Assembly (NCBI GenBank): GCA_964016885.1 | Contig: OZ024740.1 | Span: 296,546,001-296,610,000 of the forward strand | Reading direction: 5' to 3' | DNA from: Eledone cirrhosa | Taxonomy: Eukaryota | Length of the DNA stretch: 64,000 bases | Shown here: positions 1-64,000 of the stretch, piece after piece | Position numbering within the stretch: the first letter of the stretch is position 1 | Layout of the letters: every line of letters starts with the position of its first letter | Notes under the pieces: model-generated | The model's input: only the letters and a program-made list of their open reading frames with translations | The model's database searches: none | Told to the model about the DNA's origin: nothing | Made by a program: the position numbers and the translations under genes

Positions 1-670
1 GGGTGATCCATTTTTTATTTGGGGGATCCATTTTTTATTTGGGTGATCCATTTTTTATTTGGGTGATCCATTTTTGATTTGGGTGATCCATTTTTTATTT
101 GGGGGATCCATTTTTTATTTGGGTGATCCATTTTTTATTTGGGGGATCCATTTTTTATTTGGGAGATCCATTTTTTATTTGGGTGATCCATTTTTTATTT
201 GGGTGATCCATTTTTTATTTGTTGGATCCATTTTTTATTTGGGGGATCCATTTTTATTTGGGGGACCCTATTTTTATTTGGGGGATCCATTTTACATTTG
301 GGGTATCCATTTTTTATTTGGGTGATCCATTTTTTATTTGGGGGATCCATTTTTTATTTGGGTGATCCATTTTTTATTTGGGTGAGCCATTTTTTATTTG
401 GGTGATCCATTTTTTATTTGTTGGATCCATTTTTTATTTGGTGGATCGACTTTTTATTTGGGGGTTCCATTTTTTATTTGGGGGATCCATTTTACATTTG
501 GGTGATCCATTTTTTATTTGGGTGATCCATTTTTTATTTGGGGGATCCATTTTTTATTTGGGTGATCCATTTTTTATTTGGGGGATCCATTTTTTATTTG
601 GGTGATCCATTTTCTATTTGGGGGATCGATTTTTTATTTGGGGGTTCCATTTTTTATTTGGGGGATCCAT

Positions 671-745
671 CAAATAAAAAATGGATCACCCAAATAAAAA
701 ATGGATCACCCAAATAAAAAATGGATCCCCCAAATAGAAAATGGA
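671..745 (-). repeat. Inverted satellite A block, 75 bp, TAGAAA subtype
   Basis: CAAATAAAAAATGGATC(A/C)CC is the reverse complement of the monomer; block ends at the centre of ATGGA|TCCAT. Confidence 0.97.
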
Positions 746-3700
746 TCCATTTTTTATTTGGGTGATCCATATTTTATTTGGGTGATCCATTTTTATTTGG
801 GGTATCCATTTTTTATTTGTGTGATCCATTTTTTATTTTGCGGATCCATTTTTTATTTGGAGGATCCATTTTTTATTTGGGGATCCATTTTTTATTTAGG
901 TGATCCATTTTTTAGTTGGGTGATCCATTTTTATTTGGGGGATCCATTTTTTATTTGTGTGATCCATTTTTTATTTGGCGGATCCATTTTTATTTGGGGG
1001 ATCCATTTTTTATTTGTGTGATCCATTTTTTATTTGGCAGATCCATTTTTTATTTGGGGGAACCATTTTTTATTTGGGTGATCCATTTTTTATTTGGCGG
1101 ATCCATTTTTTATTTGGGTGATCCATTTTTTATTTGGGGGATCCATTTTTTATTTGGGTGATCCATTTTTTATTTGGGTGATCCATTTTTGATTTGGGTG
1201 ATCCATTTTTTATTTGGGGGATCCATTTTTTATTTGGGTGATCCATTTTTTATTTGGGTGATCCATTTTTTATTTGGGCGATCCATTTTTTATTTTGGTG
1301 ACCCATTTTTTATTTTGGTGATCCATTTTTTATTTGTTGGATCCATTTTTTATTTGGGGGATCTATTTTTATTTGGGGGTCCCTATTTTTATTTGGGGGA
1401 TCCATTTTACATTTGGGTGATCCATTTTTTATTTGGGTGATCCATTTTTTATTTGGTGGATCCATTTTTTATTTGGGGTATCCATTTTTTATTTGGGTGA
1501 TCCATTTTTTATTTGGGGGATCCATTTTTTATTTGGGTGATCCATTTTTTATTTGGGTGATCCATTTTTTATTTGGGTGATCCATTTTTTATTTGTTGGA
1601 TCCATTTTTTATTTGGGGGATCCATTTTTTATTTGGGGGTTCCATTTTTTATTTGGGGGATCCATTTTACATTTGGGTGATCCATTTTTTATTTGGGTGA
1701 TCCATTTTTTATTTGGGGGATCCATTTTTTATTTGGGTGATCCATTTTTTATTTGGGTGATCCAGTTTTTGTTTGGGTGATCCATTTTTTATTTGGGGGA
1801 TCCATTTTTAATTTGGGTGATCCATTTTTTATTTGTTGGATCCATTTTTTATTTGGGGGATCCATTTTTTATTTGGGGGATCCATTTTTTATTTGGGTGA
1901 TCCATTTTTTATTTGGGGGATCCATTTTTTATTTAGGTGATCCATTTTTTAGTTGGGTGATCCATTTTTTTGGGGGGGGATCCATTTTTTATTTGTGTGA
2001 TCCATTTTTTATTTGGCGGATCCATTTTTATTTGGGGGATCCATTTTTTATTTGTGTGATCCATTTTTTATTTGGCAGATCCATTTTTTATTTGGGGGAT
2101 CCATTTTTTATTTGGGTGATCCATTTTTTATTTGGGGGATCCATTTTTTATTTGGGTGATCCATTTTCTATTTGGGTGATCCAGTTTTTGTTTGGATGAT
2201 CCATTTTTTATTTGGGGGATCCATTTTTTATTTGTTGGATCCATTTTTTATTTGGGGGATCCATTTTTTATTTGGGGGTTCCATTTTTTATTTGGGGGAT
2301 CCATTTTACATTTGGGTGATCCATTTTTTATTTGGGTGATCCATTTTTTATTTGGGGGATCCATTTTTTATTTAGGGGATCCATTTTTTATTTGGGGGTT
2401 CCATTTTTTATTTGGGTGATCCATTTTTTATTTGGGGGATCCATTTTTTATTTAGGTGATCCATTTTTTAGTTGGGTGATCCATTTTTATTTGGGGGATC
2501 CATTTTTTATTTGTGTGATCCATTTTTTATTTGGCGGATCCATTTTTTATTTGGGGGATCCATTTTTTATTTGGGGATCCATTTTTTATTTAGGTGATCC
2601 ATTTTTTAGTTGGGTGATCCATTTTTATTTGGGGGATCCATTTTTTATTTGTGTGATCCATTTTTTATTTGGCGTATCCATTTTTATTTGGGGGATCCAT
2701 TTTTTATTTGTGTGATCCATTTTTTATTTGGCAGATCCATTTTTTATTTGGGGGATCCATTTTTTAGTTGGGTGATCCATTTTTTATTTGGGGGATCCAT
2801 TTTTTATTTGGGTGATACATTTTTTATTTGGGGGATCCATTTTTTATTTGGGTGATCCATTTTTTATTTGGGTGATCCATATTTTATTTGGGTGATCCAT
2901 TTTTTATTTGGGGGATCCATTTTTTATTAGGGTGATCCAATTTTTTATTTGGGTGATCCATTTTTTATTTGGGTGATCCATTTTTTATTTGGGTGATCCA
3001 TTTTTTATTTGGGGGATCCATTTTTTATTTGGGTGATCCATTTTTGATTTGGGTGATCCATTTTTTATTTGGGGGATCCATTTTTTATTTGGGTGATCCA
3101 TTTTTTATTTGGGGGATCCATTTTTTATTTGGGAGATCCATTTTTGATTTGGGTGATCCATTTTTTATTTGGGTGATTCATTTTTTATTTGTTGGATCCA
3201 TTTTTTATTTGGGGGATCCATTTTTATTTGGGGGACCCTATTTTTATTTGGGGGATCCATTTTACATTTGGGTGATCCATTTTTTATTTGGGTGATCCAT
3301 TTTTTATTTGGTGGATCCATTTTTTATTTGGGGTATCCATTTTTTATTTGGGTGATCCATTTTTTATTTGGGGGATCCATTTTTTATTTGGGTTATCCAT
3401 TTTTTATTTGGGTGATCCATTTTTTATTTGGGTGATCCATTTTTTATTTGTTGGATCCATTTTTTATTTGGGGGATCCATTTTTTATTTGGGGGTTCCAT
3501 TTTTTATTTGGGGGATCCATTTTACATTTGGGTGATCCATTTTTTATTTGGGTGATCCATTTTTTATTTGGGGGATCCATTTTTTATTTGGGTGATCCAT
3601 TTTTTATTTGGGTGATCCAGATTTTGTTTGGGTGATCCATTTTTTATTTGGGGGATCCATTTTTCATTTGGGTGATCCATTTTTTATTTGTTGGATCCAT

Positions 3701-5355
3701 TTTTTATTTGGGGGATCCATTTTTTATTTGGGGGTTCCATTTTTTATTTGGGGGATCCATTTTACATTTGGGTGATCCATTTTTTATTTGGGTGACCCAT
3801 TTTTTATTCGGGGGATCCATTTTTTATTTGGGGGATCCATTTTTTATTTGGGGGTTCCATTTTTTATTTGGGTGATCCATTTTTTATTTGGGGGATCCAT
3901 TTTTTATTTAGGTGATCCATTTTTTAGTTGGGTGATCCATTTTTATTTGGGGGATCCATTTTTTATTTGTGTGATCCATTTTTTATTTGGCGGATCCATT
4001 TTTTATTTGGGGGATCCATTTTTTATTTGGGTGATCCATTTTTTATTTGGGGTATCCATTTTTTATTAGGGTGATACATTTTTTATTTGGGGGATCCATT
4101 TTTTATTTGGGTGATCCATTTTTTATTTGGGTGATCCATATTTTATTTGCGTGATCCATTTTTTATTTGGGTGATCCATTTTTTATTTGGGTGATCCATT
4201 TTTTATTTGGGGGATCCATTTTTTATTTGGGTGATCCATTTTTTATTTGGGTGATCCATTTTTTATTTGGGGGATCCATTTTTTATTTGGGTGATCCATT
4301 TTTTATTTGGGGGATCCAGTTTTTGTTTGGGTGATCCATTTTTTATTTGGGGGATCCATTTTTTATTTGGGTGATCCATATTTTATTTAGGGGATCCATT
4401 TTTTATTTGGGTGATCCATTTTTTATTTGGGTGATCCATTTTTTATTTGGGTGATCCATTTTTTATTTTGGGGATCTATTTTTTATTTGGGTGATCCATT
4501 TTTTATTTGGGGGATCCATTTTTTTTTTGGTGATCCATTTTTTATTTGGGGATCCATTTTTTATTTGGGGGATCCATTTTTTATTTGGGTGATCCATTTT
4601 TTATTTGGGGGATCCATTTTTTATTTGGGTGATCCATTTTTAATTTGGGGATCCATTTTTTATTTGGGTGATCCATTTTTTATTTGGGGGATCCATTTTT
4701 TATATGGGTGATCCATTTTTTATTTGGGGGATCCATTTTGTATTTGGGTGATCCATTTTTTATTTGGGGGATCCATTTTTTATTTGGGGGATCCATTTTT
4801 TATTTGGGTGATCCACATTTTATTTGGGTGATCCAATTTTTATTTGAGGGATCCATTTTTTATTTGGGTGATCCATTTTTTATTTGGGTGATCCATTTTT
4901 TATTTGGGTGATCCATTTTCTATTTGGGTGATCCATTTTTTATTTGGGGTTTCCATTTTTTATTTGGATGATCCATTTTTTATTTGGGGGATCCATTTTT
5001 TATTTGGCGATCCAATTTTTATTTGGGTGATCCATTTTTTTATTGGGCGATCCATTTTTTATTTGGGTGATCCATTTTTTATTTGGGGGATCCATTATTT
5101 ATTTGTGTGATCCATTTTATATTTGGGGGATCCATTTTTTATTTGGGTGATCCATTTTTTATTTTGGAGATCCATTTTTTATTTGGGGGATCCATTTTTT
5201 ATTTGGGGGATCCATTTTTTATTTGGGTGATCCATTTTTTATTTGGGTGATCCATTTTTTATTTGGGGGATCCATTTTACATTTGGGTGATCCATTTTTT
5301 ATTTGGGTGATCCATTTTTTATTTGGGGGTTCCATTTTTTATTTGGGGGATCCAT

Positions 5356-5390
5356 CAAATAAAAAATGGATCCCCCAAATAAAAAATGGA
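5356..5390 (-). repeat. Inverted satellite A block, 35 bp
   Basis: Reverse-complement monomers with the same two junctions. Confidence 0.95.
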
Positions 5391-5832
5391 TCCATTTTTT
5401 ATTTGGGTGATCCATTTTTTATTTGGGGGATCCATTTTTTATTTGGGTGATCCAGTTTTTGTTTGGGTGATCCATTTTTTATTTGGGGGATCCATTTTTT
5501 ATTTGGGTGATCCATATTTTATTTAGGGGATCGATTTTTTATTTGGTGATCCATTTTTTATTTGGGTGATCCATTCTTTATTTGGGTGATCCATTTTTTA
5601 TTTTGGGGATCTATTTTTTATTTGGGTGATCCATTTTTTATTTGGGGATCCATTTTTTATTTGGGTGATCCATTTTTTTATTTGGGGGATCCATTTTTTA
5701 TTTGGGGGATCCATTTTTTATTTGGGTGATCCATTTTTTATTTGGGGGATCCATTTTTTATTTGGGTGATCCATTTTTTATTTGGGGGATCCATTTTTTA
5801 TTTGGGGGGCCATTTTTTATTTGGGGATCCAT

Positions 5833-5907
5833 CAAATAAAAAATGGATCACCCAAATAAAAAATGGATCACCCAAATAAAAAATGGATCCCTCAAATAAA
5901 AAATGGA
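5833..5907 (-). repeat. Inverted satellite A block, 75 bp, CCTCAAAT subtype
   Basis: Reverse-complement monomers, preceded by the GGGGGGCCAT variant. Confidence 0.95.
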
Positions 5908-6989
5908 TCCATTTTTTATTTGGGGGATCCATTTTTTATTTGGGGGTTCCATTTTTTATTTGGGGGATCCATTTTACATTTGGGTGATCCATTTTTTATT
6001 TGGGTGATCCATATTTTATTTGGGGGATCCATTTTTTATTTGGGGGATCCATTTTTTATTTGGGTGATCCATTCTTTATTTGGGGGATCCATTTTTTATT
6101 TAGGTGATCCATTCTTTAGTTGGGTGATCCATTTATATTTGGGGGATCCATTTTTTATTTGTGTGATCCATTTTTTATTTGGCAGATCCATTTTTTATTT
6201 GGGGGATCCATTTTTTATTTGGGTGATCCATTTTTTATTTGGGGGATCCATTTTTTATTTGGGTTATACATTTTTTATTTGGGGGATCCATTTTTTATTT
6301 GGGTGATCCATTTTTTATTTGGGTGATCCATATTTTATTTGGGTGATCCATTTTTTATTTGGGGGATCCATTTTTATTTGGGTGATCTATTTTTGATTTG
6401 GGTGATCCATTTTTTATTTGGGGGATCCATTTTTTATTTGGGTGATCCATTTTTTATTTGGGGGATCCATTTTTTATTTGGGAGATCCATTTTTTATTTG
6501 GGTGATCCATTTTTTATTTGGGTGATCCATTTTTTATTTGTTGGATCCATTTTTTATTTGGGGGATCCATTTTTATTTGGGGGACCCTATTTTTATTTGG
6601 GGGATCCATTTTACATTTGGGGTATCCATTTTTTATTTGGGTGATCCATTTTTTATTTGGGGGATCCATTTTTTATTTGGGTGATCCATTTTTTATTTGG
6701 GTGATCCATTTTTTATTTGGGTGATCCATTTTTTATTTGTTGGATCCATTTTTTATTTGGTGGATCGACTTTTTATTTGGGGGTTCCATTTTTTATTTGG
6801 GGGATCCATTTTACATTTGGGTGATCCATTTTTTATTTGGGTGATCCATTTTTTATTTGGGGGATCCATTTTTTATTTGGGTGATCCATTTTTTATTTGG
6901 GGGATCCATTTTTTATTTGGGTGATCCATTTTCTATTTGGGGGATCGATCTTTTATTTGGGGGTTCCATTTTTTATTTGGGGGATCCAT

Positions 6990-7064
6990 CAAATAAAAAA
7001 TGGATCACCCAAATAAAAAATGGATCACCCAAATAAAAAATGGATCCCCCAAATAGAAAATGGA
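6990..7064 (-). repeat. Inverted satellite A block, 75 bp, TAGAAA subtype
   Basis: Reverse-complement monomers with the same junctions. Confidence 0.95.
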
Positions 7065-7643
7065 TCCATTTTTTATTTGGGTGATCCATATTTTATTTAG
7101 GGGATCCATTTTTTATTTGGGGGATCCATTTTTATTTGGGTGATCTATTTTTGATTTGGGTGATCCATTTTTTATTTGGGGGATCCATTTTTTATTTAGG
7201 GGATCCATTTTTTATTTGGGTGATCCATTTTTTATTTGGGGATCCATTTTTTATTTGGGGGATCCATTTTTTATTTGGGTGATCCATTTTTTATTTGGGG
7301 GATCCATTTTTTATTTGGGTGATCCATTTTTAATTTGGGGATCCATTTTTTATTTGGGTGATCCATTTTTTATTTGGGGGATCCATTTTTTGTTTGGGTT
7401 ATCCATTTTTTATTTGGGGGATCCATTTTGTATTTGGGTGATCCATTTTTTATTTGGGGGATCCATTTTTTATTTGAGGGATTATTTTTTATTTGGGTGA
7501 TCCAATTTTTATTTGAGGGATCCATTTTTTATTTGGGTGATCCATTTTTTATTTGGGTGATCCATTTTTTATTTGGGTGATCCATTTTCTATTTGGGTGA
7601 TCCATTTTTTATTTGGGGGGCTATTTTTTATTTGGGGATCCAT

Positions 7644-7698
7644 CAAATAAAAAATGGATCACCCAAATAAAAAATGGATCCCTCAAATAAAAAATGGA
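7644..7698 (-). repeat. Inverted satellite A block, 55 bp, CCTCAAAT subtype
   Basis: Reverse-complement monomers with the same junctions. Confidence 0.95.
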
Positions 7699-8620
7699 TC
7701 CATTTTTTATTTGGGGGATCCATTTTTTATTTGGGGGTTCCATTTTTTATTTGGGGGATCCATTTTACATTTGGGTGATCCATTTTTTATTTGGGTGATC
7801 CATATTTTATTTGGGGGATCCATTTTTTATTTGGGGGATCCATTTTTTATTTGGTTGATCCATTTTTTATTTGGGGGATCCATTTTTTATTTAGGTGATC
7901 CATTCTTTAGTTGGGTGATCCATTTTTATTTGGGGGATCCATTTTTTATTTGTGTGATCCATTTTTTATTTGGCAGATCCATTTTTTATTTGGGGGATCC
8001 ATTTTTTATTTGGGTGATCCATTTTTTATTTGGGGGATCCATTTTTTATTTGGGTTATACATTTTTTATTTGGGGGATCCATTTTTTATTTGGGTGATCC
8101 ATTTTTTATTTGGGTGATCCATATTTTATTTGGGTGATCCATTTTTTATTTGGGGGATCCATTTTTATTTGGGTGATCCATTTTTGATTTGGGTGATCCA
8201 TTTTTTATTTGGGGGATCCATTTTTTATTTGGGTGATCCATTTTTTATTTGGGGGATCCATTTTTTATTTGGGAGATCCATTTTTGATTTGGGTGATCCA
8301 TTTTTTATTTGGGTGATCCATTTTTTATTTGTTGGATCCATTTTTTATTTGGGGGATCCATTTTTATTTGGGGGACCCTATTTTTATTTGGGGGATCCAT
8401 TTTACATTTGGGGTATCCATTTTTTATTTGGGTGATCCATTTTTTATTTGGGGGATCCATTTTACATTTGGGTGATCCATTTTTTATTTGGGGGATCCAT
8501 TTTTTATTTGGGTGATCCATTTTTTATTTGGGGGATCCATTTTTTATTTGGGTGATCCATTTTCTATTTGGGGGATCGATTTTTTATTTGGGGGTTCCAT
8601 TTTTTATTTGGGGGATCCAT

Positions 8621-8695
8621 CAAATAAAAAATGGATCACCCAAATAAAAAATGGATCACCCAAATAAAAAATGGATCCCCCAAATAGAAAATGGA
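8621..8695 (-). repeat. Inverted satellite A block, 75 bp, TAGAAA subtype
   Basis: Reverse-complement monomers with the same junctions. Confidence 0.95.
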
Positions 8696-10075
8696 TCCAT
8701 TTTTTATTTGGGTGATCCATATTTTATTTAGGGGATCCATTTTTTATTTGGGTGATCCATTTTTTATTTGGGTGATCCATTTTTTATTTGGGTGATCCAT
8801 TTTTTATTTGGGTGATCCATTTTTTATTTTGGGGATCTATTTATTATTTGGGTGATCCATTTTTTATTTGGGGGATCCATTTTTTTTTGGTGATCCATTT
8901 TTTATTTGGGGATCCATTTTTTATTTGGGGGATCCATTTTTTATTTGGGTGATCCATTTTTTATTTGGGGGATCCATTTTTTATTTGGGTGATACATTTT
9001 TAATTTGGGGATCCATTTTTTATTTGGGTGATCCATTTTTTATTTGGGGGATCCATTTTTTGTTTGGGTTATCCATTTTTTATTTGGGGGATCCATTTTG
9101 TATTTGGGTGATCCATTTTTTATTTGGGGGATCCATTTTTTATTTGGGGGATTATTTTTTATTTGGGTGATCCAATTTTTATTTGAGGGATCCATTTTTT
9201 ATTTGGGTGATCCATTTTTTATTTGGGTGATCCATTTTTTATTTGGGTGATCCATTTTCTATTTGGGTGATCCATTTTTTATTTGGGGGATCCATTTTTT
9301 TATTTGGATGATCCATTTTTTATTTGGGTGATCCATTTTTTATTTGGGGGATCCATTTTTTATTTGGGTGATCCATTTTTTATTTGGGGGATCCATTTTG
9401 TATTTGGGTGATCCATTTTTTATTTGGGGGATCCATTTTTTATTTGGGGGATCCATTTTTTATTTGGGTGATCCAATTTTTATTTGAGGGATCCATTTTT
9501 TATTTGGGTGATCCATTTTTTATTTGGGTGATCCATTTTTTATTTGGGTGATCCATTTTCTATTTGGGTGATCCATTTTTTATTTGGGGGATCCATTTTT
9601 CATTTGGATGATCCATTTTTTATTTGGGGATCCATTTTTTATTTGGGCGATCCAATTTTTATTTGGGTGATCCATTTTTTAATTGGGCGATCCATTTTTT
9701 ATTTGGGTGATCCATTTTTTATTTGGGGGATCCATTTTTTATTTGTGTGATCCATTTTATATTTGGGGGATCCATTTTTTATTTGGGTGATCCATTTTTC
9801 ATTTTGGAGATCCATTTTTTATTTGGGGGATCCATTTTTTATTTGGGTGATCCATTATTTATTTTGGAGATCCATTTTTTATTTGGGGGATCCATTTTTT
9901 ATTTGGGTGATCCATTTTTTATTTGTTGGATCCATTTTTTATTTGGGGGATCCATTTTTTATTTGGGGGTTCCATTTTTTATTTGGGGGATCCATTTTTC
10001 ATTTGGGTGATCCATTTTTTATTTGGGTGATCCATTTTTTATTTGGGGGTTCCATTTTTTATTTGGGGGATCCAT

Positions 10076-10171
10076 CAGATAAAATATGGATCACCCAAAT
10101 AAAAAATGGATCACCCAAATAAAAAATGGATCACCCAAATAAAAAATGGATCCCCCAAATAAAAAAATGGA
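10076..10171 (-). repeat. Inverted satellite A block, 96 bp, mutated left junction (CAGATAAAAT)
   Basis: Reverse-complement monomers; two substitutions in the loop segment. Confidence 0.95.
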
Positions 10172-10513
10172 TCCATTTTTTATTTGGGTGATCCATTTTT
10201 TATTTGGGGGATCCATTTTTTATTTGGGTGATCCATTTTTTATTTGGGTGATCCATTCTTTATTTGTGTGATCCATTTTTTATTTTGGGGATCTATTTTT
10301 TATTTGGGTGATCCATTATTTATTTGGGGATCCATTTTTTATTTGGGTGTTCTATTTTTTATTTGGGGGATCCATTTTTTATTTGGGGGATACATTTTTT
10401 ATTTGGGTGATCCATTTTTTATTTGGGGGATCCATTTTTTATTTGGGTGATCCATTTTTTATTTGGGGGATCCATTTTTTATTTGGGGGGCCATTTTTTA
10501 TTTGGGGATCCAT

Positions 10514-10787
10514 CAAATAAAAAATGGATCACCCAAATAAAAAATGGATCACCCAAATAAAAAATGGATCACCCAAATAAAAAATGGATCCCCCAAATAA
10601 AAAATGGATCCCCCAAATAAAAAATAGAACACCCAAATAAAAAATGGATCCCCAAATAAAAAATGGATCACCCAAATAAAAAATGGATCCCCCAAATAAA
10701 AAATGGATCATCCAAATGAAAAATGGATCCCCCAAATAAAAAATGGATCACCCAAATAAAAAATGGATCCCTCAAATAAAAAATGGA
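10514..10787 (-). repeat. Longest inverted satellite A block, 274 bp, CCTCAAAT subtype
   Basis: About 14 reverse-complement monomers with the same junctions as the short blocks. Confidence 0.97.
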
Positions 10788-10869
10788 TCCATTTTTTATT
10801 TGGAGGATCCATTTTTTATTTGGGTGATACATTTTTTATTTGGGGGATCCATTTTTTATTTGGGTGATC

Positions 10870-13800
10870 CATTTTTTATTTGGGTGATCCATATTTTATT
10901 TGGGTGATCCATTTTTTATTTGGGTGATCCATTTTTTATTTGGGGGATCCATTTTTTATTTGGGGTATCCATTTTTTATTAGGGTGATACATTTTTTATT
11001 TGGGGGATCCATTTTTTATTTGGGTGATCCATTTTTTATTTAGGTGATCCATTTTTTATTTGGGTGATCCATTTTTTATTTGGGTGATCCATTTTTTATT
11101 TGGGTGATCCAATTTTTTATTTGGGTGATCCATTTTTTATTTGGGTGATCCATTTTTTATTTGGGTGATCCATTTTTTATTTGGGGGATACATTTTTTAT
11201 TTGGGTGATCCATTTTTGATTTGGGTGATCCATTTTTTATTTGGGGGATCCATTTTTTATTTGGGTGATCCATTTTTTATTTGGGGGATCCATTTTTTAT
11301 TTGGGAGATCCATTTTTGATTTGGGTGATCCATTTTTTATTTGGGTGATCCATTTTTTATTTGTTGGATCCATTTTTTATTTGGGGGATCCATTTTTTAT
11401 TTGGGGGTTCCATTTTTTTATTTGGGGGATCCATTTTACATTTGGGTGATCCATTTTTTATTTGGGTGATCCATTTTTTATTTGGGGGATCCATTTTTTA
11501 TTTGGGTGATCCATTTTTTATTTGGGTGATCCAGTTTTTGTTTGGGTGATCCATTTTTTATTTGGGGGATCCATTTTTTATTTGGGTGATCCATTTTTTA
11601 TTTGTTGGATCCATTTTTTATTTGGGGGATCCATTTTTTATTTGGGGGTTCCATTTTTTATTTGGGTGATCCATTTTACATTTGGGTGATCCATTTTTTA
11701 TTTGGGTGATCCATTTTTTATTTGGGGGATCCATTTTTTATTTGGGGGATCCATTTTTTATTTGGGGGTTCCATTTTTTATTTGGGTGATCCATTTTTTT
11801 ATTTGGGGGATCCATTTTTTATTTAGGTGATCCATTTTTTAGTTGGGTGATCCATTTTTATTTGGGGGATCCATTTTTTATTTGTGTGATCCATTTTTTA
11901 TTTGGCGGATCCATTTTTTATTTGGGGGATCCATTTTTTATTTGGGGATCCATTTTTTATTTAGGTGATCCATTTTTTAGTTGGGTGATCCATTTTTATT
12001 TGGGGGATCCATTTTTTATTTGTGTGATCCATTTTTTATTTGGCGGATCCATTTTTATTTGGGGGATCCATTTTTTATTTGCGTGATCCATTTTTTATTT
12101 GGCAGATCCATTTTTTATTTGGGGGATCCATTTTTTATTTGGGTGATCCATTTTTTATTTGGGGGATCCATTTTTTATTTGGGTGATACATTTTTTATTT
12201 GGGGGATCCATTTTTTATTTGGGTGATCCATTTTTTATTTGGGTGATCCATATTTTATTTGGGTGATCCATTTTTTATTTGGGGGATCCATTTTTTATTT
12301 GGGTGATCCAATTTTTTATTTGGGTGATCCATTTTTTATTTGGGTGATCCATTTTTTATTTGGGTGATCCATTTTTTATTTGGGGGATCCATTTTTATTT
12401 GGGTGATCCATTTTTGATTTGGGTGATCCATTTTTTATTTGGGGGATACATTTTTTATTTGGGTGATCCATTTTTTATTTGGGGGATCCATTTTTTATTT
12501 GGGAGATCCATTTTTGATTTGGGTGATCCATTTTTTATTTGGGTGATTCATTTTTTATTTGTTGGATCCATTTTTTATTTGGGGGATCCATTTTTATTTG
12601 GGGGACCCTATCTTTATTTGGGGGATCCATTTTACATTTGGGTGAACCATTTTTTATTTGGGTGATCCATTTTTTATTTGGTGGATCCATTTTTTATTTG
12701 GGGTATCCATTTTTAATTTGGGTGATCCATTTTTTATTTGGGGGATCCATTTTTTATTTGTTGGATCCATTTTTTATTTGGGGGATCCATTTTTTATTTG
12801 GGGGTTCCATTTTTTATTTGGGGGATCCATTTTACATTTGGGTGATCCATTTTTTATTTGGGTGATCCATTTTTTATTTGGGGGATCCATTTTTTATTTG
12901 GGGGATCCATTTTTTATTTGGGGGTTCCATTTTTTATTTGGGTGATCCATTTTTTATTTGGGGGATCCATTTTTTATTTGGGTGATCCATATTTTATTTG
13001 GGTGATCCATTTTTTATTTGGGTGATCCATTTTTTATTTGGGGGATCCATTTTTTATTTGGGGTATCCATTTTTTATTAGGGTGATACATTTTTTATTTG
13101 GGGGATCCATTTTTTATTTGGGTGATCCATTTTTTATTTAGGTGATCCATTTTTTATTTGGGTGATCCATTTTTTATTTGGGTGATCCATTTTTTATTTG
13201 GGTGATCCAATTTTTTATTTGGGTGATCCATTTTTTATTTGGGTGATCCATTTTTTATTTGGGTGATCCATTTTTTATTTGGGGGATACATTTTTTATTT
13301 GGGTGATCCATTTTTGATTTGGGTGATCCATTTTTTATTTGGGGGATCCATTTTTTATTTGGGTGATCCATTTTTTATTTGGGGGATCCATTTTTTATTT
13401 GGGAGATCCATTTTTGATTTGGGTGATCCATTTTTTATTTGGGTGATCCATTTTTTATTTGTTGGATCCATTTTTTATTTGGGGGATCCATTTTTTATTT
13501 GGGGGTTCCATTTTTTTATTTGGGGGATCCATTTTACATTTGGGTGATCCATTTTTTATTTGGGTGATCCATTTTTTATTTGGGGGATCCATTTTTTATT
13601 TGGGTGATCCATTTTTTATTTGGGTGATCCAGTTTTTGTTTGGGTGATCCATTTTTTATTTGGGGGATCCATTTTTTATTTGGGTGATCCATTTTTTATT
13701 TGTTGGATCCATTTTTTATTTGGGGGATCCATTTTTTATTTGGGGGTTCCATTTTTTATTTGGGTGATCCATTTTACATTTGGGTGATCCATTTTTTATT

Positions 13801-15075
13801 TGGGTGATCCATTTTTTATTTGGGGGATCCATTTTTTATTTGGGGGATCCATTTTTTATTTGGGGGTTCCATTTTTTATTTGGGTGATCCATTTTTTTAT
13901 TTGGGGGATCCATTTTTTATTTAGGTGATCCATTTTTTAGTTGGGTGATCCATTTTTATTTGGGGGATCCATTTTTTATTTGTGTGATCCATTTTTTATT
14001 TGGCGGATCCATTTTTTATTTGGGGGATCCATTTTTTATTTGGGGATCCATTTTTTATTTAGGTGATCCATTTTTTAGTTGGGTGATCCATTTTTATTTG
14101 GGGGATCCATTTTTTATTTGTGTGATCCATTTTTTATTTGGCGGATCCATTTTTATTTGGGGGATCCATTTTTTATTTGCGTGATCCATTTTTTATTTGG
14201 CAGATCCATTTTTTATTTGGGGGATCCATTTTTTATTTGGGTGATCCATTTTTTATTTGGGGGATCCATTTTTTATTTGGGTGATACATTTTTTATTTGG
14301 GGGATCCATTTTTTATTTGGGTGATCCATTTTTTATTTGGGTGATCCATATTTTATTTGGGTGATCCATTTTTTATTTGGGGGATCCATTTTTTATTTGG
14401 GTGATCCAATTTTTTATTTGGGTGATCCATTTTTTATTTGGGTGATCCATTTTTTATTTGGGTGATCCATTTTTTATTTGGGGGATCCATTTTTATTTGG
14501 GTGATCCATTTTTGATTTGGGTGATCCATTTTTTATTTGGGGGATACATTTTTTATTTGGGTGATCCATTTTTTATTTGGGGGATCCATTTTTTATTTGG
14601 GAGATCCATTTTTGATTTGGGTGATCCATTTTTTATTTGGGTGATTCATTTTTTATTTGTTGGATCCATTTTTTATTTGGGGGATCCATTTTTATTTGGG
14701 GGACCCTATCTTTATTTGGGGGATCCATTTTACATTTGGGTGAACCATTTTTTATTTGGGTGATCCATTTTTTATTTGGTGGATCCATTTTTTATTTGGG
14801 GTATCCATTTTTAATTTGGGTGATCCATTTTTTATTTGGGGGATCCATTTTTTATTTGTTGGATCCATTTTTTATTTGGGGGATCCATTTTTTATTTGGG
14901 GGTTCCATTTTTTATTTGGGGGATCCATTTTACATTTGGGTGATCCATTTTTTATTTGGGTGATCCATTTTTTATTTGGGGGATCCATTTTTTATTTGGG
15001 GGATCCATTTTTTATTTGGGGGTTCCATTTTTTATTTGGGTGATCCATTTTTTATTTGGGGGATCCATTTTTTAT
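10870..15075 (+). repeat. Higher-order tandem duplication, 2 x 2098 bp
   Basis: Identical ORF translations at a constant offset of 2098 (11141/13239, 11847/13945, 12360/14458, 12658/14756). Confidence 0.92.
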
Positions 15076-16642
15076 TTAGGTGATCCATTTTTTAGTTGGG
15101 TGATCCATTTTTATTTGGGGGATCCATTTTTTATTTGTGTGATCCATTTTTTATTTGGCGGATCCATTCTTTATTTGGGGGATCCATTTTTTATTTGGGT
15201 GATCCATTTTTTATTTGGGTATCCATTTTTTATTAGGGTGATACATTTTTTATTTGGGGGATCCATTTTTTATTTGGGTGATCCATTTTTTATTTGGGTG
15301 ATCCATATTTTATTTGGGTGATCCATTTTTTATTTGGGTGATCCATTTTTTATTTGGGTGATCCATTTTTTATTTCGGAGATCCATTTTTTATTTGGGTG
15401 ATCCATTTTTTATTTGGGTGATCCATTTTTTATTTGGGGGATCCATTTTTTATTTGGGTGATCCATTTTTTATTTGGGGGATCCAGTTTTTGTTTGGGTG
15501 ATCCATTTTTTATTTGGGGGATCCATTTTTTATTTGGGTGATCCATATTTTATTTAGGGGATCCATTTTTTATTTGGGTGATCCATTTTTTATTTGGGTG
15601 ATCCATTTTTTATTTGGGTGATCCATTTTTTATTTTGGGGATCTATTTTTTATTTGGGTGATCCATTTTTTATTTGGGGGATCCATTTTTTTTTTGGTGA
15701 TCCATTTTTATTTGGGGATCCATTTTTTATTTGGGGGATCCATTTTTTATTTGGGTGATCCATTTTTTATTTGGGGGATCCATTTTTTATTTGGGTGATC
15801 CATTTTTAATTTGGGGATCCATTTTTTATTTGGGTGATCCATTTTTTATTTGGGGGATCCATTTTTTATTTGGGTGATCCATTTTTTATTTGGGGGATCC
15901 ATTTTGTATTTGGGTGATCCATTTTTTATTTGGGGGATCCATTTTTTATTTGGGGGATCCATTTTTTATTTGGGTGATCCACTTTTTATTTGGGTGATCC
16001 AATTTTTATTTGAGGGATCCATTTTTTATTTGGGTGATCCATTTTTTATTTGGGTGATCCATTATTTATTTGGGTGATCCATTTTCTATTTGGGTGATCC
16101 ATTTTTTATTTGGGGGATCCATTTTTTATTTGGATGATCCATTTTTTATTTGGGGGATCCATTTTTTATTAGGGCGATCCAATTTTTATTTGGGTGATCC
16201 ATTTTTTTATTGGGCGATACATTTTTTATTTGGGTGATCCATTTTTTATTTGGGGGATCCATTATTTATTTGTGTGATCCATTTTATATTTGGGGGATCC
16301 ATTTTTTATTTGGGTGATCCATTTTTTATTTTGGAGATCCATTTTTTATTTGGGGGATCCATTTTTTATTTGGGGGATCCATTTTTTATTTGGGTGATCC
16401 ATTTTTTATTTTGGAGATCCATTTTTTATTTGGGGGATCCATTTTTTATTTGGGTGATCCATTTTTTATTTGGGTGATCCATTTTTTATTTGTTGGATCC
16501 ATTTTTTATTTGGGGGATCCATTTTTTATTTGGGGGCTCCATTTTTTATTTGGGGGATCCATTTTACATTTGGGTGATCCATTTTTTATTTGGGTGATCC
16601 ATTTTTTATTTGGGGGTTCCATTTTTTATTTGGGGGATCCAT

Positions 16643-16717
16643 CAAATAAAAAATGGATCACCCAAATAAAAAATGGATCCCCCAAATAAAAAATGGATCC
16701 CCCAAATAAAAAATGGA
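16643..16717 (-). repeat. Inverted satellite A block, 75 bp
   Basis: Reverse-complement monomers with the same junctions. Confidence 0.95.
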
Positions 16718-17159
16718 TCCATTTTTTATTTGGGTGATACATTTTTTATTTGGGGGATCCATTTTTTATTTGGGTGATCCAGTTTTTGTTTGGGTGATCC
16801 ATTTTTTATTTGGGGGATCCATTTTTTATTTGGGTGATCCATATTTTATTTAGCGGATCGATTTTTTATTTGGGTGATCCAATTTTTATTTGGGTGATCC
16901 ATTCTTTATTTGGGTGATCCATTTTTTATTTTGGGGATCTATTTTTTATTTGGGTGATCCATTTTTTATTTGGGGATCCATTTTTTATTTGGGTGATCCA
17001 TTTTTTATTTGGGGGATCCATTTTTTATTTGGGGGATCCATTTTTTATTTGGGTGATCCATTTTTTATTTGGGGGATCCATTTTTTATTTGGGTGATCCA
17101 TTTTTTATTTGGGGGATCCATTTTTTATTTGGGGGGCCATTTTTTATTTGGGGATCCAT

Positions 17160-17234
17160 CAAATAAAAAATGGATCACCCAAATAAAAAATGGATCACCC
17201 AAATAAAAAATGGATCCCTCAAATAAAAAATGCA
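17160..17234 (-). repeat. Inverted satellite A block, 75 bp, CCTCAAAT subtype, right junction ATGCATCCAT
   Basis: Reverse-complement monomers; the palindrome centre is mutated. Confidence 0.95.
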
Positions 17235-18256
17235 TCCATTTTTTATTTGGGGGATCCATTTTTTATTTGGGGGTTCCATTTTCTATTTGGGGGATCCATT
17301 TTACATTTGGGTGATCCATTTTTTATTTGGGTGATCCATATTTTATTTGGGGGATCCATTTTTTATTTGGGGGATCCATTTTTTATTTGGGTGATCCATT
17401 TTTTATTTGGGGGATCCATTTTTTATTTAGGTGATCCATTCTTTAGTTGGGTGATCCATTTTTATTTGGGGGATCCATTTTTTATTTGTGTGATCCATTT
17501 TTTATTTGGCAGATCCATTTTTTATTTGGGGGATCCATTTTTTATTTGGGTGATCCATTTTTTATTTGGGGGATCCATTTTTTATTTGGGTTATACATTT
17601 TTTATTTGGGGGATCCATTTTTTATTTGGGTGATACATTTTTTATTTGGGTGATCCATATTTTATTTGGGTGATCCATTTTTTATTTGGGGGATCCATTT
17701 TTATTTGGGTGATCCATTTTTGATTTGGGTGATCCATTTTTTATTTGGGGGATCCATTTTTTATTTGGGAGATCCATTTTTGATTTGGGTGATCCATTTT
17801 TTATTTGGGTGATCCATTTTTTATTTGTTGGATCCATTTTTTATTTGGGGGATCCATTTTTATTTGGGGGACCCTATTTTTATTTGGGGGATCCATTTTA
17901 CATTTGGGGTATCCATTTTTTATTTGGGTGATCCATTTTTTATTTGGGGGATCCATTTTTTATTTGGGTGATCCATTTTTTATTTGGGTGATCCATTTTT
18001 TATTTGGGTGATCCATTTTTTATTTGTTGGATCCATTTTTTATTTGGTGGATCGACTTTTTATTTGGGGGTTCCATTTTTTATTTGGGGGATCCATTTTA
18101 CATTTGGGTGATCCATTTTTTATTTGGGTGATCCATTTTTTATTTGGGGGATCCATTTTTTATTTGGGTGATCCATTTTTTATTTGGGGGATCCATTTTT
18201 TATTTGGGTGATCCATTTTCTATTTGGGGGTTCCATTTTTTATTTGGGGGATCCAT

Positions 18257-18331
18257 CAAATAAAAAATGGATCACCCAAATAAAAAATGGATCACCCAAA
18301 TAAAAAATGGATCCCCCAAATAGAAAATGGA
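18257..18331 (-). repeat. Inverted satellite A block, 75 bp, TAGAAA subtype
   Basis: Reverse-complement monomers with the same junctions. Confidence 0.95.
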
Positions 18332-19156
18332 TCCATTTTTTATTTGGGTGATCCATATTTTATTTAGGGGATCCATTTTTTATTTGGGTGATCCATTTTT
18401 TATTTGGGTGATCCATTTTCTATTTGGGTGATCCATTTTTTATTTTGGGGATCTATTTTTTATTTGGGTGATCCATTTTTTATTTGGGGGATCCATTTTT
18501 TATTTGGGGGATCCATCTTTTATTTCGGGGATCCATTTTTTATATGGGGGATCCATTTTTTATTTGGGTGATCCATTTTTTATTTGGGGGATCCATTTTT
18601 TATTTGGGTGATCCATTTTTTATTTGGGGGATCCATTTTTTATTTGGGTGATCCATTTTTTATTTGGGGGTTCCATTTTTTATTTGGGTGATCCATTTTT
18701 TATTTGGGGGATCCATTTTGTATTTGGGTGATCCATTTTTTATTTGGGGGATCCATTTTTTATTTGGTGGATCCATTTTTTATTTGGGGTATCCATTTTT
18801 TATTTGGGTGATCCATTTTTTATTTGGGGGATCCATTTTTTATTTGGGTGATCCATTTTTTATTTGGGTGATCCATTTTTTATTTGGGTGATCCATTTTT
18901 TATTTGTTGGATCCATTTTTTATTAGGGGGATCCATTTTTTATTTGGGGGTTCCATTTTTTATTTGGGAGATCCATTTTACATTTGGGTGATCCATTTTT
19001 TATTTGGGTGATCCATTTTTTTGGGGGGGGATCCATTTTTTATTTGGGTGATCCATTTTTTATTTGGGGGATCCATTTTTTACTTGGGTGATCCATTTTT
19101 TATTTGGGGGATCCATTTTTTATTTGGGGGTTCCATTTTTTATTTGGGGGATCCAT

Positions 19157-19231
19157 CAAATAAAAAATGGATCACCCAAATAAAAAATGGATCACCCAAA
19201 TAAAAAATGGATCCCCAAAATAAAAAATGGA
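19157..19231 (-). repeat. Inverted satellite A block, 75 bp, CCCCAAAAT subtype
   Basis: Reverse-complement monomers with the same junctions. Confidence 0.95.
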
Positions 19232-19833
19232 TCCATTTTTTATTTGGGGGATCCATTTTTTATTTAGGTGATCCATTCTTTAGTTGGGTGATCCATTTTT
19301 ATTTGGGGGATCCATTTTTTATTTGTGTGATCCATTTTTTATTTGGCAGATCCATTTTTTATTTGGCCGATCCATTTTTTATCTGGGTGATCCATTTTTA
19401 ATTTGGGGGATCCATTTTTTATTTGGGTGATCCATTTTTTATTTGGGTGATCCATTTTTTATTTGGGTGATCCATTTTTTATTTGGTGGATCCATTTTTT
19501 ATTTGGGGTATCCATTTTTTATTTGGGTGATCCATTTTTTATTTGGGTGATCCATTTTTTATTTGGGTGATCCATTTTTTATTTGTTGGATCCATTTTTT
19601 ATTTGGGGGATCCATTTTTTATTTGGGGGTTCCATTTTTTTTGGGAGATCCATTTTACATTTGGGTGATCCATTTTTTATTTGGGTGATCCATTTTTTAT
19701 TTGGGGGATCCATTTTTTATTTGGGTGATCCATTTTTTATTTGGGGGATCCATTTTTTATTTGGGTGATCCATTTTTTATTTGGGGGATCCATTTTTTAT
19801 TTGGGGGTTCCATTTTTTATTTGGGGGATCCAT

Positions 19834-19888
19834 CAAATAAAAAATGGATCACCCAAATAAAAAATGGATCCCCCAAATAAAAAATGGA
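19834..19888 (-). repeat. Inverted satellite A block, 55 bp, right junction ATGGATGCAT
   Basis: Reverse-complement monomers; the palindrome centre is mutated. Confidence 0.95.
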
Positions 19889-20370
19889 TGCATTTTTTAT
19901 TTAGGTGATCCATTCTTTAGTTGGGTGATCCATTTTTATTTGGGGGATCCATTTTTTATTTGTGTGATCCATTTTTTATTTGGCAGATCCATTTTTTATT
20001 TGGGGGATCCATTTTTTATCTGGGTGATCCATTTTTAATTTGGGGGATCCATTTTTTATTTGGGTGATACATTTTTTATTTGGGGATCCATTTTTTATTT
20101 GGGTGATCCATTTTTTATTTGGGTGATCCTTTTTTTATTTGGTGGATCGACTTTTTATTTGGGGGTTCCATTTTTTATTTGGGGGATCCATTTTACATTT
20201 GGGTGATCCATTTTTTATTTGGGTGATCCATTTTTTATTTGGGTGATCCATTTTTTATTTGGGTGATCCATTTTTTATTTGGGGGATCCATTTTTTATTT
20301 GGGTGATCCATTTTCTATTTGGGGGATCGATTTTTTATTTGGAGGTTCCAGTTTTATTTGGGGGATCCAT

Positions 20371-20445
20371 CAAATAAAAAATGGATCACCCAAATAAAAA
20401 ATGGATCACCCAAATAAAAAATGGATCCCCCAAATAGAAAATGGA
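20371..20445 (-). repeat. Inverted satellite A block, 75 bp, TAGAAA subtype
   Basis: Reverse-complement monomers with the same junctions. Confidence 0.95.
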
Positions 20446-21289
20446 TCCATTTTTTATTTGGGTGATCCATATTTTATTTAGGGGATACATTTTTTATTTG
20501 GGTGATCCATTTTTTATTTGGGTGATCCATTTTTTATTTGGGTGATCCATTTTTTATTTTGGGGATCTATTTTTTATTTGGGTGATCCATTTTTTATTTG
20601 GGGGATCCATTTTTTATTTGGGGGATCCATTTTTTATTTGGGTGATCCATTTTTTATTTGGGGGATCCATTTTTTATTTGGGTGATCCATTTTTTATTTG
20701 GGGGATCCATTTTTTATTTGGGTGATCCATTTTTTATTTGGGGGATCCATTTTGTATTTGGGTGATCCATTTTTTATTTGGGGGATCCATTTTTTATTTG
20801 GGGGATCCATTTTTATTTGGGGCACCCTATTTTTATTTGGGGGATCCATTTTACATTTGGGTGATCCATTTTTTATTTGGGTGATCCATTTTTTATTTGG
20901 TGGATCCATTTTTTATTTGGGGTATCCATTTTTTATTTGGGTGATCCATTTTTTATTTGGGGGATCCATTCTTTATTTGGGTGATCCATTTTTTATTTGG
21001 GTGATCCATTTTTTATTTGGGTGATCCATTTTTTATTTGTTGGATCCATTTTTTATTTGGGGGATCCATTTTTTATTTGGGGGTTCCATTTTTTATTTGG
21101 GAGATCCATTTTACATTTGGGTGATCCATTTTTTATTTGGGTGATCCATTTTTTATTTGGGGGATCCATTTTTTATTTGGGTGATCCATTTTTTATTTGG
21201 GGGATCCATTTTTTATTTGGGTGATCCATTTTTTATTTGGGGGATCCATTTTTTATTTGGGGGTTCCATTTTTTATTTGGGGGATCCAT

Positions 21290-21364
21290 CAAATAAAAAA
21301 TGGATCACCGAAATAAAAAATGGATCACCCAAATAAAAAATGGATCCCCAAAATAAAAAATGGA
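21290..21364 (-). repeat. Inverted satellite A block, 75 bp, CCCCAAAAT subtype
   Basis: Reverse-complement monomers with the same junctions. Confidence 0.95.
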
Positions 21365-21948
21365 TCCATTTTTTATTTGGGGGATCCATTTTTTTATTTA
21401 GGTGATCCATTCTTTAGTTGGGTGATCCATTTTTATTTGGGGGATCCATTTTTTATTTGTGTGATCCATTTTTTATTTGGCAGATCCATTTTTTATTTGG
21501 GGGATCCATTTTTTATCTGGGTGATCCATTTTTAATTTGGGGGATCCATTTTTTATTTGGGTGATCCATTTTTTATTTGGGTGATCCATTTTTTATTTGG
21601 GTGATCCATTTTTTATTTGGTGGATCCATTTTTTATTTGGGGTATCCATTTTTTATTTGGGTGATCCATTTTTTATTTGGGTGATCCATTTTTTATTTGT
21701 TGGATCCATTTTTTATTTGGGGGATCCATTTTTTATTTGGGGGTTCCATTTTTTATTTGGGAGATCCATTTTACATTTGGGTGATCCATTTTTTATTTGG
21801 GGTATCCATTTTTTATTTGGGTGATCCATCTTTTATTTGGGTGATCCATTTTTTATTTGGGGGATCCATTTTTTATTTGGGTGATCCATTTTCTATTTGG
21901 GGGATCGATTTTTTATTTGGGGGTTCCAGTTTTATTTGGGGGATCCAT

Positions 21949-22023
21949 CAAATAAAAAATGGATCACCCAAATAAAAAATGGATCACCCAAATAAAAAAT
22001 GGATCCCCCAAATAGAAAATGGA
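21949..22023 (-). repeat. Inverted satellite A block, 75 bp, TAGAAA subtype
   Basis: Reverse-complement monomers with the same junctions. Confidence 0.95.
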
Positions 22024-22947
22024 TCCATTTTTTATTTGGGTGATCCATATTTTATTTAGGGGATACATTTTTTATTTGGGTGATCCATTTTTTATTTGGG
22101 TGATCCATTTTTTATTTGGGTGATCCATTTTTTATTTTGGGGATCTATTTTTTATTTGGGTGATCCATTTTTTATTTGGGGGATCCATTTTTTATTTGGG
22201 GGATCCATTTTTTATTTGGGGGATCCATTTTTTATATGGGGGATCCATTTTTTATTTGGGTGATCCATTTTTTATTTGGGGGATCCATTTTTTATTTGGG
22301 TGATCCATTTCTTATTTGGGGGATCCATTTTTTATTTGGGTGATCCATTTTTTATTTGGGGGATCCATTTTTTATTTGGGTGATCCATTTTTTATTTGGG
22401 GGATCCATTTTGTATTTGGGTGATCCATTTTTTATTTGGGGGATCCATTTTTTATTTGGGGGATCCATTTTTATTTGGGGCACCCTATTTTTATTTGGGG
22501 GATCCATTTTACATTTGGGTGATCCATTTTTTATTTGGGTGATCCATTTTTTATTTGGTGGATCCATTTTTTATTTGGGGTATCCATTTTTTATTTGGGT
22601 GATCCATTTTTTATTTGGGGGATCCATTCTTTATTTGGGTGATCCATTTTTTATTTGGGTGATCCATTTTTTATTTGGGTGATCCATTTTTTATTTGTTG
22701 GATCCATTTTTTATTTGGGGGATCCATTTTTTATTTGGGGGTTCCATTTTTTAATTGGGAGATCCATTTTACATTTGGGTGATCCATTTTTTATTTGGGT
22801 GACCCATTTTTTATTTGGGGGATCCATTTTTTATTTGGGTGATCCATTTTTTATTTGGGGGATCCATTTTTTATTTGGGTGATCCATTTTTTATTTGGGG
22901 GATCCATTTTTTATTTGGGGGTTCCATTTTTTATTTGGGGGATCCAT

Positions 22948-23022
22948 CAAATAAAAAATGGATCACCCAAATAAAAAATGGATCACCCAAATAAAAAATG
23001 GATCCCCAAAATAAAAAATGGA
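22948..23022 (-). repeat. Inverted satellite A block, 75 bp, CCCCAAAAT subtype
   Basis: Reverse-complement monomers with the same junctions. Confidence 0.95.
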
Positions 23023-24004
23023 TCCATTTTTTATTTGGGGGATCCATTTTTTATTTAGGTGATCCATTCTTTAGTTGGGTGATCCATTTTTATTTGGGGG
23101 ATCCATTTTTTATTTGTGTGATCCATTTTTTATTTGGCAGATCCATTTTTTATTTGGGGGATCCATTTTTTATCTGGGTGATCCATTTTTAATTTGGGGG
23201 ATCCATTTTTTATTTGGGTGATCCATTTTTTATTTGGGTGATCCATTTTTTATTTGGGTGATCCATTTTTTATTTGGTGGATCCATTTTTTATTTGGGGT
23301 ATCCATTTTTTATTTGGGTGATCCATTTTTTATTTGGGTGATCCATTTTTTATTTGTTGGATCCATTTTTTATTTGGGGGATCCATTTTTTATTTGGGGG
23401 TTCCATTTTTTATTTGGGAGATCCATTTTACATTTGGGTGATCCATTTTTTATTTGGGGTATCCATTTTTTATTTGGGTGATCCATTTTTTATTTGGGTG
23501 ATCCATTTTTTATTTGTTGGATCCATTTTTTATTTGGGGGATCCATTTTTTATTTGTTGGATCCATTTTTATTTGGGGGATCCATTTGTATTTGGGGGAC
23601 CCTATTTTTATTTGGGGGATCCATTTTACATTTGGGGTATCCATTTTTTATTTGGGTGATCCATTTTTTATTTGGGGGATCCATTTTTTATTTGGGTGAT
23701 CCATTTTTTATTTGGGTGATCCATTTTTTATTTGGGTGATCCATTTTTTATTTGTTGGATCCATTTTTTATTTGGTGGATCGACTTTTTATTTGGGGGTT
23801 CCATTTTTTATTTGGGGGATCCATTTTACATTTGGGTGATCCATTTTTTATTTGGGTGATCCATTTTTTATTTGGGGGATCCATTTTTTATTTGGGTGAT
23901 CCATTTTTTATTTGGGGGATCCATTTTTTATTTGGGTGATCCATTTTCTATTTGGGGTATCGATTTTTTATTTGGGGGTTCCATTTTTTATTTGGGGGAT
24001 CCAT

Positions 24005-24079
24005 CAAATAAAAAATGGATCACCCAAATAAAAAATGGATCACCCAAATAAAAAATGGATCCCCAAAATAAAAAATGGA
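24005..24079 (-). repeat. Inverted satellite A block, 75 bp, CCCCAAAAT subtype
   Basis: Reverse-complement monomers with the same junctions. Confidence 0.95.
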
Positions 24080-24683
24080 TCCATTTTTTATTTGGGGGAT
24101 CCATTTTTTATTTAGGTGATCCATTCTTTAGTTGGGTGATCCATTTTTATTTGGGGGATCCATTTTTTATTTGTGTGATCCATTTTTTATTTGGCAGATC
24201 CATTTTTTATTTGGGGGATCCATTTTTTATCTGGGTGATCCATTTTTAATTTGGGGGATCCATTTTTTATTTGGGTGATCCATTTTTTATTTGGGTGATC
24301 CATTTTTTATTTGGGTGATCCATTTTTTATTTGGTGGATCCATTTTTTATTTGGGGTATCCATTTTTTATTTGGGTGATCCATTTTTTATTTGGGTGATC
24401 CATTTTTTATTTGTTGGATCCATTTTTTATTTGGGGGATCCATTTTTTATTTGGGGGTTCCATTTTTTATTTGGGAGATCCATTTTACATTTGGGTGATC
24501 CATTTTTTATTTGGGTGATCCATTTTTTATTTGGGGGATCCATTTTTTATTTGGGGGATCCATTTTTTATTTGGGTGATCCATTTTTTATTTGGGGGATC
24601 CATTTTTTATTTGGGTGATCCATTTTTTATTTGGGGGATCCATTTTTTATTTGGGGGTTCCATTTTTTATTTGGGGGATCCAT

Positions 24684-24738
24684 CAAATAAAAAATGGATC
24701 ACCCAAATAAAAAATGGATCCCCCAAATAAAAAATGGA
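24684..24738 (-). repeat. Inverted satellite A block, 55 bp, the last one in the window
   Basis: Reverse-complement monomers with the same junctions. Confidence 0.95.
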
Positions 24739-25769
24739 TCCATTTTTTATTTGGGGGATCCATTTTTTATTTAGGTGATCCATTCTTTAGTTGGGTGATC
24801 CATTTTTATTTGGGGGATCCATTTTTTATTTGTGTGATCCATTTTTTATTTGGCAGATCCATTTTTTATTTGGGGGATCCATTTTTTATCTGGGTGATCC
24901 ATTTTTAATTTGGGGGATCCATTTTTTATTTGGGTGATACATTTTTTATTTGGGGATCCATTTTTTATTTGGGTGATCCATTTTTTATTTGGGTGATCCA
25001 TATATTATTTGGGTGATCCATTTTTTATTTGGGGGATCCATTTTTTATTTGGGTGATCCAATTTTTTATTTGGGTGATCCATTTTTTATTTGGGGGATCC
25101 ATTTTTTATTTGGGTGAACCTTTTTTTATTTGGGTGATCCATTTTTTATTTGGGTGATCCATTTTTTATTTGGGGGATCCATTTTTTATTTGGGTGATCC
25201 ATTTTTGATTTGGGTGATCCATTTTTTATTTGGGGGATCCATTTTTTATTTGGGTGATCCATTTTTTATTTGGGGGGATCCATTTTTTATTTGGGAGATC
25301 CATTTTTGATTTGGGTGATCCATTTTTTATTTGGGTGATCCATTTTTTATTTGTTGGATCCATTTTTATTTGGGGGATCCATTTGTATTTGGGGGACCCT
25401 ATTTTTATTTGGGGGATCCATTTTACATTTGGGTGATCCATTTTTTATTTGGGTGATCCATTTTTTATTTGGTGGATCCATTTTTTATTTGGGGTATCCA
25501 TTTTTTATTTGGGTGATCCATTTTTTATTTGGGGGATCCATTTTTTATTTGGGTGACCCATTTTTTATTTGGGGGATCCATTTTTTATTTGGGTGATCCA
25601 TATTTTATTTAGGGGATCCATTTTTTATTTGGGTGATCCATTTTTTATTTGGGGGATCCATTTTTTATTTGGGTGATCCATTTTTTATTTGGGGGATCCA
25701 TTTTTTATTTGGGGGATCCATTTTTTATTTGGGTGATCCATTTTTTATTTGGGGATCCATTTTTTATTT

Positions 25770-25789
25770 GGGTGATTCGTTTTATATTT
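25770..25789 (+). other. Hybrid monomer at the A/B satellite junction (GGGTGATTCGTTTTATATTT)
   Basis: A-like start (GGGTGAT) and B-like CG-T-tract end. Lies in register between the last A monomer and the first GGGTGCCCCG monomer. Confidence 0.85.
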
Positions 25790-28700
25790 GGGTGCCCCGA
25801 TTTTTATTTGGGTGCCCCGTTTTTTTATGGGCGGGTTCGTTTTTTTATGGGGGGGTCCTTATTTTATTTGGGTGACTCGTTTTTTATTTGGGTGCCCCGA
25901 TTTTTAATTGGGTGCCCCGTTTTTTTATGGGTGGTCCGTTTTCTATTTGGGTGCCCCGTTTTTTATTTGGGTGCCCCGTTATTTTATGGGGGCCCCTTTT
26001 TTAATTGGGTGCCACGTTTATTTATAGGGGGGCGTCCGTTTTTTATTTGGGTACCCTGTTTTTTTATTTGGGTGCCCCTATTTTTTATGGGGGGTCCGTT
26101 TTTTTATGGGGTTTCGTTTTTTATTTGTGTGCCCCGTTTTTTATTTCGGTGCCCCGTTTCTTTATGGGTGGGTCCGTTTTTTATTTGGGTGCCCCGATTT
26201 TTATGTGGGGTCCGTTTTCTATTTGGGTGACCCGTTTTTTATTTGGGTGCCCCGTTTTTTAATGGGGGGGCGTTTTTTAATTGGGTGCCCCGTTTTCTTA
26301 TGGGGGTCCGTTTTTTATTTGGGTGCCCCGTTGTTTATTTGGGTGCCCCGTTTTTTTATGGGGGGTTTCAATTTTTATTTGGGTGCCCTGTTTTTTATTT
26401 GGGTGCCCCGTTTTTTTATTTGGGTGTCCCGTTTTTGTATGGGGGTGACCGTTTTTCATTTGGGTGCCCCGTTCTTTATTTGGGTGACCCGTTTCTTTAT
26501 GGGTGGGTCAGTTTTTTATTTGGGTGCCCCGTTTTTTTATGGTGGGTCCTTTTTTTAATTGGGTGCCCCGATTTTTATGGGGGGTTCCGTTTTTTATTTG
26601 GGCGCCCCGTTTTTTTATGGGGGGCCGTCTTTTTTTTGGTGCCCGTTTTTTTATGGGGGTCCGTTTTTTATTTAGGTGCCCCGTTTTTTTAATGGGGGGC
26701 GTCCGTTTTTTATTTGGGTACCCCGTGTTTTATTTGGGTGCCCCGTTTTTTTTATGGGGGGTTCCTTTTTTTATTTGTGTGCCCCGTTTTTTTATGGGGG
26801 TCCGTATCTCATTTGGGTGCCCCGTTACTTTATGGGGCGTCCGTTTTTATTTGGGTGCCCGGTTTCTTTATGGGGGTCCGTTTTTTATTTGGGTGCCCCG
26901 TTCTTTATTTGGGTGCCCCTTTTTTTATGGGGGGTTTCATTTTTTATTTGGGTGCCCCGTTTTTCATTTGGGTGCCCCTTTTTTATTTGTGTGCCCGTTC
27001 TTTTATGGGGGGCGTCCGTTTTTATTTGTGTCCCCCTATTTTTCTGGGGGTCCGTTTATTTATGGGGGGTCCGTTTTTTATTTGGGTGCCCCGGTTTTTT
27101 TATGGGGCTCCGTTTTTTATTTGGGTGCCCCTTTTTTATTTGGGTGCCCAGTTTTTTTATAGGGGGTCCGTTTTTTATTTGGGTACCCCGTTTTTTTATG
27201 GGGGTCCGTTTTTTATTTGGGTGCCCGTTCTTTATTTGGGTGCCCCGTTTTTTTATTTGGGTGTCCCTTTTTTATGGGGGGTCCGTTTTTTATTTGGGTG
27301 CCCCGTCTTTTTAAGGGTGGTCCGTTTTTTATTTGGGTGCCGCTTTTTATTTGGGTGCCCCGTTTTTTTATAGGGGGGTCCGTTTTTTATTTGGGTACCC
27401 CGTTTTTTATTTGGGTGCCCCGTTTTTTATGGGGGGGTCCGTTTTTTATTTGTGTGCCCCGTTTTTTTTATGGGGGTCCGTATTTCATTTGGGTGCCCCG
27501 TTTCTTTATGGGGAGTCCGTTTTTTATTTGGGTGCCCCGTTCTTTATTTGGGTGCCCCGTTTTTTTATGGGGGGTTTTATTTATTATTTGGGTGCCCCGT
27601 TTTTTATTTGGGTGGCCCTTTTTTATTTGGGTGCCCCGTATTTTATAGGGGGTCCGTTTTTTATTTGGGTGCCCGTTTTTTTATGGGGGGCGTCCGTTTT
27701 TATTTGGGTGCTCCGTTTTTTTCTGGGGGTCCGTTTTTTATGGGGGTCCGTTTTTTATTTGGGTGCCTCGTTTTTTTATGGGGCTCCGTGTTTTATTTGG
27801 GTCCCCCTTTTTTATTTGGGTGCCCCGTTTTTTTATAGGGGGATCCGTTTTTTATTTGGGTGCCCCGTTCTTTATTTGGGTGCCCCGTTTTTTTATTTGG
27901 GTGTCCCGTTTTTTTTATGGGGGGCGTCCGTTTTTTATTCGGGTACCCGTTTTTTATTTGGGTGCTCCGTTTTTTATGGGGGTCTGTTTTTTATGGGGGG
28001 GTCCGTTTTTTATGTGTGCCCCGTTTTTTTATGGGGGTCCGTATTTCATTTGGGTGCCCCGTTTTTTATTTGGGTGCCCCGTTTTTTATTTGGGTGCCCC
28101 GTTTCTTTATGGGGGGTCCGTTTTTATTTGGGTGCGCCGTTTTTTATGGTGGTCCGTTTTTTATTTGGGTGCCCCGTTCTTTATTTGGGTGTCCCTTTTT
28201 TTTATGGGGGGTTTCATTTTTTTTGGGGTGTCCCGTTTTTTATTTGGGTGCCCCGTTTTTTTAATTGGGTGTCCCGTTTTTTTCATGGGGGGTCCGTTTT
28301 TTATTTGGGTGCACCGTTTCTTTATGGGGGGTCCGTTTTTTATTTGGGTGCCACGTTTTTTTATTTGGGTGTCCCGCTTTTTATGGGGGGTCCGTTTTTT
28401 ATTTGGGTGGCCCTTTTTTATTTGGGTGCCCCGTTCTTTATAGGGGGTCCGCTTTTTATTTGGGTGCCCGTTTTTTTATGGGGGGCGTCCGTTTTTATTT
28501 GGGTGCTCCGTTTTTTTCTGGGGGTCCGTTTTTTATGGGGGTCCGTTTTTTATTTGGGTGCCCCGTTTTTTTTATGGGGCTCCGTTTTTTATTTGGGTGC
28601 CCCTTTTTTATTTGGGTGCCCCGTTTTTTTATAGGGGGGTCCGTTTTTTATTTGGGTGCCCCGTTTTTTTATGGGGGTCCGTTTTTTATTTGGGTGCCCC

Positions 28701-29519
28701 GTTCTTTATTTGGGTGCACCGTTTTTTTATTTGGGTGTCCCGTTTTTTTTATGGGGGGCGTCCGTTTTTTATTTGGGTACTCGTTTTTTATTTGGGTGCC
28801 CCGTTTTTTATGGGGGTCCGTTTTTTATGGGGGGTCCGTTTTTTATGTGTGTGCCCCGTTTTTTTATGGGGGTCCGTATTTCATTTGGGTGTCCCGTTTT
28901 TTATCTGGGTGCCCCGTTTTTTATTTGGGTGCCCGTTTTTTTATAGGGGTCCGTTTTTTTTTGGGTGCCCCGTTTTTATATGGGGGTCCGTTTTTTATTT
29001 GGGCGCCCCGTTCTTTATTTGGGTGCTCCGTTTTTTTATGGGGGCGTCCGTTTTTTATTTGGGTACCCGTTTTTTATTTGGGTGCCCCGTTTTTTTATGG
29101 GGTCCGTATTACATTTGGGTGCCCCGTTTTTTTATTTGGGTGTCCCGTTTTTTATGGGGGGTCCGATTTTTATTTGGGTGCCCCTTTTTTGTTTGGGTGC
29201 CCCGTTTTTTTATAGGGGGGTTCGTTTTTTTGTGGGTGCCCCGTTTTTTCATTTGGGTGCCCCGATTTTTCTGGGGGTCCGTTTTTTATGGGGGTCCGTA
29301 TTTTATTTGGGTGCCCCGTTTTATTATGGGGCTCCGTTTTTTATTTGGGTGCCCCTTTTTTATTTGGGTGCCCCGTTTCTTTATAGGGGGGTCCGTTTTT
29401 TTTGGGGTGCCCCGTTTTTTTATGGGGGTCCGTTTTTTATTTGGGTGCCCCGTTCTTTATTTGGGTGCCCCGTTTTTTTATTTGGGTGTCCCGTTTTTTT
29501 ATGGGGGGTCCGTTTTTTA

Positions 29520-32500
29520 TTTGGGTACCCGTTTTTTATTTTGGTGCCCCGTTTTTTTATGGGTTACGTTTTTTATGGGGGGTCCGTTTTTTATTTGTGC
29601 GCCCCGTTTTTTTATGGTGTCCGTATTACATTTGGGTGCCCCGTTTTTTATTTTGCTGCCCCGTTTTTTTGTGGGGGGTTTCATTTTTTATTTGGGTGTC
29701 CCGTTTTTTAATGGGCGGGGTCCGTTTTTTATTTGGGTGCCCCGTTTTTTTATGGGGGGGTCCGTTTTTTATTTGGGTGACCCGTTTTTTTATGGGGCTC
29801 CGTTTTTTATTTGGGTGTCCCTTTTTTATTTGGTGTTGCCCGTTTTTTTATAGGGGGTCCGTTTTTTATTGGGGTGCCCCGTTTTTTTATGGGGGTCCGT
29901 TTTTTATTTGGGTGCCCCGTTTTTTTATGGTGGATCCTTTTTTTATTCGGGTGCCCCGATTTTTATGGGGATGTCATTTTTTTATTTGGGTGCCCCGTTT
30001 TTATGGGGGGCCGTCTTTTCTTTGGGTGCCCCGCTTTTTATTTGAGTGCGCTGTTTTTTATCTGGGTGCCCCGTTTTTTTATTTGGGTGTCCCGTTTTTT
30101 TATGGGGGGTCCGTTTTTTATTTGGGTGCCCCTTTTTTATTTGGGTGCCCCTTTTTTATTTGGGTGCCCCGTTTCTTTATGGGGGGTCCGTTTTTTATTT
30201 GGGTGCCCCGTTTTTTTATGGGGGTCCGTTTTTAATTTGGGTGCCCAGTTCTTTATTTGGGTGCCCCGTTTTTTATGGGGGGTTTCATTTTTTATTTGGG
30301 TGACCCGTTTTTTATTTGGGTGCCCCGTTTTTTTATTTGGGTGTCCCGTTTTTTTATGGGGGGTCCGTTTTTTATTTGGGTGCCCCTTTTTTATTTGGGT
30401 GCCCCGTTCTTTATAGGGTGTCCGTTTTTTATTTGGGTGCCCCGTTTTTTTATGGGGGGCGTCCGTTTTTATTAGTGAACCCGTTTTTTATTTGGGTGCC
30501 CCGTTATTTTATGGGGGTCCATTTTTTTATGGGGTGTCCGTTTTTTATTTGTGTGCCCCATTTTTTTATGGGTGTCCGTATTTCATTTGGGTGCCCCGTT
30601 TTTTATTTGGGTGCTCCGTTATTTTATTCGGGTGTCCCGTTTTTTATGGGAGGTCCGTTTTTTATTTGGGTGTCCCGTTTTTTTATTTGGGTGTCCCGTT
30701 TTTTTATGGGAGGCGTCCGTTTTTTATTTGGGTACCCGTTCTATATTTGGGTGCCCCGTTTTTTATGGGGGTCCGTTTTTTATGGGGGGTCCGTTTTTTA
30801 TTTGTGTGTCCCATTTTTTTATGGGTGTCCGTATTTTATTTGGGTGCCCCGTTTTTTATTTGGGTGCCCCGTCTTTTTATTTGGGTGTCCCGTTTTTTTA
30901 TGGGGGGTCCGTTTTTTATTTGTGTGCCCCGTTTTTTTATGGGGTCCGTATTACATTTGGGTGCCCCGTTTTTTATTTGGCTGCCCCGTTTTTTTATGGG
31001 GGGTTTCATCTTTTATTTGGGTGTCCCGTTTTTTTATGGGCGGGGTCCGTTTTTTATTTGGGTGCCCCGTTTTTTTTATGGGGGGGTCCGTTTTTTATTT
31101 GGGTGCCCCTTTTTTATTTGGGTGGCCCGTTTTTTTATAGGGGGGCCGTTTTTTATTTGGGTGCCCCGTTTTTTTATGGGGGTCCGTTTTTAATTTGGGT
31201 GCCCCGTTTTTTTATGGTGGATCCTTTTTTTATTCGGGTGCCCCGATTTTTATGGGGGTGACATTTTTTTTATTTGGGTGCCCCGTTTTTATGGGGGGCC
31301 GTCTTTTCTTTGGGTGCCCCGTTTTTTATTTGAGTGCCCTGTTTTTTATCTGGGTGCCCCGTTTTTTTATTTGGGTGTCCCGTTTTTTTTATGGGGGGTC
31401 CGTTTTTTATTTGGGTGCCCCTTTTTTATTTGGGTGCCCCGTTTCTTTATGGGGGGTCAGTTTTTATTTGGGTGCCCCGTTTTTTTATGGGGGGTCCGTT
31501 TTTTATTTGGGTGCCCCTTTTTTATTTGGGTGCCCCGTTTCTTTATGGGGGGTCCGTTTTTATTTGGGTGCCCCGTTTTTTTATGGGGGTCCATTTTTTA
31601 TTTGGGTGCCCAGTTCTTTATTTGGGTGCCCCGTTTTTTTATGGGGGTCCATTTTTTATGGGGGGTCCGTTTTTTATTTGTGTGCCCCATTTTTTTATGG
31701 GTGTCCGTATTTCATTTGGGTGCCCCGTTTTTTATTTGGGTGCCCCGTTTCTTTATGGGGGGTCCGTTTTTTTGGGGGGTGCCCCGTTTTCTTATGGGGG
31801 TCCGTTTTTTATTTGGGTGCCCCGTTTTTTATTTGGGTGTCCCGTATTTTTATTTGGGTGTCCCGTTTCTTTATGGGGGGTCCGTTTTTTATTTGGGTGC
31901 CCCGTTTCTTTATGGGGGGTCCGTTTTTTATTTGGGTGCCCCGTTCTTTTACGGGGAGGTCCGTTTTTTATTTGGGTGTCCCGTTTTTTTATGGGGGGGT
32001 CCGTTTTTTATTTGGGTGCTCCGTTTCTTTATGGGGGTCCGTTTTTTATTTGGGTGCCCCGTTTTTTATTTGGGTGTCCCGTTTTTTTCGGAGGGTCCGT
32101 TTTTTATTTGGGTGAAACCGCTTTTTTTAAAGGGAAGGTCCGTTTTTTATTTGGGTGCCCCGTTTTTTCTATGCGTGGCTCCGTTTTTTATTTGGGTGTC
32201 CCATTATTTATTTGGGTGTCCCGTTTTTTTATGTGCGGGGTCCGTTTTTTATTTGGGTGCCCCGTTTTTTTATGGGGGGGTCCGTTTTTTATTCGGGTGA
32301 CCCGTTTTTTTATGGGGCTCCGTTTTTTATTTGGGTGCCCCGTTCTTTATTTTGGTGTCCCGTTTTTTATTTGGGTGTCCCGTTTTTTTTATGGGGGGCG
32401 TCCGTTTTTTATTTGGGTACCCGTTTTTTATTTGGGTGCCCCGTTTTTTTATGGGGTCCGTTTTTTATGGGGGGTCCGTTTTTTATGTGTGTGCCCCGTT

Positions 32501-35500
32501 TTTTATTTGGGTGCCCCGTTTTTTATAGGGGGTCCGTTTTTTTTGGGGTGTCCCGTTTTTTAATGGGGGTCCGTTTTTTATTTGGGTGCCCCGTTCTTTA
32601 TTTGGGTGTCCCGTTTTTTTATTTGGGTGCTCCGTTTTTTTATGGGGGCGTCCGTTTTTTATTTGGGTACCAGTTTTCTATTTGGGTGCCCCGTTTTTTT
32701 ATGGGGGTCCGTTTTTTATGGGGGGTCCGTTTTTTATTTGTGTGCCCCGTTCTTTTATGGGGTCCGTATTACATTTGGGTGCCCCGTTTTTCTATTTGGG
32801 TGTCCCGTTTTTTATGAGGGGTCCGTTTTTTATTTGGGTGCCCCTTTTTTGTTTGGGTGCCCAGTTTTTATAGGGGGGTCCGTTTTTTTGTGGGTGCCCC
32901 GTTTTTTATTTGGGTGCCCCGATTTTTCTGGCGGTCCGTTTTTTATGGGGGTCCGTTTTTTATTTGGGTGCCCCGTTTTTTTATGGGGCACCGTTTTTTA
33001 TTTGGGTGCCCCTTTTTTATTTGGGTGCCCCGTTTCTTTATAGGGGGGTCCGTTTTATTTGGGGTGCCCCGTTTTTTTTATGGGGGTCCGTTTTTTATTT
33101 GGGTGCCCCGTTTTATATTTGGGTGCCCCGTTTTTTATTTGGGTGTCTCGTTTTTTTATGGGGGGTCCGTTTTTTATTTGGGTACCCGTTTTTTTATTTG
33201 GGTGCCCCGTTTTTTATGGGGGTCCGTTTTTTATGGGGGGTCCGTTTTTTATTTCGGTGCCCCGTTTTTTATGGGGTCCGTATTACATTTGGGTGCCCCG
33301 TTTTTTTATGGGGGGTTTCATTTTCTATTTGGGTGTCCCGTTTTTTTATGGGCGGGGTCCGTTTTTTATTTTGGTGACCCGTTTTTTTTATGGGGGCGGG
33401 TCCGTTTTTATTTGGGTGACCCGTTTTTTTATGGGTCTCCGTTTTTTATTTGGGTGCCCCTTTTTTATTTGGGTGGCCCGTTTTTTTATAGGGGGTCCGT
33501 TATTTATTTGGGTGCCCCGTTTTTTTATGGTGGATCCTTTTTTTATTCGGGTTCCCCGATTTTTATGGGGGTGTCATTTTTTTACTTGGGTGCCCCGTTT
33601 TTATGGGGGGCCGTCTTTTCTTTGGGTGCCCCGTTTTTTATTTGAGTGCCCTGTTTTTTATCTGGGTGCCCCGTTTTTTTATTTGGGTGTCCCGTTTTTT
33701 TATGGGGGGTCCGTTTTTTATTTGGGTGCCCCGTTTTTTTATGGGGGTCCGTTTTTTATTTGGGTGCCCAGTTCTTTATTTGGGTGCCCCGTTTTTATAT
33801 GGGGGTCCATTTTTTTATGGGGGTTCCGTTTTTTATTTGTGTGCCCCATTTTTTTATGGGTGTCCGTATTTCATTTGGGTGCCCCGTTTTTTATTTGGGT
33901 GCCCCCTTTCTTTATGGGTGCCCCGTTTTTTATGGGGGTCCGTTTTTTATTTGGGTGCCCCGTTTTTTATTTGGGTGCCCCGTTTTTTTATTTGGGTGTC
34001 CCGTTTCTTTATGGGGGGTCCGTTTTTTATTTGGGTGCCCCGTTCTTTATTTGGGTGCCCCGTTTTTTTATGGGTGGTTTCATTTTTTATTTGGGTGCCC
34101 CGTTTTTTATTTGGGTGCCCCGTTTTTTTATTTGGGTGTCCCGTTTCTTTATGGGGGGTCCGTTTTTTATTTGGGTGCCCCGTTTCTTTATGGGGGGTCC
34201 GTTTTTTATTTGGGTGCCCCGTTTTTTTACCGGTAGGTCCGTTTTTTATTTGGGTGTCCCGTTCTTTATGGGGGGTCCGTTTTTTATTTGGGTGCCCCGT
34301 TTCTTTATGGGGGGTCCGTTTTTCATTTGGGTGCCCCGTTTTTTATTTGGGTGTCCCGTTTTTTCAGGGGGGTCCGTTTTTTATTTGGGTGCACCGTTTT
34401 TTTAAGGGAAGGTCCGTTTTTTATTTGGGTGCCCCGTTTTTTCTATGGGTGTCTCCGTTTTTTATTTGGGTGCCCCATTTTTTATTTGGGTGTCCCGTCT
34501 TTTTATGGGCGGGGTCCGTTTTTTATTTGGGTGCCCCGTTTTTTTATGGGGGGCTGCGTTTTTTATTCGGGTGACCCGTTTTTTTATGGGGCTCCGTTTT
34601 TTATTTGGGTGCCCCGTTCTTTATTTGGGTGTCCCGTTTTTTATTTGGGTGTCCCGTTTTTTTTATGGGGGGCGTCCGTTTTTTATTTGGGTACCCGTTT
34701 TTTATTTGGGTGCCCCGTTTTTTATGGGGTCCGTTTTTTATGGGGGATCCGTTTTTTATGTGTGTGCCCCGTTTTTTTATGGGGGGCCGTATTTCATTTG
34801 GGTGCCCCGTTTTTTATCTGGGTGCCCCGTTTTTTATTTGGGTGCCCCATTTTTTTATAGGGGGTCCGTTTTTTTTGGGTGCCCCGTTTTTTTATGGGGG
34901 TCCGTTTTTTATTTGGGTGCCCCGTTCTTTATTTGGGTGTCCCGTTTTTTAATTTGGGTGCTCGGTTTTTTGATGGGGGCGTCCGTTTTTTATTTGGGTA
35001 CCCGTTTTTTATTTGGGTGCCCCGTTTTTTTATGGGGGTCCGTTTTTTATGGGGGGTCCGTTTTTTATTTGTGTGCCCCGTTTTTTTATGGGGTCCGTAT
35101 TACATTTGGGTGCCCCGTTTTTTTATTTGGGTGTCCCTTTTTTTATGGGGGGTCCGTTTTTTATTTGGGTGCCCCTTTTTTGTTTGGGTGCCCCGTTTTT
35201 TTATAGGGGGGGTCCGTTTTTGTGTGGGTGCCCCGTTTTTTATTTCGGTGCCCCGATTTTTATTTGGGTGTCTCTTTATTTTATGGGGGGTCCGTTTTTT
35301 ATTTGGGTGCCCCGTTTTTTTATGGGGCACCGTTTTTTATTTGGGTGCCCCTTTTTTATTTGGGTGCCCCGTTTCTTTATAGGGGGGTCCGTTTTATTTG
35401 GGGTGCCCCGTTTTTTTTATGGGGGTCCGTTTTTTATTTGGGTGCCCCGTTTTTTATTTGGGTGCCCCGTTTTTTATTTGGGTGTCTCGTTTTTTTATGG

Positions 35501-38500
35501 GGGTCCGTTTTTTATTTGGGTACCCGTTTTTTATTTTGGTGCCCCGTTTTTTTATGGGGGTACGTTTTTTATGGGGGGTCCGTTTTTTATTTGTGCGCCC
35601 CGTTTTTTTATGGTGTCCGTATTACATTTGGGTGCCCCGTTTTTTATTTTGCTGCCCCGTTTTTTTGTGGGGGGTTTCATTTTTTATTTGGGTGTCCCGT
35701 TTTTTAATGGGCGGGGTCCGTTTTTTATTTGGGTGCCCCGTTTTTTTATGGGGGGGTCCGTTTTTTATTTGGGTGACCCGTTTTTTTATGGGGCTCCGTT
35801 TTTTATTTGGGTGTCCCTTTTTTATTTGGTGTTGCCCGTTTTTTTATAGGGGGTCCGTTTTTAATGGGGTGCCCCGTTTTTTTATGGGGGTCCGTTTTCT
35901 ATTTGGGTGCCCCGTTTTTTTATGGTGGATCCTTTTTTTATTCGGGTGCCCCGATTTTTATGGGGATGTCATTTTTTTATTTGGGTGCCCCGTTTTTATG
36001 GGGGGCCGTCTTTTCTTTGGGTGCCCCGCTTTTTATTTGAGTGCGCTGTTTTTTATCTGGGTGCCCCGTTTTTTTATTTGGGTGTCCCGTTTTTTTATGG
36101 GGGGTCCGTTTTTTATTTGGGTGCCCCTTTTTTATTTGGGTGCCCCTTTTTTATTTGGGTGCCCCGTTTCTTTATGGGGGGTCCGTTTTTTATTTGGGTG
36201 CCCCGTTTTTTTATGGGGGTCCGTTTTTAATTTGGGTGCCCAGTTCTTTATTTGGGTGCCCCGTTTTTTATGGGGGGTTTCATTTTTTATTTGGGTGACC
36301 CGTTTTTTATTTGGGTGCCCCGTTTTTTTATTTGGGTGTCCCGTTTTTTTATGGGGGGTCCGTTTTTTATTTGGGTGCCCCTTTTTTATTTGGGTGCCCC
36401 GTTCTTTATAGGGTGTCCGTTTTTTATTTGGGTGCCCCGTTTTTTTATGGGGGGCGTCCGTTTTTATTAGTGAACCCGTTTTTTATTTGGGTGCCCCGTT
36501 ATTTTATGGGGGTCCATTTTTTTATGGGGTGTCCGTTCTTTATTTGTGTGCCCCATTTTTTTATGGGTGTCCGTATTTCATTTGGGTGCCCCGTTTTTTA
36601 TTTGGGTGCTCCGTTATTTTATTCGGGTGTCCCGTTTTTTATGGGAGGACCGTTTTTTATTTGGGTGTCCCGTTTTTTTATTTGGGTGTCCCGTTTTTTT
36701 ATGGGAGGCGTCCGTTTTTTATTTGGGTACCCGTTCTTTATTTGGGTGCCCCGTTTTTTATGGGGGTCCGTTTTTTATGGGGGGTCCGTTTTTTATTTGT
36801 GTGTCCCATTTTTTTATGGGTGTCCGTATTTTATTTGGGTGTCCCGTTTTTTATTTGGGTGCCCCGTCTTTTTATTTGGGTGTCCCGTTTTTTTATGGGG
36901 GGTCCGTTTTTTATTTGTGTGCCCCGTTTTTTTATGGGGTCCGTATTACATTTGGGTGCCCCGTTTTTTATTTGGCTGCCCCGTTTTTTTATGGGGGGTT
37001 TCATCTTTTATTTGGGTGTCCCGTTTTTTTATGGGCGGGGTCCGTTTTTCATTTGGGTGCCCCGTTTTTTTTATGGGGGGGTCCGTTTTTTATTTGGGTG
37101 CCCCTTTTTTATTTGGGTGGCCCGTTTTTTTATAGGGGGGCCGTTTTTTATTTGGGTGCCCCGTTTTTTTATGGGGGTCCGTTTTTAATTTGGGTGCCCC
37201 GTTTTTTTATGGTGGATCCTTTTTTTATTCGGGTGCCCCGATTTTTATGGGGGTGACATTTTTTTTATTTGGGTGCCCCGTTTTTATGGGGGGCCGTCTT
37301 TTCTTTGGGTGCCCCGTTTTTTATTTGAGTGCCCTGTTTTTTATCTGGGTGCCCCGTTTTTTTATTTGGGTGTCCCGTTTTTTTTATGGGGGGTCCGTTT
37401 TTTATTTGGGTGCCCCTTTTTTATTTGGGTGCCCCGTTTCTTTATGGGGGGTCAGTTTTTATTTGGGTGCCCCGTTTTTTTATGGGGGGTCCGTTTTTTA
37501 TTTGGGTGCCCCTTTTTTATTTGGGTGCCCCGTTTCTTTATGGGGGGTCCGTTTTTATTTGGGTGCCCCGTTTTTTTATGGGGGTCCATTTTTTATTTGG
37601 GTGCCCAGTTCTTTATTTGGGTGCCCCGTTTTTTTATGGGGGTCCATTTTTTTATGGGGGGTCCGTTTTTTATTTGTGTGCCCCATTTTTTTATGGGTGT
37701 CCTTATTTCATTTGGGTGCCCCGTTTTTTATTTGGGTGCCCCGTTTCTTTATGGGGGGTCCGTTTTTTTGGGGGGTGCCCCGTTTTCTTATGGGGGTCCG
37801 TTTTTTATTTGGGTGCCCCGTTTTTTATTTGGGTGTCCCGTATTTTTATTTGGGTGTCCCGTTTCTTTATGGGGGGTCCGTTTTTTATTTGGGTGCCCCG
37901 TTTCTTTATGGGGGTCCGTTTTTTGGGGGGGTGCCCCGTTTTCTTATGGGGGTCCGTTTTTTATTTGGGTGCCCCGTTTTTTATTTGGGTGTCCCGTATT
38001 TTTATTTGGGTGTCCCGTTTCTTTATGGGGGGTCCGTTTTTTATTTGGGTGCCCCGTTTCTTTATGGGGGGTCCGTTTTTTATTTGGGTGCCCCGTTTTT
38101 TTACGGGGAGGTCCGTTTTTTATTTGGGTGTCCCGTTTTTTTATGGGGGGGTCCGTTTTTTATTTGGGTGCTCCGTTTCTTTATGGGGGTCCGTTTTTTA
38201 TTTGGGTGCCCCGTTTTTTATTTGGGTGTCCCGTTTTTTTCGGAGGGTCCGTTTTTTATTTGGGTGAAACCGCTTTTTTTAAAGGGAAGGTCCGTTTTTT
38301 ATTTGGGTGCCCCGTTTTTTCTATGCGTGGCTCCGTTTTTTATTTGGGTGTCCCATTATTTATTTGGGTGTCCCGTTTTTTTATGTGCGGGGTCCGTTTT
38401 TTATTTGGGTGCCCCGTTTTTTATTCGGGTGACCCGTTCTTTTATGGGGCTCCGTTTTTTATTTGGGTGCCCCGTTCTTTGTTTTGGTGTCCCGTTTTTT

Positions 38501-41500
38501 ATTTGGGTGTCCCGTTTTTTTTATGGGGGGCGTCCGTTTTTTATTTGGGTACCCGTTTTTTATTTGGGTGCCCCGTTTTTTTATGGGGTCCGTTTTTTAT
38601 GGGGGGTCCGTTTTTTATGTGTGTGCCCCGTTTTTATTTGGGTGCCCCGTTTTTTATAGGGGGTCCGTTTTTTTTGGGGTGTCCCGTTTTTTAATGGGGG
38701 TCCGTTTTTTATTTGGGTGCCCCGTTCTTTATTTGGGTGTCCCGTTTTTTTATTTGGGTGCTCCGTTTTTTTATGGGGGCGTCCTTTTTTTATTTGGGTA
38801 CCCGTTTTCTATTTGGGTGCCCCGTTTTTTTATGGGGGTCCGTTTTTTATGGGGGGTCCGTTTTTTATTTGTGTGCCCCGTTCTTTTATAGGGTCCGTAT
38901 TACATTTGGGTGCCCCGTTTTTCTATTTGGGTGTCCCGTTTTTTATGAGGGGTCCGTTTTTTATTTGGGTGCCCCTTTTTTGTTTGGGTGCCCAGTTTTT
39001 ATAGGGGGGTCCGTTTTTTTGTGGGTGCCCCGTTTTTTATTTGGGTGCCCCGATTTTTCTGGCGGTCCGTTTTTTATGGGGGTCCGTTTTTTATTTGGGT
39101 GCCCCGTTTTTTTATGGGGCACCGTTTTTTATTTGGGTGCCCCTTTTTTATTTGGGTGCCCCGTTTCTTTATAGGGGGGTCCGTTTTATTTGGGGTGCCC
39201 CGTTTTTTTTATGGGGGTCCGTTTTTTATTTGGGTGCCCCGTTTTATATTTGGGTACCCGTTTTTTTATTTGGGTGCCCCGTTTTTTTATGGGGGTCCGT
39301 TTTTTATGGGGGGTCCGTTTTTTATTTCGGTGCCCCGTTTTTTATGGGGTCCGTATTACATTTGGGTGCCCCGTTTTTTTATGGGGGGTTTCATTTTCTA
39401 TTTGGGTGTCCCGTTTTTTTATGGGCGGGGTCCGTTTTTTATTTTGGTGCCCCGTTTTTTTTATGGGGGCGGGTCCGTTTTTATTTGGGTGACCCGTTTT
39501 TTTATGGGGCTCCGTTTTTTATTTGGGTGCCCCTTTTTTATTTGGGTGGCCCGTTTTTTTATAGGGGGTCCGTTTTTTATTTGGGTGTCCCGTTTTTTTA
39601 TGGTGGATCCTTTTTTTATTCGGGTTCCCCGATTTTTATGGGGGTGTCATTTTTTTACTTGGGTGCCCCGTTTTTATGGGGGGCCGTCTTTTCTTTGGGT
39701 GCCCCGTTTTTTATTTGAGTGCCCTGTTTTTTATCTGGGTGCCCCGTTTTTTTATTTGGGTGTCCCGTTTTTTTATGGGGGGTCCGTTTTTTATTTGGGT
39801 GCCCCGTTTTTTTATGGGGGTCCGTTTTTTATTTGGGTGCCCAGTTCTTTATTTGGGTGCCCCGTTTTTTTATGGGGGTCCATTTTTTTATGGGGGTTCC
39901 GTTTTTTATTTGTGTGCCCCATTTTTTTATGGGTGTCCGTATTTCATTTGGGTGCCCCGTTTTTTATTTGGGTGCCCCCTTTCTTTATGGGTGCCCCGTT
40001 TTTTATGGGGGTCCGTTTTTTATTTGGGTGCCCCGTTTTTTATTTGGGTGCCCCGTTTTTTTATTTGGGTGTCCCGTTTCTTTATGGGGGGTCCGTTTTT
40101 TATTTGGGTGCCCCGTTCTTTATTTGGGTGCCCCGTTTTTTTATGGGTGGTTTCATTTTTTATTTGGGTGCCCCGTTTTTTATTTGGGTGCCCCGTTTTT
40201 TTATTTGGGTGTCCCGTTTCTTTATGGGGGGTCCGTTTTTTATTTGGGTGCCCCGTTTCTTTATGGGGGGTCCGTTTTTTATTTGGGTGCCCCGTTTTTT
40301 TACCGGTAGGTCCGTTTTTTATTTGGGTGTCCCGTTCTTTATGGGGGGTCCGTTTTTTATTTGGGTGCCCCGTTTCTTTATGGGGGGTCCGTTTTTCATT
40401 TGGGTGCCCCGTTTTTTATTTGGGTGTCCCGTTTTTTCAGGGGGGTCCGTTTTTCATTTGGGTGCACCGTTTTTTTAAGGGAAGGTCCGTTTTTTATTTG
40501 GGTGCCCCGTTTTTTCTATGGGTGTCTCCGTTTTTTATTTGGGTGCCCCATTTTTTATTTGGGTGTCCCGTCTTTTTATGGGCGGGGTCCGTTTTTTATT
40601 TGGGTGCCCCGTTTTTTTATGGGGGGCTGCGTTTTTTATTCGGGTGACCCGTTTTTTTATGGGGCTCCGTTTTTTATTTGGGTGCCCCGTTCTTTATTTG
40701 GGTGTCCCGTTTTTTATTTGGGTGTCCCGTTTTTTTTATGGGGGGCGTCCGTTCTTTATTTGGGTACCCGTTTTTTATTTGGGTGCCCCGTTTTTTATGG
40801 GGTCCGTTTTTTATGGGGGATCCGTTTTTTATGTGTGTGCCCCGTTTTTTTATGGGGGGCCGTATTTCATTTGGGTGCCCCGTTTTTTATCTGGGTGCCC
40901 CGTTTTTTATTTGGGTGCCCCATTTTTTTATAGGGGGTCCGTTTTTTTTTGGGTGCCCCGTTTTTTTATGGGGGTCCGTTTTTTATTTGGGTGCCCCGTT
41001 CTTTATTTGGGTGTCCCGTTTTTTAATTTGGGTGCTCGGTTTTTTTATGGGGGCGTCCGTTTTTTATTTGGGTACCCGTTTTTTATTTGGGTGCCCCGTT
41101 TTTTTATGGGGGTCCGTTTTTTATGGGGGGTCCGTTTTTTATTTGTGTGCCCCGTTTTTTTATGGGGTCCGTATTACATTTGGGTGCCCCGTTTTTTTAT
41201 TTGGGTGTCCCGTTTTTTATGGGGGGTCCGTTTTTTATTTGGGTGCCCCTTTTTTGTTTGGGTGCCCCGTTTTTTTATAGGGGGGGTCCGTTTTTTTGTG
41301 GGTGCCCCGTTTTTTATTTGGGTGCCCCGATTTTTATTTGGGTGTCTCGTTTTTTTATGGGGGGTCCGTTTTTTATTTGGGTGCCCCGTTTTTTTATGGG
41401 GCACCGTTTTTTATTTGGGTGCCCCTTTTTTATTTGGGTGCCCCGTTTCTTTATAGGGGGGTCCGTTTTATTTGGGGTGCCCCGTTTTTTTTATGGGGGT

Positions 41501-41590
41501 CCGTTTTTTATTTGGGTGCCCCGTTTTTTATTTGGGTGCCCCGTTTTTTATTTGGGTGTCTCGTTTTTTTATGGGGGTCCGTTTTTTATT
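29520..41590 (+). repeat. Higher-order tandem duplication, about 6.0-6.1 kb x 2, in satellite B
   Basis: Matching ORFs 30046/36041 and 31195/37190 (offset 5995), 33603/39676 and 34288/40361 (offset 6073). Shared rare variants TAGTGAACCC and GGTGAAACCGC. Confidence 0.88.
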
Positions 41591-43489
41591 TGGGTACCCG
41601 TTTTTTTATTTGGGTGCCCCGTTTTTTTATGGGGGTCCGTTTTTTATGGGGGGTCCGTTTTTTATTTCGGTGCCCCGTTTTTTATGGGGTCCGTATTACA
41701 TTTGGGTGCCCCGTTTTTTTATGGGGGGTTTCATTTTCTATTTGGGTGTCCCGTTTTTTTATGGGCGGGGTCCGTTTTTTATTTTGGTGCCCCGTTTTTT
41801 TTATGGGGGCGGGTCCGTTTTTATTTGGGTGACCCGTTTTTTTATGGGGCTCCGTTTTTTATTTGGGTGCCCCTTTTTTATTTGGGTGGCCCGTTTTTTT
41901 ATAGGGGGTCCGTTTTTTATTTGGGTGCCCCGTTTTTTTATGGTGGATCCTTTTTTTATTCGGGTTCCCCGATTTTTATGGGGGTGTCATTTTTTTACTT
42001 GGGTGCCCCGTTTTTATGGGGGGCCGTCTTTTCTTTGGGTGCCCCGTTTTTTATTTGAGTGCCCTGTTTTTTATCTGGGTGCCCCGTTTTTTTATTTGGG
42101 TGTCCCGTTTTTTTATGGGGGGTCCGTTTTTTATTTGGGTGCCCCTTTTTTATTTGGGTGCCCCGTTTCTTTATGGGGGGTCCGTTTTTTATTTGGGTGC
42201 CCCGTTTTTTTATGGGGGTCCGTTTTTTATTTGGGTGCCCAGTTCTTTATTTGGGTGCCCCGTTTTTTTATGGGGGTCCATTTTTTTATGGGGGTTCCGT
42301 TTTTTATTTGTGTGCCCCATTTTTTTATGGGTGTCCGTATTTCATTTGGGTGCCCCGTTTTTTATTTGGGTGCCCCCTTTCTTTATGGGTGCCCCGTTTT
42401 TTATGGGGGTCCGTTTCTTATTTGGGTGCCCCGTTCTTTATTTGGGTGCCCCGTTTTTTATTTGGGTGCCCCGTTTTTTTATTTGGGTGTCCCGTTTCTT
42501 TATGGGGGGTCCGTTTTTTATTTGGGTGCCCCGTTCTTTATTTGGGTGCCCCGTTTTTTTATGGGTGGTTTCATTTTTTATTTGGGTGCCCCGTTTTTTA
42601 TGGGGTCCGTTTTTTATGGGGGATCCGTTTTTTATGTGTGTGCCCCGTTTTTTTATGGGGGGCCGTATTTCATTTGGGTGCCCCGTTTTTTATCTGGGTG
42701 CCCCGTTTTTTATTTGGGTGCCCCATTTTTTTATAGGGGGTCCGTTTTTTTTTGGGTGCCCCGTTTTTTTATGGGGGTCCGTTTTTTATTTGGGTGCCCC
42801 GTTCTTTATTTGGGTGTCCCGTTTTTTAATTTGGGTGCTCGGTTTTTTGATGGGGGCGTCCGTTTTTTATTTGGGTACCCGTTTTTTATTTGGGTGCCCC
42901 GTTTTTTTATAGGGGGGGTCCGTTTTTTTGTGGGTGCCCCGTTTTTTATTTGGGTGCCCCGATTTTTCTGGGGGTCCGTTTTTTCTGGGGGTCCGTTTTT
43001 TATTTGGGTGCCCCGTTTTTTAATGGGGCTCCGTTTTTTATTTGGGTCCCCCTTTTTTATTTGGGTGCCCCGTTTCTTTATAGGGGGTCCGTTTTTTATT
43101 TGGGTCCCCCTTTTTTATTTGGGTGCCCCGTTTCTTTATAGGGGGGTCCGTTTTTTATTTGGGTGCCCCGTTCTTTATTTGGGTGCCCCGTTTTTTTATT
43201 TGGGTGTCCCGTTTTCTATGGGGGGTCCGTTTTTTATTTGGGTACCCGTTTTTTATTTGGGTGCCCCGTTTTTTTATGGGGGTCCGTTTTTTATGGGGGG
43301 TCCGTTTTTTATTTGTGTGCCCCGTTTTTTTATGGGGTCCGTATTACATTTGGGTGCCCCGTTTTTTATTTGGCTGCCCCGTTTTTTTATGGGGGGTTTC
43401 ATTTTTTATTTGGGTGTCCCGTTTTTTTATGGGCGGGGTCCGTTTTTTATTTGGGTGCCCCGTTTTTTTTATGGGGGGGGGTCCGTTTT

Positions 43490-46400
43490 TTATTTGGGTG
43501 ACCCGTTTTTTTATGGGGCTCCGTTTTTTATTTGGGTGCCCCTTTTTTATTTGGGTGGCCCGTTTTTTTATAGGGGGTCCGTTTTTTATTTGGGTGCCCC
43601 GTTTTTTTATGGGGGTCCATTTTTTATTTGGGTGCCCCGTTTTTATGGGGAGCCGTCTTTTCTTTGGGTGCCCCGTTTTTTATTTGAGTGCCCTGTTTTT
43701 TATCTTGGTGCCCCGTTTTTTTATTTGGGTGTCCCGTTTTTTATGGGGGGTCCGTTTTTTATTTGGGTGTCCCTTTTTTATTTGGGTGCCCCGTTTCTTT
43801 ATGGGGGGTCCGTTTTTTATTTGGGTGCCCCGTTTTTTTATGGGGGTCCGTTTTTTATTTGGATGCCCAGTTCTTTATTTGGGTGCCCCGTTTTTTATGG
43901 GGGGTTTCATTTTTTATTTGGGTGCCCCGTTTTTTATTTGGGTGCCCCGTTTTTTTATTTGGGTGCCCCGTTTCTTTATTTGGGTGTCCCGTTTTTTTAT
44001 GGGGGGTCCGTTTTTTATTTGGTTGCCCCTTTTTTATTTGGGTGCCCCGTTTTTTTATAGGGTGTCCGTTTTTTATTTGGGTGCCCCGTTCTTTTATGGG
44101 GGGCGTCCGTTTTTATTAGTGAACCCGTTTTTTATTTGGGTGACCCGTTTTTTTATGGGGGTCCATTTTTTTATGGTGGGTACGTTTTTTATTTGTGTGC
44201 CCCATTTTTTTATGGGTGTCCGTATTTCATTCGGGTGCCCCGTTTTTTATTTGGGTGCCCCGTTTTTTTATGGGTGGTTTCATTTTTTATTTGGGTGCCC
44301 CGTTTTTTATTTGGGTGCCGCGTTTTTTTATTTGGGTGTCCCGTTTCTTTATGGGGGGTCCGTTTTTTATTTGGGTGCCCCGTTTCTTTATGGGGGGTCC
44401 GTTTTTTATTTGGGTGCCCCGTTTTTTTACGGGGAGGCCCGTTTTTTATTTGGGTGTCCCGTTTTTTTATGGGGGGTCCGTTTTTCATTTGGGTGTCCCG
44501 TTCTTTATTTGGGTGTCCCGTTTTTTTTAGGGGGGTCCGTTTTTTATTTGGGTGCACCGTTTTTTTAAGGGAAGGTCCGTTTTTTATTCGGGTGACCCAT
44601 TTTTTTATAGGGCTCCGTTTTTTATTTGGGTGCCCCTTTTTTATTTGGGTGCCCCGTTTTTTTATAGGGTGTCCGTTTTTTATTTGGGTGCCCCGTTCTT
44701 TTATGGGGGGCGTCCGTTTTTATTAGTGAACCCGTTTTTTATTTGGGTGACCCGTTTTTTTATGGGGGTCCATTTTTTTATGGTGGGTACGTTTTTTATT
44801 TGTGTGCCCCATTTTTTTATGGGTGTCCGTATTTCATTCGGGTGCCCCGTTTTTTATTTGGGTGCCCCGTTTTTTTATGGGTGGTTTCATTTTTTATTTG
44901 GGTGCCCCGTTTTTTATTTGGGTGCCGCGTTTTTTTATTTGGGTGTCCCGTTTCTTTATGGGGGGTCCGTTTTTTATTTGGGTGCCCCGTTTCTTTATGG
45001 GGGGTCCGTTTTTTATTTGGGTGCCCCGTTTTTTTACGGGGAGGCCCGTTTTTTATTTGGGTGTCCCGTTTTTTTATGGGGGGTCCGTTTTTCATTTGGG
45101 TGTCCCGTTCTTTATTTGGGTGTCCCGTTTTTTTTTAGGGGGGTCCGTTTTTTATTTGGGTGCACCGTTTTTTTAAGGGAAGGTCCGTTTTTTATTCGGG
45201 TGACCCATTTTTTTATAGGGCTCCGTTTTTTATTTGGGTGCCCCTTTTTTATTTGGGTGCCCCGTTTTTTAATACGGGGTCCGTTTTTTATTTGGGTGCC
45301 CCGTTTTTTATGGGGGTCCGTTTTTTATCTGGGTGCCCCGTTTTTTTTTGGGGTGTCCCGTTTTTTTTATGGGGTCCGTTTTTTATTTGGGTGCCCCGTT
45401 TCTTTATGGGGGTCCGTTTTTCATTTGGATGCCCCGTTTTTTATTTGGGTGCCCCGTTTTTTTATGGTGGATCCTTTTTTTATTTGGGTGCCCCGATATT
45501 TATGGGGGTGTCATTTTTTTATTTGGGTGCCCCGTTTTTTATGGGGTGGCCGTCTTTTATTTGGGTGCCCCGTTTTTTATTTGAGTGCCCTGTTTTTTAT
45601 CTGGGTGCCCCGTTTTTTTATTTGGGTGTCCCGTTTTTTTATGGGGTTCCGTTTTTTATTTGGGTGCCCCTTTTTTATTTGGGTGCTCCGTTTCTTTATG
45701 GGGGGTCCGTTTTATATTTGGGTGCCCCGTTTTTTTATGGGTGTCCGTTTTGTATTTGGGTGCCCAGTTCTTTATTTGGGTGCCCCGTTTTTTATGGGGG
45801 GGTTTCATTTTTTATTTGGGTGACCCGTTTTTTTATGGGGGTCAATTTTTTTATGGGGGGTCCGTTTTTTATTTGTGTGCCCCATTTTTTATGGGGGTCC
45901 GTATTTCATTTGGGTGCCCCGTATCTTATTTGGGTGCCCAGTTTCTTTATGGGGGGTCCGTTTTTATTTGGGTGCCCCGTTTTTTTATTTGGGTGTCCCG
46001 TTTCTTTATGGGGGGTCTGTTTTTTATGTGGGTGCCCCCGTTTCTTTATGGGGGGTCCGTTTTTTTATTTGGGTGCCCCGTTCTTTTACGGGGAGGTCCG
46101 TTTTTTATTTGGGTGCCCCGTCTGTCTATGGGTGGCTCCGTTTTTTTATTTGGGTGCCCCATTTTTTATTTGGGTGTCCCGTTTTTTTATGGGCGGGGTC
46201 CGTTTTTTATTTGGGTGCCCCGTTTTTTATGGGGGGGTCCGTTTTTTATTTGGGTGCCCCGTTTTTTTATGGGGCTCCGTTTTTTATTTGGGTGTCCCTT
46301 TTTTAATTGGGTGCCCCGTTTTTTTATAGGGGGGTCCGTTTTTTATTTGGGTGCCCCGTTTCTTTATGGGGGTCCGTTTTTTATTTGGGTGTCCCGTTTT

Positions 46401-49400
46401 TTTACGGGGAGGCCCGTTTTTTATTTGGGTGCCCCGTCTGTCTATGGGTGGATCCGTTTTTTTATGGGCGGGGTCCGTTTTTATTTGGGTGCCCCGTTTT
46501 TTTACGGGGGGTCCGTTTTTTATTTGGGTGCCCCGTTTTTTTATGGGGCTCCGTCTTTTATTTGGGTGCCCCTTTTTTATTTGGGTGCCCCGTTTTTTTA
46601 TAGGGGGGGTCCGTTTTTTATTTTGGTGCCCCGTTTTTTATGGGGGGCGTCCGTTTTTTATTTGGGTACCCCGTTTTTTATTTGGGTGACCCGTTTTTTT
46701 ATGGGGCTCCGTTTTTTATTTGGGTGCCCCTTTTTTATTTGGGTGGCCCGTTTTTTTATAGGGGGTCCGTTTTTTATTTGGGTGCCCCGTTTTTTTATGG
46801 GGGTCCATTTTTTATTTGGGTGCCCCGTTTTTATGGGGAGCCGTCTTTTCTTTGGGTGCCCCGTTTTTTATTTGAGTGCCCTGTTTTTTATCTTGGTGCC
46901 CCGTTTTTTTATTTGGGTGTCCCGTTTTTTATGGGGGGTCCGTTTTTTATTTGGGTGTCCCTTTTTTATTTGGGTGCCCCGTTTCTTTATGGGGGGTCCG
47001 TTTTTTATTTGGGTGCCCCGTTTTTTTATGGGGGTCCGTTTTTTATTTGGATGCCCAGTTCTTTATTTGGGTGCCCCGTTTTTTATGGGGGGTTTCATTT
47101 TTTATTTGGGTGCCCCGTTTTTTATTTGGGTGCCCCGTTTTTTTATTTGGGTGCCCCGTTTCTTTATTTGGGTGTCCCGTTTTTTTATGGGGGGTCCGTT
47201 TTTTATTTGGTTGCCCCTTTTTTATTTGGGTGCCCCGTTTTTTTATAGGGTGTCCGTTTTTTATTTGGGTGCCCCGTTCTTTTATGGGGGGCGTCCGTTT
47301 TTATTAGTGAACCCGTTTTTTATTTGGGTGACCCGTTTTTTTATGGGGGTCCATTTTTTTATGGTGGGTACGTTTTTTATTTGTGTGCCCCATTTTTTTA
47401 TGGGTGTCCGTATTTCATTCGGGTGCCCCGTTTTTTATTTGGGTGCCCCGTTTTTTTATGGGTGGTTTCATTTTTTATTTGGGTGCCCCGTTTTTTATTT
47501 GGGTGCCGCGTTTTTTTATTTGGGTGTCCCGTTTCTTTATGGGGGGTCCGTTTTTTATTTGGGTGCCCCGTTTCTTTATGGGGGGTCCGTTTTTTATTTG
47601 GGTGCCCCGTTTTTTTACGGGGAGGCCCGTTTTTTATTTGGGTGTCCCGTTTTTTTATGGGGGGTCCGTTTTTCATTTGGGTGTCCCGTTCTTTATTTGG
47701 GTGTCCCGTTTTTTTTAGGGGGGTCCGTTTTTTATTTGGGTGCACCGTTTTTTTAAGGGAAGGTCCGTTTTTTATTCGGGTGACCCATTTTTTTATAGGG
47801 CTCCGTTTTTTATTTGGGTGCCCCTTTTTTATTTGGGTGCCCCGTTTTTTTATAGGGTGTCCGTTTTTTATTTGGGTGCCCCGTTCTTTTATGGGGGGCG
47901 TCCGTTTTTATTAGTGAACCCGTTTTTTATTTGGGTGACCCGTTTTTTTATGGGGGTCCATTTTTTTATGGTGGGTACGTTTTTTATTTGTGTGCCCCAT
48001 TTTTTTATGGGTGTCCGTATTTCATTCGGGTGCCCCGTTTTTTATTTGGGTGCCCCGTTTTTTTATGGGTGGTTTCATTTTTTATTTGGGTGCCCCGTTT
48101 TTTATTTGGGTGCCGCGTTTTTTTATTTGGGTGTCCCGTTTCTTTATGGGGGGTCCGTTTTTTATTTGGGTGCCCCGTTTCTTTATGGGGGGTCCGTTTT
48201 TTATTTGGGTGCCCCGTTTTTTTACGGGGAGGCCCGTTTTTTATTTGGGTGTCCCGTTTTTTTATGGGGGGTCCGTTTTTCATTTGGGTGTCCCGTTCTT
48301 TATTTGGGTGTCCCGTTTTTTTTAGGGGGGTCCGTTTTTTATTTGGGTGCACCGTTTTTTTAAGGGAAGGTCCGTTTTTTATTCGGGTGACCCATTTTTT
48401 TATAGGGCTCCGTTTTTTATTTGGGTGCCCCTTTTTTATTTGGGTGCCCCGTTTTTTAATACGGGGTCCGTTTTTTATTTGGGTGCCCCGTTTTTTATGG
48501 GGGTCCGTTTTTTATCTGGGTGCCCCGTTTTTTTTTGGGGTGTCCCGTTTTTTTTATGGGGTCCGTTTTTTATTTGGGTGCCCCGTTTCTTTATGGGGGT
48601 CCGTTTTTCATTTGGATGCCCCGTTTTTTATTTGGGTGCCCCGTTTTTTTATGGTGGATCCTTTTTTTATTTGGGTGCCCCGATATTTATGGGGGTGTCA
48701 TTTTTTTATTTGGGTGCCCCGTTTTTTATGGGGTGGCCGTCTTTTATTTGGGTGCCCCGTTTTTTATTTGAGTGCCCTGTTTTTTATCTGGGTGCCCCGT
48801 TTTTTTATTTGGGTGTCCCGTTTTTTTATGGGGTTCCGTTTTTTATTTGGGTGCCCCTTTTTTATTTGGGTGCTCCGTTTCTTTATGGGGGGTCCGTTTT
48901 ATATTTGGGTGCCCCGTTTTTTTATGGGTGTCCGTTTTGTATTTGGGTGCCCAGTTCTTTATTTGGGTGCCCCGTTTTTTATGGGGGGGTTTCATTTTTT
49001 ATTTGGGTGACCCGTTTTTTTATGGGGGTCAATTTTTTTATGGGGGGTCCGTTTTTTATTTGTGTGCCCCATTTTTTATGGGGGTCCGTATTTCATTTGG
49101 GTGCCCCGTATCTTATTTGGGTGCCCAGTTTCTTTATGGGGGGTCCGTTTTTATTTGGGTGCCCCGTTTTTTTATTTGGGTGTCCCGTTTCTTTATGGGG
49201 GGTCTGTTTTTTATGTGGGTGCCCCCGTTTCTTTATGGGGGGTCCGTTTTTTTATTTGGGTGCCCCGTTCTTTTACGGGGAGGTCCGTTTTTTATTTGGG
49301 TGCCCCGTCTGTCTATGGGTGGCTCCGTTTTTTTATTTGGGTGCCCCATTTTTTATTTGGGTGTCCCGTTTTTTTATGGGCGGGGTCCGTTTTTTATTTG

Positions 49401-49860
49401 GGTGCCCCGTTTTTTATGGGGGGGTCCGTTTTTTATTTGGGTGCCCCGTTTTTTTATGGGGCTCCGTTTTTTATTTGGGTGTCCCTTTTTTAATTGGGTG
49501 CCCCGTTTTTTTATAGGGGGGTCCGTTTTTTATTTGGGTGCCCCGTTTCTTTATGGGGGTCCGTTTTTTATTTGGGTGTCCCGTTTTTTTACGGGGAGGC
49601 CCGTTTTTTATTTGGGTGCCCCGTCTGTCTATGGGTGGATCCGTTTTTTTATGGGCGGGGTCCGTTTTTATTTGGGTGCCCCGTTTTTTTACGGGGGGTC
49701 CGTTTTTTATTTGGGTGCCCCGTTTTTTTATGGGGCTCCGTCTTTTATTTGGGTGCCCCTTTTTTATTTGGGTGCCCCGTTTTTTTATAGGGGGGGTCCG
49801 TTTTTTATTTTGGTGCCCCGTTTTTTATGGGGGGCGTCCGTTTTTTATTTGGGTACCCCG
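43490..49860 (+). repeat. Higher-order tandem duplication, 2 x ~3188 bp, each copy containing a nested 2 x 607-bp duplication
   Basis: ORFs 43688/46876 and 44136/47324 (offset 3188), 45160/48347 and 46307/49494 (offset 3187), 44136/44743 and 47324/47931 (offset 607). Confidence 0.92.
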
Positions 49861-52800
49861 TTCTTTATTTGGGTGCTCCGTTTTTTTATGGGGTCCGTTT
49901 TTTGATGGGGGTCCTTTTTTATTTGTGTGCCCCGTTTTTTTATGGGGGTCTGTATTTCATTTGGGTGCCCCGTTTTTTTATTTGGGTGCCCCGTTTCTTT
50001 ATGAGGGGGTCCGTTTTTTATTTGGGTGCACCGTTTTTTTATGGGGGTCCGTTTTTTATTTGTGTGCCCCTTTTTTTATTTCGGTGCCCCGTTTTTTATG
50101 GGTGGGTCCGTTTTTTATTTGGGTGCCCCGTTTTTTTATGGTGGATCCTTTTTTTATTTGGGTGCTCCGATTTTTATGGGGGTGTCATTTTTTTATTTGG
50201 GTGCCCCGTTCTTTATGGGGGGGCGTCTTTTATTTGGGTGCCCCGTTTTTTATTTGAGTGCCCTGTTTTTTATCTGTGTGCCCCGATTTTTATTTGGGTG
50301 CCCCGTTTTTTTATAGGGGGTCCGTTTTTTATTTGGGTGCCTCTTTTTTATTTGGGTGCCCCGTTTTTTTATAGTGGGGTCCGTTTTTTATTTGGGTGCC
50401 CCGTTTTTTATGGGGGGGCGTCCGTTTTTTATTTGGGTACCCCGTTTTTTATTTGGGTGCCCCGTTTTTTTATGGGGGTCCGTTTTTCTATGGGGGCTCC
50501 GTTTTTTATTTGTGTGCCCCGTTTTTTTATGGGGGTCCGTATTTAATTTGGGTGCCCCGTTTTTTATTTGGGTGCCCCACTTCTTTATGGGAGGGTCCGT
50601 TTTTTATTTGGGTGCCCCGTTTCTTTATGGGGTCCGTTTTTTATTTGGGTGCCCCGTTCTTAATTTGGGTGCCCCGTTTTTTTATGGGGGGTTTCATTTT
50701 TTATTTGGGTGGCCCGTTTTTTATTTGGGTGCCCCGTTTTTTTATGTGGTCCGTTTTTTATTTGGGTGCCCCGTTTTTTTATGGGGGGTTTCATTTTTTA
50801 TTTGGGTGGCCCGTTTTTTATTTGGGTGCCCAGTTTTTTTATTTGGGTGTCCCGTTTTTTTATGGGGGGTCCGTTTTCTATTTGGGTGCCCCGTTTCTTT
50901 ATGGGGGGTCCGTTTTTTATTTGGGTGCCCCGTTTTTTTACGGGGAGGCCCGTTTTTTATTTGGGTGCCCCGTCATTTATGGGGGGTCCGTTTTTATTTG
51001 GGTGCCCCGTTTTTTATTTGGGTCCCCCGTTCTTTATTTGGGTGCCCCGTTTTTTATTTGGGTGTCCCGTTTTTTTATGGGGGGTCCGTTTTTTATTTGG
51101 GTGCCCCGTTTCTTTATGGGGCGTCCGTTTTTTATTTGGGTGCCCCGTTTTTTTACGGGGAGGTCCGTTTTTTATTTGGGTGCCCCGTTTGTCTATGGGT
51201 GGCTCCGTTTTTTATTTGGGTGCCCCATTTTTTATTTGGGTGTTCCGTTTTTTATGGGCGGGGTCCGTTTTTTATTTGGGTGCCCCGTTTTTTTATGGGG
51301 GGGGTCCGTTTTTTATTTGGGTGCCCCGTTTTTTTATGGGGCTCCGTTTTTTATTTGGGTGCCCCTTTTTTATTTGGGTGACCCGTTTTTTAAAGGGGGG
51401 GTCCGTTTTTTATTTGGGTGCCCCGTTTCTTTATGGGGGTACGTTTTTTATTTGGGTTCCCCGTTTTTTTACGGGGAGGTCCGTTTTTTATTTGGGTGCC
51501 CCGTCTGTCTATGGGTGGCTCCGTTTTTTATTTGGGTGCCCCATTTTTTATTTGGGTGTCCCGTTTCTTTATGGGCGGGGTCCGTTTTTTATTTGGGTCA
51601 CCCGTTTTCTTATGGGGGGGTCCGTTTTTTATTTGGGTGCCCCGTTCTTTATTTGGGTGCTCCGTTTTTTTAAGGGGTCCGTTTTTTGATGGGGGGTCCT
51701 TTTTTATTTGTGTGCCCCGTTTTTTTATGGGGGTCCGTATTTCATTTGGGTGCCCCGTTTTTTATTTGGGTGCCCCGTTTCTTTACGGGGGGGGGGGGTC
51801 CGTTTTTTATTTGGGTGCTACGTTTTTTTATGGGGCTCCGTTTTTAATTTGGGTGCCCCTTTTTTATTTGGGTGCCCCGTTTTTTTATAGGGGGGTCCGT
51901 TTTTTATTTTGGTGCCCCGTTTTTTATGGGGGGCGTCCGTTTTTTATTTGGGTACCCCGTTCTTTATTTGGGTGTCCCGTTTTTTTATGGGGTCCGTTTT
52001 TTTATGGGGGGTCCTTTTTTATTTGTGTGCCCCGTTTTTTTATGGGGGATCCGTTTTTTATTTGGGTGCCCCGTTTTTTGTTTGGGTGCTCCGTTTGTTT
52101 ATGGGGGGGGGTCCGTTTTTTATTTAGGTGCACCGCTTTTTTATGGGGCTCCGTTGTTTATTTGGGTGCCCCTTTTTTATTTGGGTGCCCCGTTTTTTTA
52201 TAGGGAGGTCCGTTTTTTATTTTGGTGCCCCGTTTTTTATGCGGGGCGTCCGTTCTTTATTTGGGTGCCCCGTTTTTTTATGGGGTCCGTTTTTTTATGG
52301 GGGTCCGTTTTTTATGGGGGGTCCGTTTTTTATTTCGGTACCCCGTTCTTTATTTGTGTGCCCCGTTATTTTATGGGGTCCGTATTTCATTTGGGTGCCC
52401 CGTTTCTTTATGGGGGGTCCGTTTTTATTTGGGTGCCCCGTTTTTTTTATGGGGCTCCGTTTTTTATTTGGGTGCCCCGTTCTTTATTTGGGTGCCCCGT
52501 TTTTTTATGGGGTGTTTCATTTTTTATTTGTATGCCCCGTTTTTTTATGGGGGTTCGTTTTTTATTTGTGTGCCCCATTTTTTATGGGGGTCCGTATTTC
52601 ATTTGGATGCCCCGTATCTTATTTGGGTGCCCAGTTTCTTTATGGGGGGTCCGTTTTTATTTGGGTGCCCCGTTCTTTTATTTGGGTGTCCCGTTTCTTT
52701 ATGGGGGGTCTGTTTTTTATGTGGGTGTTCCGTTTTTTTATGGGGCTCCGTTTTTTATTTGGGTGTCCCTTTTTTAATTGGGTGCCCCGTTTTTTTATAG

Positions 52801-55800
52801 GGGGGTCCGTTTTTTATTTGGGTGCCCCGTTTCTTTATGGGGGTCCGTTTTTTATTTGGGTGTCCCGTTTTTTTACGGGGAGGCCCGTTTTTTATTTGGG
52901 TGCCCCGTCTGTCTATGGGTGGATCCGTTTTTTATGGGCGGGGTCCGTTTTTATTTGGGTGCCCCGTTTTTTTACGGGGGGTCCGTTTTTTATTTGGGTG
53001 CCCCGTTTTTTTATGGGGCTCCGTCTTTTATTTGGGTGCCCCTTTTTTATTTGGGTGCCCCGTTTTTTTATAGGGGGGGTCCGTTTTTTATTTTGGTGCC
53101 CCGTTTTTTATGGGGGGCGTCCGTTTTTTATTTGGGTACCCCGTTCTTTATTTGGGTGCTCCGTTTTTTTATGGGGTCCGTTTTTTGATGGGGGTCCTTT
53201 TTTATTTGTGTGCCCCGTTTTTTTATGGGGGTCCGTATTTCATTTGGGTGCCCCGTTTTTTTATTTGGGTGCCCCGTTTCTTTATGAGGGGGTCCGTTTT
53301 TTATTTGGGTGCACCGTTTTTTTATGGGGGTCCGTTTTTTATTTGTGTGCCCCGTTTTTTATTTCGGTGCCCCGTTTTTTATGGGTGGGTCCGTTTTTTA
53401 TTTGGGTGCCCCGTTTTTTTATGGTGGATCCTTTTTTTATTTGGGTGCCCCATTTTTTATGGGGGTCCGTATTTCATTTGGGTGCCCCGTATCTTATTTG
53501 GGTGCCCAGTTTCTTTATGGGGGGTCCGTTTTTATTTGGGTGCCCCGTTTTTTTATTTGGGTGTCCCGTTTCTTTATGGGGGGTCTGTTTTTTATGTGGG
53601 TGCCCCGTTTCTTTATGGGGGGTCCGTTTTTTTATTTGGGTGCCCCGTTTTTTTACGGGGAGGTCCGTTTTTTATTTGGGTGCCCCGTCTGTCTATGGGT
53701 GGCTCCGTTTTTTATTTGGGTGCCCCATTTTTTATTTGGGTGTCCCGTTTTTTTATGGGCGGGGTCCGTTTTTTATTTGGGTGCCCCGTTTTTAATGGTG
53801 GATCCTTTTTTTATTTGGGTGCCCCGATTTTTATGGGGGTGTCATTTTTTTATTTGGGTGCCCCGTTTTTTATGGGGGGGCGTCTTTTATTTGGGTGCAC
53901 CGTTTTTTATTTGAGTGCCCTGTTTTTTATCTGGGTGCCCCGTTCTTTATTTGCGTGCCCCGTTTTTTTATAGGGGGTCCGTTTTTTATTTGGGTGCCCC
54001 TTTTTTATTTGGGTGCCCCGTTTTATATTTGTGTGCCCCGTTTTTTTATGGGGGTCCGTATTTCATTTGGGTGCCACGTTTTTTATTTGGGTGCCCCGTT
54101 TCTTTATGGGAGGGTCCCTTTTTATTTGGGTGCCCCGTTTCTTTATGGGGGTCCGTTTTTTATTTGGGTGCCCCGTTCTTTATTTGGGTGCCCCGTTTTT
54201 TTATGGGGGGTTTCATTTTTTATTTGGGTGACCCGTTTTTTATTTGGGTGCCCCGTTTTTTTATTTGGGTGTCCCGTTTTTTTATGGGGGGTCCGTTTTT
54301 TATTTGGGTGCCCCGTTTCTTTATGGGGGGTCCGTTTTTTATTTGGGTGCCCGGTTTTTTTACAGGGATGTCCGTTTTTTATTTGGGTTCCCCCGTTTTT
54401 CTATGGGTGGCTCCGTTTTTTATTTGGATGCCCCATTTTTTATTTGGGTGTCCCGTTTTTTATGGGCGGGGTCCGTTTTTATTTGGGTGTCCCGTTTATT
54501 TATGGGGGGGTCCGTTTTTTATTTGGGTGCCCCGTTTTTTTATGGGGCTCCGTCTTTTATTTGGGTGCCCCTTTTTTATTTGGGTGCCCCGTTTTTTTAT
54601 AGGGGGTCCGTTTTTTATTTTGGTGCCCCGTTTTTTATGGGGGCGTCCGTATTTTATTTGGGTACCCCGTTCTTTATTTGGGTGCCCCGTTTTTTTATGG
54701 GGGTCCGTTTTTTATGGGGGGGCCGTTTTTAATTTTTGTGCCCCGTTTTTTTTATGGGGGTCCGTATTTCATTTGGGTGCTCCGTTTTTTATTTGGGTGC
54801 CCCGTTTTTAATTTGGGTGTCCCGTTTTTTATTTGGGTGCCCCGTTTTTTTATTTGGGTGTCCCGTTTTTTTATGGGGGTCCGTTTTTTATTTGTGTGCC
54901 CCGTTTTTTATTTCGGTGCCCCGTTTCTTTATGGGTGTGTCCGTTTTTTATTTGGGTGCCCCGATTTTTATGGGGGGGGCGTCTTTTATTTGAGTGCCCC
55001 GTTTTTTATTTGGGTGCCCCGTTTTTTATTTGGGTGTCCCGTTTTTTATGGGGGGTCCGTTTTTTATTTCGGTGCCCCGTTCCTTTATGGGTGGGTCCGT
55101 TTTTTATTTGGGTGGGTCCGTTTTTTATTTGGGTGCCCCGTTTCTTTATGGGGGGTCCGTTTTTTATTTGGGTGCCCCGTTTCTTTATGGGGGGTCCGTT
55201 TATCATTTGGGTGTCCCGTTTTTTTATGTGGGTCCGTATTTCATTTCGGTGCCCCGTTTTTTATTTGGGTGCCCCGTTTCTTTATGGGGGGTCCGTTTTT
55301 TATTTGGGTGCCCCGTTTCTTTATGGGGGTCCGTTTTTCATTTGGGTGCCTCGTTTTTTATTTGGGTGTCCCGTTATTTTATGGGGGTTCCATTTTTTAT
55401 TTGGGTGCCCCGTTTTTTATTTGGGTGCCCCGTTTTTTATTTGGGTGGCCCATTTTTTTATTTGGGTGTCCCGTTTTTTTCTATGGTGGGGGTACATTTT
55501 TATTTGGGGGTCCCGTTCTTTTATGGGTGGCCCGTTTTTTGGGGGGGTACCCCGTTTTTTATTTGGGTGCGCCGTTTTTTATTTGGGGCGTCCGTTTTTT
55601 ATTTGGGTGTCCCGTTTTTTTTATGGGGGGTTGTTTTTTATTTGGGTGCCCCGTTTCTTATTTGGGGTCCCCGTTTATTTATGGGGGCCGTTTTTTTTAT
55701 TTGTGTGTCCCGTTTTTTATTTGGGTGCCCCGTTTCTTTATGGGGGGTCCGTATTTTATTTGGGTGCCCCGTTTTTTTATGGTGGTCCGTTTTTTATATG

Positions 55801-58800
55801 GGTGTCCCGTTTTTTATGGGGGGTCCGTTTTTATTTGGGTGCCCCGTTTTTTTATGGGGGGTCCGTTTTTCATTTGGGTGCCCCGTCTTTTATTTGTGTG
55901 CCCCGTTCTTTATTTGGGTGCCCCGTTTTTTTATGGGGGGTATCATATTTTATCTGGGTGCCACGTTTTTTATTTGGGTGACCCGTTTTTTATTTGGGTG
56001 CCCCGTTTTTTTATGGGTGGATCCGATTTTATTTGGGTGCCCCATTTTTTATTTGGGTGTCCCGTTTTTTTATGGAACGGTCCGTTTTTTTATTTGGGTG
56101 ACCCGTTTTTTATATGGGTGCCCCGCTTTTTTTATTGGGGGGGGGGGTTTAATTGGGTGCCCCGTTTTTTTATGGTAGGTTTTTTTTTAATTGGGTGCCC
56201 CGATTTTTATGGGGGGTCCGTTTTTTATTTGGGTGCCCCGTTTTTTATTTGGGCGCCCCGTTTTTTTATGGGGGGCCGTTTTTTATTTGGGTGCCCCGTT
56301 TTTTTATGGGGTGTCCGTTTTTTATTTGGGTGCCTCGTTGATTTATGTGGGGTCGGTTTTTTTTTTGGGTGTCCCTTTTTTATTTGGGTGCCCCGTTTTT
56401 TTATAGGGGGGTCCGTTTTTTATTTGGATATCCCGTTTTTTGATGGGGGGCGTCCGTTTATTATTTGGGTACCCCGTTTTTTATTTGGGTGCCCCGTTTT
56501 TTTATGGGGGTCCGTTTTTTTATGGGGGCTCCGTTTTTTATTTGTGTGCCCCGTTTTTTTATGTGGGTCCGTATTTCATTTCGGTGCCCCGTTTTTTATT
56601 TGGGTGCCCCGTTTCTTTATGGGGTGTCCGTTTTTTATTTGGGTGCCCCGTTTCTTTATTTGGGTGTCCCGTTTTTTATGGGGGGTCCGTTTTTTATTCG
56701 GGTGTCCCGTTTTTTTACGGATGGCTCCGTTTTTTATTTGGGTGACCCATTTTATATTTGGGTGTCCCGTTTATTTATGGGCGGGGTTCGTTTTTTATTT
56801 GGGTGCCCCTTTTTAATGGGGGGTCCGTTTTTTATTTGGGTGCCCCTTTTTTATGGGTGGGTCCGTTTTTTATTTGGGTGACTCGTTTTTTTATGGGGGT
56901 CCTTATTTTATTTGGGTGACTCGTTTTTTATTTGGGTGCCCCGTTTTTTGATTGGGTGCCCGGTTATTTTTATGGGGGGTCCGTTTTTTATTTGGGTGCC
57001 CCGTTTTTTATTTGGGTGCCCCGTTTTTTATTTGGGTGCCCCGTTTTTTTATGGGGGGGTCCGTTTTTTATTTGGGTGCCCTGTTTTTTTATGGTGGGCG
57101 TCCGTTATTTATTTGGGTACCCCGTTTTTTATTTGGGTGCCCCGTCTTTTTATGGGGGTCCGTTTTTTTATGGGGGCTCCGTTTTTTATTTGTGTGCCCC
57201 GTTTTTTTATGTGGGTCCGTATTTCATTTCGGTGCCCCGTTTTTTATTTGGGTGCCCCGTTTCTTTATGGGGTGTCCGTTTTTTATTTGGGTGCCCCGTT
57301 TCTTTATGGGGGGTCCGTTTTTCATTTGGGTGCCCCGTTTTTTATTTGGGTGTCCCGTTTTTTATGGGGGGTCCGTTTTTTATTTGGGTGTCCCGTTTTT
57401 TTATGGGTGGCTCCGTTTTTTATTTGGGTGCCACATTTTTTATTTGGGTGTCCCGTTTATTTATGGGCGGGGTTCGTTTTTTATTTGGGTGCCCCTTTTT
57501 AATGGGGGGACCGTTTTTTATTTGGGTACCCCGTTTTTTTATGGGTGGGTCCGTCTTTTATTTGGGTGCCCCGTTTCCTTATGGGGGGTCCGTTTTTTAT
57601 TTGGGTGCCCCGTTTCTTTATGGGGGGTCCGTTTATCATTTGGGTGCCCCGTTTTTTTATGTGGGTCCGTATTTCATTTCGGTGCCCCGTTTTTTATTTG
57701 GGTGCCCCGTTTCTTTATGGGTGTCCGTTTTTCATTTGGGTGCCTCGTTTTTTATTTGGGTGTCCCGTTATTTTATGGGGGTTCCATTTTTTATTTGGGT
57801 GCCCCGTTTTTTATTTGGGTGTCCCATTTTTATTATTTGGGTGTCCCGTTTTTTTCTATGGTGGGGGTACATTCTTACTTGGGGGTCCCGTTCTTTTATG
57901 GGTGGCCCGTTTTTTGGGGGGTACCCCGTTTTTTATTTGGGTGTCCCGTTTTTTATGGGGGCGTCCGTTTTTTATTTGGGTGTCCCGTTTTTTTTATGGG
58001 GGGTTGTTTTTTATTTGTGTGTCCCGTTTTTTATTTGGGTGCCCCGTTTCTTTATGGGGGGTCCGTATTTTATTTGGGTGCCCCGTTTTTTTATGGGGGT
58101 CCGTTTTTTATTTGGGTTTCCCGTTTTTTATGGGGTGTCCGTTTTTATTTGGGTGCCCCGTTTTTTTATGGGGGGTCCGTTTTTCATTTGGGTGCCCCGT
58201 CTTTTATTTGTGTGCCCCGTTCTTTATTTGGGTGCCCCGTTTTTTGATGGGGGGTATCATATTTTATTTGGGTGCCCCGTTTTTTATTTGGGTGCCCCGT
58301 TTTTTTATGGGGGGTCCGTTTTGTATTTGGGTGACCCGTCTTTTATTTGGGTGCCTCGTTTTTTTATGGGTGGATCCGGTTTTATTTGGGTGCCCCATTT
58401 TTTATTTGAGTGTCCCGTTTTTTTATGGAACGGTCCGTTTTTTTATTTGGGTGACCCGTTTTTTATTGGGGGGGAGTTTTTTAATTGGGTGCCCCGTTTT
58501 TTTATGGTGGTTTTTTTTTAAATTGGGTGCCCCGATTTTTATGGGGGGGTCCGTTTTTATTTGGGTGTCCCGTTTTTTTAATAGGGGGGGTCCGTTTTTT
58601 ATTTGGATATCCCGTTTTTTTATGGGGGCGTCCGTTTATTATTTGGGTACCCCGTTTTTTATTTGGGTGCCCCGTTTTTTTATGGGGGTCCGTTTTTTTA
58701 TGGGGGCTCCGTTTTCTATTTGTGTGCCCCGTTTTTTTATGTGGGTCCGTATTTCATTTCGGTGCCCCGTTTTTTATTTGGGTGCCCCGTTTCTTTATGG

Positions 58801-61800
58801 GGTGTCCGTTTTTTATTTGGGTGCCCCGTTTTTTATGGGGGGTCCGTTTTTTATTTGGGTGTCCCGTTTTTTTATGGATGGCTCCGTTTTTTATTTGGGT
58901 GCCCCATTTTTTATTTGGGTGTCCCGTTTATTTATGGGCGGGGTTCGTTTTTTATTTGGGTGCCCCTTTTTAATGGGGGTCCGTTTTTTATTTGGGTGCC
59001 CCGTTTTTTTATGGGTGGGTCCGTTTTTTATTTGGGTGACTCGTTTTTTTATGGGGGTCCTTATTTTATTTGGGTGTCCCGTTTTTTATGGGTGGCTCCG
59101 TTTTTTATTTGGGTGTCCCGTTTATTTATGGGCGGGGTCCGTTTTTTATTTGGGTGCCCCTTTTTAATGGAGGGTCCGTTTTTTATTTGGGTGCCCCGTT
59201 TTTTTATGGGTGGGTCCGTTTTTTATTTGGGTGACCCGTTTTTTTATGGGGGGTCCTTATTTTATTTGGGTGACTCGTTTTTTATTTGGGTGCCCCGTTT
59301 TTTGATTGGGTGCCCGGGTTTTTAATGGGGGGTCCGTTTTTTATTTGGGTGCCCCGTTTTTTTATGGGGGTCCGTTTTTTATTCGGGTGCCCTGTTTTTT
59401 TATGGGGGGGCGTCCGTTTTTTATTTGGGTACCCCGTTTTTTATTTGGGTGCCCCTATCATTTATGGGGGGACCGTTTTTTTATGTGGTCCGTTTTTTAT
59501 TTGTGTGCCCTGTATTTTATTTGGGTGCCCCGTTTTTTTATGGTGGGTCCTTTTTTTATTTGGGTGCCCCGATTTTTATGGGGGTGTCCTGTTTTTTTAT
59601 GGGGGGCCGTCTTTTATTTGGGTGTCCGTTTTTTATTTGAATGCCCCGTTTTTTATTTGGGTGCACCGTTTTTTATTTGGGTGTCCCGTTTTTCTATTTG
59701 GTGTCCCGTTTTTTATGGGGGGTCCGTTTTTCAATTGGGTTCCCCGTTTTTTATTTGGGTGTCTCGTTATTTTATGGGGTTCCATTTCTTTTATTTGGGT
59801 GTCCCGTTTTTTATTTGGGTGTCCCGTTTTCTTATTTGGGTGTCCCGTTTTTTTTATGGTGGGGGTCCATTTTTTACTTGGGTGCCCCGTTCTTTTATGG
59901 GGGCCCGTTTTTTATTTGGGTAACCCGTTTTTTATTTGGGTGCCCCGTTTTTTATGGGGGCGTCCGTTTCTTATTTGGGTGCCCCGTTTTTTTATGGGGG
60001 GGTTGTTTTTTATTTGGGTGCCCCGTTTCTTATTTGGGGGCCCCGTTTCTTATTTGGGGGCCCCGTTTTTTATGGGGGGTCCGTTTTTTATTAGGGTTAC
60101 CCGTTTTTTATTTGGGTGCCCCGTTTTTTATGGGGGGTCCGTTTTTTATTTGGGTGTCCCGTTTTTTTATGGGGGGTCCGTTTTTTATTTGTGTGTCCCG
60201 TTTTTTATTTGGGTGCCCCGTTTCTTTATGGGTGGGTCCGTTTTTTATTTGGGTGCCCCGTTTTTTTATGGTGGATCCTTTTTTTATTTGGGTGCCCCGA
60301 TTTTTATGGGGGGTCCGTTTTTTATTTGGGTGCCCCGTTTATTATTTGGGCGCCCCGTTTTTTTATGGGGGCCTTCTTTTATTTGGGTGCCCGTTTTGTT
60401 ATGGGGGGTCCGTTTTTTATTTGTGTGCCCCGTTTTTTAATGGGGGGTCCGTTTTTTATTTGGGTGCCCCGTTTTTTATTTGGGTGTCCCGTTTTTTTAT
60501 GGGTGTCCGTTTGTTATTTGTGTGCCCCGTTTTTTATTTGGGTGCCCCGTTTCTTATTTGTGTTCCCCGTTTTTTAATGGGGGGGTCCGTTTTTTGTTTG
60601 GGTGGCCCGTTTTTTAATGGGCGGGTCCGTTTTTTATTTGGGAGCCCCGTTTTTTATGGGGGGGGGGTCCGTTGGGTGCCCCGTTTTTATATGGGGGGCG
60701 TCCGTTTTTTATGGGGTGTCCGTTTTTTTACGGGGGTCCGTTTTTTATTTGTGTGCCCCTTTTTTTATTTCGGTGCCGCGTTTCTTTATGGGTGGCTCCG
60801 TTTTTTATTTGTGTGCCCCGTTTTTTTATGGTGGGTCCTTTTTTATTTGGGTGCCCCGATGTTTATGGGGGTGTACGTTTTTCATTTGGGTGCCTCGTTT
60901 TTTATTTGGGCGCCCCGTGTTTTTATGGGGGGCCGTCTTTTATTTGGTTGCCGGTTTTTTATGGGGGTCCGTTTTCTATTTGGGTGCCCCATTTTTTAAT
61001 GGGGGGTCCGTTTTTATTTGGGTGGCCCGTATTTTTATGGGGGTGTCCGTTTTTTATTTGGGTGCCCCGTTTTTTATGGGGGATCCGTTTTTTATTTGGG
61101 TGCCTCGTTTTTTATTTGGGTGTCCCGTTTTTTTTATGGGGGTCCGTTTTTTATTTGAGTGCCCCGTTTTTTATTTGGGTGCCCCGTTTTTTATTTGGGT
61201 GCCCCGTTTATTTATTTGGGTGTCCCGTTTTTTATTTGGGTGTCCCATTTTTTTATGGGGGTCCGTTTTTCATTTGGGTGTCCCGTTTTTTTATGGGGGG
61301 CCGTTTTTTATGGGGGTGCGTTTTTTATTTGGGTGCCCCGTTTTTTATTTGGGTGCCCCGTTTTTTATTTGAGTGCCCAGTTTTTTTATTGGGGGGCGTC
61401 CGTTTTTTTGGGTACCACGTTTTTTATTTGGGTGCCCTGTTTTTTATGGGGGGTCCGTTTTTTATTTGGGTGTGCCGTTTTTTTATGGTGGGTCCTTTTT
61501 TTATTTGGGTGCCCCATTTTCTTATGGGGGTCCGTTTTTTATCTGGGTGCCCCGTTCTTTAATGGGTGGGTCCGTATTTTATTTGGGTGCCCCGTTTTTT
61601 TATTTGGGGGTCCGTTTTTCATTTGGGTGCCCCGTTTTTTTATGTGGGGTCCGTTTTTTATTTGGGTGACCCGTTTTTTATTTCGGTGCCCCGTTTTTTT
61701 ATGCGGGGGGGGGGGGGACGTTTTTTATTTGGGTGCCCCGTTTTTTTATGGGGGGGTCCGTTTTTTATTTGGATGCCCCATTTTTATTTGGGTGCCCCGT

Positions 61801-64000
61801 TTTTTTTATAGGGGCGTCCGTTTTTTATTTGGGTACCCCGTTTTTTACTTGGGTGCCCCGTTTTTTTACGGGGGGTCCGTTTTTTATGGGGGGTCCGTTT
61901 TTTATTCGGGTGCCCCGCTTTTTTTTTATTGGGGGGGAGTTTTTTAATTGGGTGCCCCGTTTTTTTATGGCGGTCCGTCTTTTATTTGGGTACCCCGTTC
62001 TTTATTTGGGTGCCCCGTTTTTTTTTATGGGGGGTTTCATTTTTTATTTGGGCGCCCCGTTTTTTACTTGGGTGCCCCGTTTCTTTATTTGGGTGTCCCG
62101 TTTTTTTATGGGTGTGTCCGTCTTTCATTTGGGTGCCCCGTTTCTTATTTGGGTGTCCCGTTTCTTTATGGGTGGGTCCGTTTTTTATTTGGGTGCCCCG
62201 TTTTTTATGGTGGGTTTTTTTTTTAATTGGGTGCCCTGATTTTTATGGGGCGGTCCGTTTTTTATTTGGGTGCCCCGTTTTTTATTTGGGCGCCCCGTTT
62301 TTTTATGGGGGGCCGTCTTTTATTTGAGTGCCCGTTTTTTTTATGGTGTCCGTTTTTTATTTGGGTGCCCCGTTGATTTATGAGGGGTCCGTTTTTTATT
62401 TGGGTGCCCCTTTTTTATTTGGGTGCCCCGTTTTTTTTATAGGGGGGTCCGTTTTTTATTTGGATATCCGGTTTTTTTATGGGGGGCGTCCGTTTATTAT
62501 TTGGGTACCCCGTTTTTTATTTGGGTGCCCCGTTTCTTTATGGGGGGTCCGTTTTTTATTTGGGTGCCCCGTTTCTTTAAGGGGGGTCCGTTTTTCATTT
62601 GGGTGCCCCGTTTTTTATTTGGGTGTCCCGTTTTTTATGGGGGGTCCGTTTTTTATTTGGGTGTCCCGTTTAATACGGGGAGGTCCGTTTTTTATTTGGG
62701 TGCCCCGTTTTTTTATGGGTGGCTCCGTTTTTTATTTGGGTGCCCCATTTTTTATTTGGGTGTCCCGTTTATTTATGGGCGGGGTCTGTTTTCTTATTTG
62801 GGTGCCCCTTTTTTTATGGGGGGTCCGTTTTTTATTTGGGTGCCCCGTTTCTTTATGGGCGGGTCCGTTTTTTATTTGGGTGACCCGTTTTTTTATGGGG
62901 GTCCTTATTTTATTTGGGTGACTCGTTTTTTATTTGTGTGCCCCGTTTTTTATTTGGGTGCCTCGTTTTTTTATGGGTGGATCCGGTTTTATTTGGGTGC
63001 CCCATTTTTTATTTGGGTGTCCCGTTTTTTTATGGAACGGTCCGTTTTTTTATTTGGGTGACCCGTTTTTTATTGGGGGGGGGGTTTAATTGGGTGCCCC
63101 GTTTTTTATGGTGGGTTTTTTTTAAATTGGGTGCCCCGATTTTTATGGGGGGGTCCGTTTTTATTTGGGTGTCCCGTTTTTTTAATAGGGGGGTCCGTTT
63201 TTTATTTGGATATCCCGTTTTTTTATGGGGGGCGTCCGTTTATTATTTGGGTACCCCGTTTTTTATTTGGGTGCCCCGTTTTTTTATGGGGGTCCGTTTT
63301 TTTATGGGGGCTCCGTTTTTTATTTGTGTGCCCCGTTTTTTTATGTGGGTCCGTATTTCATTTCGGTGCCCCGTTTTTTATTTTGGTGCCCCGTTTCTTT
63401 ATGGGGTGTCCGTTTTTTATTTGGGTGCCCCGTTTCTTTATGGGGGTGTCCGTTTTTCATTTGGGTGTCCCGTTTTTTATTTGGGTGTCCCGTTTTTTAT
63501 GGGGGGGCCGTTTTTTATTTGGGTGTCCCGTTTTTTATGGGTGGCTCCGTTTTTTATTTGGGTGTCCCGTTTATTTATGGGCGGGGTCCGTTTCTTATTT
63601 GGGTGCCCCTTTTTAATGGAGGGTCCGTTTTTTATTTGGGTGCCCCGTTTTTTTATGGGTGGGTCCGTTTTTTATTTGGGTGACCCGTTTTTTTATGGGG
63701 GGTCCTTATTTTATTTGGGTGACTCGTTTTTTATTTCGGTGGCCCGTTTTTTGATTGGGTGCCCGGTTTTTTAATGGGGGGTCCGTTTTTATTTGGGTGC
63801 CCCGTTTTTTTATGGGGGGTCCGTTTTTTATTTGGGTGCCCTGTTTTTTATGGGGGGCGTCCGTTTTTTATTTGGGTACCCCGTTTTTTATTTGGGTGCC
63901 CCTATCATTTATGGGGGGACCGTTTTTTTATGTGGTCCGTTTTTTATTTGTGTGCCCTGTTTTTTATTTGGGTGCCCCGTTTTTTTATGGTGGGTCCTTT

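What the first reader, a model, noticed from the sequence alone, without database searches (positions are those of the whole stretch)
671..24738. Family of 19 stereotyped micro-inversions (fold-back modules) spread through satellite A
Seen: 19 blocks of reverse-complement monomers measuring 35, 55, 75, 96 or 274 bp, i.e. about 15+20n. All open with GGGGATCCAT|CAAATAAAAA|ATGGATC (one has a mutated loop), which can fold as a stem with a 10-nt loop against the upstream monomers. All close at the palindrome ...AAAATGGA|TCCATTTT... (two have one substitution), centred on the monomer's own GGATCC. Each block thus makes two adjacent inverted-repeat centres that could form hairpins or cruciforms. Known: quasi-palindrome template switching during replication produces short inversions. 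Inference: one or two switch events used the self-complementary GGATCC core to return to the original strand. The module was then amplified with the array, gaining or losing whole monomers. If transcribed, it would give hairpin RNA that could feed siRNA-directed silencing. A function is not demonstrated.
Basis: partly seen in the sequence, partly recalled or inferred. Interest (0 to 1): 0.72.

Follow-up and report, generated by a model that had tools for sequence, protein, structure and literature searches.

The report
Copied inversion scars in satellite DNA
Nineteen short back-to-front patches in a 20-base repeat array are present in the assembly and share the same two joins; they are likely copies of one old inversion multiplied as the array grew, they likely act now and then as U-turns for mirror-copying nearby DNA, and no function is shown.

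Summary
The 19 blocks are there as described. Measured between the two GGATCC centres they are whole monomers (40, 60, 80, 101, 279 bp), so '15+20n' is a measuring offset. The opening junction (J1) is a normal monomer joined to a reversed GATG-head monomer. That variant is common in sister arrays (298 of 566 monomers) and absent from this one (0 of 14,614). J1 makes up 439 of 454 forward-to-reverse switches in 616 kb of this satellite on C1 and recurs on C6 and C195; the switch expected from ordinary monomers has 0 hits genome-wide. The modules fall into SNP-linked lineages inside exact repeats (median 1.1 kb), so they are likely amplified copies of one old inversion. They likely also seed later mirror copying: the 279-bp block holds exact reversed copies of two unique upstream tracts, and a 1,319-bp identical inverted duplication 52 kb upstream is centred on a module. 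Raw reads and expression remain untested. Conserved, amplified inversion sites are published for Tribolium satellites, and this scan already noted the same junction family 308 kb and 16.9 Mb away. A known kind; low interest.

The parts
1..25780 (+). Satellite A, 20-bp monomer with a GATC palindromic core; right end of a 278-kb mostly one-strand sub-array
666..745 (-). Module 1, 80 bp, J1 centre to J2 centre; lineage with the TAGAAA variant
5351..5390 (-). Module 2, 40 bp; plain lineage
5828..5907 (-). Module 3, 80 bp; lineage with 19-bp left monomer and CCCTC variant
6985..7064 (-). Module 4, 80 bp; TAGAAA lineage
7639..7698 (-). Module 5, 60 bp; CCCTC lineage, one monomer shorter
8616..8695 (-). 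Module 6, 80 bp; TAGAAA lineage
9561..9629 (+). Forward tract whose exact 69-bp reversed copy lies inside module 8 (10690-10758)
10071..10171 (-). Module 7, 101 bp; two substitutions in the first reversed monomer, one extra base
10319..10391 (+). Forward tract whose exact 73-bp reversed copy lies inside module 8 (10588-10660)
10509..10787 (-). Module 8, 279 bp; CCCTC lineage enlarged by about 10 monomers that include reversed copies of two upstream tracts
16638..16717 (-). Module 9, 80 bp; plain lineage
17155..17234 (-). Module 10, 80 bp; CCCTC lineage, one substitution in J2
18252..18331 (-). Module 11, 80 bp; TAGAAA lineage
19152..19231 (-). Module 12, 80 bp; CCCCAAAA lineage
19829..19888 (-). 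Module 13, 60 bp; one substitution in J2
20366..20445 (-). Module 14, 80 bp; TAGAAA lineage
21285..21364 (-). Module 15, 80 bp; CCCCAAAA lineage
21944..22023 (-). Module 16, 80 bp; TAGAAA lineage
22943..23022 (-). Module 17, 80 bp; CCCCAAAA lineage
24000..24079 (-). Module 18, 80 bp; chimera with the left flank of the TAGAAA lineage and the right half of the CCCCAAAA lineage
24679..24738 (-). Module 19, 60 bp
25781..64000 (+). Satellite B, a related 19-20-bp repeat that largely lacks the GATC core; no strand switch (comparison only)

Best explanation
The 19 blocks share one opening junction and one closing junction, both centred on the monomer's GGATCC, and are likely passive copies of one old in-register inversion that was multiplied as the array grew. 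Step 1 (inferred): a strand switch joined an ordinary monomer to an opposite-facing GATG-head monomer, whose core gives 8 bp of inverted microhomology instead of 6; this left J1, and the return switch left J2. Step 2 (shown as structure, inferred as process): tandem duplication copied the module with its flanks into 151 copies in this 278-kb sub-array, with slippage or unequal exchange changing length by whole monomers and now and then swapping halves between lineages. Step 3 (shown as structure, inferred as process): because each module holds monomers facing the other way, a stalled or broken strand can pair with them and copy nearby DNA in mirror image. This enlarges blocks, makes larger inverted duplications and flips existing junctions, without making new junction sequences. 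No function is needed.
For: Whole-monomer lengths and in-register flip-back. J1 is 439 of 454 forward-to-reverse switches; 418 of 435 reverse-to-forward switches are three GGATCC-centred types one base apart. The ordinary-monomer switch has 0 genome hits against 407 exact J1. GATG heads: 298 of 566 in subfamily C, 33 of 77 on C3, 16 of 47 on C2, both edges of the C6 array, but 0 of 14,614 in the 296-Mb array and 3 of 8,051 in the 279-Mb array. In 97 of 147 forward-facing modules the monomer before J1 is a GTTCC-type variant; the plain form of that variant is 441 of 13,441 monomers. Left and right flanks stay linked in a few lineages, and 140 of 147 modules lie in exact repeats of 200 bp or more (median 1,135, max 6,036). 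J1 also occurs on C6 and C195, and a rare GGCG-type neighbour of J2 is shared across C1, C6 and C195. Two markers occur only twice each in 774 kb, once forward and once reversed in module 8, in exact tracts of 73 and 69 bp. Inverted arms identical at 1,319 of 1,319 bp flank a module's J2 with a 113-bp asymmetric spacer. All four arm-to-arm link types exist, which tandem duplication alone cannot give.
Against: No pre-inversion allele matching a flipped-back module was identified; the 15 forward GATG monomers followed by an A-type head lie in other contexts. The test that J1 and J2 are reciprocal halves of one event went mostly against the prediction: 80 of 272 links in the 279-Mb array and 52 of 155 in the left 296-Mb array fit it, against 2 of 2 on C195 and 7 of 10 in L010. 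J1 has several left-hand heads (GGGG, GGGA, GGGT, a 19-bp form) and J2 three forms, so more than one origin is possible. At least 15 forward-to-reverse and 17 reverse-to-forward switches are of other types, so new junctions do arise. GATG is one substitution from the GTTG head (35 copies in the window), so it need not come from a sister array. Raw reads were not seen.
Confidence: 0.75

Rival explanations
1. J1 was made once by snap-back of a broken 3' end onto its own strand, creating the odd bases afresh rather than using an existing GATG monomer; the later steps are the same.
For: GATG heads are almost absent from the arrays that hold J1. The register of J1 could be reached with wobble and mismatch pairs at the primer end (inference). 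The C6 closing junction is a perfect palindrome with 137-bp arms, as fold-back or palindrome correction would give.
Against: The GATG monomer is abundant in un-inverted older and sister arrays. The 3' end in question folds at only -1.0 kcal/mol and in another register. None of 454 forward-to-reverse switches on C1 has an exact mirror of 40 bp or more, against about 3% for random in-register pairs (copies are not independent).
Confidence: 0.13
2. The modules arise again and again at a sequence-guided hot spot, so the shared junctions reflect mechanism, not descent.
For: The same J1 occurs on three contigs and with different neighbours. Eleven of 147 modules have an ordinary monomer before J1.
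Against: SNP-linked lineages and kb-long exact repeats through the modules. Several module-free stretches of 12-21 kb within the same sub-array, and only 2 modules in 210 kb of C195, although GGATCC sites are everywhere.
Confidence: 0.05
3. The modules are kept by selection as hairpin or cruciform elements, or as sources of hairpin RNA for silencing.
For: Modules with flanks fold at -45 to -84 kcal/mol (6 of 19 folded) against -11 to -16 for 10 module-free stretches. Tribolium authors propose such roles for conserved inversion sites (PMC13081366, PMC12581902; passages).
Against: Any inversion in a repeat array folds strongly, so the energies show nothing about use. Density is uneven, 1 to 19 per 20 kb. 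Junction cores carry substitutions. Satellite B has no switch in about 67 kb.
Confidence: 0.05
4. The blocks are an assembly or sequencing artefact.
For: Raw reads were not examined. The 1,319-bp inverted arms outside the window are 100% identical, as a read fold-back would also be.
Against: Modules carry heritable variants linked to their flanks, chimeras, private substitutions and both orientations, on three contigs. Chimeric reads would not give this pattern.
Confidence: 0.02

Closest known systems
Conserved inversion sites in Tribolium freemani and T. madens satellites ('macro-dyad symmetries'; PMC12581902, PMC13081366; passages read)
   Same: A few junction types reused hundreds of times, no foreign DNA at the junction, the same types on different chromosomes, predicted hairpins, function untested; here too intermingled with a second satellite in one array.
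   Different: Here the monomer is 20 bp, the reversed blocks in the window are 2-14 monomers (about 6% of the array) rather than multi-kb symmetric subarrays, both junctions keep the register on a palindromic core, and unique markers show mirror copying from a junction. Centromeric location was not tested.
Strand switches in human HSat3B5 (chr9) and beta-satellite arrays (10.1101/2021.07.12.452052; 10.64898/2026.07.22.740206; passages read)
   Same: Hundreds of switches within arrays; the 2026 preprint reads them as by-products of array expansion.
   Different: The passages seen do not trace the switches to one or two junction sequences.
Microinversions flanked by short inverted repeats; short-range template switching (PMC8755829, abstract; PMC7954356, passages)
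   Same: A precise short inversion bounded by inverted microhomology; near-palindrome to palindrome conversion fits the C6 junction.
   Different: Those are single events of 17-33 nt found against an outgroup allele; here one event is likely amplified and no ancestral allele is in hand.
Fold-back inverted duplications with a single-copy spacer (PMC3907307, abstract)
   Same: The 1,319-bp identical arms with a 113-bp asymmetric spacer bounded by short inverted sequence.
   Different: Applies to the secondary events, not the 19 modules; it returns to the array's strand instead of ending in a terminal deletion.

Membership tests
Tribolium-type satellite dyad symmetry with conserved inversion sites | Monomer orientation changes within arrays | tested here: met
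   889 switches in 616 kb
Tribolium-type satellite dyad symmetry with conserved inversion sites | Few conserved junction types in many copies, no foreign sequence at the junction | tested here: met
   439 of 454 and 418 of 435
Tribolium-type satellite dyad symmetry with conserved inversion sites | Same junction types on non-homologous chromosomes | tested here: met
   C1, C6 and the small contig C195; only 3 copies found off C1
Tribolium-type satellite dyad symmetry with conserved inversion sites | Multi-kilobase, roughly symmetric inverted subarrays | tested here: not met
   Window blocks are 40-279 bp; longer reversed blocks up to 7.5 kb occur only in the other sub-arrays. It works like this kind but is not a macro-dyad in the window.
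Tribolium-type satellite dyad symmetry with conserved inversion sites | Location in (peri)centromeric regions of all chromosomes | not testable with these tools
   No centromere data; most J1 copies found lie at C1 279.5-296.6 Mb
Microinversion flanked by inverted repeats | Inverted segment is the exact reverse complement of an ancestral allele | tested here: inconclusive
   Flip-back is in register, but no matching un-inverted allele was identified
Microinversion flanked by inverted repeats | Short inverted repeats at both ends | tested here: met
   GGATCC core at both centres in 17 of 19, one substitution at J2 in 2
Microinversion flanked by inverted repeats | Each is an independent event | tested here: not met
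   Linked lineages and exact repeats through modules
Fold-back inverted duplication | Identical inverted arms around a single-copy spacer | tested here: not met
   Not met for the junctions of the modules; met only for secondary events: 1,319-bp arms, the 73/69-bp tracts, the C6 137-bp arms
Hairpin-RNA (siRNA) locus | Transcribed and processed into small RNAs | not testable with these tools
   No expression data were in hand

The most novel reading that the evidence does not exclude
The junction pair is a self-spreading structural element: it turns a one-strand satellite into a self-inverting array by priming mirror copying, long perfect mirrors at the opening junction are purged while short hairpins are kept, and the roughly 1-kb-spaced hairpins are retained by selection for heterochromatin or centromere structure.
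Probability: 0.07. Interest if true: 0.65.

Novelty: new member of a known kind. Interest (0 to 1): 0.26.

Why it matters
As it stands it is a clean worked example of how satellites gain hundreds of strand switches from very few breaks. It shows that conserved junction sequences can come from descent alone, a caution for reading the conserved Tribolium inversion sites as functional. Module 8 gives a marker-level trace of two-step mirror copying inside a satellite, which is usually invisible. If selection or a structural role were shown, it would give a small clonable test object for the idea that non-B DNA shapes heterochromatin or centromeres.

Tried and rejected
Raw-read confirmation was not obtained, so read-level support stays open. 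BLAST self-search for long inverted repeats returned nothing and was replaced by a k-mer search. The first flank-sharing test counted 23 false modules of 170 and was redone. A two-mismatch class wrongly absorbed a T-run/A-run junction and was corrected. Reciprocal-pair linkage test: mostly against the prediction. A perfect GATG-to-GATG palindromic junction as ancestor of J1: 0 hits at up to 1 mismatch. A foldback transposon as source: the spacers in the left 296-Mb array are another satellite; no transposon search was run. Depletion of long mirrors at junctions is not claimed, because copies are not independent. Nearby look-up of earlier notes was blank. PMC3235474 was not held, so the duplication-inverted-triplication model rests on recall and on a reference title. 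Paper searches; none listed a paper on this satellite, but only titles and abstract starts were seen, the monomer sequence was not searched, and no supplements were opened.
Full report
Setting. The window is pure satellite: a 20-bp repeat A from 1 to about 25,780, then a related repeat B. It lies at G000:C1:296,546,001-296,610,000 in a 3.0-Gb genome. I fetched 120 stretches of 10 kb, covering C1 279.466-279.716 Mb, C1 296.096-296.820 Mb with the window, 210 of 237 kb of contig C195, and spots on C1, C2, C3 and C6.

Observation. Measured between the GGATCC centres they are 40, 60 (x3), 80 (x13), 101 and 279 bp. Flipping each between those centres gives an in-register array whose last monomer has a GATG head. 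So nothing is gained or lost at the junctions, and '15+20n' is a 5-bp offset. The blocks make up 1,640 of 25,780 bp.

What the opening junction is. GATG heads are 298 of 566 monomers there, 33 of 77 in a diverged C3 array and 16 of 47 on C2, and they sit at both edges of a small C6 array. In register they are 0 of 14,614 in the 296-Mb array, 3 of 8,051 in the 279-Mb array and 2 of 4,585 on C195. J1 is therefore an ordinary monomer fused through GATCC to a reversed GATG monomer. Such a monomer offers 8 bp of inverted microhomology instead of 6. Its signature would show in J1 and be lost in J2, which matches the asymmetry seen (inference). GATG is also one substitution from the GTTG head (35 in the window), so its source is not fixed.

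Census. In 616 kb of satellite A on C1 there are 454 forward-to-reverse and 435 reverse-to-forward switches. J1 accounts for 439 of 454; 12 are a T-run/A-run type and 3 another. Of 435, 187 are the perfect palindrome seen in the window, 215 and 16 are one-base variants of it, and 17 are other. Reversed blocks run from 29 bp to 7.5 kb. Genome-wide the switch expected from two ordinary monomers has 0 hits, a GATG-to-GATG palindrome 0 and exact J1 407, of which 317 lay in stretches held. The search tool warns that counts in repeats can be lower bounds. J1 also occurs once on C6, bounding a 1,230-bp block, and twice on C195, bounding 221-bp blocks. A rare GGCG-type monomer next to J2 is shared by C1, C6 and C195.

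Descent. The 278-kb sub-array that ends in the window holds 151 J1, 147 of them forward-facing. Of these 97 follow a GTTCC-type monomer whose plain form is 441 of 13,441 monomers, 22 and 16 follow two other rare variants, and 12 follow ordinary ones. Left flank, inner variant and right flank stay linked in groups of 34, 19, 19, 16, 14, 8, 7 and 7. The longest exact repeat through a module has a median of 1,135 bp and is 200 bp or more for 140 of 147. The window's 19 fall into these lineages, with length variants (60 versus 80 bp) and one clear chimera at 24000. Density is 1 to 19 per 20 kb. This is the pattern of copies carried by higher-order duplication, and it is hard to get from artefacts.

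Mirror copying. Module 8 is the informative exception. Two markers each occur only twice in the 774 kb searched, once forward upstream and once reversed inside the block. They lie in exact tracts of 73 bp (10319-10391 against 10588-10660) and 69 bp (9561-9629 against 10690-10758), in mirror order. J1 keeps its own orientation and left flank, so the tracts were copied, not moved. About 52 kb upstream of the window, arms identical at 1,319 of 1,319 bp flank a module's J2 with a 113-bp asymmetric spacer; the reversed segment carries four flipped modules and ends in existing junction types. The C6 J2 has perfect 137-bp arms with the rare neighbour on both sides. In the other C1 arrays all four arm-to-arm links between J1 and J2 occur. 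I infer that reversed monomers let a stalled or broken strand make a U-turn, as in fold-back inverted duplication (PMC3907307, abstract) and near-palindrome correction (PMC7954356, passages).

Results against my reading. No un-inverted ancestor was identified among 15 forward GATG hits. The prediction that J1 and the variant J2 are reciprocal halves held in only 80 of 272 and 52 of 155 links on C1, with 46 and 20 unclassified, though in 2 of 2 on C195 and 7 of 10 in L010. GATG monomers of subfamily C often have a T-tail (171 of 305), like one J2 variant, but the commonest variant has C. One founding event is thus likely, not shown. Junction arms on C1 are no more mirror-identical than chance: 0 of 454 and 2 of 435 reach 40 bp against 2-3% for random pairs. 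That argues against fresh fold-back at each site but leaves the first event open.

Function. In 6 of 19 modules folded as DNA, the junctions give -17 to -29 kcal/mol per 60 nt, and modules with flanks -45 to -84 against -11 to -16 for 10 control stretches. Any inversion in a repeat would do this. Satellite B, with 25 GATC in 38 kb of the window, has no switch in about 67 kb; this is a weak control, since A also has long module-free stretches. Nothing here bears on transcription, small RNA or centromere role.

Comparison with what is known. Tribolium satellites have a few conserved inversion-site types in thousands of copies, confirmed in raw reads for T. madens, found on several chromosomes in T. 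freemani, and proposed as functional (PMC12581902, PMC13081366; passages). Human HSat3B5 and beta-satellite arrays hold hundreds of switches (passages). Microinversions bounded by short inverted repeats are known (PMC8755829, abstract). This case works like the Tribolium sites but fails the multi-kilobase symmetry feature in the window. The scan's own unreviewed notes reached the same reading for this family 308 kb and 16.9 Mb away and for other satellites of this genome; my reading was recorded before I saw them, and they are not independent support. What this window adds is the GATG-monomer account of J1 and the marker trace in module 8.

Verdict. Real in the assembly, explained by ordinary satellite turnover from likely one old inversion, with likely secondary mirror copying. 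New member of a known kind; interest 0.26.

Noticed in passing
window about 25,780: Sharp in-register change from satellite A to the related satellite B; B runs about 67 kb to C1 296.639 Mb on one strand, and a separate 4.6-kb B array lies reversed at about 296.756-296.761 Mb.
   Followed up: partly
L001-L002 (C1 295.443-295.463 Mb): Subfamily C: alternating GATG- and AGGT-head monomers in blocks with their own, different strand-switch junctions, separated by a non-satellite spacer of about 1 kb.
   Followed up: partly
C1 296.155-296.206 Mb (L065-L070): Satellite A blocks intermingled with another short satellite that has a palindromic AAATTT-type core, in a repeated composite unit with a fixed linker; an assembly gap lies just left of it. 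Similar A-block units with spacers occur in L010, and J1 hits run over C1 295.24-295.37 Mb.
   Followed up: partly
C1 279.466-279.716 Mb (L021, L038, L080): The 279-Mb A array is bordered by a 19-bp satellite on the left and a satellite of roughly 140 bp on the right.
   Followed up: no
L042 (C6 81.030-81.034 Mb): Isolated 3.6-kb A array with GATG monomers at both edges, one 1,230-bp inversion and a 274-bp perfect palindrome.
   Followed up: yes
C195 8,001-218,000: Array of A interrupted by ten copies of a 553-bp insert and four of a 2.7-kb insert, amplified with the array; not identified.
   Followed up: no
L003-L007 (C1 279.65-279.69 Mb): Nested kilobase-scale mirror symmetry, the largest with about 7.7 kb of matched arm.
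   Followed up: partly
window about 10,800-15,000: The longest module-free stretch of the window contains an apparent tandem duplication of about 2.1 kb.
   Followed up: no
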